DNA of 64,000 bases from Caldisericia bacterium (GTDB lineage: Bacteria > Caldisericota > Caldisericia > B22-G15): assembly GCA_030018355.1 (NCBI GenBank), contig JASEFN010000004.1, positions 152,291 through 216,290 of the forward strand, read 5' to 3'. Below the pieces are notes generated by a model that did no database searches, had not been told where the DNA came from, and saw nothing but the letters and a program-made list of their open reading frames with translations. Shown one piece after another: positions 1 through 64,000 of this stretch. Both the position numbers and the translations under genes were made by a program. Position 1 is the first letter of the stretch. Each line of letters starts with the position of its first letter.

Positions 1-343
1 TATCTTTCCACAACACCTCTGGATAATCTCTTTTTGAAACTTGAAATGTATATGGATTTTTAATTAAAATAGAAAAAATAGCCATTATAAAAAGAGTAAA
101 ATAGCCTAAAGAACCACTTTTTTCATAAAAAAGGGAAGTTTTTAAAATAGATGTAAAAATTAAAGCAATTAAAAAATAAAAAAGAGTGAATAGATCCATT
201 AAGTTATAATCTTTTCTCTTAAATTGAGGAATAAGAAGGAAAATTGTAATTAAAAGTGGAATTAGGATAGAAAGGATGTTTTTTGAAAAAGAGGTGCTCC
301 AATAAATTATCCAGGGAATAAAAGAAAACAAAATATAAAACAT
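1..343 (-). CDS. Partial CDS (N-terminal ~114 aa, continues past the window edge). Hydrophobic multi-pass membrane protein, function unknown.
   Basis: Hand translation of the - strand from the ATG at 343..341 gives MFYILFSFIPWIIYWSTSFSKNILSILIPLLITIF..., which is open to position 1. It is absent from the ORF track because it is truncated by the window edge. It is strongly hydrophobic. Confidence 0.3.
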   Translation of the reverse strand, partial: MFYILFSFIPWIIYWSTSFSKNILSILIPLLITIFLLIPQFKRKDYNLMDLFTLFYFLIALIFTSILKTSLFYEKSGSLGYFTLFIMAIFSILIKNPYTFQVSKRDYPEVLWKD

Positions 344-363
344 CCCACTTACTTTTACTTTTT

Positions 364-1869
364 TCATTTAGCTACCTCCATAAATTTTATTTTATTATCA
401 TGACAAATTAATTGAATTGTCCAACGAGATGATATAAGAGCAGATGGTAATCCACCACCAAGTAATGTCCAATGACCTGATATATAAAAGTTTTTTAACT
501 TCATAAATTTTCTTGGAATTATAACATTAAAATTTTTAGGAGTCAATAGCCATCCCTCAAATGATCCTTTATAATTTTCAGTATAACGCTCAAATGTAAT
601 TGGTGTTGCAATATCCCAAATTTCAATATCATTTGTAATTTTTGGAAATTTATAATCTAAATTATATAAAATCTCTTCAAATATTCTATTTTTCTCTTTT
701 TTATACTCATCTTTTATATCATAAAGTTTTCTCCAATAATCATAATTACTATTAAAAGCAATAGTGATTAAAGTTTTTCCTTGTGGAGATAAAGTTGGAT
801 CGAAATTATGAATTCTAACTCTCATGCGATTTTCATATTTATTATCAATTTTTATAGATTTTTTTAATGATATATCAAAACCCTCAATTGAATATGGTAA
901 GTCTTTAAAAGTTCTATTAACTCCTAAAGAAATGTATAATAGTGGTGGAAAAATAGGCATATCGAACAATTTTTTAATTTTTTCATCAACATATTTACCT
1001 TCAAGCAATTTAAAAATTGTTTTATATAGATCTGAAGCAGAGATAACTATATCTGAATAGTGTTTTGTTCCATTTTCAAGTTCAACACCAATTGCTTTAT
1101 CATCTTTAATTAAAATCTTTTTTACGGGTGAATTATAGTTTATTTTTCCACCAAGTTCTAAATATCTTTTTTCGATACCTTTGGCAAAAGAAAAAGATCC
1201 ACCAATTGGATACCCTGCTTCTTTTTTATGTAACCATGTTAAAGTTAAAGATAAGAAAAAGAGAGAAAACTCTGGAAACCATAATCTTAAAAAAAGGTTT
1301 TTAAGATGCTGGTTTTTAAATCGGGATGCAAAATCTGAAATTGAAATTTTTGATAAACTTCTCATTAAATTCAAGAAAGGTGCTATTTTTGAAATTAATT
1401 TTAAACCATCATTTAATGTGTACAATTCAGGTGGTTTCTCAAGCGGTTGTTGGAAATCAATTAATTTTTTTGAAAAATTTATAAAACTATCTATTTGATC
1501 TTTATCTTCAGGTGCAAAATTAATCATATTTTCTCTTAAAATGTCAAGATTTGTTGAAAAAGACAAATTTTTTCCATCTTCTGTTTCATAATTTAAATAT
1601 TCATCAAAATACACAAACTCTTTTTCCTGAACTGCACCTATCTCTTCCCAAAATTTATAAAAAGCAGAACTTGGAGATGAACCAACAAGCCAATGAATAC
1701 ATCCATCAATTGTGTAACCATTTCGCTGCCAAGATGTACATAATCCTCCTGGTTTATCATGTTTTTCAAAAATTTGAGTTTGAAAACCGCTCATCTGTGC
1801 ATAACAACCTGCTGATAAACCAGCAACTCCTGCTCCTATAATTATTATTTTTTTCTTATGTGATATCAT
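364..1869 (-). CDS. NAD(P)/FAD-dependent oxidoreductase, phytoene-desaturase (CrtI/COG1233)-like.
   Basis: N-terminal Rossmann dinucleotide-binding motif IIIIGAGVAGLSAG followed by ...KPGGLCTSW..., at about 500 aa. This is typical of CrtI-family amine/phytoene oxidoreductases. Confidence 0.6.
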   Translation of the reverse strand: MISHKKKIIIIGAGVAGLSAGCYAQMSGFQTQIFEKHDKPGGLCTSWQRNGYTIDGCIHWLVGSSPSSAFYKFWEEIGAVQEKEFVYFDEYLNYETEDGKNLSFSTNLDILRENMINFAPEDKDQIDSFINFSKKLIDFQQPLEKPPELYTLNDGLKLISKIAPFLNLMRSLSKISISDFASRFKNQHLKNLFLRLWFPEFSLFFLSLTLTWLHKKEAGYPIGGSFSFAKGIEKRYLELGGKINYNSPVKKILIKDDKAIGVELENGTKHYSDIVISASDLYKTIFKLLEGKYVDEKIKKLFDMPIFPPLLYISLGVNRTFKDLPYSIEGFDISLKKSIKIDNKYENRMRVRIHNFDPTLSPQGKTLITIAFNSNYDYWRKLYDIKDEYKKEKNRIFEEILYNLDYKFPKITNDIEIWDIATPITFERYTENYKGSFEGWLLTPKNFNVIIPRKFMKLKNFYISGHWTLLGGGLPSALISSRWTIQLICHDNKIKFMEVAK

Positions 1870-1937
1870 ATTTTGTCTCTCCTTTCTTTTTTATAAAAAT
1901 TTTATAATAATCTTGTGTTAAAATTAATAAAAGGGAG

Positions 1938-2270
1938 GTGTTGAAAATGAATGGAATAATTCTTAGTTTCTTTTTAAGCATAATTCTATTAATAAGGCTT
2001 CTTCCACTTAATGCAACAACTAATTTAATAGTTAACATAATTTCTGGAGTACTTTTTATTTTACTTGGTTTGTCTGAAGTTAGTGAAAAAGGTTGGAAAG
2101 CTTATATCATATCTTTTGTTGGTCTTCTCTTTATAATTACTTCATTTTTCCCAAAGTTGAGAATAGGAACAAACTATATTACCATTACAATTATTTTCTG
2201 TCTAATAATTATTGCAATATCACTTTATACAGAAACAAAATTATTTAAATTTAAAAGGAAAAAAGAATAA
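1938..2270 (+). CDS. Small hydrophobic membrane protein (3-4 TM), unknown function.
   Basis: A strong RBS (AAGGGAGGTG) sits 7 nt upstream of the ATG, and the sequence has a hydrophobic helical composition. It lies in a divergent intergenic position. Confidence 0.4.
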   Translation: MLKMNGIILSFFLSIILLIRLLPLNATTNLIVNIISGVLFILLGLSEVSEKGWKAYIISFVGLLFIITSFFPKLRIGTNYITITIIFCLIIIAISLYTETKLFKFKRKKE

Positions 2271-2273
2271 ATT

Positions 2274-3440
2274 TTAGAAAAATAGTTTATTTATTATTTT
2301 TTCTATTTGTGAATAAACTTTATTTAGAGGTAAATTTTTCTCTTCTGCAATTCTTTTTATATCTTCATATTCAGGTGTGATCTTTTTGTTATCTCCAAAA
2401 TAAGAGATTTTAACTCTAATTTTTCCAAACTCTGTATCAATTTCTTTTATCTCTCTTTTTAAAAAAATTTTTTCAACTTTATTTATCCTTACTCCAATTG
2501 AAGATGTCTCTCTAAAAATAAAATCTATCAAATCACTTTTATCTTTTTCCTCACACAAAATAGAAATTTTATATGCTGGTCTATTTTTTTTCATATATAT
2601 AGGAGTAAAGAAGAGATCAAGTGCACCTAAGGAGAATGCTTTTTCCATAATAAAGCCAAAAATTTGTGGATTCATATCATCTATATTTGTTTCAATTAAG
2701 ATATTATAATCTTTTAAATAATCCTCTTTCAACTCACCAACAAAAATTCTTAAAATATTTGGTATATCAAAATCTTTTTCTCCCAGACCATAACCTATTT
2801 TTTCAATTCTCATTAATGGGACATCTCCAAAAGTTTCAGCAAGAGTTGTAATAATTGCAGCACCTGTTGGAGTTGTTATTTCACCAATAACTCCGTTTGA
2901 ATAAATTGGTACTCCTTTTAAAAGTTCTAAAGTCGCTGGTGTTGGAACTGGAAAAACTCCATGAGAGATTTTTACAAAACCGCTACCTACTGGAACTGGT
3001 GATGAATAAATCTTTTCAATATTTAATATCTCTATACCAACAACAGAACCAACAACATCAATTATTGTATCTATTCCACCAATTTCATGAAGATGTACAC
3101 TACTTTTATCCTCATTATGTATTTTTGCTTCAGCATCAATTAATCTCTCTAAAATTTTAATGCTTTTCTCTTTAACACTCTCTTTTAATGAACTTTTTTC
3201 AACAATTTTTATAAGATCAACTCCTTTTCGTTCCTCTTCTTTTTCATAAATTTTTATGTCAAATTTTGTACCAAAAATTCCTTTTTTCTCTTTCTTATTT
3301 GCTTCTAAATCAAAACCTTTTAAATTTAATTTATTAATCTCCTCTTTTAAATCTGATAAAGAAAGACCTGCATCAAGAAGTGAACCAATTATCATATCTC
3401 CACTTACACCATTTACTAAATCAAAATAAGCAATATTCAT
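2274..3440 (-). CDS. larC: LarC-like nickel insertion protein (UPF0272/DUF111). CTP-dependent nickel chelatase of nickel-pincer nucleotide (NPN) cofactor biosynthesis.
   Basis: N-terminus MNIAYFDLVNGVSGDMIIGSLLDAG is characteristic of the DUF111/LarC family. It is 388 aa and overlaps larB by 4 nt in a larE-larB-larC operon. Confidence 0.7.
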   Translation of the reverse strand: MNIAYFDLVNGVSGDMIIGSLLDAGLSLSDLKEEINKLNLKGFDLEANKKEKKGIFGTKFDIKIYEKEEERKGVDLIKIVEKSSLKESVKEKSIKILERLIDAEAKIHNEDKSSVHLHEIGGIDTIIDVVGSVVGIEILNIEKIYSSPVPVGSGFVKISHGVFPVPTPATLELLKGVPIYSNGVIGEITTPTGAAIITTLAETFGDVPLMRIEKIGYGLGEKDFDIPNILRIFVGELKEDYLKDYNILIETNIDDMNPQIFGFIMEKAFSLGALDLFFTPIYMKKNRPAYKISILCEEKDKSDLIDFIFRETSSIGVRINKVEKIFLKREIKEIDTEFGKIRVKISYFGDNKKITPEYEDIKRIAEEKNLPLNKVYSQIEKIINKLFF

Positions 3441-4192
3441 TCGCTCTCTCCAATTTTATTTATTAAACTTGCTACAAAACCTGCTCCAAAACCATTATCA
3501 ATATTTACAACTGCAACTCCAGGGGAACATGAATTAAGCATTGTTAAAAGAGCACTGACTCCACCAAAATTTGCTCCATAGCCAACACTTGTTGGAACAG
3601 CAATAACTGGAACATTTACCAATCCACCAACAACACTTGGAAGAACTCCATCCATTCCTGCTACAACAATAAGAACTTTTGCTTCTCTTATTTTTTGTAG
3701 ATTATCAAAAAGCCTATGAATTCCTGCAACTCCAACATCATAAATTTTTTCAACACTATTTCCCATAATTTTTGCAGTTTCATATGCCTCTTCTGCAACA
3801 GGAATATCAGAGGTACCAGCAGTAAGAATTATAATTTTTCCTACTTCTTTTGGTTTTTCTTCACAAATTGAAATTGTTTTAGCAAAAGGATTAAATTCAG
3901 CATTTTCTATTTTATCTTTTACAAGTTTAAATAAATTTTCGTTTGCTCTTGTTGCAAGAATTTTTTTTGATTTCTCATAAAGTTTTAAAATTATCTTTAA
4001 AGCATCTTCATCTTTTTTTCTTTCACAAAAAACAACTTCAGGAAAACCTTTTCTTATCTCTCTTAAGTGATCAACTTTTGCAAAACCAAGATCTTCATAA
4101 GGAAGTTCTTGAATAATTTTTAATATCTCTTCAAGATTAATTTTATTTTCTTTAAAATCCAATAAAATCTTCTTTAAATAATCTAAATCCAT
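3437..4192 (-). CDS. larB: LarB-like pyridinium-3,5-biscarboxylic acid mononucleotide synthase (PurE-like carboxylase).
   Basis: C-terminal PurE/AIR-carboxylase-like domain (IIILTAGTSDIPVAEEA...VGVAGIHRL...VIAVPTSVGYG). It is 251 aa and is operonic with larE and larC. Confidence 0.7.
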   Translation of the reverse strand: MDLDYLKKILLDFKENKINLEEILKIIQELPYEDLGFAKVDHLREIRKGFPEVVFCERKKDEDALKIILKLYEKSKKILATRANENLFKLVKDKIENAEFNPFAKTISICEEKPKEVGKIIILTAGTSDIPVAEEAYETAKIMGNSVEKIYDVGVAGIHRLFDNLQKIREAKVLIVVAGMDGVLPSVVGGLVNVPVIAVPTSVGYGANFGGVSALLTMLNSCSPGVAVVNIDNGFGAGFVASLINKIGESE

Positions 4193-4998
4193 TTTAAACT
4201 TTTAACCAAATTTTTATTTTTCTCTTTATTGTATCCATTTAAATCAACAAAAACCTTCTCAAAGCCAATTTCTTTTAATTTTTGATTTATTTTATCACTG
4301 TTTTTAAAAACAATCTCTAACTCCTCTTTTAATACTTCAATTTTTGCAAAATTCCCTAAAATTCTTACCCTTATAAGAGATAAACCTAAATCTTTCAAAA
4401 ATGTTTCTCCTTCTTCAATTTTTTTTAGTTTTTCATAAGTTATTTTATCTTTATATGGAATTCTTGTTGCAAGACAAGATTGAGGAGGCTTATTCCAAAT
4501 AGGAATATTAAATCTTTTAGCAAGTGATCTTATTTCATCTTTGGTAAATTTTAACTCAAGAAGAGGAGAAATTATTTTAAGTTCTTTTAGTGCTTTTAAG
4601 CCAGGTCTATAGTCACTCAAATCATCAAAATTTGTTCCATCTAATATATTTTCAAAACCTAATGAATGAGAAAAATTTAAAATTTCTGAAAAAATCCTCT
4701 TTTTACAAAAATAACATCTCTTTTCACTATTTTTAACTATTTCTTCATCATCCAAAATTTTAATTTTAATAATAAAATTTTTTATTTTTCTCTCTTGAGT
4801 AAATTTTTTTATGAACTCAATCTCTTCTCTTTTTTGAAACTCACTATCAATTGTTATTGCAATTACATTATCATTTAACACTTCATGTGAGAGAGTTAAA
4901 AGGAACGTTGAATCAACACCACCAGATGAAGCAATTGCAACTTTTTTAAGGCTTTTTAAATAGTTTTTAAGATTTTCTAATTTCTCCTCTAACTCCAT
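4183..4998 (-). CDS. larE: LarE-like ATP-dependent sulfur transferase (PP-loop ATP pyrophosphatase).
   Basis: PP-loop SGGVDS motif near the N-terminus (VAIASSGGVDSTFLL). It is 271 aa and is the first gene of the lar operon. Confidence 0.7.
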   Translation of the reverse strand: MELEEKLENLKNYLKSLKKVAIASSGGVDSTFLLTLSHEVLNDNVIAITIDSEFQKREEIEFIKKFTQERKIKNFIIKIKILDDEEIVKNSEKRCYFCKKRIFSEILNFSHSLGFENILDGTNFDDLSDYRPGLKALKELKIISPLLELKFTKDEIRSLAKRFNIPIWNKPPQSCLATRIPYKDKITYEKLKKIEEGETFLKDLGLSLIRVRILGNFAKIEVLKEELEIVFKNSDKINQKLKEIGFEKVFVDLNGYNKEKNKNLVKSLKWI

Positions 4999-5004
4999 TA
5001 AAAT

Positions 5005-5313
5005 TTATCTATCCTCTTCTTCTCCTAAATCCTCTTCCCAAATATCTTCTTCGTCTTCTTCCTCTTCTTCAAATTCTTCTTCAAAATCTTCTTCAATTTC
5101 ACTTATTATATCTTGAAGACTATCTTCTCTTTCTCTTATTTTTTCAATCAAGATTTCTCTTAATTCATCTTCATCATATAACTCTTCTAAAATTTCAAAA
5201 ATGTCGTAATTGTCAAGTGTTTGGAGTTCTTCGTAAATGTCATCAATTAACTCTTTTAAATCTTCATAATCTTTATAACTTTTTAAATCTCTAATAAGAT
5301 CTTCTATTCTCAT
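5005..5313 (-). CDS. Hyper-acidic small protein (102 aa; more than 40% D+E; poly-Glu C-terminal tail). Function unknown.
   Basis: An RBS (AAGGAGAG) sits 6 nt upstream of the ATG. The sequence ...EEDFEEEFEEEEEDEEDIWEEDLGEEEDR is not low-complexity in its first 70 aa, which are predicted helical. It lies 7 nt upstream of larE on the same strand. Confidence 0.5.
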   Translation of the reverse strand: MRIEDLIRDLKSYKDYEDLKELIDDIYEELQTLDNYDIFEILEELYDEDELREILIEKIREREDSLQDIISEIEEDFEEEFEEEEEDEEDIWEEDLGEEEDR

Positions 5314-5381
5314 ATTAACTCTCCTTTTTTAAAAGAAATTACATTTTATATTTTACAAGTTTTTAAAGATTTTTAAATATA

Positions 5382-6149
5382 TTAATCTCTTATTTTTGGT
5401 TCATAAAATAGTTCTATAAAACTATCCCAATATGATGGAAGTGTATCCCATGGATTTGGTTCAGAGTCATCTGTACAATAGATAAAACCAATATTATCTG
5501 ATTTATTAATAACTATTTTTGTTTTCTCAAAGTTTTTAACATCATAAACCAAAACTGCAAAGCGACTTCTTGGATAATTTTTCACATATTCAGGAAATTT
5601 ATGTTTTAAAAAATTTGAATAGTTATCTTCAAAAATAACAATTGTATCACCTATTTTCTCTTTTAAAAACTCTTCATCAATAGAAATTCCAGGATTTAAA
5701 ATAACCCACTTAAACCCTCTCTTTTTAGCATAGTTATAAATTTCTTTATAATATTGAATTGATTCAGAGGAGTTATTTACCTCATCGTAAAATATTCCAA
5801 ATAAATTGTAATTTTTATAAAATTTTAAATATTTTTCAACATCCTCTTTTACTTTGTCTAAATCTCTTTTTCCATAATTTGTTGGTATATAACAAAAAAT
5901 TTTAATTCCTTTAATATTTATAAGAGATAAACCAATCTCATAATCTGGATTGATAGAATCTCCTGGCCCATCATCTGGATTTATAATTACCCAAATTTCA
6001 GTGTTTTGGTGTGTATCTTTTAGTCTTTTCCATTGATAAGATTCATCCCAATGGTTTGGATAGATATAAAAGGGAAAAAGAACTCTTTTATTAACAAACA
6101 AAATACTTCTTATATCACTAATAAATATCAAATTTAAAATTATAATCAA
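5382..6149 (-). CDS. Spherulation-specific family 4 (Spherulin-4)-like protein with an N-terminal hydrophobic signal or anchor. Putative glycoside-hydrolase-like TIM barrel.
   Basis: A hydrophobic N-terminus is followed by FPFYIYPNHWDES...VIINPDDGPGD...PWDTLPSYWDSF. This resembles the conserved YxYP...W/NPxxGPG blocks of the Spherulin4 family. Confidence 0.4.
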   Translation of the reverse strand: MIIILNLIFISDIRSILFVNKRVLFPFYIYPNHWDESYQWKRLKDTHQNTEIWVIINPDDGPGDSINPDYEIGLSLINIKGIKIFCYIPTNYGKRDLDKVKEDVEKYLKFYKNYNLFGIFYDEVNNSSESIQYYKEIYNYAKKRGFKWVILNPGISIDEEFLKEKIGDTIVIFEDNYSNFLKHKFPEYVKNYPRSRFAVLVYDVKNFEKTKIVINKSDNIGFIYCTDDSEPNPWDTLPSYWDSFIELFYEPKIRD

Positions 6150-6880
6150 AAAATTATTTTTAAAAATAAATTTTTTAAAAACTCTTTAATCATTAATAAA
6201 ATTATAAAAAAACTTTTAAAAATTTCAGCACAAACAAGTTTATGTCCTGGAATTCTTTGAAAAAAATTCTTAAAAATTGATTTTAAATAATTTTTAATTA
6301 GTTTTAATCTTTTAGGCAAGATATAACAAAGAATATTTAGGATACAAATTAATTATACAAACTTTGATTCTAATCTTTTCTTTTTTTACAAATTTCTTAC
6401 TTTCTGTTATGGAGTTAAAAATCAAAATTTTTACAATAACTTAAAATAGTTGTTGTTTGAAAATTCCTAATTACTTTCTTAAGAATAAATAATATGTGCA
6501 ATGAGGAAAAAATATTTTATTTTTTGTGCTATTTTAGAGTATGTTAAAAAGGTATGAGCAACGAATATCTGAGCTACTTTTGAATTACAAATTATAAAAG
6601 GAATTACAATTTTTCTTTTTTTTGAAATATTTATTATACAAATTGCTTCAACTACTTTATCCAAAATAATTGTTTTTTATAAAAAATAATATCTTATTCG
6701 TGTAAACTTAGAATCATTCTCCAATTATGAGACTTATTTTAATGAATAGTAAAATCTTTTAAAATTTTTATTTTTTCATTAACTTTAATATAGAAAACTC
6801 TTTATTAAAAAATAATTTATTTTTAAAAAATTTTGATACTTGTTTAGAAAAGATTAGTTCATCATGTATAATAAAATATT

Positions 6881-9418
6881 TTATTCATTTAATAATTCTA
6901 TACCTGCTTGTTCAAAAGCCTCAAGAACTTTATCTTCATATTCAGATTTTGTTATTTTTCCTTCTTTTGCCTCAATTTTTAACTCAACATTTACATTTTC
7001 AAATTTCTGATTTATAAAGTGTAAAACATTTGCAACATCAACTAATTTATTTTTAGGAATTTTTAATTTCAATTTAATTTCATTCATTAAATTTTGATCT
7101 TTTATTACAACTTCTGGTGGTTGTGGTTCTATCATTATGTTATTATCTACTTCAACATCAATTAAAGTTTGTGATTCAACAAATTTTTCTTCTTCTTTTC
7201 TACACAATTTTTTGTTTATTAAAAACATATCTTCGATTGATTCATTTGTTATATCTTCATTGAAAAATTTACATTTAATCTCTTCACCCTCTTTATAACC
7301 AATTCCAAACAAACCATTCTTCACACCATCTTTTATGCCCTTTAAAATAACTTCATCATTTTTAATTCTCATTTCACCTGGGGTTTTATAAAATAGTTCA
7401 ATAAATGATTTTATTTCTATATACTCTGAATTTTTTAAATATTTTTCTTCAATTATTTTTGCTGATAATTTTTCAAGAATTTCTTCATCAACTTTTAATT
7501 TTTCATATATAACAGAATCGAGGTATGCTAATGCACCATATGTTGGAATACCAAGATTTATTTCTTTAAACCCATATTTATTTGGAATAGAAATTAATCT
7601 ATAATAACTCATTAAATTAAACGAAGAACTGGATTCATTATTTTTTATTTTTACTAAAATATTATTTTTTTGATTTTCTGTTAAATTATAAGTACTTTCA
7701 TTTTTTAATTTTTCGTAAGCAATTTTATCTTTAATAAAATTTTCGATATTAATTTTCTCTGATTCCATAGGATATGAGAATATTAGTGTATTTTTATAAA
7801 TTCTTGGCCTCTCACCATAATTTTCATATATTTTTTGAATATCATCCTTATTTTTTAATATCACAAGTTTTAATCTCTTATCATCAGGAATATCATTTGA
7901 AAAGTTTGGCCAAATCTTAATAACAAATTCTGATTTTGAAGAAATTGTTTTTTGAATTAATTTTTTTAATTCTTCCTCTATTTCATTATTTGTAATATTC
8001 TCTTTAATAGTAAGAATAACTCTGTTTAAATTTGGTTGATTTGTGAAAAATAAGCCACTATCTGAAAGATAAAATAGTTTCTCTTTGAGTTTTTCTATTG
8101 CTTCAACAATTATTGCGCTTGATTCTTTTGGTATCACAGTTGATAATTTAATTTCATTCATTGAGGCCCCTCTTTCTTTTCCGCCAGAAAATGAATATAA
8201 AAAAATTGTTGTTGCTATTTTTGTTCCAAGACTATATGAAAGATAAGATATGCCTAAATCTTTATCAACAATTTTTGCACCTGAATTAAAAGATGTGATA
8301 TCAGCAGAAATTACACTATCATATTCTTGACCAATGTGTTTTATTAATTCTCTTCTTATTTCAGTATTATTTAAATCAAAATCTGAAATTCTAATGAAGG
8401 GTATTTCTTTTTTTAGAAGAGAATGAACAACTAATGCAAGTATTCTTAAAACCCCTCTTGTTCTTTGAAATGTTGGAAAACTCCCCCATCGTTTGTATAA
8501 AACATCAATAACTTCGGGTTGAAAAGGATAACTTTTTATAAATTTTTCTCTATATAAACTTTTTTCAATACCTTGTGGTATCAAATTTTCTCTCTCTAAA
8601 TAATCAATATAATCATCAATAACCTTTTTTGCTTCATGCTCATCAATATAACTAAATAATCTTCTTTTTATCACATCTGCAACTTCTTCATCTTTAACTG
8701 GAGTATAAATTTTCTCTATTCTTCCGACAATCTTCTGAAGTTGCTGAAAAACTTTTTCTCCAGTTTCATCATAATGTTCAATTATGCTTGATGGAAGGGA
8801 TAAAATTAAAACTGCATTACCAATTGAAGAAATTGATTGGGTTAATTCTTGAATAAAAGCAAGAGTTTGGGCAGCTAAATTTGAATCACCAACCTTAACT
8901 CCAGATGCTTTTGTCAGATATTCAAGAACCTCATCCATAAGAATTAAAATTGGTAGTTTATTTTTAAGCAAATTTTCTATATTTTCTCTTCCTGGTGAAA
9001 CCTTTTGTTTTAGTTTTTCAACTTTTCCTGTTAATTGTTTTTCCATTTCTTCCCATAATGTTGTATCCTTCGGATTTAAAACTGTTCCATCGATTACAAC
9101 TATATTTACATTTTTTTCTTTCGCCTTATGATAGAGTGCTATTAATGAATGAGTTTTACCACCACCAAATGGAGTTTGAAGTTGAATTACAGAATCACCT
9201 ACTCCTGAAAATAATCTTTTTTCAACAACATCTATCAGATTTTTAAGTCCATCAGTTAAATAAGTTTTTCTAAAGAAAATATCACTATTTTTATATTCAT
9301 CTGGTGCTTCACTTGTATGAACTTTCCAAAGGTCTGCTGCAAAAACATCCATTGTAAGTCTTCCTTCAAGGATGTCATTGTGAGGCCTTGCAATTTTTAA
9401 AAAAGATATATTATTCAT
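6881..9418 (-). CDS. DUF499-family P-loop ATPase. This is the third gene of the helicase-methylase-ATPase module.
   Basis: The N-terminus [13 protein letters not shown]...APDEYKN...[11 protein letters not shown]...[12 protein letters not shown] matches the DUF499 signature and includes a GGGKTHS Walker A. A Walker B motif [12 protein letters not shown] is present. It is 845 aa and overlaps the upstream methyltransferase gene by 4 nt. Confidence 0.65.
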
Positions 9419-12111
9419 TTATAAGGCAACCTCCCTTCTTCTTTTATTTCACTTATTAATTTATCTTTTCCTGATAAAAATCCATCTAAAAGTTTCTTCT
9501 CACCACTCTCAGGAGGAAGAGTTTCTGAAATTGCTTGAGCAAATCTATAAAAAGAGTCTCGAATTCCATAACCTGAATCTTGTAGAACCGTTTTAATTTC
9601 ATTCTTTTTTCCTACTTTCCATAAAAGTAAAACATTGTGAAGAATATCAACCATCTCTTTTGAATCTTTAAGTTCTTTAATTTCTCTTTCATTTGGACCT
9701 AAAACTTTTATAAATTCTTTTTCTTTTTTTATGAAACTTTTATTCCAAACTTTTTCTAAATCGATTCCTACAGATTGAGCGAGTTTTTTTGCTTCATCAA
9801 ACTCAACTTTTACCTCTCCATAAGTCCATCTATATAAAAGATAAAATTTTGAAAGTGGAGAAAGTTCTTGAGATATTCCATTGTGTAAAATTTGTTTAAC
9901 AACATAATCTGTTACAATTTCTCTTACAAATTCCAGAAGTTTATCTGCTCTAACAACATTTCCTTCAAAATCAAGAACTTTTTCATATTTACCGAAAATT
10001 TCAATTGATGAACCAATTGCTGAAATAAAATAATCTGCACCTGAAATTCCTTCGTTCCATAATTTTTCAAGTTTTTCAAAAATATATTTTTTTATCTCTT
10101 CTTTTACATCATTAAACCATCCAACTTCAATCTTTTGAATTTTTCGAGCAATAATATAGATAGATGAAGCAAGAGATGCTGTCTCTTTTGCATTTAATCT
10201 TGATTTCATCTCTGTGTCAATTGGCCACGACGCAGTAATTACTAAACCAGAATCTAAAAGTGAATTTATAAGAGTTTCCCAACCAAATGTTGATTTATGT
10301 GTATAAACTATAACTGCAATACCATTTGGTTTTAAAATGCGATATATTTCTTGTAGTGCTTTTTTTAAATTTTCTTCATAAAACTCTTTTGCTTTTTGTT
10401 CTCCACCATGTCTTACTGGATTAGCAACAATTTCTTTTGATTTTGGAGTAAGTGGAGTTGAAAAAAGTTCGGGGTATAAATCACCAATAGATCTTTTTAA
10501 CCAAACATAAAAGAAATCTGAAAGTTCAGCATAATTGATATTATCATAATAAGGTGGATCTGTAAAAACAGCATCAAAATAGTTATCTGGATATGGAAGA
10601 GAAATGGCTGATAATTGTGAGATGACTGTAGGGTAAGAAATTTTTGAGATATTTTTTATAGATTCTAATATTGGCTCTAAACTCCATTGACCTCTTGAGT
10701 CACTAAATGGATCAGCTTCACCATAATCCCAAATCATTGGAAGTGCTTGCCTATCAAATGCTCTTTCAAAAGATATAACATCAGATCTCCATCTTGTTAA
10801 TGTATTCAGATACGTTACTAATCGATCTATTCCTATACCTAAATAACTCGCCACTGCTTTTGCGTATTCTTTTTCATAACCTTCAGAAATCATCTTTTGA
10901 TATGCTTGTTTTACTTTTTCTGTAAGAGTTATTAGTGCGAGTTTCTGGCGAGAATTAAAAAGATCACCCCATTTTGTAAAGCCATAACCCCGACCAGCAA
11001 CAGTATTAGGGTCTTTGGTGTTCATTTCCTCATCTGGCACAGGATCAATTCTCCATTCATTCATAAGTTTTTGTCTTTTCTCTTGAAGATATTTTTCTGC
11101 CTCTTTGAAAATCTCAAAATCTCTTTCATTTGCAAGGCGATATGTTTTTCCATCTTTGTTTGGTTGATGCAAAATAACTGCTATCATTCTTTGCCCTGAT
11201 TTTCCTTCTTGAAAAAGTTTTCTTACTTGTTTATCATCAATAACAGTTCCACAAACTGGACATGTTACAATTGCTCTTGAAACAGTTCCTTTTTCAGGAT
11301 TAAAATTTTCAGGAAATGGTTTATTATCTTGCCCAACAATTTCAAACTCAACTTTATTGTTTCTAACAAATGGTCTTAATGATATTTTTTTATTATTCTT
11401 TTTAGCAAGCCAAAATTGTCGCATTAAAGGAATCTCTGCATTACAAGACGGATTTTGACATGGTATTGTTCTTGCCCAAATATATCCAACAGGAATTTTA
11501 CCATCTGGATCATTTGGATAAAATTTTCCAATCTCTTTTTTTGCTTCATTTACAACAAAATTCCCCCATTTTTTAACATCTTCAAGAAGTATATTATTTA
11601 CATATATTTTTTTTATTTCTCCTTTTTCTATAGGTTCCCCTTTAATCAAAATCTCACCTGGAACTCCATATTTTTGTGGATATTCGAGAGTACATTTTAA
11701 TATAAGTATTGCAACGGGATTATATTCATTTGCATAAGTTTCAAGACCAAGTCTTAAACATTCAAGAGGAATTGAACCTCCTCCTGCAAATGGATCGATT
11801 ACTTTTAAATTTGAGTTTCCATTTGCTTTTAAAATATCTTCTCTTGCTTTTTTTATTATTTGTTCATTTAATGAATTTTCCCATTTTGAAAGATTAATTA
11901 TAAATTTTTTCTTTTCTTCCAACTCTTCTCTATTTTTTGGTGCTGGTATAAGTGCAGCATAAGATGTTGCTCTTGATGAAGCAAGTGGTCTTCTTGCCCA
12001 CCAAATGTGAAGAGTTGAAATATGACCATGCCTTATGTTTTTTTCTCTTGAAGCCTCTTCTCCAACCTCTTTCACTGGAAAAGTTTCCTCAATAAAACTT
12101 TTCTTGATCAT
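9415..12111 (-). CDS. DUF1156/COG1743 Zn-ribbon-containing adenine-specific (amino) DNA methyltransferase.
   Basis: N-terminus [38 protein letters not shown] is the DUF1156 hallmark. It carries MTase motif I (DPFAGGGS), motif IV (DPPY) and a Zn-ribbon (CQNPSC...CPVCG). It is 898 aa, with 4-nt overlaps on both sides. Confidence 0.7.
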
Positions 12112-15100
12112 CCAACTTCTCCTTTATTTTTGATTTCATTTTCATTAATAATAAATTTTATATCAACAATCTTTTGAAGTTTCTCTATATTTTCATAGGG
12201 GTTTTTAATAATTCTTAAATCTGGCTTATTTACTACATTAAATACAACATAAAGATAATAATCATCTTCGAATCTTTTTGCTTTTAGAAATTCATTAAAT
12301 GTTAAAATAATATCTCCATAATCTTTTCTTGCTTTAACTTCAATATATCTTATCTCTTTTTCACCTTTTGATTTTATATCATATCCAAGATTTTCTTTTG
12401 AAACATCAATTGGTTCTCTTCCATGTTCTTTTTCGTATTTAATAACATATTCCATTCCCATTCTTTCAATTTCTTTATCGCTTTCCATCATATCTTTTGA
12501 TCTAGGTTTTACATAAATTACTCCAACAAGTTTTGGTTTAGAAATAGTTAAGTTTTTTTCATTCTCAAGTTCTTCTTCAAGTTTTTTCTTTGCTTCTTCA
12601 TAATCTTTTTTTCTTTGTCCCATATTTTCAAACCTTTTATTATTTAATTTATTATTCTCAATATATTTTATCATTTCTATTTCAAGTTCATTAATTAAAT
12701 ACTCAAGTGATTTTATACCATATTTCCTTTTGATATCTATTTGTCTTAATCTCTCCTTTAAAAGTTCATCTTTATATTTTTGAATTATTTCGATTGATTT
12801 ATTTATAACAACATCTTTGTTAAAATTTAAATTTTCTATATTAGATAGCGAATCACTAACTGGCTCCAAATCCCATAAAATAGATGGATTAACTTCAATT
12901 AAATTTTCACCATCATAATAAATTGAAAATATTTTTTTACCAACAACTTCGCCCAATCCATCTTTCACTTCTCCCTCATAAAAATAGATGAAGCCACAAT
13001 ATTTATTTTGAGGGTCTTCAAAAATTCCACCATTAAGTAATTCTTTATAATAATTTTTTAAAGACCATTCAATCATTGCCTCTAATAGTGGGTGACCAAA
13101 AGATATAAATTCTGCATCTGGATTTTTAAATGCCGTTTCTTTATCAAAAGTAATTTTTCTATAATTTCGTTGAATTGTGCCAAATTTAGATTTGAAATTA
13201 AAATCATTATTAAATTTTCGTAACTCATCTGGCACAGAATCTATTTCATAAAATTCACCCTTTTTTACTAATTTTCCATTTAAAATATTAAAAACTTTTT
13301 TAAAATACTCTTCTACATATTCTGGTATTAATCTATTTTCTTTCGCTTTTTCAGAAATTTCTTTTATTCTTGTAAAATCAATTATTTTTGTTGCAAGTGT
13401 TTCGCCAATTAATGTATCTTTTATTCTTCGAATATAATCTTCGTCAACTTTTATCTCAATTTCTTTTAGAATTTCATCAAGAGATTTTGTGTTTGATACT
13501 GCTTCAATCAAAAGTTGATAAAGATTTTTATCTTTGAAAACATCACCAATTATATCAAAGACTTTATCACTTCCTAAAGCTCTTCTTATTTCATCTAACT
13601 TTTCAAAAATCTTATTGAAAACTGTGCCTTCTCTTGTATCTACTGCTATAAGGTTAAAGATATGAACATCTTTTTGTTGTCCATATCTATGAATTCTTCC
13701 CATCCTCTGTTCAATTCTATTAGGGTTCCATGGTATATCATAATTAATCATTAGATGACAAAATTGAAGATTAATTCCTTCTCCTGCAGCTTCTGTTGCA
13801 ACCATAACTTCTGTTCTATTCTTAAATTCTCTTTCTGCATCAATTCTCTCTTGTAAACTCATTCCACCATGTATACTATTCACTTCATAACCCCAAGATT
13901 TAATCTTTTTTACGAGATAATCAAGAGTATCTTTTGATTCAGTAAATATCAAAATTTTTCTATTTCCACCAATTTCATCAATTTTTTTAAAACCTTCTTC
14001 AATCGCTTTCTTTAATTCTTTTAATTTTACTTCTTCTTCATTGTTTATAATATCTTCTGCTTGCCTAATTAACTTATCAAGATTCTCAATCTCTTTTTTT
14101 AATTCTTGATAATTTTCAGCAACACTTATTGTCTCCCAATCTCTTTCTATCTTCCATCTCTCATTTTCTTCATAATCTTCTAACTCTTCAATTTTATTGA
14201 ATGAAAAATTGCTATCGCTTAAAATTAATTCTTCTTTTTTATTATATATTTCTTCTAATTTTCTTTTTCTTCTCTTAAGTGATTCATAAAGCGCATAAGT
14301 ACTTGATGCCATTCTTCTTTGGAGAATTAAAAGCGCAAAAGCAATATTTCTTTTTTTATCACTTTTTAATGCTTTATTATATTCCACAATAACATACTTT
14401 GATAATTCATTATAAAGCTCCTTTTCTTTATCTGATAAATAAAATTTTATAGTTTTTACAAATCTTCTTGTAAATAGAGGTTTTCCTTCAAAATCTCTTA
14501 AGTCTTCTTTCATTCTTCTTATAAATAAAGGGTTTTCTTTGTTTTTTATAGATTCTTCAATTAGTTCTTTTGATGCAAAAAAACCTGGATTAAGAAGATC
14601 AAGAAAAAGTCGGAAATTTTCTGGATCACCTTTGTGTGGTGTTGCCGTAAGAAACAAAAGATGTTTTGTGTTTTTTGAAATAACTTTTCCCAACTTATAT
14701 CTATCAGTTTCTTTTGATTTATCACCATAAAGATATGCTGCCATTTTATGTGCTTCATCAACAATTACCAAATCCCACTCTACACTCTCTAATGAGAGTA
14801 AAATTTCATCTTGTTTTGCAAAATCCATAGAGGTTATAATTTGATTATATTTTTGCCATGGATTTTCTCCATAAGAATAATTAAAGGAATTTCTATCAAT
14901 AATCTCAAAATTTTCTTTAAATTTATCTGTTAATTCTCTAATCCATTGTTCTTTTAAATGACCTGGAACAATAATTAAAATTTTTTTAACAATTCCTCTT
15001 AATTTTAACTCTTTTATAACAAGACCAGCCATAATCGTTTTTCCAGCTCCTGGATCATCTGCTAATAAAAATCTTATCTTTGGTAATTTAAGGATATAAC

Positions 15101-15422
15101 CATACACAGCCTCAATTTGAAAAGGAAGAGGATCAATTTTTGTTATGTTCATTGCAAGTAATGGATCAAAAATTGAAGCATATCTAAATCTTAAAGATTC
15201 TAAACTCAAAAATATATGGTTACTATTTGAATTGAAGTTGAAAACAGAAAGTTCTCTTAATTTGTTTAGATCTTCATTTGAAAATATTTGTCTTACTATT
15301 TGATTTGATAGTTTTTTTTCTACAACTAATTCAATATATGTATTTAAATTATTAATTGAAATAATTTCGACAGGTTCATTCCAAAGACCCTCAACAATCA
15401 TTCCTTCTTTAAGTTCAATCAA
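12108..15422 (-). CDS. SNF2/DEAH-family helicase with a C-terminal DUF3883-like PD-(D/E)xK nuclease-fold domain.
   Basis: Helicase motifs are present: motif [12 protein letters not shown], motif II VIVDEAH, motif [11 protein letters not shown], and a helicase-C region ...[12 protein letters not shown]... The C-terminal region ...[21 protein letters not shown]... fits a D...E-x-K nuclease motif. It is 1104 aa and is the first gene of a three-gene operon. Confidence 0.7.
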
Positions 15423-15866
15423 CTTTACCCTCCTTTTAATTGCTAATTATTAAAGAAAATTTTTTCATAATTGATTTTACCATTATTTTTATTTTTATGT
15501 CTCGAAATTTTAATTATTATTAATCTAAAATGTAAAGAAAGGTTTTGAAGAATAAACAATTTACATCTTTTATAATTACCTAATTTAGGAATTGTTATTT
15601 TAAATTCATCAATTCCCAAGAAGGATAATCTTCTACTATCACTACTCAAAACACAATTGAGTTCTAAGTATCTATATTATTTTATAACTTATTCAAATAA
15701 ATCTTAACATGTAATGCAAACTTATTTTCATTTAAAATTTTTTTATAAATAATTTTGTGGTTTCAGGATCTTTAAATATAAATTGTAACTTAAATTTTAA
15801 AAATTTTTAGAATTCTAAAATTAATTCATACTTTTAATAAATTATTTTCTCTAAAAACAACTGAAA

Positions 15867-15896
15867 GTTTCAATCCCTAATATGAGAACCAAAAAC
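15867..15896 (-). repeat. Orphan degenerate CRISPR repeat relic (GTTTCAATCCCTAATATGAGAACCAAAAAC), with 5 mismatches to the consensus.
   Basis: It is a 30-mer with the same ends as the array repeat (GTTTCAAT...AAAAAC). It is preceded by ...CTAAAAAC, a truncated repeat 3' end, and lies about 790 bp beyond the distal end of the array. Confidence 0.5.
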
Positions 15897-16687
15897 TTAT
15901 TTTTCCAAAACTTCTTCCTTTATCAAAATATCACTAAAAGTCAAATCACAATAAGTCTTCTAATAATTTTTTTATTTGGATAAAGTGAAATAAATAATAT
16001 TTTACAGAGAAATAATTGAAAAGAATTTTTTATCTTTGATCAAAATAAAACAGGATATTTAAAAAGAATTTGTTGAAAATTAAATTTTATTCTATTTTAA
16101 TTCTTTTAAAAATAAAGAACTCTATTTTTAACTATATAAATTTATATTTCATTAGCCTTAAACATTAATTTTTAATCTATATTTGTTAATACATATAATT
16201 TATTAGCCTACTAATTCAATATCTCTTTTAATTTTTGCTATAAATTTTATAAATTCATTTTGTCTTTTCTTTTATAGAAAAATTTTTTTCAAATGAGTCT
16301 TTTACACATATTTTCAATTAAGTAAACCTTGCTTCTAAAAAATGAATTTAAATTGTTTAGTTATAGAATTCCCAGATTTTTTGGTCCAGATCCATTTAAA
16401 ATCAATTATTTTTTCAATGCATTTTTGTTCTAAATTTTTGGAAAAAATTTAACCAATTCTTTAAATTTTTCTCTTTTCTTTTAATTTTTAATCTCTCTTA
16501 AAGAGATATAAGAGTGATTTCCAAAAATTTGACTTCTTTTGATCTTTTAAAGAAAAATAAATTTCACAATAAAGTGCCCCATTAGTTAAATAATCTCAAA
16601 AAAATTTTACAATCCGCTCATTTTAAAAGAAGTAATTTGACACTCAATTCTTTCAAATTTTACATTTTTCGAAATATCACTCCAAAA

Positions 16688-19600
16688 GTTTCAATACCTT
16701 ATTGGCGAGCTAAAAACATGTTATATCTTGTTGTAATGTTTACAAATCTGGGGTGCGTTTCAATCCCTCATAGGTGAGCTAAAAACAATTCAAAATTTAG
16801 AAGAAAAGGTTGTCTTATTATAGTTTCAATCCCTCATAGGCGAGCTAAAAACACCTGATAGCGAAAATAAAAAGGATGATGAAATAGAGTTTCAATCCCT
16901 CATAGGCGAGCTAAAAACCCTAATTCTCTAGAGATGTTTAAAGAAATACAAAACTAGTTTCAATCCCTCATAGGCGAGCTAAAAACCAAAAATTTTTGAA
17001 AATTTAAATCAAGAGGATTTAAAGGTTTCAATCCCTCATAGGCGAGCTAAAAACAAATTATTTTGTTTGGTTCCAAGAATTGTTATCCATGGTTTCAATC
17101 CCTCATAGGCGAGCTAAAAACGTAGTAATATCCTTGTATTTTAGTTTTGCGTACTCTGGTTTCAATCCCTCATAGGCGAGCTAAAAACTAATTTTCATAA
17201 TTATAAGTAGAGTTATTGTTTTGCCAGTTTCAATCCCTCATAGGCGAGCTAAAAACCCCGAGACTTTTGTAAATGCTCTTAGAATAGACAAGTTTCAATC
17301 CCTCATAGGCGAGCTAAAAACCTTTTAGTTTTGAACAATTTAGACAACATATTTATTACAGTTTCAATCCCTCATAGGCGAGCTAAAAACCTTATAATGA
17401 GCCTCATCTTGACCCTAATGTTGAGATAGGTTTCAATCCCTCATAGGCGAGCTAAAAACGAAAAGAAAGAGAGTACTATGAGCTTCAGAGAGCATAGTTT
17501 CAATCCCTCATAGGCGAGCTAAAAACCTATCATTACAGCACCACAGAAATCCGCTATATCCTTGTTTCAATCCCTCATAGGCGAGCTAAAAACTTGTTGT
17601 TGTTGATTTACCAAAAAATAAGGAGAAGGTTTGTTTCAATCCCTCATAGGCGAGCTAAAAACAATATTTGGTACGGAAATGACTCTTTAGGGCTTTTCTG
17701 TTTCAATCCCTCATAGGCGAGCTAAAAACTTTGTCCAATTTTCCCAATAGTTAAAGTAGCACTTAGGTTTCAATCCCTCATAGGCGAGCTAAAAACTATT
17801 ATTATTTGAAAGGAGGTGAACTATGGAAGCAATGTTTCAATCCCTCATAGGCGAGCTAAAAACTTTACCTATTGCAATCCAATTCACAGTTGTTGTTCCG
17901 TTTCAATCCCGCATAGGCGAGCTAAAAACTAAGATTTCATATCTATTTGATTATTTTCTAAAACAGTTTCAATCCCTCATAGGCGAGCTAAAAACGAAGT
18001 TTAAATATAGGACTCAAAGATTTAGAAATTTCAGTTTCAATCCCTCATAGGCGAGCTAAAAACTCGCTTAATGATCTAAAAACAAAATAATATTCTGCGG
18101 TTTCAATCCCTCATAGGCGAGCTAAAAACAGATATAGAAAATATTAAAGATTTAAAAGAGATTTCTGTTTCAATCCCTCATAGGCGAGCTAAAAACGGAT
18201 TACACTTTTGGAAAAATTACAAAGATAAAAGGAGGTTTCAATCCCTCATAGGCGAGCTAAAAACATTTTGATCCCTCTTGACTTTTTAGAAAAATATATT
18301 AGTTTCAATCCCTCATAGGCGAGCTAAAAACTTTTTCTATTAGGATTAAGCAGGTGAATCATAAATAGTTTCAATCCCTCATAGGCGAGCTAAAAACTTG
18401 ACGAGTTGGTTGACAGGGAATTCTTCTTTATTGTTTCAATCCCTCATAGGCGAGCTAAAAACATCTTTAACACTTACATCCCATATATAATTCATTACAT
18501 GAGTTTCAATCCCTCATAGGCGAGCTAAAAACTTGAAATCTAAAGTAGCTCTTATAGGATTATATCCGGTTTCAATCCCTCATAGGCGAGCTAAAAACTG
18601 TCGTAAGACTTCATATCTATAGCATTATTTTCTAGTTTCAATCCCTCATAGGCGAGCTAAAAACTAAAAGATTATCATATTATTATCCATCCGTAAGTGA
18701 CCGTTTCAATCCCTCATAGGCGAGCTAAAAACTAAACACCTCCTTTCTGATATCAGGAAGCATCTTGTAGTTTCAATCCCTCATAGGCGAGCTAAAAACC
18801 CTTTCTGACCAAATTTTCCATACAAAGTATTGAGAGTTTCAATCCCTCATAGGCGAGCTAAAAACACGTTCGTTTTTTGTTCTTTTTCCCACGACAGCAA
18901 GGTTTCAATCCCTCATAGGCGAGCTAAAAACTTTGTAATTTCTTCTCTTATAGAATTTATTGATTCAAGGTTTCAATCCCTCATAGGCGAGCTAAAAACT
19001 ATATATGTTCTTTTATGCTCCTTTTCTATTTCTTCTAGTTTCAATCCCTCATAGGCGAGCTAAAAACTTGCAAGGTGGACAATTTATTTATTGGACTGAA
19101 AAACTGTTTCAATCCCTCATAGGCGAGCTAAAAACTAGAAAGTCTTAATTATCCTCAAAAAGAAAACACAAGTTTCAATCCCTCATAGGCGAGCTAAAAA
19201 CCACTTATCACCTCTTCATTTGCGTTTATATTAAGAGGTTTCAATCCCTCATAGGCGAGCTAAAAACAACTGAACAAAAATAAACATAAAGAATTTGAAG
19301 ATTTGGGTTTCAATCCCTCATAGGCGAGCTAAAAACTAAAAATTTACCTATTTCTTCAACAGATGTTCTATAAAAGTGTTTCAATCCCTCATAGGCGAGC
19401 TAAAAACCATTGTCAAGTCCATCTATCCAATCTGCTAATCTATAGTTTCAATCCCTCATAGGCGAGCTAAAAACAAGGTATAGCACAAAGCTCAATATTT
19501 CCTGAATCCCAAGTTTCAATCCCTCATAGGCGAGCTAAAAACATAAACTCAATTAAAAGTGAAATCACACAGATATGGAAGTTTCAATCCCTCATAGGCG

Positions 19601-22600
19601 AGCTAAAAACTGACTTCAATTCTCATAGGTATTGCTTCAGTATTGAGTTTCAATCCCTCATAGGCGAGCTAAAAACTTTACCCTCTATTTCTTTTTAAAC
19701 TTACTCATTCCTCGTTTCAATCCCTCATAGGCGAGCTAAAAACTGATTTAAGTTTAGATGATCGAGTGAATATTTCAAAGTTTCAATCCCTCATAGGCGA
19801 GCTAAAAACAACATCACCTTTGTATTCTCCTTTTCCAACATAAACAGTTTCAATCCCTCATAGGCGAGCTAAAAACTATTTTACGAAGATGACAATTCAG
19901 ATTTAGTTGAAGGTTTCAATCCCTCATAGGCGAGCTAAAAACAATATAAAAAATGTTTGCTGTTGTTTTCTTATAATACGGTTTCAATCCCTCATAGGCG
20001 AGCTAAAAACCAAAAGAACATAAATAATAATCTTTTGTGCAGCTGCAGTTTCAATCCCTCATAGGCGAGCTAAAAACCCCATCTCAGAGTTAAGAAAGGC
20101 ATTTCTGAATTATCGTTTCAATCCCTCATAGGCGAGCTAAAAACCTGCTTTCTTTTTACTTCTTTTCTCTACTTTATCAAGTTTCAATCCCTCATAGGCG
20201 AGCTAAAAACTACACACTAAAGAACCAGTTTTCCCAACTAAGTTAAAGTTTCAATCCCTCATAGGCGAGCTAAAAACTGAATAAAAATAAGTATAAAGAA
20301 TTTGAAGATTTAGGTTTCAATCCCTCATAGGCGAGCTAAAAACGCGACACTTTTAACTCATTCCCTTCACGTTCAAATGGGTTTCAATCCCTCATAGGCG
20401 AGCTAAAAACAATAGAACAGGAGACGACATTGGTGTAGTATATGAGAGTTTCAATCCCTCATAGGCGAGCTAAAAACTTGTTAAGTTTTAGAAAAACATT
20501 ACCATTGTTTTCGGTTTCAATCCCTCATAGGCGAGCTAAAAACCAGACGTAGAAGTTACTTTTACCCCTGAAACTATACCGTTTCAATCCCTCATAGGCG
20601 AGCTAAAAACTACCATAGAAAGGGATACCTAAAAAACTACGTACTGAAGTTTCAATCCCTCATAGGCGAGCTAAAAACTATTTAATTATTTTTTCTTTTC
20701 TACAAGAATATTTTTGTTTCAATCCCTCATAGGCGAGCTAAAAACTTTATATTATTCTTTTTCTCTATTCAAGCATATTTTGTTTCAATCCCTCATAGGC
20801 GAGCTAAAAACTTTATTCTCTTCTACCTGCTGTTATTGAAGAGCCGAGTTTCAATCCCTCATAGGCGAGCTAAAAACTTTTTGTCGATTTAGAGGATGAT
20901 GGGGTAATAGAAAGTTTCAATCCCTCATAGGCGAGCTAAAAACATATAACCCCCCTAAATAACCCTGGGGGTGATCGCAGTTTCAATCCCTCATAGGCGA
21001 GCTAAAAACTATTCAACATCAATAAATAATGCTGCTTCTCTTTCAGGTTTCAATCCCTCATAGGCGAGCTAAAAACTTAAAAATTTGTAATAATTACAAT
21101 TTACATTTTTAAGTTTCAATCCCTCATAGGCGAGCTAAAAACGAATTTAAAAGAGAAGAGCAAATTACACCATTCCAATGTTTCAATCCCTCATAGGCGA
21201 GCTAAAAACTAGTTTTAAAATTTGACATTCTGGCTATCTTATCTAAGTTTCAATCCCTCATAGGCGAGCTAAAAACTAACAAAAATTTTTCCACATGTCA
21301 ACCTAAGGATTTAGTTTCAATCCCTCATAGGCGAGCTAAAAACTTTCATCGCTAAATTGTATGCCATCTATTTCGTTAGAAGTTTCAATCCCTCATAGGC
21401 GAGCTAAAAACTCCTAGAAAGTGAAAAAAGAGATTATTAATATATCGTTTCAATCCCTCATAGGCGAGCTAAAAACTGAAAATACAAAACATAAACATAA
21501 CTATAAAAGACGGTTTCAATCCCTCATAGGCGAGCTAAAAACCAATTGGAACATTTAATATAATTCCAGAAATTACATTGTTTCAATCCCTCATAGGCGA
21601 GCTAAAAACTTAAGTTATTATGGAAATTATGTTGAAGCTGTTCGTAGTTTCAATCCCTCATAGGCGAGCTAAAAACATAAAAAGACCATGAATAAAATGA
21701 TACTTAATCCAAGTTTCAATCCCTCATAGGCGAGCTAAAAACATTTTTATACTCAAAACTTTTGAGCAACAATGAACAGTTTCAATCCCTCATAGGCGAG
21801 CTAAAAACTTATGAATGTTATAATGGTTAAAATATTGAGAGAGTAGTTTCAATCCCTCATAGGCGAGCTAAAAACGAATATAATTTGGGAAAAGATAGAA
21901 AATATTATAAAGTGTTTCAATCCCTCATAGGCGAGCTAAAAACTTTTATGAAAGAAATGTAAGAGATGCAAATAATCTTTGTTTCAATCCCTCATAGGCG
22001 AGCTAAAAACCTTTCAAGACGTACTAAAATAATTAAAGAGGGGTTGAGTTTCAATCCCTCATAGGCGAGCTAAAAACTAAGATATAGTTTTATAGTTGAA
22101 CCTGTATCTGTAAAGTTTCAATCCCTCATAGGCGAGCTAAAAACGGTGTAATGTAATATGTTCTATTTCTATAAAACATAGTAGTTTCAATCCCTCATAG
22201 GCGAGCTAAAAACTATGATAAATATTCAAAAAATTAATATCGCCAGAAGGTAGTTTCAATCCCTCATAGGCGAGCTAAAAACGAAAATAAATAATTTTTA
22301 AAGGTCCCATCCTACTGAGTTTCAATCCCTCATAGGCGAGCTAAAAACTTTTATTTATCATATTACAAGCTTCTCTCAAAGTTATGGTTTCAATCCCTCA
22401 TAGGCGAGCTAAAAACAAATTTTTCTGAAAAAAGAGCATAACAAGTATAAATAGTTTCAATCCCTCATAGGCGAGCTAAAAACAATATTCGAGATTGCAA
22501 ATTATACAGGAGGTATAAAAGTTTCAATCCCTCATAGGCGAGCTAAAAACCTTGAAGCATTAGCAATAATGAGTCCAGTTAATAAGGTTTCAATCCCTCA

Positions 22601-23756
22601 TAGGCGAGCTAAAAACTCCAGACCTGCCACTATTTCATCGAAATTAATATCTGGTTTCAATCCCTCATAGGCGAGCTAAAAACTCAGGAAGGCTTAGTTG
22701 TTTATTACGATGATGGTGGTTTCAATCCCTCATAGGCGAGCTAAAAACCTCTAATATCATCTCTAAATTTTTCAAAAAGAGCAAGTTTCAATCCCTCATA
22801 GGCGAGCTAAAAACTAAAAAGGAAATCAGTTAATACGATGATGAGATGCTAGTTTCAATCCCTCATAGGCGAGCTAAAAACTAAGATAAAACTTTTCCTT
22901 TGAATATGAAATTAAATGGTTTCAATCCCTCATAGGCGAGCTAAAAACTGCCTTTTGAAACTTCTGTTCCTACTCCAACAACTCCGTTTCAATCCCTCAT
23001 AGGCGAGCTAAAAACGTGCACCTATGGATAATAAAAGGGTATGGTTTTTTAGGTTTCAATCCCTCATAGGCGAGCTAAAAACAAGAAAAGAAAAATGCTT
23101 AAAAATTATGGTTTTTTAAGGTTTCAATCCCTCATAGGCGAGCTAAAAACCCTCTTTCCAATTAGTGACATTAAACTCTTTTCTTTGGTTTCAATCCCTC
23201 ATAGGCGAGCTAAAAACGCAACTGAACAAGGAAGACTAAAAGATGCAGAAGCTCGTTTCAATCCCTCATAGGCGAGCTAAAAACGGAATATTCCAATTTT
23301 TTTTCCTTCAATGGATAGAATAGTTTCAATCCCTCATAGGCGAGCTAAAAACGACATAAAAGCAGAACAAATAACAGACTATATAGAACTCGTTTCAATC
23401 CCTCATAGGCGAGCTAAAAACTTAAGATTTTCAAGAATTTTTTTATACTCATTATCAAGTTTCAATCCCTCATAGGCGAGCTAAAAACTCCTGATAAAAC
23501 AACAACTTTAGGTGGATTATGAGGTTTCAATCCCTCATAGGCGAGCTAAAAACCGATTACTTACATTTTTACAGTTGCTCAAATAGTTTAGTTTCAATCC
23601 CTCATAGGCGAGCTAAAAACGAGGTATTGGAGGATACGAATTTTGATATTTTTATTGGGTTTCAATCCCTCATAGGCGAGCTAAAAACGAATTAGGTAGG
23701 AAACTAGAAGGGAAAGCACTTGTATAGTTTCAATCCCTCATAGGCGAGCTAAAAAC
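16688..23756 (-). CRISPR. CRISPR array of 106 direct repeats of 30 bp and 105 spacers of 35-39 bp. It is transcribed from the leader at the high-coordinate end.
   Basis: Repeats were counted by hand. The consensus on the + strand is GTTTCAATCCCTCATAGGCGAGCTAAAAAC, and the reverse complement ends in ATTGAAAC, the 8-nt crRNA handle. The distal repeat at 16688-16717 has 3 mismatches and the second (16757) has 1. This terminal-repeat decay, with cas2 and the leader at the other end, fixes the orientation. Confidence 0.97.
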
Positions 23757-23939
23757 TCATTTTATACTAATATAATGTAAATTTTTAAAAATTAATTTTC
23801 AAAGATCAATACTAATTATAATTATATTATAATTATGGAAAATTTTTTGTAAACTAATAAATTTTTACTTTTTAAGTTTCTGTCGATCTCCATATATTTT
23901 TTCAATTTTATAGATCGACTGAAATTGTTTTTAAAAAAT
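23757..23939 (-). promoter_or_regulatory. CRISPR leader (AT-rich, about 180 bp) between the cas2 stop and the first repeat.
   Basis: Its position is immediately 3' of cas2 and 5' of the newest repeat. It is AT-rich and contains an 8-bp inverted repeat, GTCGATCT...AGATCGAC. Confidence 0.6.
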
Positions 23940-24203
23940 TTATATAACAATCTCAGAACCTCCTTTTTTTAAACCTATTATTTCTCTTTGTGAATACATG
24001 GTTGTTCTTAATATATAAAAAATAACTGAGTCTTCTTCTTTATTAATTACTCTTAAAATTTCAGATTTAAGTTTTTCATATTTAGCAATTGTTATTTCGC
24101 CTTCTAAAACAGAATTTTGTATCCAATTTAAATATTTTCTTCCTATTTTTAATACTTTATTTACTCTCCTTTCATTTACATCATAAACCATGATAATATA
24201 CAT
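23940..24203 (-). CDS. cas2: CRISPR-associated endoribonuclease Cas2.
   Basis: 87 aa. N-terminus MYIIMVYDVNERR... is typical of Cas2. It is the last gene of the cas operon, next to the leader. Confidence 0.85.
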   Translation of the reverse strand: MYIIMVYDVNERRVNKVLKIGRKYLNWIQNSVLEGEITIAKYEKLKSEILRVINKEEDSVIFYILRTTMYSQREIIGLKKGGSEIVI

Positions 24204-24207
24204 TTAA

Positions 24208-25212
24208 TCACCACTCTGATATAAAAGGCTCATATTCTTCTTCACCAATTAAATGTTTTTCTAATTTATATAACTCTAATCTTAATATTCTTCTATATGA
24301 AACATCTTTACCAATTTTCCTATGTTTTATAGTTGTGTTTAATCTTTCCTCAAATTTTTCTATAAAAGTCCTCCTACCTTTCTCTTTTAAATATAACCCT
24401 CCAAGTTTTTGATCAAAATCTGATAAATCAATCATATTTTTATTCAAAAGATAAAAAATCACTCTATCTACAATAATAGGTTTAAAAATTTCTGAAATAT
24501 CTAAGTTTAATGTAAATCTTCTAAAATTAGTAGCATGCAAAAAACCAATTCTAGGATCTAAATGTGTTTTATAAATTTCTGATAGAATCGTGGTGTATAA
24601 AAGAGAATTGCCAAAACTAATTAATGCATTTAATCTATTTTTAGGTGGTTTTTTACTCCTTTCATCAAAAGAAAATTCTTCTTTATCAATGATTCTATCA
24701 AAAGCGTTATAATAAACTTCTCTTATGTTACCTTCTATTGCCATTAATTGCTCTATATTTTCACATTCATTAAACAGTTTTGTTAAATTTATTATTTTTG
24801 AAATAATATCACTTAAATCTACACCTCTTGAGTGGTAATAATTCAAGACCTTTTCTATGTTTGAAGCCGCACCATAGACAAATTTCTTTGCAAGATGAAA
24901 TCTTTTTTCAATGTCAATATAATGTTCTGCTTGCTTTAGAATCATATACCCTGAATTATAATGCTCACGAGGATAATAAGATCCAATATAATAACCATAA
25001 TAGTTGTAAAAATGTAAAATAACTTCATTTTGAGTTAAAAACTCTAATATCTCTTTATTAAATGTAACTTCTCCAAATATGTGTAGTTCATTTAAATTCT
25101 CTATTGGTAAGAATTTTTTAATACCACCCTCACCTTCAAAGTAGATAGTATTTTGTTTTCTTTTTAACTCACCATTTGTGAAAACAAAAATTCTCTCTTT
25201 CATGACCAACAA
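24208..25212 (-). CDS. cas1: CRISPR-associated integrase Cas1.
   Basis: 334 aa, positioned between cas4 and cas2. The sequence composition is Cas1-like (...GNSLLYTTILSEIY..., ...DRVIFYLLN...). Confidence 0.88.
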   Translation of the reverse strand: MLVMKERIFVFTNGELKRKQNTIYFEGEGGIKKFLPIENLNELHIFGEVTFNKEILEFLTQNEVILHFYNYYGYYIGSYYPREHYNSGYMILKQAEHYIDIEKRFHLAKKFVYGAASNIEKVLNYYHSRGVDLSDIISKIINLTKLFNECENIEQLMAIEGNIREVYYNAFDRIIDKEEFSFDERSKKPPKNRLNALISFGNSLLYTTILSEIYKTHLDPRIGFLHATNFRRFTLNLDISEIFKPIIVDRVIFYLLNKNMIDLSDFDQKLGGLYLKEKGRRTFIEKFEERLNTTIKHRKIGKDVSYRRILRLELYKLEKHLIGEEEYEPFISEW

Positions 25213-25694
25213 AATTCTCTAAAAGCACATCTTTTACAAAATCTATTTTTTTGAAGTTCTGGTGGTTTATCTAAAATTATTATCTTTTCTATTTCTTCAA
25301 TTGCTTTATCAATCTCTTTCTCTAATTGTTCATTTAATTCAACTTTTATAACTTTTCTTTCCTTAGGGATCAATAACTCACCTTTAGATTCTACTCCTAA
25401 CTCCTTTAATTTCTTTAGATAAAAAGCAAGTTGTAATATACTTGATTTTTCATATTTACTTGATTTTTTAATTTCACCTATGAGTAAATATTTTCCACTC
25501 TTTTTTATAAGATCAATCTTCATATTTTTAAAATTGTAAAATTTATTTGCTCTTTTATAAAAATTTTCTTCAATAACTCTTCCAAATTCAAGAAAAGAAT
25601 TATCTTGATCTGGATTTAGTTCTCTACTCATAAACCATACTTCTCTCTTGCATATATTAAAATACCAAATAAGAGTTCCAGTTATAGAGAACAC
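25200..25694 (-). CDS. cas4: Cas4 RecB-like nuclease with an Fe-S cluster.
   Basis: 164 aa. It has an N-terminal Cys and a C-terminal CKRCAFREFC cysteine triad, and lies between cas3 and cas1. Confidence 0.85.
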   Translation of the reverse strand: MFSITGTLIWYFNICKREVWFMSRELNPDQDNSFLEFGRVIEENFYKRANKFYNFKNMKIDLIKKSGKYLLIGEIKKSSKYEKSSILQLAFYLKKLKELGVESKGELLIPKERKVIKVELNEQLEKEIDKAIEEIEKIIILDKPPELQKNRFCKRCAFREFCWS

Positions 25695-25695
25695 T

Positions 25696-28173
25696 TTAAA
25701 TTATCCAAACACTTTTTTCACAACTTTTATATCCAATTTCCATATCATAGTTTTTCTCAGTTATGTACCCTAAATATGGTTCGATTAGAAACTCCTCAAC
25801 TTCTTTTTTAGGTACAGAAATTATAAAATTATAAAATTTATTTCTTATCTTTAAAAACTCATTTCTTCTTTTATATTTATCTTTAATCTTTCTTATCTCT
25901 TTATAATTTTTCCATATTTCACTTGACTCTTTGTTGATGTCAACAAATATATCAATCTTTGGCTCTTCATCTGTTATAAGTTGAAATTTACCAATTGTTG
26001 AAAACATTAACCTTTCCATTGCTTCTATATTTTCCTTTGATGAGTTTTCAGCTCCTCTTTCTAAGACTTTTTTAAAATATTCAGGTATTAATAAACCTAT
26101 TTCTTTTTCTCCAATTTGTTTATTTTTTAAATTTTCAAATATTTCTTTTGTTATTCCAATTAAAGTACTATCATAAATTCTACTAAAAGTCCTATTATTA
26201 TCTTTTAAATGTAAAATTTTTAAAACACCCTCATTTTTTTCATTGTTTCTGTTACATCTTCCTCCTGTTTGAATAATACAGTCAAAAGGAGCCATATCTC
26301 TATAAATTATATCTAAGTCTATATCAACTCCAGCCTCTATTAATTGAGTTGTAACTATTATTTTTCTTTTATCATTGCTGTTTTTAATATATCTTATTCT
26401 TTCTATTCTATGGATAGGTAAAATATGTGTTGAAAGATTAATTAAAATTAAGTTTTTGAATTCTAAAATTCCTTTTAATCCTTCATTTTCTATTTTATTT
26501 TTAGGCTCTCCGTATATTTTCTTTAATTCATCTTTTAAAAACTTATAGAGATCTTTTGAGGCATTTATTGTATTTACAACAATCCCAATATTTTTATTGC
26601 TTTCTAAAATTTCATTTAATAGATTTTTCTTAAATTCATCAAAATCTATCTCATCAGTATTTATCAAGTATTTCACTCTATTAAATTTTCCAAAATATTT
26701 ATTTTTGTCTTTTATCAAAGGAATAATTTCATCTTCTTTAAAAATAAAAGGTTGTGTTGCTGTCATCAAAATAAGCCAACTGTTATAATTATAAACGAGA
26801 TGTTTTAATGCCTCTTTCACTAAAAGCCAATATTCATAAGGAATAGATTGTACTTCATCTAAAATAATTATGGAATTTGCCATGTTATGGAACTTTCTCG
26901 CTGCTTTATTTCTATTTGTAATCAAACTGTGGAAAAATTGGACAAATGTAGTCATAATTATTTCTGAATGCCATCCTTCTATTAACAATAAAGATTTACT
27001 TGGATCATCTTCTAATTCCTCCTCACTTGTTATATATTTAATATCTATAAGATGGTGATGTTTTAAAAGTAGACTACTTGGTATTTTTTCTAATTTTTCC
27101 CTTTTTTCTTTTTCGTTCATTTTTAATAATTCTTTCCAGTTTGCAATTCCTGCATATTCTGCCAAAACCTCAGAAAATACATCTACATTTTGATCTATTA
27201 TGCTTAAAAAGGGAAGTGAATAAATTATTCTTGGTGTAGTACCTAATCGAGATTTAATAATATGTCTCAATTTTAATGCAAAAGATAAAACAGTTAATGT
27301 TTTTCCAAAACCTGTTGGTAATTCTATAGAAAAAATTCTTTCATTTTCCAAGTTTTTTTCAATTTCTTTTAGTCTTGAAATTATCTCCTTATATGAGTCA
27401 TTTCTTACAATATTTATTTTCTCCCCATCATCTGTAAATTTTACTTTTTTATAACGATCAACTAAGTCTGATGGAATATTAATCCACTTTTTTCTTTCTT
27501 CTTCCAACTTCTCAAAATCAATTTCTGATGCATCAAGTTTATCTGAATCCAACAAAACAGAGTATAGAAATAGAATCAAAAAATAGTTTTTAATATTACT
27601 TTCAAATGCTATTTTTTCTCCTTCTTTCTTTATTTCTTTACAAATATCTTCAAATTCTTCAAAAAATTCCTCTAAATTTATTTCAATCGGGCTTAAGTTA
27701 CTGTATATAGCATTCACTTCATTAAGATGAAATTGTCTAATATTATTTATTTTCTCCTTTTCTATATACAAATCATTTAATTTTTCTAATTCTCCTTGTG
27801 TTCCCATTAAATCTTCAAGATCAAGATGGTGTTTCATTATTACAAGCCATGAAATTAAAGAAATATTATAAGAGGTATTATTAAATTTTGTAAATTTTTT
27901 TATTAAATAATACCCAAAAATTGAAGACAATCTCCCATGATATGCTCTTTCAGTTTTTATACCAGTCTTAAGGTATTCTTGAAAATATGTTGTCGACTTT
28001 GCAAAATCATGAGAAATACCAATTAAATAAGATATTTCTGATAATAATTCTTTATCTTTTATTCCTTCTTTACTAAGCACTATTTTCTTAGAAATCTCAC
28101 CAACATTTTTTAAATGATGATATAGAAGTTTTTTTGGGTGTGATTTGAGCTTAAAATAAAATGACATTGACAT
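25696..28173 (-). CDS. cas3: Cas3 HD-nuclease/helicase fusion.
   Basis: 825 aa. N-terminal HD domain (HHLKNVG...IGISHDFAKST) is followed by DEAD/DEAH helicase motifs (PTGFGKT, ...IILDEVQ...). Confidence 0.9.
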   Translation of the reverse strand: MSMSFYFKLKSHPKKLLYHHLKNVGEISKKIVLSKEGIKDKELLSEISYLIGISHDFAKSTTYFQEYLKTGIKTERAYHGRLSSIFGYYLIKKFTKFNNTSYNISLISWLVIMKHHLDLEDLMGTQGELEKLNDLYIEKEKINNIRQFHLNEVNAIYSNLSPIEINLEEFFEEFEDICKEIKKEGEKIAFESNIKNYFLILFLYSVLLDSDKLDASEIDFEKLEEERKKWINIPSDLVDRYKKVKFTDDGEKINIVRNDSYKEIISRLKEIEKNLENERIFSIELPTGFGKTLTVLSFALKLRHIIKSRLGTTPRIIYSLPFLSIIDQNVDVFSEVLAEYAGIANWKELLKMNEKEKREKLEKIPSSLLLKHHHLIDIKYITSEEELEDDPSKSLLLIEGWHSEIIMTTFVQFFHSLITNRNKAARKFHNMANSIIILDEVQSIPYEYWLLVKEALKHLVYNYNSWLILMTATQPFIFKEDEIIPLIKDKNKYFGKFNRVKYLINTDEIDFDEFKKNLLNEILESNKNIGIVVNTINASKDLYKFLKDELKKIYGEPKNKIENEGLKGILEFKNLILINLSTHILPIHRIERIRYIKNSNDKRKIIVTTQLIEAGVDIDLDIIYRDMAPFDCIIQTGGRCNRNNEKNEGVLKILHLKDNNRTFSRIYDSTLIGITKEIFENLKNKQIGEKEIGLLIPEYFKKVLERGAENSSKENIEAMERLMFSTIGKFQLITDEEPKIDIFVDINKESSEIWKNYKEIRKIKDKYKRRNEFLKIRNKFYNFIISVPKKEVEEFLIEPYLGYITEKNYDMEIGYKSCEKSVWII

Positions 28174-28873
28174 CGATATTCTTGCCTATTACTTTATAAT
28201 AGTTTCCACTGATTATTTTTATTTTTTTTCCATCTTCTTCATATATCATCTCTAAAAAATCCTGTATAACTCTATTATTGTCCATAAATCCCGGGATTTT
28301 AATTTTTCCGTATCTTTTGCCTTCTTCTAATACAATTTTAATATCATTACTATTTTTAATGATAGATGATATTTCAACTATTTCATCTTCAGTATATTTT
28401 GGTTCAACCTCAAGTATATCAATATATTTGAAATTTGCTATGCACTCTGAAATTCCAAGGTAAGGAGTATAGATAGACTTATGTTCTTTTAAGAGACGCG
28501 CTAGATCATCTAAATTTTCTTTCATCCATAAATAAATTCTGTATTTTGGTTCTTTAAGATATTCAAAAGGAATCTGTGTTCTTTGTCCCTTATTATCCCA
28601 TAAATAAAAACCTGTTTTTGTATCAATTAAATTTTGTGTAATCTTTATCCTTTTTATAGGGTTTATAATTTGTAAAGCAATGGCACTATTATCTTTACTA
28701 AATAAGTTATAATAACTATCTCTTGGTAATCCTATTATTGCAGCTATCATTCCAGAAAGAGCAGTTCGTGGAGGAAAGGGGTAAGTTAATGGAGATGTTG
28801 TTGTATAACCTCTCCTAAAATGTGCATAATCTCCCCAAACATCAAAGACAAGAACTTTATTTATATCAGGCAT
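28151..28873 (-). CDS. cas5: Cas5 (type I-B, Cas5h/Cas5t).
   Basis: 240 aa. N-terminus MPDINKVLVFDVWGDYAHFRR...TYPFPPRTALSGMIAAIIG is characteristic of Cas5. Confidence 0.8.
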   Translation of the reverse strand: MPDINKVLVFDVWGDYAHFRRGYTTTSPLTYPFPPRTALSGMIAAIIGLPRDSYYNLFSKDNSAIALQIINPIKRIKITQNLIDTKTGFYLWDNKGQRTQIPFEYLKEPKYRIYLWMKENLDDLARLLKEHKSIYTPYLGISECIANFKYIDILEVEPKYTEDEIVEISSIIKNSNDIKIVLEEGKRYGKIKIPGFMDNNRVIQDFLEMIYEEDGKKIKIISGNYYKVIGKNIDVNVILF

Positions 28874-28880
28874 TTTTTCT

Positions 28881-29918
28881 TTACTTATCCAAGTTAAGCT
28901 CTTTTATCTTATCCTTCAATTCTACAATACTTTTTAAACCCTCTATTAGTGCTTTTTTACCTCGGTATTCCCTATCATCAACTTTAAACAGAACTTTATC
29001 ATTTGCTTCTATTTGAACTTCTTTTATTCTATCACTTTTTTCTTTTAATATTGTTACAAGATCTGATAACTCCACTTTTACCTCATCGATACTTCTTAAA
29101 GTTTTTCCATTTCTCCCATCTTTATCAATCTCTTTCCCATTAATATCGAGAAGTTTTATCTCTTTATCCAAATCACCAATATGATAATTTTTTTCATTAT
29201 AAATTACACGTAATAATAATCTAGGGACTTGACCTATTTTGGATCTAGTAATGAGATTTTTGGTTCCATTCCACATTCCATCAAGGAGTTCATTTATATC
29301 CTCTTCCGTTAGTTTTGTATCTTTGGCTGCATTTTCATTAATCAAACCATAAAAGCAAATTAAAGAATAAGGTACTATCCATGATTCAGTAAATGACCCA
29401 CCTGCTTTCATTTCTTGTGTTGGTAATACACTTGTTCCTTTAATAAAAACAGGCTCAACTTTATGAAGGGAATGTCCAAATCTAAACTGTACAGGTCCTA
29501 TCCAAGTGAATACTTTTTCTCCTTTTCTTTTTGTTTTTCCAACCTCTTCGATTTCCTCTTCCTCCCCTTTTCTTTCTTTAGGTTGTTTGCCAGCTATAGT
29601 TGCACCAAAAAGTCTTAAATCAATATACTTCTCTAAAAGATTCACTGCATTAGCTTTATTTTTTATCCCGGCTTCCTCTAATTTCTTTTCTCTTGTTTTC
29701 CTTGATCCGTCTTCTTCAATTTCTTCCTTTAGCCAGATATCTTTTCCTTTGAATTTAGCTAAATAGTCTCTTATTGTTCTCTTTAATCTAACATCAGTCA
29801 CAATGTTTATTTCAGTTTCTACATCTAAACGTGGTTTATTCTCATCTGGATCTCCATTAGGATTTGCATCTTTAACATCATACAAAAAAATTAACTCAGA
29901 TCTTCTTACTACATCCAT
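28881..29918 (-). CDS. cas7: Cas7 (type I-B backbone protein, Csh2/Cst2/DevR family).
   Basis: 345 aa. N-terminus ...LIFLYDVKDANPNGDPDENKPR... is the conserved Cas7-I-B signature. Confidence 0.85.
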   Translation of the reverse strand: MDVVRRSELIFLYDVKDANPNGDPDENKPRLDVETEINIVTDVRLKRTIRDYLAKFKGKDIWLKEEIEEDGSRKTREKKLEEAGIKNKANAVNLLEKYIDLRLFGATIAGKQPKERKGEEEEIEEVGKTKRKGEKVFTWIGPVQFRFGHSLHKVEPVFIKGTSVLPTQEMKAGGSFTESWIVPYSLICFYGLINENAAKDTKLTEEDINELLDGMWNGTKNLITRSKIGQVPRLLLRVIYNEKNYHIGDLDKEIKLLDINGKEIDKDGRNGKTLRSIDEVKVELSDLVTILKEKSDRIKEVQIEANDKVLFKVDDREYRGKKALIEGLKSIVELKDKIKELNLDK

Positions 29919-29940
29919 AATAATTAACCTCCTTTTTTAT

Positions 29941-31800
29941 TTATTTTTTTGATTCAAATATAAACATTTCATTAAGAGTTATTCCTAAAGCAAAATAATA
30001 ACTTATTTCATCTTTTGGTATATTCCACTTATTTCCAGCTTTAACTAAGAATTTGGCAGCAATTTCCTCAAGTTCTTCAAAACCTACTTTGTATTGTCTT
30101 AATTTATTGATTGCCTCCGTAAAGATATTTTTTATTCTTCGTTCATCCATCATTAATCCATGTAGTTTATCCCAAAATGGCTCTTCCCCAAATTTTGTTT
30201 TTCTTTCTTTCCTTTGGACTCCTAGTAAATATCCTACTAACATTCCAACAGAGAAGGCCGCTTTTGATGGGGTATCAAATTGATATTCTTTAAAGAAATT
30301 TTCTATTCTTTCTTCAAACTTTTCTTCGCCCATTTTTATAACCTCCTTTTCTAATCTTTCTTCTATATTTTCATCTATTAATAATTTTAACTCTCGAAAG
30401 AATAAATAAAGCATAAATGACTTTAAACAAAGAACTTTCATATTATAAAAATCATTATCTTTAATCGCGTTCCTTATTTCTCTTACAAAGGCTGAAATTA
30501 GGAAATCTTTATTAATTCTTCTATTTGATAGAATAGAACGAGTTATCTCTCTAAAATATTTCTCGTAAATTCCATGTGTTCTTGAAAAAGGAAAGAAATT
30601 TCTAGTAAATACTATAAACCAGTTATTTATTCCTAAACCTTTATCTTTTTTAGTTCTTCCTTTTACAAAGTCTCCGTGCCAATCTTTACCCAATATTTTT
30701 TTGATATTCTCCTCTTGAAATATATCTTTTTTTCTAATATTTTCTTGGATCCTATCAATTTTTTTAATCCATGATGGAAGGACATCTTCTACATATTGAA
30801 CAATATCAATATATTTTCCACCACCTTTTTTGCTATAAAAAATAAAAATCAATCTCAAATCATCCTTTTTCTCTTCAAGTGTTTTTTCTAACCAATCTTC
30901 TTTACTTAAGAGCCCTTCTTCATATTCTTTATCTTTAAAGAATTCAATGTATTTATAGAATTCGTCAAATAATTCACCATACATAAATTTAGGAAGAACA
31001 TAATAATTACAACCAAAGAAATTATTTTCCTCTTTCTTGGGGAAATTTAGATATAAATCTAAAAATCTTTTCCCAATCTCTAAAAATTTTGCACAATCTT
31101 TACAAATTGGTATATATTTCCAGTGATCTGTTTGAACAAAAGAAGGTGTAAACCCAGGTTTATCTGATGTAGCAAAGGAGAATCCAAAAGCAGGTAAAAC
31201 AAAACCATAAAGATCTTTATGTTCTTTACATAAGAAACAAATACCTTTTCCTTTCGACTCCCCTATAGATTTTAAAAAATAATATTTTTTAGATGCATCT
31301 TCAACTAAAATTTTTCTAAATATTTCTATTTCTCCTAAATGTTTCTCCTTACCATTCTCTTCTATTTTTATTGTCAATAATACATTTTTTCTTTCATCTT
31401 TATGAAAATTCTCATATTCTTTTATTAAAGCTTCAATTATTTTACCTTTATTATTTTCTAAAATTTCTCTAATTTCTTTTACTTCACTTTCTTTCTGATC
31501 ATTAAACCATTTTATGATTTTATTTTCAAATGTTTTATTAACTTTTTCAGTGATTAATGAAGAAGGTAAAATATCTTTTCCTCTTCCAGACCCTCCACGA
31601 TAAAGAATAGGCTTATCAACTGAGTAAGGTTCAGAAATTACCTTTTTGTAAAAATATTTACCATCTTCCGTTTTTTGTAAAAGTATACATAAAATCTTCT
31701 TTGTTTTTGAAAGTTTTGCTTTGTCCAAAAAAATTTCTATTTCACTCTTATTATCTTTTTTACTTATATGCTCTCCAATCTCTTTTAAAGCGTCAATCAT
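29941..31800 (-). CDS. cas8b: Cas8b large subunit (Csh1/Cst1-like).
   Basis: 619 aa, encoded between cas6 and cas7 in canonical I-B order. Internal cysteine cluster (CFLCKEHK...CKDCAKF). The call rests mainly on position and size. Confidence 0.7.
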   Translation of the reverse strand: MIDALKEIGEHISKKDNKSEIEIFLDKAKLSKTKKILCILLQKTEDGKYFYKKVISEPYSVDKPILYRGGSGRGKDILPSSLITEKVNKTFENKIIKWFNDQKESEVKEIREILENNKGKIIEALIKEYENFHKDERKNVLLTIKIEENGKEKHLGEIEIFRKILVEDASKKYYFLKSIGESKGKGICFLCKEHKDLYGFVLPAFGFSFATSDKPGFTPSFVQTDHWKYIPICKDCAKFLEIGKRFLDLYLNFPKKEENNFFGCNYYVLPKFMYGELFDEFYKYIEFFKDKEYEEGLLSKEDWLEKTLEEKKDDLRLIFIFYSKKGGGKYIDIVQYVEDVLPSWIKKIDRIQENIRKKDIFQEENIKKILGKDWHGDFVKGRTKKDKGLGINNWFIVFTRNFFPFSRTHGIYEKYFREITRSILSNRRINKDFLISAFVREIRNAIKDNDFYNMKVLCLKSFMLYLFFRELKLLIDENIEERLEKEVIKMGEEKFEERIENFFKEYQFDTPSKAAFSVGMLVGYLLGVQRKERKTKFGEEPFWDKLHGLMMDERRIKNIFTEAINKLRQYKVGFEELEEIAAKFLVKAGNKWNIPKDEISYYFALGITLNEMFIFESKK

Positions 31801-32576
31801 TCTATCTCACCTCCTTTATAAATTTCCCATAAACCAAAACCTTCTGAGTTTCTATCACCCAAACCTGTATCATAAGATAAACTTATAAGTTGTTGAGAAC
31901 CATCTAATTCAAATATACCATCATATGCTTCAATTGGTGTGTTTTTAAATTTAATAAGATGGAAGTTTGATTTTATTGAAAAATAGATTGGCTTTATTTC
32001 AAATTTTGTACATTCTGGATCTTTTCCGTAAAGTGCTCTAAATTTTTTAATTAAATTTTGAGTTAATAATGAATTGAATGCTTTTTCGATAGGTTTATAA
32101 TAAATACTTCTTTTATTTCCATCTTGAAGTTCAATTGTTGAGTGAATAGTAACTGGAGATAAAAATTTAATTTTTAAAGGTGCTTCTAATCTTGGCGTCA
32201 TATAAACTCTAATTTTTGATAAGTATATTCTATTTTTAAGTAAAGTAAACTCTCTTTCCTTTATACTTTTCTCCCCAAGATCTGATACTATCTCTTCTTT
32301 TGGTGAAGAGAAAATAAAAGAAATTGAATTTTTAAAAATCAAAAAATCTTGATCTTTTAATTTTACTTTTTCACCCTTTTCTAAAATTCTTGAAAATGTA
32401 AAAAATTTAAAACTTCTCTTTTCAAATTTAAAACCATCGTTATGAAGTTTCGTTGCAAGAATTGGAGAAAATATTTTATAAATTAATGATTGAATGTAAA
32501 AATTATAATGCACAGGCAAAATAATTTTTCCATTTAGACTTTCAAAAGATATCTCAATTCTCATCATATCCTCCAT
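31797..32576 (-). CDS. cas6: Cas6 crRNA endoribonuclease.
   Basis: 259 aa. C-terminal glycine-rich loop GLGDRNSEGFGLWEI. It is the first gene of the cas operon. Confidence 0.8.
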   Translation of the reverse strand: MEDMMRIEISFESLNGKIILPVHYNFYIQSLIYKIFSPILATKLHNDGFKFEKRSFKFFTFSRILEKGEKVKLKDQDFLIFKNSISFIFSSPKEEIVSDLGEKSIKEREFTLLKNRIYLSKIRVYMTPRLEAPLKIKFLSPVTIHSTIELQDGNKRSIYYKPIEKAFNSLLTQNLIKKFRALYGKDPECTKFEIKPIYFSIKSNFHLIKFKNTPIEAYDGIFELDGSQQLISLSYDTGLGDRNSEGFGLWEIYKGGEIE

Positions 32577-32609
32577 TTTAATATTTTTAGGGTGAAAAAT
32601 AAGTTCCCT

Positions 32610-33575
32610 TTACCTCTTATATAATTTTTCCAATTTTTTAATTTCCTCAATAATTTCATCTCTAAATGATTCTGGCTCTAAAACCTCTACATGACTACCA
32701 TAACCAATTATCCATCTTTTAATTTCATTTCTATTTCCATTTATTTTTAAAATTATACTTCCATCATCTAATTCTTTAATTTCTTGACTTTCGTGCCATA
32801 TTCTTTCTTTTATCCATTTTGATTGATAGGAATCAAATTTCAACTTTATTGTTTCTATTTCACCCTTATAAATCCTAAATGCTTGATTTAAATAATTTTT
32901 GATATTAAAATTTTTATCTCTTTCAAATCTTTCGTTTAAAATCTCTATTTCTTTGATTCTATCTAATGCAAAATCTCTAAACTCATTCCTTTTATGACAA
33001 AAAGCAACAAGATACCAAATTCCTTCTGAGTTGTAAATATGATAGGGATCTAAAATTCTCTCACTTGTTTCATCTCTTGTGATTGTATAGTAAACAATTT
33101 TAATTCTTCTGTTTTCTCTTATTGCTTTGAAAATCTTATCAAAGGTTTTTAATATATCTTTTTTTATTTTTATTGGCGATATGCTTACAGATAAAATATT
33201 TTCTAAATCTTCACTACTTATTATTAAATTTTCAGGAAGAAGTTCTTGCAATTTTCTTGTTAAAGTTTTTGCTGTCTCGAAAAATGGGGTTGATTTAAAT
33301 TCTTTTAAAATATTATTAGCAATAAAAAGGGTCAAAATTTCTCCTGCAGAAAGAAAGTTTAATGGAAAATTCCAATCTTCTTTAAAATAATATCCACCAT
33401 TCTTTTTTGAATAAAAAATAGGAGCGTTGAATGTGTATTTAAGAGTTTGAATATCTTTTTTTATTGTTCTCTTTGAGACCTCCTCTTCTTCTGATAGTTC
33501 ATCTACAGATGGATATTTCCCATCTTTTATTTTTTTATAAATTCTAAAAAGCCTCCCGAGTTCAAATCTTTTCAT
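32610..33575 (-). CDS. HTH-WYL-WCX domain transcriptional regulator (PafBC/BrxR/CapW-like ligand-sensing regulator).
   Basis: N-terminal DeoR-type wHTH (...VSKRTIKKDIQTL...) is followed by a central WYL motif (DPYHIYNSEGIWYLVAFCHKRNEFRDFALDRI). It is 321 aa and its stop lies 33 bp upstream of the cas6 start. Confidence 0.75.
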   Translation of the reverse strand: MKRFELGRLFRIYKKIKDGKYPSVDELSEEEEVSKRTIKKDIQTLKYTFNAPIFYSKKNGGYYFKEDWNFPLNFLSAGEILTLFIANNILKEFKSTPFFETAKTLTRKLQELLPENLIISSEDLENILSVSISPIKIKKDILKTFDKIFKAIRENRRIKIVYYTITRDETSERILDPYHIYNSEGIWYLVAFCHKRNEFRDFALDRIKEIEILNERFERDKNFNIKNYLNQAFRIYKGEIETIKLKFDSYQSKWIKERIWHESQEIKELDDGSIILKINGNRNEIKRWIIGYGSHVEVLEPESFRDEIIEEIKKLEKLYKR

Positions 33576-35539
33576 ATCTGTTTTTTCTTAAATTGAACAG
33601 TTTCTTGAGTTGGTTTAAAGTTTAATTTTTTCGAAATATCATTAATTAATGAAAAAATGTATTGTTGAGAATAATCTGAAAAACCTTTGTTTTTTAAATT
33701 TTTATAAACTGTTTCTTTTTTTATAAAAACTTTTGATTGAGCATTTTCAAGTAAAATATTTTCTATTTCTTTTTCTATATTTTTTAATTGTATTTGAGGT
33801 TTAATTTTTGGGTTTAGAATTAAATCAAAATCAATCCCACTTTGTTTTAATAATGTTTTTAAATCTTCAAAATTGAATTCACTTAAATCAAATATTTCAG
33901 ATAAATTGATAAGATAGGAAAGATAAGCAAGTTCTGTATTATTTAATTCATCTTTTCTTAATATTCTATAACTTATAAACATATCTATTGAAACATCTTC
34001 AAGTGGTGATTTTGTTATCCAATATAGATATCTATTTTGATTTTCTTTTAAAATTTCAATTCTTGATTTTATATCATCATACCCTACTCTTCCTTCTTTC
34101 ATTTTAATTTCGAAAATAACCTCATAAGGTGGTTCATAATATTTCATAACTTTAAGTAAAATATCTGCGGAGTAATTTAAAATTTTAACTTCAGAGTCTG
34201 CTTCAATAAAGATTTTATTTGATTCAAAATATTTTTTTAAGTAATTAAAAATTTGTGATAACTTCTCATTTATAAATTGAGAACTCTTCTCTTGTTTAAC
34301 CCTTTTTTCCAATTCATTTCTAAAGAATTCACACTCTAATTCATTAAGATTGACTTTATCTTTTTTAAATTCTTTTATAAAATTTTTAATATCATAATAA
34401 TAAGTTATTTTTCCATTCTTTCTTATTTTTTCAATTAAATCAAAAATATTTCTCAAAGTGTCTCTCAAATCTCTTCTATTGTAATCATATAAAAACTTTA
34501 AAGTATCCTTATTAAAAATTCCTAAAATATTATCTGGTGGTAAAGCTCCTTCTTGAATATAATCTTTCCAAAATTTATTAAATGCACTTTTTATTAAATC
34601 TACAAAATTATCTGGATTTAAATTTTCAAAATAAATTGGATAAAACCAATCTTCAATTCTTTTCCTTTCATTTTGACTTAAACTTTGAATAAATTCATCA
34701 TAAAATGTAGAAGATCCTGCAAAAATAAGTGTAAAATTTTTTAATAATGTTGAATCATTTCTAAATCCCATCAAAATTTTATATAAACTTCTATATATTT
34801 TTTCATTTCTTTCATAAATATCAAAATCATCAATCATTAAAACTGTATGAGTGATTTCTAAATAATTTTTTAAAAATTTTGAAAAATTACCTAATTTCGT
34901 GATAGCATCCATCTCATTTTTTGAATTTACTAAATCTGAAGAGGGTATTTCATTTGGTACCTCTTGATCATTGTAAAAGAAATTTTCATAATATATTTCA
35001 GTTGGTGAGGGTGAAGTTGATGATATAACAAAACTAATTATTTTAGGATAACTTCTTAAAATTGGTGGAAGATTCCCCACTTCTTTTTTTAATTTATTTA
35101 ATAAAATATTTAATTCTTCTTCTGTTTCTGGTTTCTTCAAAAATATATAATTACATTCTTTAAAAATTTTATCTTGTATCTCATTCAAGATTTTAGAATA
35201 AAATAGTTCTTTTAAATAATTTTTATAAATGTATGAGAAATTAAGTTCCTCTAAATCTATTGGAAATTTCATGTAAACATATAAAATGTTACTCTTCGGA
35301 TATGAGTATTTTCTTTTAAAATTTCTGAGGAAAGTTGTTTTACCTTTTCCTTGATCTCCTAAAATAAAGATTAAAAATCCACTATTTTCAATTATTGCTT
35401 TATTTACAAATTCTAAAAGTTCTTCTTCCTCCTTTTCTCGATTTATAAAACCAAATTTTTCATCTAAATCAACATAAGGAGGCGGAGGTATTGGATTTGG
35501 AAGATTTTTATCTAATAAAACGCTTTCCCAACTCTTCAT
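33572..35539 (-). CDS. P-loop NTPase, archaeal-type AAA (Arch_ATPase/PF01637-like N-terminal module) with a large uncharacterised C-terminal region.
   Basis: FINREKEEEELLEFV...GFLIFILGDQGKGKTTFLRNF gives an FxxRExEL lead-in plus a Walker A. Walker B is VLMIDDFDIYE, and sensor-1-like IFAGSS follows. It is 655 aa and overlaps both neighbours by 4 nt. Confidence 0.55.
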   Translation of the reverse strand: MKSWESVLLDKNLPNPIPPPPYVDLDEKFGFINREKEEEELLEFVNKAIIENSGFLIFILGDQGKGKTTFLRNFKRKYSYPKSNILYVYMKFPIDLEELNFSYIYKNYLKELFYSKILNEIQDKIFKECNYIFLKKPETEEELNILLNKLKKEVGNLPPILRSYPKIISFVISSTSPSPTEIYYENFFYNDQEVPNEIPSSDLVNSKNEMDAITKLGNFSKFLKNYLEITHTVLMIDDFDIYERNEKIYRSLYKILMGFRNDSTLLKNFTLIFAGSSTFYDEFIQSLSQNERKRIEDWFYPIYFENLNPDNFVDLIKSAFNKFWKDYIQEGALPPDNILGIFNKDTLKFLYDYNRRDLRDTLRNIFDLIEKIRKNGKITYYYDIKNFIKEFKKDKVNLNELECEFFRNELEKRVKQEKSSQFINEKLSQIFNYLKKYFESNKIFIEADSEVKILNYSADILLKVMKYYEPPYEVIFEIKMKEGRVGYDDIKSRIEILKENQNRYLYWITKSPLEDVSIDMFISYRILRKDELNNTELAYLSYLINLSEIFDLSEFNFEDLKTLLKQSGIDFDLILNPKIKPQIQLKNIEKEIENILLENAQSKVFIKKETVYKNLKNKGFSDYSQQYIFSLINDISKKLNFKPTQETVQFKKKQI

Positions 35540-36156
35540 TTTTTAAATTTTAAATAATAATAACTTTTACCATCAGGAGTGACCAAATTTCCTTCTTTTT
35601 TATCACCATATTCAAGTAAAATCTCATCTTTCAGAAAAAGATTGTATATTGCATTGTGAACTTCTTGAACACTTACGCCATATCTTTGAATCAAACTTGA
35701 AACTATTGATGGTATTGGAACAAGACCAGCTAAATATGAATAATTTTTAGTTGATAGTTCTTTGTAAACTCTATAAATCTCATCAAAAAGATTAACTTTT
35801 TCTCCAAATTTTGTTAAGGTTTCTTTCTTTATGGATAGAATTTTAATTAGATTCTCAAGATTTTCATTTAATTTTTTGATTTCAGATTGAAGATCATTTA
35901 TTCTATCTTTTACAAAATTTTCAAAACTATCTTTTTCCATTCTTTTAATAAACTCAATTTCACCTTTTTCAGTAATAAAGAACTTTTCGCCTCTTCCAAC
36001 TTTTTCTGATTTTGCAAATCCATCTTTTATTAATTTGCTTAGAATTTCTTTAAATTTTTCACCAGAAGGTAAATCTTTTTTTCCAACACCATCTTTTCTT
36101 TTCTCTATTAATTTACTTAATATTTTATTAACCTCCTTCTCCATCTTTTCCTCCAT
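35536..36156 (-). CDS. Hypothetical 206-aa protein. It has a possible N-terminal winged-helix, a coiled-coil middle region and a C-terminal globular domain.
   Basis: It overlaps the downstream ATPase gene by 4 nt. The sequence has KILSKLIKDGFAKSEKVGRGEKFFITEKGEIEF (wH-like) and a helical heptad region. No catalytic motif was recognised. Confidence 0.4.
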   Translation of the reverse strand: MEEKMEKEVNKILSKLIEKRKDGVGKKDLPSGEKFKEILSKLIKDGFAKSEKVGRGEKFFITEKGEIEFIKRMEKDSFENFVKDRINDLQSEIKKLNENLENLIKILSIKKETLTKFGEKVNLFDEIYRVYKELSTKNYSYLAGLVPIPSIVSSLIQRYGVSVQEVHNAIYNLFLKDEILLEYGDKKEGNLVTPDGKSYYYLKFKK

Positions 36157-36288
36157 TAATTTATAAGTTTATTTTCATTTTACTATAAATATTCTATTAA
36201 AAAATTTTAAAATTATTCTAATTAATTATAATTCCTACAACTTTTAAAAAGGTTCCCATAATAGATTCTCCCTCCTTGATTTTAAATT

Positions 36289-38169
36289 TTATTTTTCTAA
36301 ATCAAATGGGTTAATATAGTCTCCAAATTTCTCTTTTGCTTTAATTAACCTCTCCCTCTCATTTTTTAATTCAAAAAATACAACATCTGGAGTATCTTTT
36401 ACTTTCTCTCGATATATTTTTTCAATTCTTTCAATTTTTGAAAGATTTTCTGGAACTCTTATCATAAATTGTTTTATATAATCATCCTTTTTGTATTCTT
36501 TCATTAAATATTCTGAAAAAAGTTTTACCAAATCTTCATATTTTGGAATAATGCCAATTGGTGTTTCTATTCCACCAATATCGCCATTACATCTTAATTC
36601 AATCCACTTGAGCCAGACTTTTTTATCTAGTTTATCATTAAGCCAATTTCCATTTTTATCTTTTAAAAAGTAGTTTACACCATAAATTCTTGGAGGATTT
36701 TTTAAAAACTTTCCAAAATCAAGATTCATTTGGATATATTTCCCAATTGGAATAGATAAGAAATCAAGATTTGCCATTGGATTAAATTCTCTTACACCCT
36801 CTTTTCCAAGTGTTGCTGCAGTTGTTTCAGATTCTAAAGATGCACCTTTTAAAATAATTCCGTGTTGATAGTTAAATGCCTCACAAATAGGAACCCAGGT
36901 GTCTGAATCTCTTCCTCCATAAATGAATCCTTTGACAACAACTCCTTCTGGATTCTCAAGATTAGCATCACAATTTTTCAAATTTTTAAGTTCAAATGTA
37001 AATCTTGCGTTTTTGTGGGATGGATCTATCTCTTTTCCTTCTTTATCCTTTTTTCCTTTATACCACTCTCCGGAATGGTTGTATCCTCTTTCTGGAATCT
37101 CACCGTCTTTTCCAATCCAATAAACAGAACCATCTGGTAGTTTAAGGACATTGGAAAAAATAACTTCATATGGAGAATTTAAAACTTCCCAAATATATGG
37201 ATCATCTTTTGAATTTATACCCATAATTATTCCAAACATTCCTTTTTCAAAATTTGCTGCCCTTACCTCTCCATTTACACTTTTAATTAAAGCAATATCA
37301 TCTCCAACTAATCTTTCACCCATAAGAGTTGCAGTTGATGTTTTTCCACACAAAGATGGGAAGGCGCCAGTTAGATAAGTTACTCTTCCATTTGGGCCAT
37401 TTATTCCAACAATTAACATATGTTCGCAAAGCCAACCCTCAAGATATGCTTTTTTAATAGCAAGTCTCAGTGCTAACTTCTTTAAACCAATTGAGTTTCC
37501 TCCATATTGAGTGTTTAAAGAATAAACAATTTTTTTATCAACATCTATATAAATTCTTCTTTTATCAATATTTTTACTTGTTTTATTATCATCTAACTCA
37601 CCCTCTGAATGAACAAATCTAAAAAACTCATCTTCATCCTTTAGTTTCAAAAAATCTTCATATCCATCTCTATACAGAAGATTTTCAGAATGAGCAACAT
37701 ATGGTGAATCAGTAATTTGAATGCATGGAATTGTAAAAATTGAATTTTTTGGTCCAAGAGTTTTAAAAAGAATATAAATTTCTCTATCTTTGCAAATATC
37801 TTTCATGAGTTCATTTAACTCTTTTTCACCCTCTTCTCTTAAAATAAGATTTAATGTAGGATCAAGATCTGTATCAGGAGATACCATAAATTTTGTGTTT
37901 TTCTTATCTCTTCCCTGATCATAATATCCATCAAAGTGAATTGTATGATTTGGGATTTTTAAAGGTTCCTCTTCTTTTTCTTCAATTGCTCTTCTTTTTA
38001 TATATTCTCTATCCTCATCTGTTCCTATTGAAACAAAAATTTTTTTTGGATTTAAAATTTTTAAGAAATTTTCAATAAAATTATGAACACCTCTGCTCTT
38101 AATTTTTTTTAATCTTTTTAAACTCTCTTCATCAAACTTTTGAGAAAACTCATCTAAATATTCAAACAT
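36289..38169 (-). CDS. pckG: Phosphoenolpyruvate carboxykinase (GTP-dependent).
   Basis: 626 aa. The kinase-1a P-loop FPSLCGKTS (compare the PEPCK-GTP FPSACGKTN) is followed by ...GDDIA... and C-terminal nucleotide-binding blocks. Confidence 0.75.
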   Translation of the reverse strand: MFEYLDEFSQKFDEESLKRLKKIKSRGVHNFIENFLKILNPKKIFVSIGTDEDREYIKRRAIEEKEEEPLKIPNHTIHFDGYYDQGRDKKNTKFMVSPDTDLDPTLNLILREEGEKELNELMKDICKDREIYILFKTLGPKNSIFTIPCIQITDSPYVAHSENLLYRDGYEDFLKLKDEDEFFRFVHSEGELDDNKTSKNIDKRRIYIDVDKKIVYSLNTQYGGNSIGLKKLALRLAIKKAYLEGWLCEHMLIVGINGPNGRVTYLTGAFPSLCGKTSTATLMGERLVGDDIALIKSVNGEVRAANFEKGMFGIIMGINSKDDPYIWEVLNSPYEVIFSNVLKLPDGSVYWIGKDGEIPERGYNHSGEWYKGKKDKEGKEIDPSHKNARFTFELKNLKNCDANLENPEGVVVKGFIYGGRDSDTWVPICEAFNYQHGIILKGASLESETTAATLGKEGVREFNPMANLDFLSIPIGKYIQMNLDFGKFLKNPPRIYGVNYFLKDKNGNWLNDKLDKKVWLKWIELRCNGDIGGIETPIGIIPKYEDLVKLFSEYLMKEYKKDDYIKQFMIRVPENLSKIERIEKIYREKVKDTPDVVFFELKNERERLIKAKEKFGDYINPFDLEK

Positions 38170-38189
38170 CTTATACCTCCAAATTTATT

Positions 38190-38837
38190 TTAATAGATAA
38201 AACCTTGAATTATCAAAAATTGGGCTAAACCATAAGTAATCATTATAATAATTGAATTTTTACTAATTTTACCTTTAAAAATTTGAAGTGCAAGAGTTGA
38301 GTCAGAGAGTATAAAAAGGATAGAACCAATAAATACTAAAAGAGAAGATTTTAATGGAAATATATAAATTCGTGGAATTGTAATAAAACTCATCAAAATT
38401 ATAACAATTATGTAAATTAAGATCTCTTTTTTAAACTCTTCAATTTCAGGGAAGAGAAATTTATAAAAATAAGTACCATAAAGAATATATGGAATAAGAA
38501 AAATAAAAATATAAGAAGGTGTGTTCTCCTTGAAAAAATTTGATGTAATCAAAAATGTTAAAATGTAAAAAATGTGAGAGAGAAGAAAAGAAAATAAACC
38601 TAATTTGAAAAATATTTTTCTCTCTTCAAATAAAAGGAGTACATCTCCTAGAAAACTCATAAATAAAGCAACTATTAAGAGAAAAAGAACATTTTGAGAA
38701 GAAAAAACATAATACAAAATTAAAATTGGCATCAAAAGAGTTTTTGAAAAAAATCTTTTATTATAGAGTTTAAAATGAATAAAAATAAGATCAATGATGA
38801 GAAATAAAAAATATAAAAGTAAAAATATTATCTTCAT
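38190..38837 (-). CDS. YhhN-family (lysoplasmalogenase/TMEM86-like) integral membrane protein.
   Basis: 215 aa with about 6-7 TM segments. It carries the conserved SFLGDVLLL and ILSDSTLA motifs typical of YhhN. Confidence 0.45.
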   Translation of the reverse strand: MKIIFLLLYFLFLIIDLIFIHFKLYNKRFFSKTLLMPILILYYVFSSQNVLFLLIVALFMSFLGDVLLLFEERKIFFKLGLFSFLLSHIFYILTFLITSNFFKENTPSYIFIFLIPYILYGTYFYKFLFPEIEEFKKEILIYIIVIILMSFITIPRIYIFPLKSSLLVFIGSILFILSDSTLALQIFKGKISKNSIIIMITYGLAQFLIIQGFIY

Positions 38838-38883
38838 TCAAATCTCCTTTTTGTTAATTATAAAACATATAATAACTAATTTC

Positions 38884-38916
38884 ATGTTACAAAAGTGTCT
38901 GACACCTTTGTAACAT
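38884..38916. repeat. 33-bp palindromic element, copy 1 (ATGTTACAAAAGTGTCTGACACCTTTGTAACAT).
   Basis: It has 16-bp arms with 1 mismatch. It lies in the divergent intergenic region between the yhhN-like gene start and the FMN riboswitch. Confidence 0.8.
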
Positions 38917-38980
38917 AAGAAGATAATAAGTGAAATTCAAAAATTAAGTAAATGTGATAAAATTAAAAAAGTTAACATAA

Positions 38981-39150
38981 AACCTTCGGGGTCGGGTGGA
39001 ATTCCCTACCGGTGGTAATGGGTTGAGTTAATTTAACTCAACCTTAGCCCACGAGCGTCTCTTCTTCAAAGAGAAGAGATGCAGATTTGGGTGAGATTCC
39101 CGAGCCGACGGTGAAAGTCCGGATGGGAGAAGGTTCCCTCCCCGAAGTCA
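38981..39150 (+). promoter_or_regulatory. FMN riboswitch (RFN element).
   Basis: It matches the RFN consensus blocks: ...CGGGGTCGGGTGGAATTCCCTACCGGTGGTAATGGG...AGCCCACGAGCG...GCAGATTTGGGTGAGATTCCCGAGCCGACGGTGAAAGTCCGGATGGGAGAAGG...CCCCGAAG. The P1 stem is ccttcgggg/ccccgaagg. A CCCTCC anti-RBS lies opposite the GGAGGG RBS of the downstream gene. Confidence 0.8.
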
Positions 39151-39163
39151 AAAGGAGGGAAAG

Positions 39164-39733
39164 ATGAGAAAAAAAACAAAAGAATTAGTTCTTGGTGCAT
39201 TGCTTGCTGCACTTTCTTTTATTTCAATGTATTTTATCCAAATTCCAATTTTTGCTTCAGCGCCATACCTTCAATTTGATCCATCAGAAATTTTCACTCT
39301 CTTTGCTGCATTTTTTATCTCTCCAACAATGGGTGTTCTTGTAACTCTTGTTAAAGTGATTCTTTTTTACTTTACCAAACAGGAAAGTGGAATAATTGGG
39401 TCACTTATGAACTTTTTTGCAGTTGCACCATTTGTTTATTTTGCTGGTGTTATGTTTAAAAAATTAAAAAATTTAATTTATCCTTTAAATTATGTTGTTC
39501 CCATTTTAATTGGCACACTTGTTAGAGTTATTATTATGATACCTCTTAATTTAATCTTCTTACCACTCTTTATTGAAATTGGATTAAAGGAAACTTGGAT
39601 TTACATTTATACAATCAACATTCCATTTAACATAATTGTATCACTTCTTAATGGATTTCTTTTTATTGTTTTTGCTTTTGCTCTATTTAGAATAAAGGAG
39701 ATGAGAAAAAAGTTAGTTGATGTTAAAGAATGA
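39164..39733 (+). CDS. ribU: Riboflavin transporter S-component (ECF-type RibU/YpaA-like). The call rests on the FMN riboswitch context.
   Basis: 189-aa protein with 5-6 TM segments, immediately downstream of the FMN riboswitch, with a strong RBS. Confidence 0.55.
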   Translation: MRKKTKELVLGALLAALSFISMYFIQIPIFASAPYLQFDPSEIFTLFAAFFISPTMGVLVTLVKVILFYFTKQESGIIGSLMNFFAVAPFVYFAGVMFKKLKNLIYPLNYVVPILIGTLVRVIIMIPLNLIFLPLFIEIGLKETWIYIYTINIPFNIIVSLLNGFLFIVFAFALFRIKEMRKKLVDVKE

Positions 39734-41426
39734 AATCTTTTTAAAATTTGAAAAACCTTTAAGATATTTAGGTAGAGAATGGAATTCGGTTTATAAAAAT
39801 CCTAAAGACAAAAAAAGATTCTTACTTATTTATCCCGACCTTTATGAGGTCGGGATTTCTTCTTATGCAATTATTCTTTTATATCATCTCATAAATGAAA
39901 GAGAAGATAGTTTCTGTGAAAGAGTTTTTTCACCCAATTCAGACTTTGAAAATTATTTAATAGAGAATGATCTCCCTCTTTTTTCAATTGAAACAAAAAC
40001 TCCAATAAAAGATTTTCATATATTAGGTTTTAGTTTGCAATCTGAACTTAATTTTACTAATGTTTTAAATATTTTAAAACTTGGAAAAATTGAAATTTTT
40101 TCTAAAGATAGAAAAAATCTCCCAATTATTTTAGGTGGAGGACCACTAACTCTTAATCCATCACCACTTATGCCATTTTTTGATGCTTTTGTGATTGGCG
40201 AAGGAGAAGAGGTTGTAAATGAGATTCTTAATAAATTTGATTTAAATAAAGAGGCTTTTCTTGAAAATCTAAATGAAATTGATGGTATTTTTGTTCCAAA
40301 ATTTGGAAAAAAGAAAATTAAAAAGAGATACATAAAAGATTTTGAAAATTCATACTATCCAAAAAAACCTTTAGTTCCATACATTCAAGTTATTCATGAT
40401 AGAGGAGTTGTTGAGATTTTTAGAGGATGTGATAGAGGCTGCAGATTTTGTGTTTCAGGAATGGAAAAAAGACCAAGAAGAGAAAGAAGCATAAATAAAA
40501 TAGTAGAAATAGTTAACTCAATTATAAAAAACACAGGTTTTGAAGAAATTTCTCTACTTTCTCTTTCAACAACAGATTACTCAAAAATTGAAGAACTTTT
40601 AAAAATTTTAAAAGAGAATCTTAATGATAAAAAAATAACAATCTCTTTACCATCATTAAGAATAGATAGTTTTTCTTTAAAACTACTTGATTTGATTGAT
40701 ACAGGAAGAAGGATAACACTTACCTTTGCACCTGAAGGTGGGAGTGAAAAAATAAGAAAGGTGATGAATAAACCAATAAAAGATGAGGAAATTTTTGAAG
40801 TTATAAGAGAGGCAGTTAAAAGAGGATATAAAAAGATAAAACTCTACTTTCTTGTTGGAGTTCCTTATGAAGATGAAGAAGATATAAAAGGAATAAGAGA
40901 AATTATAAAAAGAATAAAAATTGAAAATAAAGAAATAAAACTTTCAATTTCAATTAATCCTTTTATTCCAAAACCATTTACTCCTTTTCAATGGGAACCC
41001 TTTATTTCAAAAGATGAATATATTAAAAAAATAAAAATTATAAAAAGTGGATTAAAGGATATTAATTTAAATTATAGAGGATGGGAAGAGTCATTTATTG
41101 AAGCAATCCTCTCAAGAGGTGATGAAGAAATTAGTGAATTGATTTATGAGGCCTTTTTATTAGGTGAAAAGTTTTCAAACTGGAGAGAATATTTTCATTT
41201 TGAAATTTGGGAGAGGATTTTAAAAAGAAAGAACTTTAAAATTGTTGATAAAATTTTAAATGGATTTGATTTAAATGATGAGTTTCCATGGGATTTTATT
41301 GATATTGGAATTGATAAAAATTTTTTAATTTGGGAAAGAGAGAAAGCAAAAAGAGGAGAGATAACAGAGCCATGTTTTATGAATTTTGAAAAGTGCTCAT
41401 CATGTGGAGTTTGTTTTAATTTATGA
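39717..41426 (+). CDS. B12-binding-domain radical SAM protein (TIGR03960-like, function unknown).
   Basis: Radical SAM cysteine motif FRGCDRGCRFC, with an N-terminal B12-binding-like domain. It is 569 aa and is paired with a DUF2344 gene. Confidence 0.7.
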   Translation: MMLKNEIFLKFEKPLRYLGREWNSVYKNPKDKKRFLLIYPDLYEVGISSYAIILLYHLINEREDSFCERVFSPNSDFENYLIENDLPLFSIETKTPIKDFHILGFSLQSELNFTNVLNILKLGKIEIFSKDRKNLPIILGGGPLTLNPSPLMPFFDAFVIGEGEEVVNEILNKFDLNKEAFLENLNEIDGIFVPKFGKKKIKKRYIKDFENSYYPKKPLVPYIQVIHDRGVVEIFRGCDRGCRFCVSGMEKRPRRERSINKIVEIVNSIIKNTGFEEISLLSLSTTDYSKIEELLKILKENLNDKKITISLPSLRIDSFSLKLLDLIDTGRRITLTFAPEGGSEKIRKVMNKPIKDEEIFEVIREAVKRGYKKIKLYFLVGVPYEDEEDIKGIREIIKRIKIENKEIKLSISINPFIPKPFTPFQWEPFISKDEYIKKIKIIKSGLKDINLNYRGWEESFIEAILSRGDEEISELIYEAFLLGEKFSNWREYFHFEIWERILKRKNFKIVDKILNGFDLNDEFPWDFIDIGIDKNFLIWEREKAKRGEITEPCFMNFEKCSSCGVCFNL

Positions 41427-42034
41427 TAAGAATCAGAGTTGAATATAAAAAAGAGAATCTTTTTATATTTTTATCTAATCTTGACATAATAAAGTATTTA
41501 GAGAGAACACTAAGAAGAAGTGAGTTACCAATTGTTTATACTCAAGGCTTTAATCCAAAACCTAAAATGGATTTTTCGCCAGCACTTCCTCTTGGAATTC
41601 CAAGTGAGAGTGAAATTTTTGAATTTTATTTAACTCAAAAAACTGCAAATGATCAAATTTTAGAAAAATTAAAGAAAAGTGTTGATAAGGAACTAACAAT
41701 AAAAAGAGTAAGGGAAATAAATATAACTTCACCTTTACTATCTTATCTTATTACTCATTTTGAAATTGAATTAATTGGGGAGATTTTTAGAAAATTTGAT
41801 TTTAAAAATTTCAAAATAAAAAAAGAAAACTATTCATATTTAGAATTAAAAAACTTTCTTTTTCTCGAAGAAGAGATATCTTATGGAAAAAGGTTAATTA
41901 TAAGTAAAAATCTCTCTTTAAGACTTTTTTATGAAAATTTAAAAATATATAGCAATGAGATGCTTTTTATTAAAAAAATAAAAAATTTAAGAATTGAAAA
42001 TGGAAAAATTTATGATTCATTTGATTTAGATTAA
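41423..42034 (+). CDS. DUF2344 (TIGR03936) radical-SAM-linked protein.
   Basis: 203 aa. N-terminal MIRIRVEYKKENLFIFLSNLDIIKYLERTLRRSELPIVYTQGFNPKPKMDF matches the DUF2344 pattern. It overlaps the radical SAM gene by 4 nt. Confidence 0.6.
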   Translation: MIRIRVEYKKENLFIFLSNLDIIKYLERTLRRSELPIVYTQGFNPKPKMDFSPALPLGIPSESEIFEFYLTQKTANDQILEKLKKSVDKELTIKRVREINITSPLLSYLITHFEIELIGEIFRKFDFKNFKIKKENYSYLELKNFLFLEEEISYGKRLIISKNLSLRLFYENLKIYSNEMLFIKKIKNLRIENGKIYDSFDLD

Positions 42035-42056
42035 ATTAGTTGATAAAATAGTTTTA

Positions 42057-42914
42057 ATGCAAAAAGAACTTTTAGTTTTTGGCTCTTTTACAAAAGATTT
42101 TCTTGAAAATCATAAAGGAGATAAGAGAGTTGCAATTGGCGGAAGTTCAGCATATTTTTCAATTTCAACATCCCTTGTTGGATTAAAAGTATATCCTGTG
42201 GGATTTATATCAACTGATATAAATGAAGAAGAATTAGAGACTCTTTCAAAAATAGTTGATTTAAGATATTTAAAAAGGGAGAAAAGATTAAATTTTCATA
42301 TAAAATATGATGAAAATTTAAATGCTCATTATATAAAAGATCTTGAAGAAAATGATGAGATTATTGAATATAAAAATGTACCAATAAAACCATATGTGCA
42401 TGTGTGTGTTATCTCAAGCATTAGAAATCAAATGGATATAATTGAATATTTCAAAGATAAAGGCAGTTTTGTATCAACAGGAACTTATTTAATTAGAGTT
42501 AATAAAGATAGAGAAACTGTTTTAAAAATGTTAAAATTATCAGATTTATTCTTTTTAAATAGAGATGAAGCACTCTCTCTTTCTCAAAAAGAAAATTTTG
42601 ATGATGCATTAGAATTTTTTAAAAATAGTCAAAAAATGGTTGTTATTACCCTTGGAAAAGATGGTGCAATTTTTATAAAAGGAGAGGAATTTTTTAAAGT
42701 AAATGCTTATAAAACAGAGGTTGTTGATCCAACAGGCGCTGGAGAAACATTTGCAGGAGGTTTTTTAGCATCTTATATTCTTTATGGTAATCCTCTTCTT
42801 TCATTAAAATATGGAACTCTATTATCATCTTTTGTAATAGAAGATTTTGGGATAAGCGCTCTTCTTAAGATAAAAAGAGAGGATATCTTAAAAAGATTGG
42901 AGGAGATAAAATGA
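42057..42914 (+). CDS. PfkB-family carbohydrate/nucleoside kinase (ribokinase-like).
   Basis: The C-terminal DPTGAGETFAGGF anion-hole motif is the PfkB signature. It is 285 aa. Confidence 0.65.
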   Translation: MQKELLVFGSFTKDFLENHKGDKRVAIGGSSAYFSISTSLVGLKVYPVGFISTDINEEELETLSKIVDLRYLKREKRLNFHIKYDENLNAHYIKDLEENDEIIEYKNVPIKPYVHVCVISSIRNQMDIIEYFKDKGSFVSTGTYLIRVNKDRETVLKMLKLSDLFFLNRDEALSLSQKENFDDALEFFKNSQKMVVITLGKDGAIFIKGEEFFKVNAYKTEVVDPTGAGETFAGGFLASYILYGNPLLSLKYGTLLSSFVIEDFGISALLKIKREDILKRLEEIK

Positions 42915-43885
42915 TTGAGATTAATTTTGATAAAGTTAATTCTATAAGCAATTTTTTAAAAAATTTTGAAATAAATTATGATGTTTTGCCTGGAGTTGAA
43001 AAAGCAAAAGATAGAGACGATGCAAAGGAAAAACTGACACTTCTCTTTTATGTAGATGCAATATGTCATCAAACACAAAATTTTTATGGTGAAATTGATG
43101 GAGTTTTTTATAAAGGTTGGGACTACCTTCTCTACTCTTTTAAAAAGGAGTATGAAAAAGATAAAAGTTTTATAAAAACAAAAAGGATGAAAAAAATCAG
43201 AGGTGATGATTTAAAAAGAATTTTGAATGGCTCTGGAGATAGATATTATGAGAGAGCGCATCTTTTGAGAAATTGTGCTTTTATTCTTGAAAGAGATTTT
43301 AAAGGAGACATTTTTGAAATTTATAATCTTTCAGAAGGTTATATAAAAAGAGAAGGCAAACCTGATCTTATAACTCTTTTTCATAAATTTAAAGCATATA
43401 AAGACCCACTCAATAAAAAAACTTTTCTTTTCTTAAACATTGCAAAGAAGGTCGGGTTTTGGGAAATAAAAGATCCCCATTCTTTGTGGACACCGGTTGA
43501 TTATCACCTTGAAAGGGTTAGTTTAAGAGTTGGCTTGGTTGATGTTTCTGAAAAAATAAAAAAGAAGTTAGTTTTAGGAAAAAGGGTTTCCCAAAAATTT
43601 GATTTATCTTTAAGAGAAAAAATTGGTAGTGCAGTAAAAGAAATTTCAAATTTATCAGGAATCTCAATTGAAAAATTGGATCAAGTATTTTGGTCTCTTG
43701 GAAGAAGTATTTGTTTTAAAGACGGACCAAAGTGCGATGGAGTTTTTGATGAAAATAACACATTTACTAAGATAACTCATATATCGCTAAAAAATGGGTG
43801 TCCATTTAAAGAATTTTGTAATGCTTATAAAAATATTGAACTAAGAAATTTAAAAGAATCAAACATTTACACCATCTTCTACTAA
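42911..43885 (+). CDS. DUF2419/Qng1-like queuosine-salvage family protein (queuosine 5'-phosphate N-glycosylase/hydrolase-like).
   Basis: Blocks FYVDAICHQTQNF, YYERAHLLRNCAFILE and PVDYHLERVSLRVGLVD parallel the conserved TDTLNFSFW / FYKRAQILVADTW / DYRLPQVLAHLGAL blocks of Qng1 (C9orf64). It is 324 aa and overlaps the PfkB kinase gene by 4 nt. Confidence 0.5.
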   Translation: MIEINFDKVNSISNFLKNFEINYDVLPGVEKAKDRDDAKEKLTLLFYVDAICHQTQNFYGEIDGVFYKGWDYLLYSFKKEYEKDKSFIKTKRMKKIRGDDLKRILNGSGDRYYERAHLLRNCAFILERDFKGDIFEIYNLSEGYIKREGKPDLITLFHKFKAYKDPLNKKTFLFLNIAKKVGFWEIKDPHSLWTPVDYHLERVSLRVGLVDVSEKIKKKLVLGKRVSQKFDLSLREKIGSAVKEISNLSGISIEKLDQVFWSLGRSICFKDGPKCDGVFDENNTFTKITHISLKNGCPFKEFCNAYKNIELRNLKESNIYTIFY

Positions 43886-43887
43886 CT

Positions 43888-43920
43888 ATGTTACAAAGGT
43901 GTCTGACACCATAGTAACAT
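43888..43920. repeat. 33-bp palindromic element, copy 2 (ATGTTACAAAGGTGTCTGACACCATAGTAACAT).
   Basis: It starts 2 nt after the stop codon of the upstream gene. It directly abuts a sigma70-like promoter (TTGAAA-16-TATAAT at 43922-43949) that drives the SAM riboswitch and metK. Confidence 0.8.
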
Positions 43921-43959
43921 GTTGAAAATTTTGAGAAAATCTATATAATTTTTAAAGAG

Positions 43960-44076
43960 CCTTCTTATCAAGAGTGGCGGAGGGAACTGGCCCTGTGAAG
44001 CCCGGCAACCTGTGTCTCAAAGGCATAAGGTGCCAAATCCAGCAGGCTCAATATTTGCCTGGGAGATAAGAAGGTT
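43960..44076 (+). promoter_or_regulatory. SAM-I riboswitch (S-box).
   Basis: TTCTTATCAAGAGTGGCGGAGGGAACTGGCCCTGTGAAGCCCGGCAACC...GGTGCCAAATCCAGCAGGC...GGGAGATAAGAAG matches the S-box consensus. It sits directly upstream of metK. Confidence 0.85.
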
Positions 44077-44111
44077 GTCTTCTCCCAGAGTAAAAGTAAA
44101 GGAGGTATTTT

Positions 44112-45278
44112 ATGAGAAAATATCTTTTTACATCTGAATCAGTAACAGAAGGACACCCAGATAAAATTGCTGATCAAATTGCAGATACGGTTTTAGATGA
44201 ATGTTTAAAAGTAGATCCATTTTCTAGGGTTGCCTGTGAAGTTATCACAACAACTGGCCTTGTGCATGTTGCTGGAGAAATTACAACAAAAGCAAGATTA
44301 GATTATCAAGAAATTGTAAGGAATGTAATAAAAGATATTGGTTATGATAAAGAGGGGTATGGCTTTAACTATGAAAGTGTTGGAGTAATTGTTTCTGTTA
44401 AAGAGCAATCTCCTGATATTGCAATGGGAGTGGATAAGGCTCTTGAATCAAAAGAGGGGGAGATGGAAGAAACTCTGGGAGCAGGAGATCAGGGAATTAT
44501 GTTTGGTTATGCAACAAATGAAACTCCAGAATTTATGCCAATGCCAATTATGCTTTCTCATAAATTGTGCAAAAGACTTGCTGAAGTAAGAAAAAAAGGA
44601 ATTCTTCCGTATTTAAGACCAGATGGAAAATCTCAAGTAACAGTTGAATATAATGAGAGAAAACCAAAAAGAGTTACAAAAATTGTTCTTTCAGCACAAC
44701 ATGATCCAGATGTGCCTCTTGAAAAATTAAGAGAAGATCTTATTGAAACAGTCATAAAGCATGTTATTCCAAGTCATATGCTTGAGACGACTGAATATTT
44801 TATAAATCCAACAGGAAGATTTGTTATTGGTGGTCCAAAAGGAGATACAGGTCTTACAGGTAGAAAAACAATTGTTGATACTTATGGTGGAATGGCTAAA
44901 AATGGCGGAGGTTGTTTTTCTGGAAAAGATCCAACAAAGGTTGATAGGAGTGCATCTTACATGGCAAGATATGTTGCAAAAAATATAGTTGCAGCAGGTC
45001 TTGCAGATAAAGTTGAAATTCAAGTTGCATATGCAATAGGCAAAGCAAAACCCGTTGCTCTTTTTGTGGATACATTTGGAACTGGAAAAATTGATGATGA
45101 AAAACTTGAAAAATTTATTGAAGAGAAGATAGATTTTACTCCTCTTGGTATGATAAATAAACTTAATTTAAGACAACCAATTTATAGAAAAACTGCATGC
45201 TATGGACACTTTGGATGGGAAGAGTATCCTTGGGAAAAACTTGATCTTGTCCCACTCTTCAAATCTCTCCTTGAGTAA
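44112..45278 (+). CDS. metK: S-adenosylmethionine synthetase.
   Basis: 388 aa. It carries the motifs ...[16 protein letters not shown]..., GAGDQG and DTYGG, and is preceded by an S-box riboswitch. Confidence 0.95.
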
Positions 45279-47277
45279 AATTGCAGATGTTTTTATTGAG
45301 GATGTACCACTCATAAAAGAAGATTTACCACTTTTTTCATATGTAATTCCTGAAAAATTAATAGAAAAAATTGATATTGGAAAAAGGGTTTTTGTTCCTT
45401 TTGGTAGGGGAAATAAATTAAAAAGGGGAATAATTATAAAAATTTGGGATGGGTCAAAAGAAAATTTAAAAGAGATAATAGATCTTGTTTCAGATTATAA
45501 AATTATTGATGATGTTGGTATAAGAGTTTTATTAAAATTACATGAAAAATATTTTGCTCCTATCTCAACTATTTTAAAAAAGATTTTACCACTTGGAAAA
45601 AGCAAAAAAGGAGAAGAGATAATTAAACTAATTGATTTTGAATTTGAAAAGAGCCTCTCTTTTCGTGAAAAAAGGAAGTTTGAACTCCTAAACTTTATTC
45701 AAGAGAGTGGTGGTGAAATAAAATTAAGAATTCTTAAGAAATTTTTCTCTTCAAAAGTCATAAATGATCTAATAAAAAGGGGGATAATAATAAAAAAATA
45801 TGAGTTTCCAAAAGGAAGAAAAGCAGAAAGAGGTATGATTGAAGAGAAAAAATTTGAAAATGTAAAAGATATTTCAATTGATGAAAATACAATTTTATAT
45901 GGTTTTACATATAAAGAGAGATGGAACTACTATGTTGATTTGATAAAATCATATGTTTCAAAAGATAAAAAGATAAAAATTATTTTTCCTGAGAAAATTG
46001 AAGTTGAAGAGTTTTATAAATTTATTCCAGATGAAGTAAAAATTATCTCTGAAAAAATAACAGGAGAAGAAGGAAAAAGGGAGAGAGAAACTATTTTAAA
46101 AGAAATTTATGAAAATAAAATAAAAATTCTTATTGGAACAACAATATCTCTTCTTCTTCCTTTAGATGAAAATTTGCTTATTATTGAGAATGAATCAAGA
46201 TTTAAAGAACTTGAAGATATTCTCTCTTTAAAAATAATAGAATTTGTAAGAACTTATGCACAAGAGAAAAATATTAAAATTCTAATTGGTTCACTATATC
46301 CATCTTTCGAAGCACTTCTTACATCAAAAAGAGAGAAATTTAATATAATAAAGAAAAAATTTAGTTTAAAGAATATTGAAATTTTATATAGAGATTCTGA
46401 AAGGTTAATTACACCATATATAAAAAACTTAATTATAAAAAGTAAAAATAAGAAAATTTTTATTTTTTATCCAAGAAAAGGTTATTTTCAATATCTTTTT
46501 TGTGATGAGTGCGGATACACTTCAAAATGTCCAAAATGTAAAGTTCCGCTAACATATTTCAAAGAAGAGGGAAAACTTATATGTAAAATTTGTGGTTATG
46601 AAAAACTTCCTTTTGATATTTGTCCACAATGTGGTGGATTTTCAATGAGATTTTCATCTCCAGGAATAGAAAGAGTAAAAGAAAAATTTAAAAAAATCTT
46701 TAAAGATAAAATTATTCTTGAGTTAGATGATTGGATTACAAAAGGAAGTGATAAAAAAAGAAGAGAGATTGAAAATGAATTTATGCTTAATGGAGATATT
46801 TTAATAGGTACTCATCTAATTTTACCACTTTTAAAAAGAGTTAATAATTTCATCTTTATCTTTCTTGATATAGATTTTATGCTTAACTTTCCAGAGTATG
46901 ACTCTTTTGAAAATATTTTTTATCTTATTTTAAGAGTAATTGAGGAATCAAATGTAAATCAAGGAAAAATTTATTTGCAAACAAAATTTCCAAAAAATAT
47001 TATTTTTAAGGCATTTAAAGAGAAAAACCTCTCTCTCTTTATAAATGATGAATTAAAAAGAAGAAAAGAAACAAAATTTCCGCCATATTATAAATATGTT
47101 GTGATTGAAGATATTCAAAAAGAATATTTAGATGAATTTTTAAAATTAAAAGAAAATGATGATGAGATTTATTATTTTAACGGAACATTAAAGATTAAAA
47201 CGAAAAATTTTTTCAAATTTAAATCAATTTTTGATAAAATTAAATATGAAAAGACTTTAAGAATTAAGGAGTTTTGA
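45271..47277 (+). CDS. priA: PriA-like primosomal protein N' with degenerate ATPase/helicase motifs. The start is reassigned to an in-frame TTG that overlaps the metK stop.
   Basis: The N-terminal PriA 3'-DNA-binding-like segment ([16 protein letters not shown]...[15 protein letters not shown]) begins at the TTG at 45271. The ORF-track ATG at 45202 lies inside metK. The C-terminal Cys4 zinc-binding cluster (CDECGY..CPKC...CKICGY...CPQCGG) is present. The Walker A position reads GFTYKERW, the DEEH position reads IENESR and the motif-VI position reads RVIEESNV. Confidence 0.65.
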
Positions 47278-47780
47278 AAGTGAGAGAGATTATATTAATT
47301 GGTAATCCAATTTTAAGAAAAAAATCTCAACCTGTAAAAAAGGTAGATAAATATATTGAAAGGTTAGTTGATGAGATGAAAAAAATACTTTTAAAAAGTG
47401 AAATTCCAGCAGTTGGTCTTTCTGCACCTCAAATTGGAGAACTTTTAAGAGTAATAATATATAGAGAGGAAGATAAAATTCACACAATTATTAATCCTAA
47501 AATTTTAAAAAAAGAGGGAAAAATTGTAATTGAAGAAGGATGCCTTTCAATTCCAGGAGTTTATGGTGATGTAGAGAGAGCAAACAAAATTTTGGTTTCA
47601 GGAATTTCTTTAACTGGAAAGAAGATTGAAATAGAAAAAGAGGGTTTGCCTGCTGTTATTATTCAACATGAAATAGATCATTTGGATGGAATTTTATTTA
47701 TTGATAGAGTAAAAGATATTAAAACATTAAGAGTTGAAGAAGGATATAAAATTCCAGAGGAGCTTTTAAATAAAGTTTAA
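47274..47780 (+). CDS. def: Peptide deformylase.
   Basis: Motifs GLSAPQIG, EGCLSIPG and HEIDHLDG are present. It is 168 aa, in a priA-def-fmt operon. Confidence 0.92.
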   Translation: MKVREIILIGNPILRKKSQPVKKVDKYIERLVDEMKKILLKSEIPAVGLSAPQIGELLRVIIYREEDKIHTIINPKILKKEGKIVIEEGCLSIPGVYGDVERANKILVSGISLTGKKIEIEKEGLPAVIIQHEIDHLDGILFIDRVKDIKTLRVEEGYKIPEELLNKV

Positions 47781-48700
47781 TGAAAATAGTTTTTTTTGGC
47801 TCAGACTCTTTTTCTCTTCCATTTTTAGAAGAGTTATATAAAAAAGGTTTTGAAATTACTCTTGTTATAACAACTCCAGATAAACCAAAGGGAAGAGGTT
47901 TAAAAATTGAGGAGACACCAACAAAAAAATTTGCAAAGGAAATTGGTTTAAATTTCATTGAGGTTGATAAATTTAAAAATTTTTTTGAACTAATTGAAAA
48001 AAATAAAGGAGATATTGGAGTTGTTGTTTCTTTTGGAAAAATAATTCCTCAGAGAGTTTTAAATATTTTTGAGAAAGGAATAATAAATGTTCATCCATCT
48101 CTTCTTCCTAAATATAGAGGTCCAAATCCTATAAGATGGCAAATTTTAAATGGAGAAAAAAAGAGTGGAATAACAATAATAAAATTGACAAAAGAGGTTG
48201 ATGCTGGACCAATTTTAACTCAAAAAGAGATTTCAGTTGAAGAAAGTGATAATTACACAAACTTAACAAAAAAGTTAATTGAAATTGGAAAAGAAGCGCT
48301 AATTGAGGCTCTTGAATTAATAGAGGAAGGAAAAGAGAGTTGGATTGAACAAAAAGGAGAATCAACATATGCACCTAAATTTGAGAATGATTTTGAAAAA
48401 CTTGACTTTAAAATGGATGGAGAATACTTAAGAAGAAAAATTCTATCACTTTCTCTTGAACCAGGAGCATATGCTTTTTTTAGAGAAAAAAGAGTAAAAA
48501 TTTTAGATGCTTCACTTTTAAATAATCAAATTCAAGGAGAAGCAGGAGAAATAGTTTTTGTTGATAAAAATTCATTTGGAATTAAAACTTTAAATAAAAT
48601 TCTTATTCCTAAATTAGTAAAAGTTGAGGGTAAAAGAGAGATGAGTATTAAAGAGTTTATAAATGGATATAAACCAAAAGTTCATGAAAAATTTTATTAA
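47780..48700 (+). CDS. fmt: Methionyl-tRNA formyltransferase.
   Basis: 306 aa. N-terminus MKIVFFGSDSFSLP..., the formyltransferase core ...NVHPSLLPKYRGPNPI..., and a C-terminal domain are present. Confidence 0.9.
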   Translation: MKIVFFGSDSFSLPFLEELYKKGFEITLVITTPDKPKGRGLKIEETPTKKFAKEIGLNFIEVDKFKNFFELIEKNKGDIGVVVSFGKIIPQRVLNIFEKGIINVHPSLLPKYRGPNPIRWQILNGEKKSGITIIKLTKEVDAGPILTQKEISVEESDNYTNLTKKLIEIGKEALIEALELIEEGKESWIEQKGESTYAPKFENDFEKLDFKMDGEYLRRKILSLSLEPGAYAFFREKRVKILDASLLNNQIQGEAGEIVFVDKNSFGIKTLNKILIPKLVKVEGKREMSIKEFINGYKPKVHEKFY

Positions 48701-48704
48701 ATTT

Positions 48705-50030
48705 TTAATAAATCTCTAAGTATCTCTCTATCTCCCAATCAGTTACATGAGTTCTAAAACTATCCCACTCCTCCTTCTTTGCTTCAACTAATTTTTCAAT
48801 GACATGTTCTGTTAAAGCGCTCTTTAAAACATCATCCTTTAAAAACTCTTCCATTGCTTCCATTAAATTTCCTGGTAGACTCTCAATTCCGAGTTTTTTT
48901 CTTTCTTCATCTGTCATATTGTAAATATCAATATTAGTTGGCTCTCCTGGGTCAATTTTATTTCTAATTCCATCAATTCCTGCTGCAAGAATTACTGCAA
49001 AAGCAAGATAAGGATTACATGATGGATCAGGTGATCTAAATTCAATTCTTCTTCCAATACCAGTTGCAGATGGAATTCTAATTAAAGCAGATCTATTTCT
49101 TAATGCCCATGATATATAAACTGGTGCTTCATAACCTGGAACAATTCTTTTATATGAATTTACTGTTGGATTAGCAATGAAAGTTATTCCTTTTGCATGT
49201 TTTAAAATTCCTCCAATAAAATAGAGTGCTTCTTTTGATAATTCATATTTTCCATTTTTGTCATAAAAAATGTTTTCTCCATTTTTAAATAAAGATAAAT
49301 GTGTATGCATTCCAGAACCATTTATTCCATAAACAGGTTTAGGCATAAATGTTGCATGTAGTCCATATTTTAAAGCAATCGTTTTTGTTACAAGTTTAAA
49401 TGTAATAACATTGTCTGCGGTTCGTAAAGCATCTGAATATCTAAAATCAATCTCATGTTGTCCTTCTGCTACTTCATGATGTGCTGTTTCAACTTCAAAT
49501 CCCATCTCTTTAAGAGTTGTAACAATCTCTTCCCTTACTTTTTCACCGAGATCAATTGGAAGCATATCAAAATAACTTCCATGATCATGTGTTATTGTTG
49601 TTGGTTTTCCAAATTGATCTTTTTTAAATAGGAAAAATTCTGCTTCTGGTCCTGCATTTAATACATAACCAAACTCATCTTTTACTTTTTTCATCTCTTT
49701 TTTAAGAATATATCTTGGATCCCCTTCAAATGGTGTGCCATCTGGATTTAAAACATCACAAATCAATCTTGCAACTGTTCCTCCACCAATTGTCCATGGA
49801 AGAATTGCAAATGTGTCTGGATCTGGTAAAAGAAGCATATCTGACTCTTGAATTCTCACAAAACCTTCAATTGATGAACCATCAAATAAAACTCCATTAT
49901 CAAGAACATATGGAAGTTCTGAAGAAGGTATTTCAACATTTTTAGGAATTCCTAAAATATCTGTAAATTGAAGTCTAATAAAAACCACATTTTTCTCTTT
50001 CACAAGTTTTAAAACATCACTCTTATCCAT
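48705..50030 (-). CDS. glnA: Glutamine synthetase type I.
   Basis: 441 aa. Motifs ...FDGSSIEGF..., ...GPEAEFFLF..., ...[11 protein letters not shown]... and ...[14 protein letters not shown]... are present. Confidence 0.92.
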
Positions 50031-50090
50031 TTTAATATACCTCCTTAAAAATTAAATTTTATATATACCACTTCTCAAATTTTTGTCAAC

Positions 50091-50155
50091 ATGTTACAAA
50101 AGTGTCAGGCACCTTTGTAACATGTTACTATGGTGTCAGGCACCATTGTAACATG
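50091..50155. repeat. Tandem pair of 33-bp palindromic elements (copies 3 and 4). They overlap at a palindromic GTAACATGTTAC junction.
   Basis: ATGTTACAAAAGTGTCAGGCACCTTTGTAACAT and catGTTACTATGGTGTCAGGCACCATTGTAACATGG. They lie in the divergent glnA / DUF296 promoter region, 2 nt upstream of a TATAAT box. Confidence 0.8.
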
Positions 50156-50184
50156 GTGTATAATAATTATTAGAGGTTAATTAT

Positions 50185-50613
50185 ATGAAATATATTAAAG
50201 ATGGTGGTATTATTTTTGTGGTTATGGAAAAAGGAGAGAGAATTAAGGATAATTTAGAAAAACTAATTCTTAAAGAAAAAGTTTTAGATTGTGGAATTAT
50301 TTTATCATCAACTGGAATGGTTAAAAATGTTGAAGTAGGTTTTGGATATTATGATGGAAAAAATGTATCTTATGAAAAAGAAATTTTAGAGGGACCATTT
50401 GAACTTTTAAGCATGAGTGGATTACTTATAAATAATGAAAACTATCCATTTCATATTCATATAAATTTAGGAGATAAAGAAAAAAGAAGTTTTGGAGGAC
50501 ATCTTTTTGATGGAGAAATTCATACATTTATAGAAATGGCAATAATTGAATCAAATTTAAAATTAGAAAGAAAATTAAAAGATGGTTTAAATTTACTCAA
50601 TTTTAAACATTAA
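50185..50613 (+). CDS. PPC/DUF296-domain protein (predicted DNA-binding protein with a PD1-like fold).
   Basis: 142 aa. Motifs ...GFGYYDG... and ...FHIHINLGD...GGHL are typical of DUF296. An RBS GAGG precedes the start. Confidence 0.5.
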   Translation: MKYIKDGGIIFVVMEKGERIKDNLEKLILKEKVLDCGIILSSTGMVKNVEVGFGYYDGKNVSYEKEILEGPFELLSMSGLLINNENYPFHIHINLGDKEKRSFGGHLFDGEIHTFIEMAIIESNLKLERKLKDGLNLLNFKH

Positions 50614-50668
50614 AACATTTCTAATTTCCTTGTTATAATATTAAAGTTATTTTTAAAGGAGTTTTATT

Positions 50669-51652
50669 ATGGAAAAGAATTTTGCAATTAAAACAATAAA
50701 TCTTGGAAGAATTTATAAAAAAGGAAAAAGAATAATAGAGGCTCTAAAAAATATTAACATTGAAGTTAATAGAGGAGAAATTTTTGGTCTTTTAGGACCA
50801 AATGGGGCTGGAAAAACTACACTCATTAAAATACTTACAACAATTCTTCTTCCAACTACTGGAAAAGCATATGTATTAGGTTTTGATGTAGAAAAAGATA
50901 CATTGAAAATAAGAGAAAAAATAAATATGGTTAGTGGAGGAGAATGGGCAGGGTATGGAATTTTAACCGTAAAAGAAAATTTATGGATGTTTTCACAATT
51001 TTATGGAATTCCATCTAAATTAGCAAAAAAAGAAATTGAAAAATATCTTGAGATATTTGACTTAAAAGAAGAGGCAAACACAAAAATAAGTAATTTATCA
51101 ACGGGAATGAGACAAAAAATGAATTTCATCAGAGGAATACTTTCAGATCCTGAAGTTCTTTTCCTTGATGAGCCAACACTTGGTTTAGATGTTCAAGTTG
51201 CAAGAACAGTTAGAAATTTTATAAAAGATTGGATAAAAGAGAAACCAATAAGAACTATACTTTTAACAACTCACTATTTACATGAAGCAGATGAGTTGTG
51301 TGATAGAATTGCAATAATTGATAATGGACAGATCTATGCACTTGATACCCCAGAAAACCTTAAAAATATTTTAAAAGATAGAATCTATTATTCGGTTGAA
51401 GTCTTAAGAAATGAGTATTTAAAACTTGACTCAATTCCTTATACAACAAAATTTTTTGTAAATCCAATTAAAGATGGAAAAATTGAAATTAAATTTCAGT
51501 TAGAAAGTGAAAACCGAATTGTCGATGTCTTTAACTTTTTAAAAGACAAAGGTTTTAATGTTCTTTCATTTAAAAAAAGAGAGCCAACCCTTGAGGATGT
51601 TTTTATAGAAATTGTTGGAAGGGAATTTAAAGATGAAGAGATACATAGTTAG
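50669..51652 (+). CDS. ABC transporter ATP-binding protein (ABC-2/DrrA-like exporter subunit).
   Basis: Walker A GPNGAGKTT, the ABC signature LSTGMRQK and Walker B FLDEPT are present. It is 327 aa. Confidence 0.85.
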   Translation: MEKNFAIKTINLGRIYKKGKRIIEALKNINIEVNRGEIFGLLGPNGAGKTTLIKILTTILLPTTGKAYVLGFDVEKDTLKIREKINMVSGGEWAGYGILTVKENLWMFSQFYGIPSKLAKKEIEKYLEIFDLKEEANTKISNLSTGMRQKMNFIRGILSDPEVLFLDEPTLGLDVQVARTVRNFIKDWIKEKPIRTILLTTHYLHEADELCDRIAIIDNGQIYALDTPENLKNILKDRIYYSVEVLRNEYLKLDSIPYTTKFFVNPIKDGKIEIKFQLESENRIVDVFNFLKDKGFNVLSFKKREPTLEDVFIEIVGREFKDEEIHS

Positions 51653-52448
51653 AAATTTAAGAGCAATAAAAGGAAGAGCATATCCAAGAATTATTGCAGC
51701 AAATAGAGAATATTCTTGGGTAATTGCAGATGTTGTTTTACCACTTCTTTCTGTTGTTGCTTATGGACTCCTTTATAAATATTTAGGAGCAAGTAAAGAT
51801 TTTTTAGGCTTTGCAGTTCTTGGTGGAGCAATGAGTGCTTTTTGGCTAAATGTTTTATGGGATATGGCATCACAACTTTATTGGGAGAGAATGAGTGGTA
51901 ATCTTCAACTCTACATAATTAGCCCAATTTCACTTATGTCTATTTTATTTGGGATGAGCATAGGTGGTATGTTTTCAACTTCTCTTAGAGCACTTGCAAC
52001 ATTAACTGTTGGTACACTTATATTTAAACTAGATTTTAGTTTTATAAATATACCTCAACTTATTCTTGTCTTCTTTTTAACTCTTTCTGCTCTATATGGA
52101 CTTGGAATGACTCTTGCCTCACTTTATCTTATTTGGGGAAGAGAGGCTTGGCACCTTTCAGAATTTTTCCAAGAGCCAGTCTATCTTGTTAGTGGAATGT
52201 ATTTTCCAATTAAATTTTTAGGAATTACAGGATTTTTCTCTTCAATTATTCCTTTAACTTTAGGCCTTGATGGAATAAGACAACTTATATTCAAACAAGG
52301 TGCACTTTTTGGATTTTTAAGCGTTAAAGTTGAAATAATAATTCTTGCAATTTTAACAATTATTTATCTTTTTCTTGCCTATTATTACCTTAAAAAGATG
52401 GAGTATCTTGCAAGAAAGGAGGGGAAGTTAACAATAAGATGGGAATAA
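51612..52448 (+). CDS. ABC-2 family transporter permease. The true start is possibly the internal MKRY at about 51633.
   Basis: Multi-TM protein of 278 aa, overlapping and following the ABC ATPase gene. Confidence 0.6.
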   Translation: MLEGNLKMKRYIVRNLRAIKGRAYPRIIAANREYSWVIADVVLPLLSVVAYGLLYKYLGASKDFLGFAVLGGAMSAFWLNVLWDMASQLYWERMSGNLQLYIISPISLMSILFGMSIGGMFSTSLRALATLTVGTLIFKLDFSFINIPQLILVFFLTLSALYGLGMTLASLYLIWGREAWHLSEFFQEPVYLVSGMYFPIKFLGITGFFSSIIPLTLGLDGIRQLIFKQGALFGFLSVKVEIIILAILTIIYLFLAYYYLKKMEYLARKEGKLTIRWE

Positions 52449-53287
52449 TTAAAAAAATTATAAATGATTTTAAAGCATCATTTTCTCTTGGTTGGAAAAT
52501 TGAAAGCAACTGGACAGATCCATTTTTGTTTATAATATACTCTCTTGCAAAACCACTTTCGAGTGCATTTATATTAATAATTATGTTTATTATAATAACA
52601 AGGAACCAACTTCCAGAATATATTCCACATCTACTCATAGGAAATGCACTTCACCTTTATACTGCAAATGTTCTTTTTGGAATTGCCTGGACAGTAATTG
52701 ATGATAGAGAATATTATGAAACATTAAAATATGTTTACATTTCTCCTATAAGTTTATTTTTATTTTTAACAGGAAGAGGTTTTGCAAAATATATAACAAC
52801 AACAATTTCAGCAATAATAATTTTAATTACAGGATCTCTTATTTTAAAAGTTCATTTTTCATTGATTCCATATTGGTATATCTATCTTCCAATATTTATG
52901 CTTCTTGGAACATTATCACTATTTATAATTGGTTACTTTTTTGCAGGTGTAAATTTTTTAATTTCAAGACAAGGTTGGTTTTTAACTCAAAGCGCAACAG
53001 GAGTTTTTCTTCTTTTAACTGGCGCAATTTTTCCAATTGATACACTTCCATCGTTTTTAGGTAAAATAGGAATTTTTATTCCACAAACAATATGGATGGA
53101 TGGAATGAGAGTTATTCTCTTAGGAAGCGGGTGGAATGAAGTATTTAAAAATTTAAATATAAATGAATTAACTACATTGCTTGCTCTTGAAAATTTAATT
53201 TATTTTATAATTATTTTTCTTTTCTTTAACTTTTCACTTAAAATCGCAAGAACAAGAGGACTTATTGATCAAAGATCAATGGGTTAA
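52439..53287 (+). CDS. ABC-2 family transporter permease (second membrane subunit).
   Basis: 282 aa with 6 predicted TM helices. It overlaps the upstream permease gene. Confidence 0.6.
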   Translation: MGIIKKIINDFKASFSLGWKIESNWTDPFLFIIYSLAKPLSSAFILIIMFIIITRNQLPEYIPHLLIGNALHLYTANVLFGIAWTVIDDREYYETLKYVYISPISLFLFLTGRGFAKYITTTISAIIILITGSLILKVHFSLIPYWYIYLPIFMLLGTLSLFIIGYFFAGVNFLISRQGWFLTQSATGVFLLLTGAIFPIDTLPSFLGKIGIFIPQTIWMDGMRVILLGSGWNEVFKNLNINELTTLLALENLIYFIIIFLFFNFSLKIARTRGLIDQRSMG

Positions 53288-54019
53288 TTAAAATAAACTC
53301 TTTTCAATCACAAACTTTTCTAAAATTAATTTATAAATTTCTTCATAACTATTTGCTGAAAACTCATTGCAATTTTCTTTTCCCCTTGAAAAATGAATAT
53401 AGTTTATTCCACAATTTTTTGCACCAAGGCAATCTTTTTCAAAACTATCCCCAATATGTAAAACTTCACTTTTTTCTACCTTAAACTCATCTAAAATTTT
53501 TTGAAAATTTTTTTTATTTGGCTTAACAAACCCCAATTCATCAGAAAAGAAGGTTTTATCAAAATAATCTAAAAGTGAATATCTTCTCAAAATTTCTCTT
53601 AATGCCCATCCTGGAGTCCTTCCAGCATCAGATAGGATACATAGTTTAATATTTAATTTTTTCAACTTTTTTATAAAATCTTCAACTTCATCAATAAGTG
53701 GAGGTGGAATTTCAAAAATTGCTGTTTCATAAACTTTTTTCACATCTTCCAAAACAACTTTATTTGGTTTTATTCCAAAAATTTTATAAAAATAACATAT
53801 CTGCTTTTCTGTGTTTACACTTTTTAAAGTTTTTTTCTGAGTTGAGAAAAGCCAATTACTCATTTTTTCATATGCTTTTTTTGCATCTGAATATGAAATG
53901 TTAAGAGGGGAGAGATATTCTAAAAGTTTTTTTAATCTTATCTCTCCCCTCTTCTCTTCAAGATCTTCTCTGTCTTCAATTATTGTGTCCCAAAGATCTA
54001 AACTTATTACTTTAAGCAA
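53288..54019 (-). CDS. HAD-superfamily hydrolase.
   Basis: HAD motif I ISLDLWDT near the N-terminus and a C-terminal GDSFEKD (motif IV). It is 243 aa and overlaps the ftsH stop by 8 nt. Confidence 0.7.
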   Translation of the reverse strand: MLKVISLDLWDTIIEDREDLEEKRGEIRLKKLLEYLSPLNISYSDAKKAYEKMSNWLFSTQKKTLKSVNTEKQICYFYKIFGIKPNKVVLEDVKKVYETAIFEIPPPLIDEVEDFIKKLKKLNIKLCILSDAGRTPGWALREILRRYSLLDYFDKTFFSDELGFVKPNKKNFQKILDEFKVEKSEVLHIGDSFEKDCLGAKNCGINYIHFSRGKENCNEFSANSYEEIYKLILEKFVIEKSLF

Positions 54020-55850
54020 CTTTTTCTTTTCTAATATCTTCGAGAATTCTCTTTAACTCTTCTCCTTCAATTGTCTCTTTCTCAAGTAAGACATCAACTA
54101 CTTTATAAACTCCCTCTTCATTCTCTTTTAGAATTTTCTTTGCCCTCTCAAAGCACTCCTCAACAATATTTCTTACCTCTTTATCTATCTCATAAGCGAT
54201 CTGTTCTGAATAATCTCTCTCTGATGCAATATCTCTTCCTAAAAATATGTATTCACTTTTTCTTCCAAAAGTAAGAGGTCCTAATCTTTCACTCATTCCA
54301 AATTCTGTTACCATTTTCCTTACAATTTCAGTTGCTCTTCTAAGATCATTTTCTGCACCAGTTGTTTTATCTTTTGTAAATAGTTCTTCTGCTGCTCTAC
54401 CACCAAGAAGTGTAGTCACTTCTGAAAGAAGTTGTTCTCTTGTTCTTAAAAATTTCTCCTGTTCTGGAAGTTGAAGTGTATAACCTAATGCCATTCCTCT
54501 TGAAACTATTGAAATTCTATGAACTGGGTCAGAACCTGGTAGCATATTTGCAACTACAGCATGACCTGTCTCATGAAATGCAATAATTCTTTTTTCTTCT
54601 TCTGAAACAACTCTTGTTTTTTTCTGTGGGCCTGCAATAACTCTATCAATTGCCTCTTCAAGTTCATCCATTGTAATATATTTTTTATTTCTTCTTGCTG
54701 CAAGAAGTGCTGCTTCATTCACTAAATTTTCAAGATCTGCTCCAGTAAAACCTGCTGTTCTTTTTGCAAGAGTAGTCAAATTTATATCTGGTCCAAGTGG
54801 TTTGTTTCTTGTGTGAATCTTTAAAATTGCTTCTCTCTCTTTTACATCTGGATAATTTACAACAACTCTTCTATCAAATCTTCCGGGACGTAAAAGCGCA
54901 GGATCTAAAATATCTGGTCTATTTGTTGCTGCAATTACTATTATTCCACTATTTGGATCAAATCCATCCATCTCAACAAGAAGTTGGTTTAATGTTTGCT
55001 CTCTTTCATCATGTCCACCACCAAGACCTGCACCTCTTTGCCTTCCAACAGCATCTATTTCATCAATAAATATGATACAAGGAGCATATTTTTTTGCTTC
55101 ATTAAATAAATCTCTTACTCTTGCTGCACCAACTCCAACAAACATTTCAACAAATTCAGAGCCAGAAACAGAGAAAAATGGAACCCCAGCCTCCCCTGCA
55201 ACTGCTTTAGCAAGAAGAGTTTTTCCACAACCAGGTGGTCCAACAAGAAGAATTCCTTTTGGAATCTTTGCACCAAGTGCTGCAAATTTTCTTGGGTTTC
55301 TTAAAAATTCAATTTCTTCTTGCAAATCTTCTTTTACCTCTTCTAATCCTGCAACATCATTAAATGTTACTTTTGGCTTATTTTCTATAAAGAGCCTTGC
55401 TCTACTTTTTCCAAAGTTAAAAACTTGTGAATTTGCCCCTCCAGAAATGGCTCTCATCATTATCATCCAGAAAAAGATAAGAAGAATTACTGAACCAATG
55501 TTTGTTAAAACATACCACCATGTTCCACTATTTGAAGTTGGTTTAATTGTTGCATTAACTCCTTTTTCAATAAGAAGATTTGGAAGATTTGGATCATCAA
55601 ATGGAGGAAGAACTGTTGTGAATTTTGAACCATCTAAATATGTTCCAGTTACATTTTGACCATCAATTGTGATTTCTTTTACTTTTCCATCTTTAACTTT
55701 TAAAATAAATTCTGTATAAGAAATTTTTTCAGTTGAAGTGAGACTTGATGATCCAGAATAGAAACTATAAATAAAGTAAACAAAAATTATCATTAATATA
55801 ATTGGTAAAATGCTTCTAATTATATTAAATATGTTATTATTTTTTTTCAT
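54012..55850 (-). CDS. ftsH: ATP-dependent zinc metalloprotease FtsH.
   Basis: An N-terminal TM segment is followed by the AAA Walker A GPPGCGKT, the SRH and the HEXGH zinc site (HETGHA). It is 612 aa. Confidence 0.95.
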
Positions 55851-56400
55851 ATTTCATCACCTCATACATATAAACTTCAGGTTTCAAAACACAAATATAA
55901 GGAAGATTTCTATATTTTTCATTAAAATCAAGACCATAACCCACAACAAACTCATCTGGAACTTCAAAACCGTAAAATTCAACTGGAACTTCTTTTATCC
56001 TTCTTACTTTTTTATTTAAAAGTGCAACTGTTTGAAGAGATAAGGGTTTCCTTGAGGAAAGTAGTTCTCTAAGGTGAGATAAAGTTAAACCTGTATCAAC
56101 TATATCTTCAACAATTAATACATGTCTACCTTCTATTGAGTGATCAAGATCTTTCGTTATTTTAATTATACCAGAACTTTTTGTAGATGCACCATATGAT
56201 GAAATTCCCATAAAATCTAATGATAAATAAATATCCATCTCTTTAATTAAATCAGATAAAAAAATTGTTGCACCCTTTAAAATACAAACAAGGTGTGGAA
56301 ATAAATTTCTATAAACTTCACTAATTTCCTTTGCAAGTTCTTTAACTCTTTTTTTTATCTCTTCTTCTGTTATAAGAATCTTTTGTATATCTTTGTCCAT
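55837..56400 (-). CDS. hpt: Hypoxanthine-guanine phosphoribosyltransferase.
   Basis: 187 aa. PRPP-binding motif VLIVEDIVDTGLT is present. It lies within a conserved tilS-hpt-ftsH arrangement. Confidence 0.9.
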   Translation of the reverse strand: MDKDIQKILITEEEIKKRVKELAKEISEVYRNLFPHLVCILKGATIFLSDLIKEMDIYLSLDFMGISSYGASTKSSGIIKITKDLDHSIEGRHVLIVEDIVDTGLTLSHLRELLSSRKPLSLQTVALLNKKVRRIKEVPVEFYGFEVPDEFVVGYGLDFNEKYRNLPYICVLKPEVYMYEVMKYEKK

Positions 56401-57767
56401 TCATTATCCTCCAATTTAATTGTAATATATAAAACTCTTTTTGTCATCTCATTAACCTTATAATCATCGCTTATTCTTAATCCAATAATCCATAGTATAT
56501 CACCTTTTGAGTCATAAAGAATAGGTATTTTCCACTTAACACTTTTTGGAATTTTTATATCTGTAAGAAAATCTTGAATTTTTTTAGAGTTTTTCATCCC
56601 AAGTGGAGTTACTCTAAACCCATATTTTGGAGGTTTAATATAAAGAGGAAATGAAATTTTATCAAAATCAAAATATGCCTCAAATTTATCTTTTGTTTTT
56701 TCTATTCTTTCAACTATTTTAAGAGAAATAGTTAAGCCTTCTTTTTTAATCTCTCCTAAATCTTTTATTTCAATTAAAAAATCTTTAAAAGTGGGCTTTT
56801 CTCTTTCAATTACAATATTCTTTCTTTCCCTTATTGCAATTAAATTTTTTGACATTTTTATCTCTTTTCCACTTTTTTTATCAACCAAAGAGATGATATC
56901 ATCAATGTTTTTAACTGAAAATTCTCTTATCTCTTCTTTAAACTTTTCAATTATCTTTCTTATAACTCTTCTTTGAATTGATTTATGAAGATTTTTAAAT
57001 TTTTCTATTTCAATGAAATATGAATCTTCCTCCTCTTTAACTATCTCTTTAAATTTTTCTTGAGTAACACTTTCAAGAAAATCTTCATCTACCCTTATAA
57101 GATTACTTAAATCAAAAACTCTTTCTCTAAATGATTTATTAAATGTATTCTCAATATATGGAATTAACTCGTTTCTTATTTTGTTTCTTAAATAGATGTT
57201 CTCCAAATTTGTTTTATCAATTCTATATTCTATTTCTTTCTCTTTTAAATAATTTATTATTTCTTCTCTTTTTACAACAAGAATTGGATGAATTATATCT
57301 TCTCTTTTTGGTAATATTCCTTTTAAACCACTTAAACCTGTCCCTCTAATAAAATTCATTAAAATTGTCTCTATGTGATCATCAAAATTATGAGCAAGTG
57401 CTATTTTTGTATAGCCTTCTTTCTTTTTTATTTCATTGAAAAAAAGAAACCTCTCCTCTCTTCCGACCTCCTCAATTGACTTTTTTCTCTCTTCGCTTAA
57501 CTTTTTTATGTTTAATCTCCTAACATAGAGAGGAATTTTTAATTTTTGAGATATAATTCTTACAAAATCTTCATCTAAATCAGAATCTTCACCTCTTAAA
57601 AGATGGTTTAAATGTGCAAGTATTAAAGAATTTTTATAATTTTCTTTTAAAAAATAAACAAGGAAAGTTGAGTCAGGACCACCTGAAAATGCAACCACAA
57701 TTTTATCTTGAGGCATAATAATGGAATTTTCTTCAATAAAATTTTTTACTTTAGATATTAAATTCAT
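56370..57767 (-). CDS. tilS: tRNA(Ile)-lysidine synthetase. The start is reassigned to the internal ATG at 57767 to avoid overlap with the tRNA.
   Basis: PP-loop SGGPDS (VVAFSGGPDSTFL) is present. The ORF-track start at 57800 would overlap the tRNA at 57773-57849. An in-frame ATG at 57767 gives MNLISKVKNF... Confidence 0.8.
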   Translation of the reverse strand: MNLISKVKNFIEENSIIMPQDKIVVAFSGGPDSTFLVYFLKENYKNSLILAHLNHLLRGEDSDLDEDFVRIISQKLKIPLYVRRLNIKKLSEERKKSIEEVGREERFLFFNEIKKKEGYTKIALAHNFDDHIETILMNFIRGTGLSGLKGILPKREDIIHPILVVKREEIINYLKEKEIEYRIDKTNLENIYLRNKIRNELIPYIENTFNKSFRERVFDLSNLIRVDEDFLESVTQEKFKEIVKEEEDSYFIEIEKFKNLHKSIQRRVIRKIIEKFKEEIREFSVKNIDDIISLVDKKSGKEIKMSKNLIAIRERKNIVIEREKPTFKDFLIEIKDLGEIKKEGLTISLKIVERIEKTKDKFEAYFDFDKISFPLYIKPPKYGFRVTPLGMKNSKKIQDFLTDIKIPKSVKWKIPILYDSKGDILWIIGLRISDDYKVNEMTKRVLYITIKLEDNEWTKIYKRFL

Positions 57768-57772
57768 TTTAA

Positions 57773-57849
57773 TGGTGGCGGCGGAGGGAGTCGAACCCAC
57801 GACACCACGGGTATGAGCCGTGTGCTCTGACCAACTGAGCTACGCCGCC
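57773..57849 (-). tRNA. tRNA with anticodon CAT (elongator Met or lysidine-modified Ile2). It has an encoded CCA and a fully paired 1:72 acceptor end, so it is not an initiator.
   Basis: Reverse complement is GGCGGCGTAGCTCAGTTGGTCAGAGCACACGGCTCATACCCGTGGTGTCGTGGGTTCGACTCCCTCCGCCGCCACCA. It folds as a cloverleaf with a 7-bp acceptor, a D-arm, anticodon loop CTCATAC and a T-arm GTGGG/CCCTC with TTCGACT. Confidence 0.85.
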
Positions 57850-58051
57850 TTAATTCAAATTTTACTAAATTTAAAAAAAGTTTCAATAAAAAATTTTGAT
57901 TAATAATTAATAATTTTTTACTATAACAATTGCATTTGCACCAAGTCTTTCTTCTCTTAAAGTCATTTCTTTAAATACATCTTCTTTTGCCTACAATGTT
58001 GAGTTTTATTGTTAAAATCACAAACTCTTCCAAAGTTAGAAAATGATGTTT

Positions 58052-59335
58052 TTATTGAAGATAATTATAATTTTTTTTAAAATATTCTTCAATTTTTTTA
58101 CCTAATTTTTGTTGAACTCCCCAATCTCCAAAAACAATTTTATCTTTTAAATTTTCTTTTATAAAATTCTTTATTTTTTCATCTACCTTCCCACTTTTTT
58201 TAAATTGAAATGGAGTTTGAGGAAGTGGAATAAATGTATGCGCGTGAATTTTTGCACCCATTTGAACTAAATCTTTCATAACTTTTAATGTATCTTCAAT
58301 ATCTTCTTCCTCCTCTCCTGGAAGACCAAAAATAAAATCAACAATTGGTTTTATATTAAACTTAATTGAAAGTTCAACAGATTTATAAATCTCTTTAACT
58401 CCATGACCTCTATTTATTAAACTTAAAACTCTTTCACTTCCAGACTGTGCACCAATTACAATTGAATCATTAGATGCATATTTTTTTAACAATATAAGCG
58501 TTTCTTCTAAAACAAAATCTGGCCTCACTTCAGATGGAAATGTGCCAAGAAAAATCCTTCCTTTATCTTTTAAAACTCTCTTTATCTCTTTTAAAAGTTC
58601 TTCAAGAGAATTTAAATTTAAACTTTTCCCATCTTTTGATCCATAGGAAAAAGCATTTGGAGTTATAAATCTTATATCTACTAAATTTAATTTTTTCATA
58701 ATTTCAATGTATTTAATTATATTCTCAATGCTTCTGTGCCTTATCTTTCCACTAAAAATATATGGAGTTTGACAATAGAAACAAAAAAATGGGCATCCTC
58801 TTGTTATTTCAATAGGACTAAATTTTTCATATTTTATAGAAAAAGGCGGATAAAGATTTATATCAACAGGATCACTAAGTTGGGAAATATTGAATTCTCC
58901 ATCTTTTTTTGATGAAATGCCTTTTATATTTTCAAAATCCTTGTTTTCTATTAAATTTATTAAAAATTTTATAAAACTCTCCTCACCTTCTCCTCTAAAA
59001 ATATAATCAAAACCCATTTTCAGTGGACCAAGTGGTTCTCCTGTTGGATGTGGTCCTCCTCCAACAATTAAAATTTTATCTTTATAAATTTCCCTCAATT
59101 TCTTTACCAAATCTAAAATTTCAAAGATTTGTGTTGTGAAAAAAGAGAAAAGAAAAAGATTTTTTGTATCTTTATCAATTAATTGTGAAAGATTAAAAAG
59201 ATCTTCTTTTTTATTTATAAAAATTACATTTATATCTTTTAATCTCTCATCTATCTCAATTGCTCCTAAGAGAGAATTAAAACTGTATCTATTGTTTTTA
59301 TTATAATAAATAACTAAATTTAAGTTGGTTTTCAC
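58052..59335 (-). CDS. B12-binding-domain radical SAM protein.
   Basis: Radical SAM motif RGCPFFCFYC, with an N-terminal Rossmann-like B12-binding region. It is 427 aa. Confidence 0.7.
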   Translation of the reverse strand: MKTNLNLVIYYNKNNRYSFNSLLGAIEIDERLKDINVIFINKKEDLFNLSQLIDKDTKNLFLFSFFTTQIFEILDLVKKLREIYKDKILIVGGGPHPTGEPLGPLKMGFDYIFRGEGEESFIKFLINLIENKDFENIKGISSKKDGEFNISQLSDPVDINLYPPFSIKYEKFSPIEITRGCPFFCFYCQTPYIFSGKIRHRSIENIIKYIEIMKKLNLVDIRFITPNAFSYGSKDGKSLNLNSLEELLKEIKRVLKDKGRIFLGTFPSEVRPDFVLEETLILLKKYASNDSIVIGAQSGSERVLSLINRGHGVKEIYKSVELSIKFNIKPIVDFIFGLPGEEEEDIEDTLKVMKDLVQMGAKIHAHTFIPLPQTPFQFKKSGKVDEKIKNFIKENLKDKIVFGDWGVQQKLGKKIEEYFKKNYNYLQ

Positions 59336-60525
59336 TATTCAAAGAAAATAATTGAATCAATTTTAATTTTAAGTTTTTCATTAAGATTTATTTTGTTTTC
59401 ACCATTAAAATTCATAAGGATATAATTTTTTTCTTGAACTCCCTCTTTTATTTCACTTATAATTATGTTTTCTTTTGAAGTTGAAATTATTAAATCTCCA
59501 CCATAAAAATAGTTTTCATTAGTAAATTTTTTAAAAGATCTCTTTTCTAAATCTATTCCAAATAAAAGATATTTTGATATGCTACTCTCTTGAGCCATTA
59601 AATATAGATAATTTTCAAAAGAACCTCTAATATAAAAGTCAGTAAATTGAGGAACTTCAAAATTTTTTAAAATATTTCCATTTCTATCAATTATCATAAT
59701 ATACGGCTTTTTATTTTGATCAAAAGGAACAATTTTAAAAACTATTTCATCTGAGTTATTTATAAACATCTCATTATAAATTTCACCTTCATTTGTTTTA
59801 AAAATAGTTTTTGTATTACGGCTCTTTAAATCTAAAATCTCGATAGTTGAAATTTTAGATTTACTATCAAAAGTTCTTCCTAAAACTTCTCCCATCAGAT
59901 TTGAATTTCCTTGAAAATAGAAGTTATCTTTAAAACTTAAGTAGTTTTCATTAAATTCATCTGAAGAGTAAGAATAAAGAGCAATTTTAGATTTTTCTTC
60001 TTTTTGTTTTAAAAGATGAATATAAACATTTTTTGAATCTTCATCAACATAAATTGGATATATATAAGTGGAAATAATAGTAGTTGAGATGGGTTTTTTA
60101 TTTTTAAGTTTTAAATTGTAAATATAAAGATACTCACTTTCATAACTCTCTTTTAATGTGAACAAAATGTTTTCATTATCCAAAAATTTTGGAGAGTATG
60201 GAAAATTTCCTAAAAGACCTTCAGTTAAATTTAAAATATCTTTTGTATCAAGATCTAACAAAAATATTCCACTTTTTTTAAAATCAGAAGAGTAATAATT
60301 AAAAAGAACTTTCTTATTTCTTATCTCTCCAAGGAGCACCTTTCCATCTAAACCAGTTTCAATTTCATCTATTTTATTTAAATTTTTATCAAAAAGAATG
60401 ATTTTCCCTTCACATGAAATAATTAAAAAAGGTAATCTTTCTACTTTGCAAGAATTGAGAAAGAGTAAAAAGATAAAAAATATGGTAATAACAATAAAAA
60501 CTCTTTTTTTCATTAAAACCTCCAC
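59335..60525 (-). CDS. Putative lipoprotein (lipobox LNSC), probably a beta-propeller, unknown function.
   Basis: The signal peptide MKKRVFIVITIFFIFLLFLNSC has a Cys lipobox. The repetitive beta-rich composition is otherwise uninformative. Confidence 0.4.
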   Translation of the reverse strand: MEVLMKKRVFIVITIFFIFLLFLNSCKVERLPFLIISCEGKIILFDKNLNKIDEIETGLDGKVLLGEIRNKKVLFNYYSSDFKKSGIFLLDLDTKDILNLTEGLLGNFPYSPKFLDNENILFTLKESYESEYLYIYNLKLKNKKPISTTIISTYIYPIYVDEDSKNVYIHLLKQKEEKSKIALYSYSSDEFNENYLSFKDNFYFQGNSNLMGEVLGRTFDSKSKISTIEILDLKSRNTKTIFKTNEGEIYNEMFINNSDEIVFKIVPFDQNKKPYIMIIDRNGNILKNFEVPQFTDFYIRGSFENYLYLMAQESSISKYLLFGIDLEKRSFKKFTNENYFYGGDLIISTSKENIIISEIKEGVQEKNYILMNFNGENKINLNEKLKIKIDSIIFFE

Positions 60526-60568
60526 TTTTTATTATAAAATGAAAAGTATATATTTAAAAATTTAAGGA

Positions 60569-61546
60569 GTGAAAATGATAAAGATATATGAAGGAGTTGG
60601 TGAGGAAATTATTCCTCTCTTTAATAGTGTTACTCCAGAACTTGAGGTTGATATTAAAAAGTGGAGATGGAAATATATTGAAAATCCACTCAAAGAAAAT
60701 TTAATTGCTGTTTTTGAAACTGATAAAGGCGAAATCGTTGGAGAGGAGGCAATTGTTCCTTTTAAAGCATATTTTAAAGGAAAAATAGTAAAAATAGGAC
60801 ACTCAGTAGACTCTATGGTTTTAGAAAATTTTAGAGGAAGAGGAATCTTTAAAAGACTTGCAATTAAAACTCTCGAAGAGGGGAAAACAAGAGGTTACTA
60901 CTACTTTTATGGATTTCCAAACAAAAACTCACTTCCAATTTACACAAAAAAGTTAGGCTGGATTAGTTTTGGGTATATAAGAAGGTGGATTTTTCCTCTT
61001 AACCTTAATATTCTCTCTACTAAATTTAAAATTGACCTTTCAATTCTATCATCTCTTTTTAAATTTAATAAATCTCTTCTTAAGAGGAAATTTAATTTTA
61101 TTAAAGTGCAAAATTTTAGCGGAGTTGAAAAATATTTGGATAATTTAAAAAATCATTATGATATTTTTCTTTTAAGAGATGAGGAGTTTTTAACATGGAG
61201 ATATCTTTCTCACCCATATTATATTTATGAAATTTTTAAAGATGATGATTCGCTTTTTATTTTAAGAATAAAAGAGGTTGATATTAAAAGAGGAACAATT
61301 GAAGAATTTTTGTATAAAAACTATGAATCTTTTTCAAAACTCGTCTCTTTTTCTTTAAGATTTTTCATTGAAAATAATGTTGACTTAGTTGATATTTGGA
61401 TAAAGCAAGGAGATCCACTTGAAAGAATTCTTTTCTTTAAAGGATTTATTCCATATCAAAAAAGATTAATTATACTTTATCCATTTGAAAAAATTCATTT
61501 CTCAAAAAATTACTTCTTTAACTTTTCTGATCTTGACGTTATTTAA
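60569..61546 (+). CDS. GNAT-fold acyltransferase-like protein (FemAB/DUF-type), unknown substrate.
   Basis: ...LENFRGRGIFKRLAIK... resembles the GNAT acetyl-CoA-binding R/Q-x-x-G-x-G/A motif. It is 325 aa. Confidence 0.35.
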   Translation: MKMIKIYEGVGEEIIPLFNSVTPELEVDIKKWRWKYIENPLKENLIAVFETDKGEIVGEEAIVPFKAYFKGKIVKIGHSVDSMVLENFRGRGIFKRLAIKTLEEGKTRGYYYFYGFPNKNSLPIYTKKLGWISFGYIRRWIFPLNLNILSTKFKIDLSILSSLFKFNKSLLKRKFNFIKVQNFSGVEKYLDNLKNHYDIFLLRDEEFLTWRYLSHPYYIYEIFKDDDSLFILRIKEVDIKRGTIEEFLYKNYESFSKLVSFSLRFFIENNVDLVDIWIKQGDPLERILFFKGFIPYQKRLIILYPFEKIHFSKNYFFNFSDLDVI

Positions 61547-61548
61547 AA

Positions 61549-61581
61549 ATGTTACAATGGTGTCAGACACTTTTTTAACAT
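61549..61581. repeat. 33-bp palindromic element, copy 5 (ATGTTACAATGGTGTCAGACACTTTTTTAACAT).
   Basis: It starts 2 nt after the stop codon of the upstream gene. It is 2 nt upstream of the -10-like TATAGA and the RBS of the ferritin-like gene. Confidence 0.7.
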
Positions 61582-61614
61582 GTATAGAGTGAAATAAAAA
61601 GGAGGTGTTTTATT

Positions 61615-61899
61615 ATGATGTCAAACATTCCATTTAAGTTGGAAAATTTAAGTAAAGAAGAAATTGAGCAAGAAATTTTAAGAATTGGTATTATTGCTGA
61701 ACTTGATGCAATTAATCTTTACGAACAACTTGCTTCATTAACTAAAGATGAAAAATTGAAAGATGTATTTTTAGACATTGCAAAAGAAGAAAAAACACAT
61801 GTTGGTGAGTTTTTAACACTACTTCTTTTAAAGGATAAAGAAGCAAAAGAGGAACTTAAAAATGGTGAAAATGAAGTAAAAGAAATTTTATCAAAATAA
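61615..61899 (+). CDS. Small ferritin-like/rubrerythrin-fold protein.
   Basis: 94 aa. ...AELDAINLYEQLA...DIAKEEKTHVGEF... has an E-x-x-H diiron-type motif in a helical context. A strong RBS AAGGAGGTG precedes the start. Confidence 0.45.
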   Translation: MMSNIPFKLENLSKEEIEQEILRIGIIAELDAINLYEQLASLTKDEKLKDVFLDIAKEEKTHVGEFLTLLLLKDKEAKEELKNGENEVKEILSK

Positions 61900-61901
61900 A
61901 T

Positions 61902-62990
61902 ATGGAAATATTTGATTTATCAACTCCAAACATTTTAATTGATTATGATAAACTTTTAAGAAACATTGAGGAGATGGCAAATTTTGCAAAAAAACACAAT
62001 AAAAAATTGAGACCAATGATAAAAACTCACAAATCAATTGAAATTGCAAAAATACAAAAAAGTTTTGGAATATCTGGTATTCAATGTGCAAAACTATCTG
62101 AAGCAGAGATTTTTGCAGATGCAGGCTTTGACGATATTTTTATATCAAGTGAAATTATTGATATTGAAAAATTAAGAAGGGCAAAAAAATTAAATAAAAA
62201 AATTAAAAAATTGATTTTATCTGTTGATTCTATTGAAGGAATAAAAAGAGTGGCTGAAGTTTTTCAAGATGAAGAGGTGTATTTAAGAGTTGAAATTGAT
62301 TCAGGGCATCACAGATGTGGAATTAAACCTCAAGATATACTTGTTTTGTATAAAGAAATTGAAAAATATCAAAATTTAAAATTTGAGGGTATATTTACTC
62401 ATGGAGGTCAAGTTTATTCATCTAAAAATAGAGAAGATAGAGAGAGGTTATCTTATGAAGAAGCAAATGAAGTTTTAAAAGCAAAAAGAATTCTTGAGGA
62501 GAATAATATTAAATGTGAAGTTGTAAGTATAGGATCAACTCCTTCTGTTTTTTATAGTGGAAAAATTGATGGAATAACAGAAATAAGGCCTGGAAATTAT
62601 GTTTTTTATGATTTCAAACAGGTAAATCTTGGAGTTCAAGATATAGAAAGATGCGCTTTATTAATTTTATCTCAAGTGATTAGTAAACAAGAAAATAGAG
62701 CATATATTGATGCAGGATCAAAAGTTTTTGGTCTTGATTTTTTAGAAATAGATCATCAAAAAATTTATGGATATATTTTAGATTCACCAAAATCAAAACT
62801 TTTTGCTCTTTCTGAAGAACATGGATGGATTATAATTAGTGAAGATTCAAAAATAAATATTGGAGATAAAATTAAAATAATTCCAGTTCACTCTTGTATT
62901 ACAATGAGTAATTTTGATCACTTTTATATGGTTAAAGGGAGTGAGGTTATTGGAAAATATAAAGTTGATGCAAGAGGAAAATTTGAGTAA
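61902..62990 (+). CDS. Alanine-racemase-domain (fold-type III PLP) enzyme of the D-threonine aldolase / D-serine dehydratase (DSD1) family.
   Basis: N-terminal PLP-lysine motif LRPMIKTHKS (compare RPHxKTHK of the DSD1 family). It is 362 aa. Confidence 0.55.
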   Translation: MEIFDLSTPNILIDYDKLLRNIEEMANFAKKHNKKLRPMIKTHKSIEIAKIQKSFGISGIQCAKLSEAEIFADAGFDDIFISSEIIDIEKLRRAKKLNKKIKKLILSVDSIEGIKRVAEVFQDEEVYLRVEIDSGHHRCGIKPQDILVLYKEIEKYQNLKFEGIFTHGGQVYSSKNREDRERLSYEEANEVLKAKRILEENNIKCEVVSIGSTPSVFYSGKIDGITEIRPGNYVFYDFKQVNLGVQDIERCALLILSQVISKQENRAYIDAGSKVFGLDFLEIDHQKIYGYILDSPKSKLFALSEEHGWIIISEDSKINIGDKIKIIPVHSCITMSNFDHFYMVKGSEVIGKYKVDARGKFE

Positions 62991-63082
62991 ATATTTATTT
63001 TAAGTGATAAAATAAATTTAAAATAAATTATTTTAGGGATAAAGAAAATCATTTTTCTTTTTTCCCTTAAGGAGGAAATAAC

Positions 63083-63985
63083 ATGAATGAAAATTTTAAG
63101 AGTAAAAGTTTAAAAAATATTGGTATTGAAGTTGAAATTCCAGAAAGTTATGACTTCATTGAAACAGAATCATTAAATTATATTCTTGATTCGCTTAAAA
63201 ATTATCCAAAAGCACTTGAAATGTTTAATCTTCTTGTAAATGATCCAGAATTAAGGGCTGATTGGGATCTTGCAAATTTTATTGCAGTTAAAAAATTAAA
63301 ATATAATGACCATGGAGAGGTTCATGCAAAAATTGTTTGTGCATCAGCATTAAAAATGCTTGATATACTCCTTGAAAGAGGTATAATACCAGATTTTATT
63401 AAAGAAGGTGGAGGAGATGAAGATGATGAACATTTAATTGTTACTTCTGCTTCTCTTCTTCATGATATTGGAAATCAAATTTATAGAGAAAATCATCCTC
63501 TTCATTCATCTTATCTTGCAATACCAATTCTTGAAAGGCTTCTTCCAAAAATTTATACAGATCTTGAAAATAGGACTGAAGTTAGAGGGTTTATTTTAAA
63601 TTCAATTTATGCTCATGATGCAGATATACCAGATTTAATTATTGAAGCAGCACTTGTTGGAATTGGTGATGCAACTGATATGACAAAGGGAAGAGGAAGA
63701 ATGGCTTATGATCTTGGAAGTTTATCAATTCACACAATCTCTGCCCTATCAATTGAAAGAGTTTTAATTTTAAAAGGAGAAGATAAACCTATTGAGATTT
63801 TAATTGAAATGAGTAATTCATCTGGAATATTTCAAGTTCAAGAGATACTTGGAAAAAAGATAATTGGTGGTCCACTTGAAGATTTAATAACCCTTAAAGC
63901 AGAAGTTACTCCAACAGAGGGAGATTATGATAAAAGAATAGTTAGAGCAATTACACTTAAAGGAAGAAAATTCGTTACATTTTAA
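63083..63985 (+). CDS. HD-domain metal-dependent phosphohydrolase.
   Basis: H...HD motif LLHDIGN, with additional His/Asp residues downstream (AHDAD). It is 300 aa. Confidence 0.55.
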   Translation: MNENFKSKSLKNIGIEVEIPESYDFIETESLNYILDSLKNYPKALEMFNLLVNDPELRADWDLANFIAVKKLKYNDHGEVHAKIVCASALKMLDILLERGIIPDFIKEGGGDEDDEHLIVTSASLLHDIGNQIYRENHPLHSSYLAIPILERLLPKIYTDLENRTEVRGFILNSIYAHDADIPDLIIEAALVGIGDATDMTKGRGRMAYDLGSLSIHTISALSIERVLILKGEDKPIEILIEMSNSSGIFQVQEILGKKIIGGPLEDLITLKAEVTPTEGDYDKRIVRAITLKGRKFVTF

Positions 63986-64000
63986 ATTTATTCAATCTTA

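Follow-up and report, generated by a model that had tools for sequence, protein, structure and literature searches.

The window analysed here, a stretch of 64,000 nucleotides from a Caldisericia bacterium, carries three genes, hmaA, hmaB and hmaC, together with a non-coding spacer, a CRISPR array and a type I-B cas operon (Table 1). The host organism is known solely from metagenome assemblies. The hma genes are all on the minus strand and both junctions between them are overlaps of 4 nt. The initial annotation had described this arrangement, and the open reading frames were found at exactly the coordinates it gave; it had also taken the genes for a helicase/methylase/ATPase triad of the Hma type, and the HmaA, HmaB and HmaC models of PADLOC do all match at 1e-123 or below. 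The E-values were 2.9e-211 for HmaA, 2.4e-139 for HmaB and 1.9e-123 for HmaC, each near full length. The reading frames are far beyond chance, since they encode 845-1104 aa in DNA of 26% G+C and reach E-values of 1e-123 to 1e-211. Judged by its sequence, the triad represents the previously described Hma anti-phage system in complete and compact form, in a Caldisericia bacterium that is uncultured, and is thus an ordinary further example of a known system.

Table 1. Features of the hma locus and its surroundings (coordinates are positions in the window).
Feature	Position	Strand	Description
hmaC	6881..9418	-	845 aa, DUF499-family, BrxC-like ORC/Cdc6-type AAA+ ATPase; start overlaps hmaB stop by 4 nt
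hmaB	9415..12111	-	898 aa, DUF1156-type N6-adenine (amino) DNA methyltransferase; start overlaps hmaA stop by 4 nt
hmaA	12108..15422	-	1104 aa, SNF2/DEAH translocase-nuclease, TTG start; PADLOC HmaA over aa 3-1076
Spacer between CRISPR array trailer and hmaA	15423..16687	-	non-coding, AT-rich; longest ORF 68 aa
CRISPR array (outside Hma)	16688..23756	.	106 repeats of 30 nt (106 matches, 0 expected); Rfam CRISPR-DR2
Type I-B cas operon (outside Hma)	23940..33575	-	WYL regulator, cas6, cas8b, cas7b, cas5b, cas3, cas4, cas1, cas2; Pfam, NCBIfam, PADLOC

A Shine-Dalgarno sequence, AAGGAGGG, was read about 7 nt upstream of the TTG start of hmaA, and the alignments with homologues begin at residues 1-4. 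Pfam recognises SNF2-rel_dom (1.7e-18), Helicase_C (5.3e-27) and NOV_C/PF13020 (7.5e-22, aa 985-1072; the family was formerly called DUF3883). The N-terminal region is RapA-like, RapA being the best solved relative by sequence, aligned over aa 19-290. The helicase motifs I (GAGKT, aa 125), II (DEAH, aa 222) and VI (aa 572) are present: G125, G127, K128 and T129, the DEAH box, and Q572, R573, G575, R576 and H578-Q582 are 100% conserved in 35 sequences, and the non-catalytic motif positions A126, M574 and I577 are conserved at 94-97%. IEVKARK is found at aa 1027-1033, preceded by D1015, and all 41 sequences compared keep the NOV_C residues D1015, E1028, K1030 and E1044. The match and these invariant D/E-x-K/E residues bear out the earlier description of a helicase with a C-terminal DUF3883-like PD-(D/E)xK domain.

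HmaB is matched by DUF1156/PF06634 (9.3e-23, aa 11-66) and N6_N4_Mtase (8.5e-09). It has the AdoMet motif I (DPFAGGGS, aa 106) and the catalytic motif IV (DPPY, aa 518), separated by a target-recognition insert of about 400 aa which contains a 4-Cys zinc ribbon (C218, C223, C284, C287). DPPY and the four cysteines are 100% conserved in 35 sequences; the same holds for 5 of 8 positions of motif I (DPFxGGG), with P107 and G111 at 97%. The protein had been called a DUF1156 Zn-ribbon amino-methyltransferase, and domain, motifs and ribbon are indeed all there, but the ribbon lies outside DUF1156, in the insert between motifs I and IV. No solved homologue of HmaB was found by sequence.

HmaC carries GGGKTHS at aa 85-91, i.e. 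a Walker A motif GGGKTH at aa 85-90, and a Walker B motif at D162-E163; the Walker A/B residues do not vary among 20 aligned sequences. The DUF499 models of PADLOC (2.6e-33) and NCBIfam (DUF499_antiphage, 4.1e-46, below the equivalog cut-off) match it, whereas Pfam PF04465 (DUF499) does not, even at E<=10. PF04465 does match P0002, a homologue with 68% identity, at 4.2e-42, as well as P0005 and P0029; the homologues that carry it are 55-68% identical to HmaC. We take the miss as a filter or composition artefact, not as non-membership. The earlier designation as a DUF499 ATPase with GGGKTHS therefore holds for the motif and for the PADLOC and NCBIfam models. Among the Pfam profiles proposed with it, DUF1156 (PF06634) and DUF3883 (now NOV_C/PF13020) were found in the triad and DUF499 (PF04465) was not; a missing DUF499 profile had been named as an argument against the reading, and this literal Pfam result is overruled by three other lines of evidence.

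The AF2 model of HmaC has a pLDDT of 80.9. Foldseek ranked the BrxC structures 9zll and 9zdx on top (E 1.8e-06, TM 0.50 on the target), with ORC/Cdc6 and DnaA next; the similarity to BrxC by sequence is weak (0.0026). HmaC thus appears BrxC-like in that the closest solved folds to its predicted structure are those of BrxC. Residues 742-775 are a variable, disordered linker, which is followed by a conserved module of about 65 aa at the C-terminus. A C-terminal RRM fold has been described for DUF499 proteins; none is resolved in the model, in which aa 780-845 form two helices with no assigned strands.

The spacer upstream of hmaA is presumed to be the hma promoter region. It contains a promoter-like TTTACA-18-TAAAAT at 15536-15507, of a kind found 83 times against a shuffled expectation of 67.7, i.e. 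barely above it, and a decayed CRISPR-repeat fragment, TTAGGGATTGAAAC, at about 15866-15880; an Rfam search of the spacer gave no family matches. Degenerate repeats are also seen at the 16688 end of the array. The decay of the repeats and the leader near cas2 lead us to infer that the array is transcribed from the minus strand, giving the 3' handle ATTGAAAC, whereas Rfam scored the plus strand. The initial annotation had placed the triad immediately next to a type I-B locus, in a defence island, which is supported: array and cas genes were confirmed, "immediately next to" being a non-coding gap of 1265 bp from the last repeat to the start of hmaA, with the array upstream. CRISPR adjacency was seen at 2 of 80 related loci and is not conserved, and Payne et al. 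(2024) describe an Hma system adjoining another defence system as not typical. We read the position of hma beside type I-B CRISPR-Cas as a product of defence-island clustering and not as the sign of a functional link.

Relatives were sought in one genome per species, and 568 were found. The order A-B-C on one strand was present in all 34 full-triad loci fetched, bacterial as well as archaeal. Thirteen of these are compact like the Caldisericia operon and the other 21 contain inserts of 300 bp or more, in agreement with the 62.7-66.5% of Hma systems reported to have embedded genes (Payne et al. 2024; PMC11232893); known defence systems are among the embedded genes in published surveys. The quoted motifs of the triad are 97-100% conserved across the 34 related operons. 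Homologues at 50-56% identity come from Methanosarcinales, Sulfolobales, Atribacteria, Ignavibacteria and others, and the Type-1 BREX-related triad is reported from 2446 taxa (Rakesh & Krishnan, NAR 2026; PMC12839542). By these homologues, the distribution is patchy and consistent with horizontal transfer. Such a distribution argues against a non-defence role, whether as a housekeeping module for chromatin or DNA repair or, in this genome, as an inactive relic, and so do the frequent gene-sized inserts between the hma genes of related loci, with defence systems among them in the surveys. The SNF2/RapA-like proteins that also serve transcription, and the NCBIfam scores under the equivalog cut-offs, would be in keeping with that role. 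Nevertheless, reading frames and catalytic motifs are intact throughout, CRISPR-Cas adjoins the locus and an orthologue has shown anti-phage activity, so we regard a non-defence role as highly improbable.

Payne et al. (2021) introduced the name Hma in their PADLOC article, on the basis of genes that accompany Septu loci (PMC8565338). It is this paper to which the name traces, and not, as had been supposed, a report from Vibrio SXT elements: no SXT link was found, there was no mention of Hma in the best-ranked literature on SXT, Vibrio and defence, and the single Vibrio cholerae paper in which Hma comes up refers to the Hma-embedded candidates of PADLOC rather than to Hma from an SXT element. 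To call the mechanism essentially uncharacterised was too strong as well. HmaA has been assayed (PMC11232893), and the domain make-up of the triad has been worked out in detail, the triad being classed as Type-1 BREX-related (PMC12839542).

The only experimentally tested Hma member is HmaA of Halomonas meridiana (Liu et al. 2024, PMC11232893). By itself it protects E. coli from T4, about 100-fold, and fails at MOI 10. Its defence needs helicase motif VI and the D/E/K/E residues of NOV_C: mutation of D1084, E1104, K1106 and E1121 abolished defence and nicking, no defence was left in the quadruple nuclease mutant, and the isolated NOV_C domain nicks supercoiled plasmid with Mn2+. The Caldisericia HmaA shares with it SNF2-rel, Helicase_C and NOV_C, the T of motif I, the R of motif VI and the D/E-x-K/E tetrad. 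D1015, E1028, K1030 and E1044 correspond to the four Halomonas residues, a comparison made by the published residues, and the D-to-E spacing is 13 residues here against 20 in Halomonas. In Halomonas, Septu (ptuAB) and an AAA_21 gene pair break up the locus; ours is contiguous.

Nothing essential in the Caldisericia operon differs from Hma, or Type-1 BREX-related (BR), systems in general. It has the same three proteins in A-B-C order on one strand, i.e. a helicase with a C-terminal PD-(D/E)xK (NOV_C) nuclease, predicted to be active here, a methyltransferase that has DUF1156 at its N-terminus, one 4-Cys zinc finger in the TRD insert and the DPPY motif, and a DUF499 AAA+ ATPase. HmaC is of the "canonical" form, without the N-terminal HEPN RNase domain found in about 56% of Type-1 DUF499 proteins (PMC12839542), the operon is without the embedded genes of about 63-67% of Hma loci, and the host phylum is Caldisericota.

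Other systems are more distant. Type-2 BR systems, which consist of a PLD/HKD-helicase, a DUF1156 methyltransferase, a DUF499 protein and DUF3780 (NCBIfam "phospholipD_antiphage", "DUF1156_antiphage" and "DUF499_antiphage"), share the methyltransferase and ATPase families (8.1e-58 and 4.1e-46, far under the cut-offs). In contrast to them, HmaA has the C-terminal PD-(D/E)xK domain and lacks an HKD/PLD nuclease at its N-terminus, the PLD_Helicase and phospholipD matches being confined to its helicase core (aa 289-631), and there is no DUF3780 gene. HmaA is also strongly similar to DrmD, the SNF2 helicase of DISARM (1.5e-149 with PADLOC; 1.1e-120 with NCBIfam, short of the 610-bit cut-off), but DrmD is without NOV_C (PMC11232893), and no DrmA, DrmB (DUF1998), DrmC (PLD) or DrmMI/MII is found in the hma neighbourhood. 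Type-3 BREX (BrxC, PglXI, BrxHII, PglZ, BrxA, BrxF) has a homologous core of ATPase, methyltransferase and SNF2 helicase. HmaA matches BrxHII (6.9e-110, PADLOC) and HmaB, more weakly, the Type-3 BREX methyltransferase PglXI (2.1e-16, PADLOC), which agrees with the relationship described in PMC12839542. Unlike in Type-3 BREX, the helicase bears its own nuclease and the methyltransferase has DUF1156 in place of the BREX N-terminal element; PglZ, BrxA and BrxB/F were absent from the neighbouring genes scanned.

We think it probable, with room for doubt, that the three genes form a complete, compact Hma (Type-1 DUF499-centred "BREX-related") operon which works as a restriction-modification-like anti-phage module. 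HmaB, with its zinc-ribbon target-recognition insert, would, as we infer, methylate a short host motif and so mark self. In BrxC, ATP regulates self-association and DNA binding (PMC13326643); by analogy, HmaC would assemble on DNA using ATP binding and hydrolysis and link the effector to the detection of DNA that is unmodified or foreign, its variable C-terminal part possibly being the sensing or interaction surface. HmaA would be that effector: the SNF2 dsDNA translocase would track along the invading DNA, and the NOV_C PD-(D/E)xK domain would nick or cut it, whereupon phage replication would stop. The nicking, and the need for it in defence, were shown in the Halomonas orthologue and are suggested here by the invariant catalytic residues. 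The three genes are translationally coupled through their 4-nt overlaps, and their products probably form a single complex of fixed stoichiometry.

The Halomonas work also holds observations against the restriction-modification-like reading (PMC11232893). HmaA alone sufficed against T4, and in the sole published test of HmaB, T4 propagated on an HmaB-overexpressing host was not protected, so that self-marking by HmaB, like any role of HmaC, is to be taken as putative. Moreover, the phenotype resembled growth arrest without lysis and not classical restriction, and about 15-20% of hmaA homologues have no hmaB or hmaC nearby. HmaA might accordingly be an autonomous sensor-effector that defends as a single protein, like Nhi or Hna, and responds to a cue from phage replication or DNA structure by nicking supercoiled DNA, leading to growth arrest; HmaB and HmaC would then be accessory regulators and not a self/non-self discriminator, in that HmaC may restrain or license HmaA and HmaB methylation may tune expression or target range. 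The dormancy-like protection that fails at MOI 10, and the nicking of plasmid by the isolated nuclease domain without sequence context, point the same way. We nevertheless find this rather unlikely: order and co-occurrence are strict in 34/34 complete loci across bacterial and archaeal phyla, the overlaps in the Caldisericia operon amount to translational coupling, the invariance of the methyltransferase catalytic residues would be unexpected for a dispensable accessory, and the triad parallels the logic of BrxC, PglX and BrxHII. The negative HmaB result is itself weak, since T4 DNA has modified cytosines and the host was heterologous.

A BREX-like block of phage DNA replication would act mainly by ATP-dependent binding or remodelling at unmethylated sites, by HmaC and the HmaA translocase, with cleavage minor or as a back-up. 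The BrxHII and PglXI matches and the BrxC fold of the HmaC model would fit this, as would the Type-3 BR helicases, which are without any nuclease, and the Halomonas E1104A mutant, which alone retained partial defence at low MOI (PMC11232893). We hold such a block to be distinctly improbable, given that the HmaA nuclease residues are invariant in 41 sequences and that the quadruple mutant lost all defence. Furthermore, Type-3 BR systems have PglZ, a reported nuclease, in place of the helicase nuclease, and therefore the effector slot seems to need a nuclease.

Only three long ORFs, all on the minus strand, fill the interval 6881-15422. They overlap by 4 nt at both junctions, hmaA/hmaB and hmaB/hmaC, and there is no intervening gene. 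This is exactly the arrangement put forward in the initial annotation, and the motifs quoted there were all recovered, i.e. D1015...IEVKARK in HmaA, DPFAGGGS and DPPY in HmaB and GGGKTHS in HmaC. The PADLOC models of the helicase/methylase/ATPase (Hma) anti-phage system match all three proteins nearly end to end (HmaA 2.9e-211, HmaB 2.4e-139, HmaC 1.9e-123), which bears out the proposal of an Hma-type triad. The lengths of the ORFs and the profile scores rule out a chance origin. The TTG start of hmaA is credible because AAGGAGGG lies about 7 nt upstream of it and homologues of HmaA align from residues 1-4. The G+C content of the window is about 26%. In a scan of positions 6000-16800 no terminator was found after hmaC, and the number of promoter-like sites (83 against a shuffled expectation of 67.7) is barely above expectation, which is uninformative in AT-rich DNA. 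An Rfam scan of the whole window gave no match in the hma flanks.

Coordinates of the hma genes and of other features in the window
Feature	Position	Strand	Remarks
larC	2274-3440	-	nickel-pincer cofactor biosynthesis cluster
larB	3437-4192	-	nickel-pincer cofactor biosynthesis cluster
larE	4183-4998	-	nickel-pincer cofactor biosynthesis cluster
Spherulin4-like gene	5382-6149	-	accompanies lar cluster
hmaC	9418..6881	-	845 aa
hmaB	12111..9415	-	898 aa
hmaA	15422..12108	-	1104 aa, TTG start
Decayed repeat fragment	~15866-15880	-	TTAGGGATTGAAAC
CRISPR array	16688-23756		106 repeats, 105 spacers, 30-nt repeat GTTTCAATCCCTCATAGGCGAGCTAAAAAC on + strand
Type I-B cas operon	23940-33575		full operon, headed by WYL regulator
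Gene pair	33572-36156	-	655 aa and 206 aa
PEP carboxykinase	36289-38169
FMN riboswitch	38978-39138	+	100.9 bits
SAM-I riboswitch	43962-44072	+	93 bits
tRNA	57776-57849	-

In HmaA, Pfam identifies SNF2-rel_dom, Helicase_C and NOV_C (PF13020, formerly DUF3883), the last at aa 985-1072 with an E-value of 7.5e-22; the IEVKARK motif is at aa 1027-1033. Among 35 sequences the residues G125, G127, K128 and T129 of motif I (GAGKT), the DEAH motif and, in motif VI, Q572, R573, G575, R576 and H578-Q582 are 100% conserved, and A126, M574 and I577 are 94-97% conserved. In the nuclease domain, none of D1015, E1028, K1030 and E1044 varies among 41 sequences. When the PDB sequences were searched with a profile built from 31 sequences of this domain, no match was obtained at E<=1. 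A single-sequence AlphaFold2 model of the C-terminal 144 aa was unusable (pLDDT 38.9) and was not put through a fold search; its secondary structure elements follow an order that would fit a PD-(D/E)xK core, to which we give no weight. Judged by its motifs, HmaA is a helicase with intact ATPase motifs fused to a C-terminal, predicted-active PD-(D/E)xK nuclease, as is expected of Type-1 BREX-related (BR) systems.

HmaB matches DUF1156 (PF06634, 9.3e-23) at aa 11-66 as well as N6_N4_Mtase. Its motif I, DPFAGGGS, is at aa 106 and DPPY is at aa 518. In an alignment of 35 sequences D106, F108, G110 and G112 of motif I are 100% conserved and P107 and G111 97%, while DPPY and the zinc-ribbon cysteines 218, 223, 284 and 287 are 100% conserved. 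The predicted make-up of HmaB is that of the expected N6-adenine methyltransferase with an N-terminal DUF1156 domain and a zinc-finger TRD insert. Neither HmaB nor HmaC has a solved sequence relative, i.e. sequence searches of the PDB gave no meaningful match for either protein.

The DUF499 assignment of HmaC needs a comment. The Pfam matches anticipated in the initial annotation were obtained for DUF1156 and DUF3883, but the Pfam DUF499 model (PF04465) does not match HmaC even at E<=10. We rejected the conclusion that HmaC is not a DUF499 protein, since two other DUF499 models match it (PADLOC, 2.6e-33; NCBIfam DUF499_antiphage, 4.1e-46) and its homologues at 55-68% identity carry PF04465; the 68% identical homologue is matched at 4.2e-42, and two others are matched as well. 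In other words, HmaC is, by these profile comparisons, a DUF499 protein that is missed by Pfam/HMMER. The miss is probably due to a HMMER filter or composition effect, HmaC being rich in K, I, N and E and encoded by DNA of 26% G+C. AT-rich members of the family can thus escape the Pfam DUF499 model unnoticed, and automated annotation of AT-rich genomes may under-call both DUF499 and Hma.

The Walker A and B residues of HmaC are invariant in a 20-sequence alignment. Walker A lies as early as aa 85-90, so that the protein has no N-terminal HEPN extension. An AlphaFold model built on a 20-sequence alignment has a pLDDT of 80.9 and a pTM of 0.59, with aa 742-775 disordered. The closest PDB folds are those of the recently solved BREX ATPase BrxC (9zll, 9zdx; E 1.8e-06, target TM 0.50), followed by ORC/Cdc6, DnaA and other AAA+ proteins. 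Homologues of HmaC are numerous (more than 6400 at E<=1e-10), and the best of them, although just 50-56% identical, are spread over Methanosarcinales, Sulfolobales, Korarchaeota, Atribacteria, Ignavibacteria and others, a patchy distribution that is typical of mobile defence genes. An identical protein had already been entered in NCBI under the title 'MAG: AAA family ATPase [Caldisericia bacterium]', and identical HmaC was also found in the JGI metagenomes 3300045074 and 3300045725 and in the SRA run SRR11868471.

The name Hma was coined in the PADLOC paper from genes found with Septu (1,638 instances in 26 phyla; PMC8565338). The best-ranked papers of a literature search on SXT, Vibrio and defence do not mention Hma, and no connection was found with Vibrio SXT elements, from which the system had been said to be reported. 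Nor is the description 'essentially uncharacterised' still up to date: HmaA from Halomonas was tested by Liu et al. 2024, and the triad was classified by Rakesh & Krishnan 2026. Hma has been in PADLOC since 2021 and is the subject of one experimental paper and a detailed comparative-genomic classification from 2026. The initial interpretation was, in short, largely right, but wrong as to the source of the name and out of date as to the extent of knowledge.

In the 2026 classification, triads of DUF499, methyltransferase and helicase are BREX-related systems. Type-1 BR occurs in 2446 taxa, with a helicase-PD-(D/E)xK fusion in 79% and a HEPN-fused DUF499 protein in 56%; Type-2 BR has an N-terminal HKD nuclease and DUF3780, and Type-3 BR has PglZ and iSTAND (PMC12839542). 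Every Type-1/Hma feature that could be tested was found in the predicted proteins of our locus. The Type-1 architecture of Rakesh & Krishnan 2026 also has a TUDOR domain on the helicase N-terminus and an RRM-like C-terminus on DUF499. As regards these regions, aa 19-290 of HmaA align with RapA, its best solved sequence relative, taking in part of the RapA N-terminal region, and aa 780-845 of the HmaC model are confident (pLDDT 80-89) and consist of two helices with zero assigned strands.

Membership of Type-2 BR, Type-3 BR, BREX and DISARM was rejected since the partner genes or domains that would define them are missing. Type-2 BR has an N-terminal HKD/PLD nuclease on the helicase, whereas in HmaA the matches to PLD_Helicase and phospholipD_antiphage are confined to the helicase core, and no DUF3780 match was found among the flanking ORFs. 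Type-3 BR and BREX loci are expected to contain PglZ (and a BrxB-like iSTAND protein), whereas searches with Pfam, NCBIfam and PADLOC found no PglZ, BrxA or BrxB in the neighbouring ORFs at 364-6149 and 23940-38837. In DISARM, DrmD would be accompanied by DrmA, DrmB and DrmC or DrmMI/II. The likeness to it is limited to the helicase, which with NCBIfam DrmD scores 404.7, short of the cut-off of 610, and DrmA, DrmB (DUF1998) and DrmC were not found among the scanned neighbouring ORFs. Three generically named genes can now be labelled HmaABC / Type-1 BR. We note that this adds little new for the field, the operon being a further, unremarked example of a known system.

The conservation of the triad was investigated with one genome per species (568 relatives found, 80 loci fetched). 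The gene order hmaA-hmaB-hmaC on one strand is seen in all 34 loci with a complete triad; 13 of them are compact like the operon in the window and 21 have 300 bp or more inserted between genes. Embedded genes, which in many cases are defence systems, have been described in 62.7% of Hma loci (Payne et al. 2024). The contiguous, insert-free, HEPN-less and 4-nt-coupled operon described here is a clean minimal Hma that is convenient for reconstitution with three proteins, which would address methylation by HmaB as a self-mark and the role of HmaC. Other arrangements were seen in a few fetched loci. In L024 (MAG bacterium SKW194, 1-6702) the order is B-C-A, with hmaA following hmaC, and in two Poribacteria loci (L025, L053) the 10 kb upstream of hmaB and hmaC did not reveal an hmaA. 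The HmaB match of L012 extends over 5.1 kb, suggesting that something has been inserted in the gene or next to it.

An RM-like sense-modify-restrict model was proposed for BR systems (PMC12839542), and BrxC shows ATP-regulated assembly and DNA binding (PMC13326643). A three-part model is best supported for the present locus, and we consider it reasonably probable. HmaB would mark self DNA by N6-adenine methylation, HmaC may act, like BrxC, as a scaffold or sensor that binds DNA under the control of ATP, and HmaA, by analogy with the nuclease and helicase requirements of its orthologue, would translocate on unmodified DNA and then nick or cut it; the three proteins presumably form a complex. 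The basis obtained in this analysis is family membership, intact catalytic residues, a conserved operon and a BrxC-like fold. The main rival is that HmaA acts autonomously with HmaB and HmaC as regulators, as favoured by the Halomonas data. In that work HmaA on its own protected E. coli against T4, defence required motif VI of the helicase as well as D1084, E1104, K1106 and E1121 of NOV_C, the isolated NOV_C domain nicks supercoiled plasmid with Mn2+, and overexpression of HmaB left T4 sensitivity unchanged (Liu et al. 2024, PMC11232893). The strict conservation of all three genes speaks against this rival, which we hold to be rather unlikely.

The position of the operon beside a type I-B CRISPR-Cas locus was correctly noted in the initial annotation. 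Upstream of hmaA there is a non-coding gap of 1265 bp (longest ORF 68 aa), followed by the array and then the cas operon. Degenerate repeats lie at the low-coordinate end of the array and the leader is cas2-proximal; for these two reasons the array is taken to be transcribed on the minus strand, giving a ATTGAAAC handle, and transcription would run toward hmaA. The Rfam model CRISPR-DR2 scores the plus strand of the array. The decayed repeat fragment is separated by about 800 bp from the last repeat that can still be recognised and by about 450 bp from hmaA, upstream of which it lies; this suggests that the array was once longer or that insertion of the hma operon took place beside an eroding trailer.

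Hma is not typically adjacent to other systems (Payne et al. 2024). A CRISPR-like array was found within the fetched flanks of just 2 of the 80 related loci (L083 and L033), with cas homologues only in L083, and a conserved functional link between Hma and CRISPR was rejected on the rarity of this adjacency. Cleavage by RM systems is known to stimulate CRISPR adaptation. A functional coupling of the compact Hma operon with the co-oriented, unusually long type I-B array strikes us as very improbable. It could take two forms: nicking or translocation by HmaA on unmethylated invader DNA might provide substrates for spacer acquisition by Cas4-Cas1-Cas2, or hma might be co-regulated through transcripts that read through from the array. 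If true, the locus would be a natural model for an innate-to-adaptive hand-over by a BREX-related system.

On the other side, hmaC is followed by a 730-bp gap and then by ordinary metabolism genes, i.e. the Spherulin4-like gene, larE, larB and larC. A 102-aa ORF without a family also accompanies the lar cluster, and no lactate racemase (larA) was identified among the scanned ORFs. The defence island thus lies between the lar genes downstream and PEP carboxykinase on the other side. A pair of genes immediately precedes the WYL regulator gene on its upstream side, and the nearer of the two overlaps it by 4 nt. The 655-aa product has weak, sub-threshold matches to AAA_16/NACHT-like P-loop models (E 1e-4) and the 206-aa product is without a family; neither PADLOC nor NCBIfam gave a match, and the two could form a STAND-like defence pair or a cas-accessory pair of an uncharacterised kind. 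The FMN and SAM-I riboswitches are both upstream of plus-strand operons.

Follow-up and report, generated by a model that had tools for sequence, protein, structure and literature searches.

A two-gene module with an ORC/Cdc6-like ATPase, a probable nuclease domain and a small winged-helix partner, located upstream of a WYL gene and a type I-B cas operon in Caldisericia

The window analyzed here, a stretch of 64,000 nucleotides from a Caldisericia bacterium, carries a type I-B cas operon preceded on the same strand by three tightly packed genes, and the question raised by this locus is whether the first two of them, encoding a small protein and a 655-aa ATPase, serve the cas genes or form a system of their own. 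An earlier note on this DNA had considered both options, a Cas accessory or an independent two-gene system, and had described the three genes as fused to the front of the cas operon. The features of the locus are listed below.

36157..36288, minus strand: upstream intergenic region, A/T-rich, with a 13-codon remnant (36218-36259) of a gene for a 100-aa membrane protein
35536..36156, minus strand: small partner gene, 206-aa ORF; probable true start M5 at 36144, giving 202 aa
33572..35539, minus strand: gene of 655 aa for the ATPase with the probable nuclease domain; ORC/Cdc6-like AAA+ core, lid and helical region, PD-(D/E)xK-like domain, C-terminal winged helix
35333..35359, minus strand: Walker A GDQGKGKTT, residues 61-69; G64, G66 and K67 invariant in alignments A1 and A3
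34820..34846, minus strand: Walker B VLMIDDFD, residues 232-240; D237 invariant in alignments A1, A3 and A4
33950..34219, minus strand: probable Mrr-like PD-(D/E)xK nuclease domain, residues ~441-530; E450, D459, E477-x-K479
33590..33778, minus strand: C-terminal winged-helix-like domain of the same protein, residues ~588-650; in the AF2 model, helix 588-600, strand 605-607, helices 608-617 and 625-638, strand 647-649
32610..33575, minus strand: HTH-WYL-WCX transcription regulator, 321 aa, from Pfam and PADLOC profiles
32577..32612, minus strand: WYL/cas6 junction, conserved AAAGGGAAC-N8-TCAC(CCT) followed by an A/T-rich -10-like stretch; probable cas promoter/operator
23940..32576, minus strand: type I-B operon cas6-cas8b-cas7-cas5-cas3-cas4-cas1-cas2, from Pfam Cas6 and Cas_TM1802 and from ORFs and synteny with annotated relatives

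The three minus-strand ORFs of 206, 655 and 321 aa were borne out, together with the 4-nt overlaps between consecutive genes and the distance of 33 nt from the WYL stop to the annotated cas6 start (32576); the true start of cas6 is probably its 4th or 5th codon, which widens this gap to 42-45 nt. The three genes are real, and orthologues hold the same order in at least seven other Caldisericia loci; the identity of the pair to these orthologues is 45-63%, as compared with 84-91% for the neighboring PEPCK, which, together with the rarity and patchy occurrence of the family, gives the pair a fast-evolving, accessory character. All homologues of the 206-aa protein begin at the position of its M5, which is preceded by GGAGG, pointing to a real product that is probably 202 aa long from 36144. 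The cas operon, with a cas8b of the TM1802 type and an array of 104 repeats beyond cas2, is context and lies outside the gene pair proper. On the other side, the membrane-protein gene is intact in relatives (MGTFLKVVGIIIN followed by a stop in the window vs MGTFLTVVGIIVIVL... in locus L006 and MGVFLKIFGILFI... in L010), promoter-like matches upstream of the pair were not above chance for this A/T-rich DNA (116 found vs 99 expected), and in L002 the gap between the pair and PEPCK is only 30 nt.

The P-loop motifs named in the earlier note, Walker A and Walker B, are present in the 655-aa protein, whose AAA+ fold includes a lid. G64, G66, K67 and D237 are invariant family-wide, along with R34 of a GRExE-like motif, in a 19-sequence family alignment in which R260 and R359 are conserved in at least 90% of the sequences; a helical insert of ~130 residues lies within the ATPase, and the N-terminal motif LLxxxxNP(F/I)PxPP is conserved. 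Against Pfam AAA_16 the window protein reaches 23.0 bits (cut-off 32.6), a cut-off passed by distant family members (P0043, 59.6; P0034, 41.0; P0033, 38.7 bits), and its only NCBIfam match is Hda, a DnaA-related family (E 0.021, 14.3 bits vs a cut-off of 194.8). In fold searches the ATPase is matched best by replication initiators and by TnsC and MuB, which regulate transposition. Identity with the replication initiator Orc1/Cdc6 was nevertheless rejected, as no Cdc6/ORC Pfam family was among the matches listed to E 0.1 for the window protein and the family comprises only 37 clusters among 1.84 billion representatives, which is not a core distribution; unlike Orc1/Cdc6, moreover, the protein adds a probable nuclease domain and has a rare, sporadic distribution and a defence-island location. 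Homology to a housekeeping pair, raised in the earlier note as what would speak against a defence module, applies by half: the fold is ORC/Cdc6-like and there is little defence context outside Caldisericia, but the protein is not a housekeeping initiator, since its family is rare and sporadic and it carries the probable nuclease domain.

What had been described as a roughly 400-aa uncharacterised C-terminal region resolves into the lid, a helical region, the probable nuclease domain and a winged-helix-like domain kept in most family members. Residues ~441-530 are probably an Mrr-like PD-(D/E)xK nuclease, an assignment built on the AF2 model and on alignments, with cutting activity predicted from the fold. 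The modeled topology (beta 443-453, beta 456-466, beta 472-479, alpha 487-499, beta 503-509) and the alignments give the alpha-beta-beta-beta-alpha-beta core with D on beta-2 and (D/E/Q)xK on beta-3. D459 and K479 do not vary among the 17 sequences of the domain alignment (A6), and residue 477 is E or Q throughout, the distant members carrying the motif E ... PD ... (E/Q)VK; where this fold typically has a glutamate on alpha-1, Caldisericia have N424/E425 and no clean E. Profile searches gave sub-threshold Pfam matches to Mrr_cat_2 in 8 of the 17 members, to Mrr_cat in 6 and to PDDEXK_9 in one, the best scores for the two Mrr families being 18.7 bits where the cut-off is 21 and 17.5 bits where it is 22; the window protein itself had no such match. 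The catalytic E-A-K of AspBHI falls in register with the domain by sequence at E = 0.38. No match to a nuclease family was statistically significant, and the fold-search lists for the whole protein were filled by AAA+ matches.

The winged helix and coiled coil previously seen in the small protein were confirmed, and a second, C-terminal winged helix was found, giving the layout winged helix (1-72), coiled-coil helix (75-117) and winged helix (123-204). The coiled coil and the C-terminal winged helix are conserved among clades; the N-terminal nucleic-acid-binding module varies by clade, being a winged helix here and an HhH, SAP-like or zinc-ribbon module elsewhere.

Neither protein of the pair corresponds to a canonical type I-B component, a known Cas accessory or a defence profile, in agreement with the earlier note: no significant Cas profile was obtained for either in Pfam, NCBIfam or PADLOC, and sequence searches of Pfam, NCBIfam, PADLOC, PHROGs and PDB gave the pair no name. 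The only defence profile found was MADS mad8, a weak match (E 2e-4, 18.9 bits) limited to the ATPase core that recurs in distant family members; mad1-7 are not adjacent, and this identity was discarded. BREX (BrxC), RADAR (RdrA) and Avs were rejected for lack of a PADLOC match, the partners PglX, PglZ and RdrB being absent. Membership in Avs/STAND is also contradicted by the absence of a repeat domain from Pfam and the AF2 model and by NACHT and nSTAND scores below cut-offs for the window protein; unlike those systems, the pair protein has no C-terminal repeat sensor (TPR, WD40, LRR), and its effector-like domain is C-terminal instead of N-terminal.

Archaeal-type AAA+ ATPases with restriction-endonuclease-fold domains include ATPase_2 + DUF234 (COG1672) and AAA_14 + DUF4143 (COG1373), and some of these nuclease-fold fusions are among the PADLOC defence candidates PDC-S27 and PDC-S01. 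Membership in ATPase_2 + DUF234 (COG1672/PDC-S27) was rejected, as neither domain matches the window protein and hhalign against the Caldisericum exile member aligned 58 P-loop columns only; with respect to both fusion types the window protein is longer and has the ~130-residue helical insert, the LLxxxxNP(F/I)PxPP motif and a small partner gene. The design resembles that of type IV restriction (McrBC, Mrr, MspJI, AspBHI), in which an AAA+ NTPase is coupled to a PD-(D/E)xK nuclease with no methyltransferase attached, and the weak matches of the nuclease domain are all to Mrr_cat, Mrr_cat_2 or AspBHI. Unlike McrBC, however, the ATPase is of the ORC/Cdc6/AAA_16 type and not a McrB GTPase, and ATPase and nuclease form one chain; no McrB or McrC profile matched in PADLOC.

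Turning to the third gene, its identification as an HTH-WYL-WCX regulator holds (WYL 85.4 bits, cut-off 21.8; WCX 62.1, cut-off 23.9; HTH_11 35.3, cut-off 25), and the PADLOC profile for Cas-associated WYL proteins matches it with E 2.3e-49. One of its 107 homologues, 54% identical, heads a type I-B operon of Dictyoglomaceae that has no pair, so that cas-adjacent WYL genes occur in independent lineages, beside cas6 in Caldisericia and without the pair in Dictyoglomaceae (locus L032); close WYL paralogues also exist away from cas. Because Dictyoglomaceae have WYL-cas6-cas8b... without the pair, the WYL gene belongs with the cas operon. The junction block is conserved in seven Caldisericia loci, with a related AGGGTC-N7-GACCT in Dictyoglomaceae; its sole exact copy in the window lies at 32592-32610, and it occurs once per 11-22 kb locus, each time at the WYL/cas6 junction, which argues for what is probably a separate cas promoter or operator, a candidate binding site that the WYL protein probably recognizes. 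Fusion to the cas operon, as the upstream genes had been described, is too simple a picture in view of this conserved element and of the Dictyoglomaceae unit. As in the WYL-regulated operons of BrxR-BREX, CapW-CBASS and Cas-associated WYL proteins, an HTH-WYL-WCX gene lies in a defence-gene transcription unit, here directly upstream of cas and with an operator-like element; unlike in those operons, it closes the upstream unit instead of opening it.

The distribution of the pair is sporadic and spans two domains of life, its members coming from Caldisericia, Asgard archaea and a third metagenomic clade. The small gene immediately precedes that of the ATPase, with both on one strand, in every Caldisericia locus, in 11 of 14 Asgard loci, where the similarity of the C-terminal winged helix is significant, and in all five third-clade loci (16/19 outside Caldisericia). 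A dedicated type I-B accessory, for example a nuclease/ATPase for adaptation or interference backup that is co-regulated with cas through WYL, would account for the packing of the pair and WYL directly upstream of cas6 in the Caldisericia orthologues, for C. exile, where the pair without WYL sits between two cas6 copies and adjoins a different type I cas operon, and for one Helarchaeota locus in which it is adjacent to and divergent from cas6/cas8a/cas7. However, the Caldisericia loci other than C. exile are syntenic and inherited from one insertion, and therefore count as about one event of cas association; neither WYL nor cas is nearby in 13 of the 14 Asgard loci, and cas genes are absent from all five third-clade loci, within the DNA available, several contigs being short. 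In locus L027, moreover, the pair and WYL are retained after deletion of the cas operon, the Dictyoglomaceae WYL-cas arrangement works without the pair, and PADLOC Cas-accessory profiles gave nothing for the ATPase and only weak, partial CARF3 matches for the small protein (E 0.013-0.014, residues 36-66). We regard this reading as improbable; of the two options left by the earlier note, the Asgard loci, L027 and C. exile favor the independent two-gene module, an obligate Cas accessory being unlikely. Nor is a purely regulatory role probable, in which the C-terminal domain would be a degenerate, non-catalytic PD-(D/E)xK-like fold and the ATPase switch, the small winged-helix protein and WYL would jointly control cas transcription. 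Winged-helix or HTH modules in all three proteins, co-transcription of the pair with WYL and the sub-threshold nature of the nuclease matches fit such a role, but the invariant D and K and the conserved E/Q over three clades at ~20% overall identity are as selection on catalysis would give, and some loci with the pair lack any WYL or cas operon that it could regulate.

Unlikely as well, although less so, is a function in DNA maintenance or for a mobile element, with an ORC/Cdc6- or TnsC/MuB-like loading ATPase and a nuclease acting in replication, repair, integration or element maintenance. The structural matches of the ATPase agree with it, as do the SAP-like, HhH and zinc-ribbon heads of the partner, which are common in repair and chromatin proteins, and one Asgard locus adjoining NurA-HerA. 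It also fits the Asgard neighbors, mostly housekeeping genes (RnfC, ABC and MFS transporters, DUF3604, flavodoxin), so that guilt by association is weak outside Caldisericia. Within this group a defence-island setting speaks for immunity: the window holds an Hma system besides the repeat array and the type I-B operon, a ZorD/DpdE-like helicase is inserted beside the pair in L004, and a PDC-S27 candidate lies beside it in C. exile. Against maintenance stand the very rare, sporadic distribution, which does not suit a core function, the missing Cdc6/ORC family match, the absence of a transposase or integrase beside the pair in the loci examined and of relatives on viral contigs, and the position beside PEPCK, which has persisted through deep divergence of Caldisericia and makes an active mobile element less likely. 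Points against a defence role are that the pair comes with neither a methyltransferase nor another component for telling self from non-self, and that its relatives are missing from viral contigs.

Our preferred explanation, to which we give an even chance, is that the pair is a self-contained, previously unnamed two-gene module, an NTP-dependent nuclease of defence type inserted ahead of WYL-cas; as a new anti-virus system it is plausible. The small protein would act as an adaptor dimerizing through its coiled coil, its variable head binding DNA and its conserved winged helix docking on the second protein, a predicted ORC/Cdc6-like AAA+ ATPase with an Mrr-type PD-(D/E)xK nuclease and a C-terminal winged helix. 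On binding ATP the AAA+ module would assemble on DNA as an oligomer, in the manner of ORC/Cdc6, TnsC or MuB, bringing the nuclease domains together so that DNA is cut, and the outcome may be a restriction-like or abortive-infection-like, NTP-dependent defence. In the ancestor of this Caldisericia clade the module would have been inserted directly upstream of the WYL gene heading the type I-B operon; 4-nt overlaps or 2-nt gaps indicate that it is now co-transcribed with WYL, while the cas genes would retain their own promoter/operator at the junction, probably bound by WYL. More tentatively, and with clearly less confidence, this may be an autonomous, undescribed immune module common to Asgard archaea and Caldisericia, in which an ORC-like switch licenses an Mrr-type nuclease with an exchangeable DNA-binding adaptor and which in Caldisericia is wired into a WYL circuit, one ligand-sensing regulator switching the innate nuclease together with the adaptive immunity of type I-B.

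As a system that restricts invading DNA, the pair would represent a compact new NTPase-nuclease immune architecture, in which an ORC-like ATPase is combined with a restriction-type nuclease and with a swappable DNA-binding adaptor; the exchangeable head of this adaptor would give direct access to what such systems recognize. It would also be a rare defence module common to a deep bacterial phylum and to Asgard archaea, the closest prokaryotic relatives of eukaryotes, and a natural case of a WYL sensor coupling an innate nuclease to CRISPR-Cas. Should its role not be defence, Asgard archaea would still possess an ORC-like ATPase, as yet unnamed, that carries a probable nuclease domain.

Three minus-strand ORFs lie ahead of the type I-B cas operon, at the positions where the earlier note had placed them, and consecutive genes overlap by 4 nt as it had described. 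We refer to the first two genes as the pair.

35536..36156 (-): partner gene, 206-aa protein
33572..35539 (-): ATPase gene, 655-aa protein
32610..33575 (-): WYL gene, HTH-WYL-WCX regulator of 321 aa
32577..32612 (-): junction of the WYL gene and cas6, including the short spacer between them

The start of the 206-aa protein is probably at 36144, since all homologues begin at the equivalent of M5, which GGAGG precedes. The distance of 33 nt from the WYL stop to cas6 is correct for the annotated cas6 start; translation of cas6 probably begins at the 4th or 5th codon. After the WYL gene the order is cas6, cas8b (Cas_TM1802 in Pfam, E 1e-107), cas7, cas5, cas3, cas4, cas1 and cas2; upstream, the pair is neighbored by PEPCK and a YhhN membrane protein. 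A 13-codon mini-ORF (MGTFLKVVGIIIN, then a stop) with a strong RBS at window 36218-36259 (-) is what is left of a gene encoding a ~100-aa membrane protein with two TM segments, intact between PEPCK and the pair at three loci of other genomes (L006 9037-9345, L010 3662-3964 and L027 4092-4412). Intergenic regions from 32 to 37 kb of the window gave no Rfam match to a structured RNA, and promoter and terminator scans of this 25% G+C DNA returned counts near the shuffled expectation, being uninformative there.

A word-indexed search of 5.8 billion proteins returned 12 proteins related to the ATPase and 16 related to the partner; every one came from Caldisericia (Caldisericum exile included) or from one MAG labeled 'Nitrososphaerota'. 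The archaeal origin of the latter (GCA_038850765, locus L004) was rejected; its contig is probably mis-binned and belongs to Caldisericia, because its PEPCK is 91.6% identical to that of the window and the synteny is the same. A profile search run exhaustively on 1.84 billion representatives recovered 37 proteins, among which is a family of full-length proteins (640-880 aa, ~20% identity). When one genome per species was scanned, using as query the closer subset of a diverse alignment, this family was placed in Asgard archaea at 14 loci, the hosts being Heimdall-, Hel- and Promethearchaeota (Lokiarchaeota) and Sigynarchaeum. In 11 of the 14 the ATPase gene is directly preceded, on the same strand, by an ORF of 160-223 aa, and each of these ORFs matches the 206-aa protein profile through the C-terminal winged helix (E 3.5e-13 to 9e-5); the Asgard partner and the 206-aa protein profile align with an hhalign probability of 97.8%. 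A third subfamily, known from metagenomes only, has the partner-ATPase arrangement in all five recovered loci; against the profile of the Asgard partners, four of the five partners score E 8e-11 to 5e-4, and hhalign gives 85% for all five aligned together. The N-terminus of the partner differs by clade, being a winged helix in Caldisericia, HhH repeats in L016, SAP-like in L013 and a zinc ribbon in L033, L036 and L037, while the coiled coil and the C-terminal winged helix are kept across clades. The pair is a genuine two-gene module, conserved in two domains of life.

Searches of both proteins against Pfam, NCBIfam, PADLOC and PHROGs gave sub-threshold matches or coiled-coil noise (NBP1, LmuC, mad8); for the 655-aa protein the sub-threshold matches concern the P-loop only (AAA_16 with 23 bits against a cut-off of 32.6, and PADLOC mad8 with E 2e-4). 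Family profiles found no significant match among PDB sequences. By structure the 655-aa protein matched the following.

Structural matches of the 655-aa protein, with scores
Cdc6/ORC: 16
BrxC N-terminal ATPase: 13 (313 residues aligned)
TnsC and MuB: about 12.5
Avs5: 11.8
RdrA: 11.3
Archaeal ATPases 2qen and 2fna: about 11

Residues 441-530 of the ATPase form a beta-beta-beta-alpha-beta unit preceded by helices, in which E450, D459, E477 and K479 are invariant among orthologues; distant relatives carry HEP ... KPDV ... IEVK or FQVK at these positions, that is, E / PD / (E/Q)xK, and D and K are the sole invariant columns in a 17-sequence alignment of the domain. Members scanned singly against Pfam hit Mrr_cat_2 (8/17), Mrr_cat (6/17) and PDDEXK_9 (one), all below the cut-offs, the best with 18.7 bits against 21; the family protein P0004 has a precomputed PDDEXK_9 match on record. 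Among weak PDB matches AspBHI is the sole nuclease (E 0.38), and its catalytic E-A-K aligns in register with the (E/Q)-V-K of the family. Topology, residue pattern, sub-threshold Mrr matches and the AspBHI register together make it probable, though not proven, that this region is a nuclease domain of the Mrr-type PD-(D/E)xK kind. The protein ends in a winged-helix-like domain (residues about 588-650). Ahead of the AAA+ domain, residues 8-21 (window 35477-35518, -) hold the motif LLxxxxNP(F/I)PxPP, kept in nearly all family members of the three clades, which might serve the partner as a docking peptide.

Defence systems that combine an ATPase with a nuclease are well known as a kind, and some AAA+ ATPases carry a fused restriction-fold domain, as in ATPase_2/DUF234 and AAA_14/DUF4143. 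When tested for membership, the family of the pair fell outside both of these groups, and outside Avs, BrxC, McrBC and mad8 as well; membership of the 655-aa protein in ATPase_2/DUF234 was rejected as hhalign aligned the P-loop region only, and the MADS preprint gives no domain information for mad8. No source names the family, no solved relative was found by sequence, and the pair is not described in the searchable literature on WYL/type I-B, C. exile CRISPR, AAA_16/Mrr/STAND or Asgard defence.

The HTH_11, WYL and WCX domains of the WYL protein each score above the Pfam threshold, the PADLOC profile for Cas-associated WYL proteins matches it at 2e-49, and 107 homologues were found. In the Dictyoglomaceae locus L032 cas6-cas8b-cas7-cas5-cas3-cas4 directly follows a WYL gene of 54% identity that is not preceded by the pair, and close paralogues in L029 and L030 are solitary and remote from cas; the WYL-cas6 unit is therefore independent of the other two genes. 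All Caldisericia loci share a junction block, AAAGGGAC-N8-(G/T)TCAC followed by a -10-like A/T stretch, and the Dictyoglomaceae junction has the related AGGGTC-N7-GACCT. The element occurs in a single exact copy in the 64-kb window (32592-32610). A stricter motif is present once per 11-22 kb locus, always at the junction, in 6 of the 7 other Caldisericia loci tested; the L010 and window copies depart from this form, yet align within the block. The element is likely a cas promoter or operator and a candidate WYL site. A second copy ahead of the pair would show that WYL controls both units; the window and the other loci have none, so that a single transcript from 36.2 kb to cas2 is possible but not required.

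Every Caldisericia locus except that of C. exile has the order PEPCK, variable inserts, partner, ATPase, WYL and cas I-B, a synteny which indicates one ancestral insertion. The pair evolves fast: its orthologues share 45-63% identity, those of the adjacent PEPCK 84-91% and those of WYL 63-71%. L027 (GCA_020049655) keeps partner, ATPase, WYL and junction motif, the cas operon being deleted to a 153-aa cas6 stump (8014-8475) followed by a glycosyltransferase. In L004 a ZorD/DpdE-like SNF2 helicase and a 276-aa coiled-coil protein are inserted upstream of the pair. The C. exile pair (L001) lacks WYL and lies between two cas6 copies, adjoining a different type I operon and a gene of the ATPase_2/DUF234 type, which PADLOC matches to its candidate PDC-S27. 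A degraded WYL copy downstream of the pair was ruled out, as tblastn gave no match there. The 256-aa cas6 copies (5719-6489 and 15430-16200) enclose a trypsin-like protein, the pair and the PDC-S27-type gene, a layout suggestive of duplication or of an insertion with cas6 repeats as its borders. Within the cas operon identity steps sharply between the window (29941-31800) and L002, L004, L006, L009 and L010: cas6 is 62-73% identical between lineages, cas8b 24-26%, cas7 37-40% and cas3 35-40%, which suggests exchange of the effector module behind a conserved WYL-cas6 head.

The CRISPR array of the window (16757-23756) has 104 repeats of 30 nt, on the plus strand GTTTCAATCCCTCATAGGCGAGCTAAAAAC; it is probably transcribed from the minus strand, with the repeat ending ATTGAAAC and the leader adjoining cas2. 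Just past its far side lies a complete Hma candidate system (helicase, methylase, ATPase; 6881-15422, -), making the window a defence island.

HmaA (-): SNF2 helicase with NOV_C, 1104 aa, PADLOC E 3e-211
HmaB (-): DUF1156 adenine methylase, 898 aa, PADLOC E 2e-139
HmaC (-): DUF499-like ATPase, 845 aa, PADLOC E 2e-123

Elsewhere, related palindromes lie at 38882-38918 and 50082-50155 (GTTACAAA(A/G)GTGTCAG(A/G)CAC...); the former scores as a terminator-like hairpin with a 17-bp stem and the latter as a tandem repeat of 2.4 copies. They may represent a dispersed element of the REP or MITE kind. The window also has an FMN riboswitch (38978-39138, +, 100.9 bits) ahead of an ECF-type transporter gene and a SAM riboswitch (43962-44072, +, 93 bits) ahead of the gene at 44112, both ordinary features.

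At the Asgard loci the defence context is much weaker than in Caldisericia: L013 is the only one with adjacent cas genes (Cas6, Cas_CXXC_CXXC and DevR/Cas7), L015 has a NERD-UvrD helicase and L017 has NurA-HerA, and the other neighbors are housekeeping or membrane proteins. Viral contigs scanned with both subfamily alignments yielded no relatives. Three rival readings of the pair are possible but less well supported: an accessory dedicated to Cas, a function in DNA maintenance or mobile elements, and a regulator without catalysis.

Most economically, the pair is read as an autonomous module of defence type that joins an NTPase to a nuclease: an ORC-like AAA+ switch would control an Mrr-type nuclease, the exchangeable head of a dimeric adaptor would bind nucleic acid, and the conserved winged helix of the adaptor would contact the ATPase. 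Seated in a WYL transcription unit ahead of type I-B cas, the Caldisericia module is probably co-regulated with CRISPR immunity and not part of it.

Follow-up and report, generated by a model that had tools for sequence, protein, structure and literature searches.

The intergenic DNA of a Caldisericia MAG contains a palindrome that recurs beside the promoters of several genes, and this raises the question of whether these sites are operators for a regulator or copies of a repetitive element. We have analyzed a window of 64 kb, by which we mean the whole stretch of DNA under study, together with 10 kb beyond its right end, and copies in the host genome have been counted over this extent of about 74 kb. 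The palindrome is 33 bp long, with the sequence ATGTTAC-N4-GTGTC-N-GRCAC-N4-GTAACAT. There are five copies, beginning at 38884, 43888, 50091, 50122 and 61549, all inside 23 kb. None was found in the first 38 kb of the window, which hold a defence island with CRISPR-Cas, nor in the 10 kb past its right end. The copies and adjacent promoter elements are as follows.

38884 to 38916: copy 1, ATGTTACAAAAGTGTCTGACACCTTTGTAACAT, between the divergent yhhN-like gene (minus strand) and the FMN riboswitch with ribU (plus strand).
43888 to 43920: copy 2, ATGTTACAAAGGTGTCTGACACCATAGTAACAT, starting 2 nt past the TAA of a Q-salvage-like gene and ending 1 nt before the metK -35 box.
43922 to 43949, plus strand: promoter of the SAM riboswitch and metK, TTGAAA-16-TATAAT, 11 of 12 matches; context, outside the repeat.
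50084 to 50089, minus strand: -35 hexamer of glnA, TTGACA, read from the sequence; context, kept in all relatives in the alignment.
50091 to 50123: copy 3, ATGTTACAAAAGTGTCAGGCACCTTTGTAACAT, ending on the minus strand 1 nt before the glnA -35 hexamer.
50122 to 50154: copy 4, ATGTTACTATGGTGTCAGGCACCATTGTAACAT, in tandem with copy 3 and ending 4 nt before the TATAAT of the PCC/DUF296 gene.
61549 to 61581: copy 5, ATGTTACAATGGTGTCAGACACTTTTTTAACAT, starting 2 nt past the TAA of a GNAT gene and ending 1 nt before a TATAGA upstream of an EncFtn-like ferritin gene.

The sequence-only reading had recognized all five copies, but placed the start of the fourth at 50121. Gene and ORF positions bear out its statements that every copy is intergenic and that two of them, copies 2 and 5, begin exactly 2 nt beyond a stop codon, the ORFs ending at 43885 and 61546. 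The near-consensus promoter abutting copy 2 is present as described, and the FMN and SAM riboswitches are real. The -10 boxes that had been placed 2 nt after copies 4 and 5 are indeed close by, but at distances of 4 nt and 1 nt, respectively. The arms had been called perfect, and this is incorrect; in the window copies they pair at 13-15 of 16 positions, with the mismatches lying in the N4 block or as T.G in the core.

Allowing up to three mismatches, we find 10 strand-matches to the palindrome where 0.00 are expected from 100 shuffles, and within the window the half-site ATGTTACNNNNGTGTC and the core GTGTCNGACAC are both confined to the five copies. The core of the element is a 31-bp palindrome, TGTTAC-N4-GTGTC-N-GACAC-N4-GTAACA, which becomes 33 bp on including the A/T flanks. 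Copies 3 and 4 have the dinucleotide AT in common, so that their 31-bp cores TGTTAC...GTAACA exactly adjoin. Its length of 33 bp falls in the 20-40 bp range of REP palindromic repeats, and among the window and other copies the arms are complementary at 13-16 of 16 positions.

Copy 3 on the minus strand adjoins the -35 box of glnA in the same way that copy 2 adjoins that of metK, as GTAACAT-g-TTGACA. At copy 1 a predicted yhhN promoter (ATGAAA-17-TATAAT) begins at the left edge of the palindrome, and a predicted ribU promoter (TTCAAA-16-TAAAAT) lies 19 nt to its right. Overall, two of the five copies follow a gene end and three lie between divergent genes. The functions of the nearby genes are unrelated, comprising riboflavin uptake, SAM synthesis, glutamine synthesis, a DUF296 protein with an ABC exporter, a ferritin-like protein and a lysoplasmalogenase. 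No transposase or RAYT, the Y1 transposase that typically has REPs on either side of it, was recognized when 30 proteins of the window were compared with Pfam, and none stands next to a palindrome in the gene tables of related loci. We considered whether the element carries a promoter of its own, using its central CTGACA as a -35-like box, but there is a plausible partner -10 at copy 1 only. We rejected the idea that the strand switch near 38.8 kb marks a replication origin, because the GC skew just tracks gene orientation, including its reversal at 53-60 kb.

The sequence-only reading had suggested comparison with orthologous intergenic regions, and this proved to be informative. Two sister species (L152 and L158, 89-93% identical in nucleotide sequence) have retained the element at both the metK and the glnA/PCC promoters, in tandem and with a species-specific inner core. 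The metK locus of L152 has two tandem copies at the position of copy 2, copy 3 has orthologues in both species, and the orthologue of copy 4 is a tandem copy in L158. Both ends of the L152 contig fall inside palindromes. Copy 5 is retained in the same-species contigs L149 and L159, and copy 1 is absent from the sister species L160, where the synteny differs.

Three to four related species lack the motif, although the promoters themselves are conserved. L144, L148, L151 and L157, which are 85-89% identical over metK and glnA, are free of the palindrome over about 21 kb of synteny, with their -35 and -10 boxes and riboswitches conserved; the metK promoter TTGAAA-16-TATAAT is conserved in all relatives, whether they bear the palindrome or not. 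Around copy 2 the homology with L148 breaks at 43885|43921, and the short spacer on its upstream side also differs in the outgroups. At the position of copy 3, L148 retains ATGTTACAAAA alone, and it has arm remnants next to both -35 boxes. In the alignment the pair of copies 3 and 4 appears as a block missing from L144 and L148. The family is restricted to one lineage, with block-like presence and absence relative to the outgroups at promoter-proximal edges. Lineage-specific variants together with presence or absence at orthologous sites (the window, L152 and L158 versus L144, L148, L151 and L157) are characteristic of REP and REPIN elements. We also considered whether the PCC gene had been inserted as a cassette with palindromes at its borders, and discarded this because relatives hold decayed remnants of the same gene.

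Between orthologous copies none of 42 positions differs in the outer heptamers, compared with 16 of 57 in the inner part (p = 5.6e-5), and the flanks are 17-19% different. The outer heptamers are therefore constrained while the inner 19 bp drift. Folded as DNA, the window copies give hairpins of -4.6 to -10.7 kcal/mol; two of them fold weakly, copy 5 being the weakest at -4.6 kcal/mol, and copy 1 gives -9.5 kcal/mol. Core states such as GTGTC/GACAC, GTGTC/GGCAC and GTACC/GGTAC, among others, look by eye like convincing compensatory evolution of a hairpin. However, stem covariation is not significant, with 42 of 500 and 75 of 500 shuffles doing equally well, and we have not used it as evidence.

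When metagenomes were scanned strictly, with 20 bases specified, the only further matches were 18 loci, all from one Ilumatobacter-like actinobacterium of about 70% GC. These loci have nothing in common but the palindrome, and the repeat family is limited to the palindrome itself. All the copies are extragenic. The family occupies the 3' ends of genes and the gaps between convergent genes, and in at least 11 of the 18 cases the palindrome is 0-5 nt from a stop codon. As DNA they fold at -16.8 kcal/mol, and their flanks are complementary (T..A, C..G) and not direct. At an orthologous junction the palindrome of a related Ilumatobacter (L153) is diverged, its variant differing from that of the Ilumatobacter locus L142. 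The AT-rich blocks TGTTAC and GTAACA are kept in both the 27%-GC and the 70%-GC genomes, and the N4 block tracks genome composition. There is, then, a near-identical family in an unrelated phylum, positioned close to stop codons as classical REPs are. The match between the two phyla could be convergence, to which we would assign a chance of roughly 1-5% as a rough estimate.

Other searches gave nothing comparable. Scanning genome contigs with the looser pattern TGTTACNNNNGTGTCNGNCAC (15 specified bases) gave 120 chance matches in unrelated taxa and no full palindrome; two matches to it in the Firestonebacteria locus L011 belong to an unrelated tandem repeat. BLAST of both versions of the palindrome against plasmids returned chance partial matches only, and IMG/VR viral contigs contained no match. 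Rfam gave no family at the gathering threshold, and an E-value search found only sub-threshold generic miRNA-like hairpins. The motif was not found described in the literature, whether this was searched with fragments of its sequence or by topic. The palindrome bears some resemblance to parS (TGTTTCACGTGAAACA), the WhiA GACAC motif, matS and NikR-type split operators, and none of these appears to fit in spacing or distribution.

The placement next to promoter hexamers would be accounted for if the palindrome were the operator of a putative lineage-specific DNA-binding regulator or architectural protein, which we consider possible but doubtful. A dimer of dimers or a tetramer might bind the outer heptamers ATGTTAC/GTAACAT, which are separated by 19 bp, together with the GTGYC boxes lying one helical turn further in, and could activate or repress from about -38 to -70 (metK, glnA and possibly yhhN) or over the core promoter (PCC and ferritin). 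In three species the palindrome ends 1 nt from the -35 boxes of metK and glnA; at the PCC and ferritin genes it extends over the -35/spacer region, and the divergent glnA/PCC promoters have tandem sites. Invariant outer heptamers within diverging flanks and inner bases are also consistent with an operator, and the N4 arm blocks that are not kept complementary, with the low hairpin energy of some copies, fit recognition of a duplex better than that of a hairpin. However, the element is missing from the same promoters in the relatives at 85-89% identity, its distance to the promoter varies from site to site, and the Ilumatobacter sister family is situated away from promoters. Nor do the sites have the appearance of a regulon, since the neighboring genes share no function and the window contains no candidate regulator except a CRISPR-linked WYL protein. 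The ends ATGTTA...TAACAT do resemble half-sites of the GlnR/TnrA operator of Firmicutes (TGTNA-N7-TNACA), and one locus is glnA. Yet the outer half-sites of the palindrome are 21 bp apart and not 7, no 17-bp box can be fitted to any of the five sequences, there is no connection with nitrogen metabolism at four of the five sites and the element is absent from outgroup glnA promoters. The earlier view that the palindrome resembles neither CIRCE nor the GlnR/TnrA box holds. A regulator is only weakened by the comparison between species, because two sister species retain the promoter-abutting positions and the outer heptamers are constrained.

A hairpin acting in RNA, as a bidirectional terminator or a stabilizer of the 3' end of the upstream transcript, much as has been suggested for transcribed REPs and for the TRIT motif of mycobacteria, seems improbable. 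The start of copies 2 and 5 just past stop codons would suit such a role, as would the proximity of the Ilumatobacter copies to stop codons and their stronger folding; TRIT is similarly narrow in its placement around stop codons (PMC3152330). Copies 1, 3 and 4 are probably not transcribed, however, because they lie between divergent genes and upstream of predicted promoters. The window hairpins are weak and their covariation is not significant, the G.T wobbles lie on different strands relative to the genes, and there is no Rfam match. An intrinsic terminator comprises a G+C-rich hairpin followed directly by a U-tract, and no U-tract follows these hairpins; terminator scans made no call at copies 2-5 and a single marginal terminator-like call at copy 1, on the minus strand. 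Very improbable, in our opinion, is a minimal MITE consisting of terminal inverted repeats only, a collapsed IS remnant moved in trans by an IS transposase. Conservation is highest in the outermost 7 bp, as it would be at the tips of terminal inverted repeats, and the AT...AT flanks in the window, with exactly AT shared by the tandem copies, could be read as a 2-bp target duplication. But AT is itself palindromic, so that a duplication is indistinguishable from the palindrome ends, and the complementary Ilumatobacter flanks are not direct repeats. A MITE has terminal inverted repeats, a direct target duplication and internal sequence, with a size of at least about 50 bp. The present element of 31-33 bp is far below known MITE sizes with nothing between its arms, and no locus examined contained a parent IS.

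Of the two possibilities raised by the sequence-only reading, a REP-like family fits best, and a global regulator is weakened by absence from orthologous conserved promoters, an outcome that the sequence-only reading had itself named as counting against one. With modest confidence we conclude that a short untagged REP-like palindromic repeat is present at the five sites; its effects on promoters would be a by-product, and it would not mark a conserved regulon. This fits best because the palindrome is absent from orthologous conserved promoters, occurs in tandem and has a near-identical 3'-end family in an unrelated phylum.

Di Nocera et al. (2013, PMC3733652) describe REPs that supply a stop codon or lie against one, as well as REP-like families without tags. 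Like REPs, the element is an imperfect palindrome of 20-40 bp, multi-copy and strictly extragenic, often placed right after or overlapping stop codons (the Ilumatobacter copies, and copies 2 and 5 of the window), with adjacent pairs, lineage-specific variants and presence or absence at orthologous sites. It differs in that its ends, ATGTTAC or TTGTTAC, lack an unpaired GTAG or CGTC tag, and for this reason only the untagged REP-like families fit. It is also a full palindrome with a single-base center, not a stem with a loop, and the same conserved blocks are found in two phyla of opposite GC content. Several features count against the REP-like reading. There is no tag, and no transposase or RAYT gene in the 64-kb window or the related loci. 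High copy number is typical of REPs, and here the count is five in the about 74 kb covered, all clustered within 23 kb, with at least 18 distinct loci in the Ilumatobacter population. REPs lie mainly downstream of coding regions or between unidirectional and convergent genes, a pattern that the Ilumatobacter copies fit; the window copies are mostly at promoters or between divergent genes, and the three of five that lie between divergent genes by promoter hexamers are atypically placed for REPs. The lack of variation in the outer heptamers at fixed orthologous sites speaks for purifying selection at the host level, which a purely selfish element does not predict. The non-significant stem covariation and the weak folding of two window copies also count against it.

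In REPIN-RAYT systems, populations of short palindromic repeats with lineage-specific sequence persist over long times by vertical inheritance (Bertels & Rainey 2011, PMC3116915). The species-specific cores of L152, L158 and the window, and the difference between L142 and L153, are similar in character. REPINs, however, are inverted pairs of REPs with a spacer that depend on a single-copy RAYT flanked by REPs, and neither feature is seen in the loci covered here. TRIT is a conserved palindromic 'terminator' motif reported to be restricted to Mycobacterium (Gardner et al. 2011, PMC3152330), and its authors, too, suspected that some unknown factor binds it. By its description it is alike in being a highly conserved, bidirectional palindromic repeat of actinobacteria that is placed very narrowly around stop codons; by contrast, three of the five window copies are not tied to gene ends.

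For a REP-like repeat, the element would have entered intergenic DNA in the common ancestor of the host species and its closest sisters, with copies sometimes being duplicated in tandem and then inherited in place. The conserved blocks would be recognized by a putative sequence-specific protein responsible for spreading or maintaining the copies, most plausibly a transposase or nuclease of the REP-mobilizing type acting on duplex or extruded-hairpin DNA. Sharing between two phyla may then reflect horizontal transfer of the protein system or a common protein specificity. Siting beside -35 and -10 hexamers would indicate where insertions are tolerated or targeted, in large AT-rich intergenic DNA, and any effect on expression of metK, glnA, ribU, PCC or ferritin, for example by displacing AT-rich upstream DNA, would be a by-product. 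The blocks are kept against both the 27%-GC and the 70%-GC backgrounds and are invariant at orthologous sites. For these reasons we raise the tentative and rather unlikely idea that TGTTAC and GGTGTC-N-GACACC are the putative site of an undescribed protein system common to Caldisericota and Acidimicrobiia. This might be a non-RAYT enzyme that mobilizes or maintains REPs, or a host factor using palindromes as punctuation upstream of promoters and at gene ends.

Short palindromic repeats are common in Proteobacteria, and we found no description of them in the literature for deep-branching, mostly uncultured phyla such as Caldisericota. The present family is useful in that it is short enough for its whole anatomy to be read directly, it can be traced across sister species at fixed loci, and a closely similar family exists in an unrelated high-GC actinobacterium. 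Taken together, these properties provide a way to ask which protein recognizes such repeats and whether phyla exchange them. There is also a lesson for annotation. A striking palindrome that abuts a promoter is not necessarily an operator, and its absence from the conserved promoters of close relatives provides a cheap test.

A pattern search of the 64-kb window returns exactly five sites, at 38884, 43888, 50091, 50122 and 61549 (copies 1 to 5), each matching on both strands with at most two mismatches; none is expected in shuffled sequences. All five sites of the sequence-only reading are thus recovered, with the fourth starting at 50122 and not 50121. The half-site ATGTTAC-N4-GTGTC and the core GTGTC-N-GACAC are confined to these copies across the 64 kb, save for one chance match. 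The consensus anatomy is ATGTTAC-N4-GTGTC-W-GRCAC-N4-GTAACAT, with N4 blocks of AAAA, AAAG, TATG and AATG. The arms had been described as perfect. They form only 13-15 of 16 pairs across the five copies, and the DNA hairpin energies are low (only -4.6 to -10.7 kcal/mol), because the N4 blocks of left and right arms are often unlike and a T.G lies at the core of copies 3 and 4. These two copies overlap by the dinucleotide AT alone, and therefore their 31-bp cores abut exactly.

Each copy can also be read on both strands as a nine-codon mini-ORF running from ATG to an in-frame TAA (MLQKCLTPL*; for example 38884-38913), and at copies 2 and 5 this creates a TAA-NN-ATG stop-restart arrangement. The central CTGACA resembles a -35 box (38899-38927, plus strand; 50108-50079, minus strand); a consensus scan pairs that of copy 1 with GATAAT 17 nt downstream, and that of copy 3 with AAAAAT.

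All five copies are intergenic, as the earlier reading held. It was also right that two copies, here 2 and 5, are preceded by a stop codon (TAA) at 2 nt, and that copy 2 adjoins a -35 box: the promoter of the SAM riboswitch and metK, TTGAAA-16-TATAAT, begins 1 nt past its end. Copy 3, taken in the minus-strand direction, stops 1 nt short of the glnA TTGACA. Copy 1 adjoins a predicted yhhN promoter and has the ribU/FMN-riboswitch promoter 19 nt downstream. The -10 boxes had been placed 2 nt after copies 4 and 5; we find -10-like hexamers at 4 nt and 1 nt, respectively. Downstream of copies 3 and 4, the PCC/DUF296 gene (50185-50613) is intact in the window and in L158, a locus of a related species, and is present as remnants in two palindrome-free relatives, of 63 aa (L144, 16015-16206) and 30 aa (L148, 16331-16423).

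No copy lies in the first 36 kb of the window, which is a defence island, or in the 10 kb past its right end, and no transposase is encoded within the 64 kb. The left part of the window contains:

2274-4998: homologues of LarC (Ni insertion), LarB (AIRC-like) and LarE (PP-loop), for nickel-pincer cofactor synthesis, located within the defence-island stretch
6881-15422: DISARM-like defence set, with a DUF1156 N6-adenine methyltransferase, an SNF2 helicase with a NOV_C domain, and an 845-aa protein without a Pfam match
16757-23756 and 24208-33575: very large CRISPR array of ~105 repeats (Rfam CRISPR-DR2), beside a type I-B cas operon (Cas1, Cas4, Cas3, Cas5, Cas7, Cas8b/TM1802, Cas6) and an adjoining gene for a WYL-domain HTH regulator

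Other assemblies of the same species are 99.3-100% identical and keep every copy they cover (2-4 in L121, 3 and 4 in L122-L125, 5 in L149 and L159). In L121 two ORFs stand in place of the Q-salvage-like gene and two in place of fmt (2800-3769, 7625-8516); compared with the window, these are frameshifts or errors of assembly.

Syntenic loci of other species were obtained via members of the metK and glnA 90% clusters. In L144, L148 and L151, metK and, where covered, glnA are 85-89% identical to the window at the nucleotide level; a fourth, L157, was positioned by metK protein distance only, and its metK upstream region is identical to that of L151. Riboswitches and -35/-10 boxes are conserved in all four. 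No palindrome is found in them within ~21 kb of synteny, either allowing a third of conserved positions to be mismatched or using nhmmer. In the glnA-PCC spacer alignment the palindrome pair is a block missing from L144 and L148, and homology with L148 is interrupted at 43885|43921, at either edge of copy 2. Arm remnants lie beside both L148 -35 boxes, ATGTTACAAAA (glnA) and AGTAAATATG (metK), and suggest that this lineage lost the element, as against never having had it. At the copy 2 position, between the Q-salvage-like gene and the metK promoter, L148 has a 1.1-kb AT-rich insert (8700-9800) with ORFs of 58 and 52 aa. L144 has an IS110-family transposase (2404-3588) upstream of its ribU region, and the yhhN-like neighbour is missing from that part of the locus.

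Two closer species carry the element at the same places as the window. In L152 (metK 92.9% identical) two tandem copies abut the metK -35 and one abuts that of glnA, and both contig ends fall inside palindromes; in L158 two tandem copies lie between glnA and PCC. Their cores are unlike those of the window: L152 has GTACC-N-GGCAC, and L158 has GTACC-N-GGTAC or GTGCC-N-GGTAC. When orthologous copies are compared, the outer heptamers differ at 0/42 positions and the inner 19 bp at 16/57 (p=5.6e-5), with 17-19% divergence in the flanking spacer.

Searches by sequence of Rfam, plasmids, IMG/VR and the literature gave nothing matching the palindrome. A metagenome collection scanned with a strict pattern of 20 specified bases yielded 18 loci only, all from two samples of one project at ~70% GC, carrying TTGTTACG-N-AGGTGTC-W-GACACCT-N-CGTAACAA. 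The host belongs to Acidimicrobiia, since a dihydropyrimidinase on one palindrome-bearing contig shares a 90% cluster with an Ilumatobacter sp. protein. The 18 loci are distinct places with the palindrome alone in common (31-65 bp). With genes called by third-codon-position GC (GC3), a stop codon is found 0-5 nt away from at least 11 of these 18 copies, frequently in the gap between housekeeping genes that are convergent or in tandem (ftsY|ffh, for example). The flanks often lengthen the palindrome and supply bases to a TGA or TAG. TGTTAC, GTAACA (AT-rich) and GGTGTC.GACACC are kept at both 27% and 70% GC, and the variable block tracks each genome's composition. The mini-ORF here reads TTG...TAA (LLRRCQTPA*; L127, 352-381), and in L138 (1429-1444) the right arm, GACACCTTCGTAACAA, is repeated once directly after the full palindrome, a partial tandem duplication.

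At the same dihydropyrimidinase|aldehyde-dehydrogenase junction, the related Ilumatobacter locus L153 has a different palindrome, TTTCACCAGGGGTC-T-GACCCCTGGTGCAA, and another relative, L155, has none. Other long single-base-centred palindromes (L153, 17867-17911; L155, 12530-12552), such as ACTCGTGAACGAGGTGCGCACC-T-GGTGCGCACCTCGTTCACGAGA, suggest that these genomes hold several hairpin repeat families.

In neither set does covariation across the 16-bp stem reach significance: shuffles equalled it in 42/500 and 75/500 trials, and of the 14 distinct Ilumatobacter sequences, 6 fail to pair at the only stem pair that varies. It is the invariant positions that make the element palindromic, and this symmetry does not discriminate between a hairpin and a symmetric duplex site.

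The sequence-only reading offered a REP-like family or the site of a global regulator. We now think the latter unlikely: that reading itself had named absence from the orthologous promoters of close relatives as evidence against a regulator, and the element is absent there in three to four species. A lineage-specific operator or architectural site is the main rival, with a lower probability. The element does lie at an identical distance from the metK and glnA -35 boxes in three species, its outer heptamers are constrained, unlike the expectation for a dead selfish copy, and the window copies have not kept their arms complementary; yet the genes beside it are a mixed set, outgroup species are without it, and the Ilumatobacter family occupies other kinds of genomic position. 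Readings as an RNA hairpin or terminator (the terminator scan called no intrinsic terminator at copies 2-5) or as a TIR-only MITE are weaker.

On balance we assign the element to the untagged REP-like palindromic repeats, because it is absent at relatives' promoters and matches features of the REP class (Di Nocera et al., PMC3733652): it occurs in tandem, its repeat unit is the palindrome and nothing more, its variants at fixed sites differ by lineage, it supplies or abuts stop codons, and a twin family in another phylum lies at the 3' ends of genes. It differs from tagged REPs in having no GTAG/CGTC tag; untagged families are also noted in that survey. The mycobacterial TRIT motif (PMC3152330) is an analogue of the Ilumatobacter copies that hug stop codons. 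As an untagged REP-like repeat, the element would be recognised through its conserved blocks by a protein that mobilises or maintains it.
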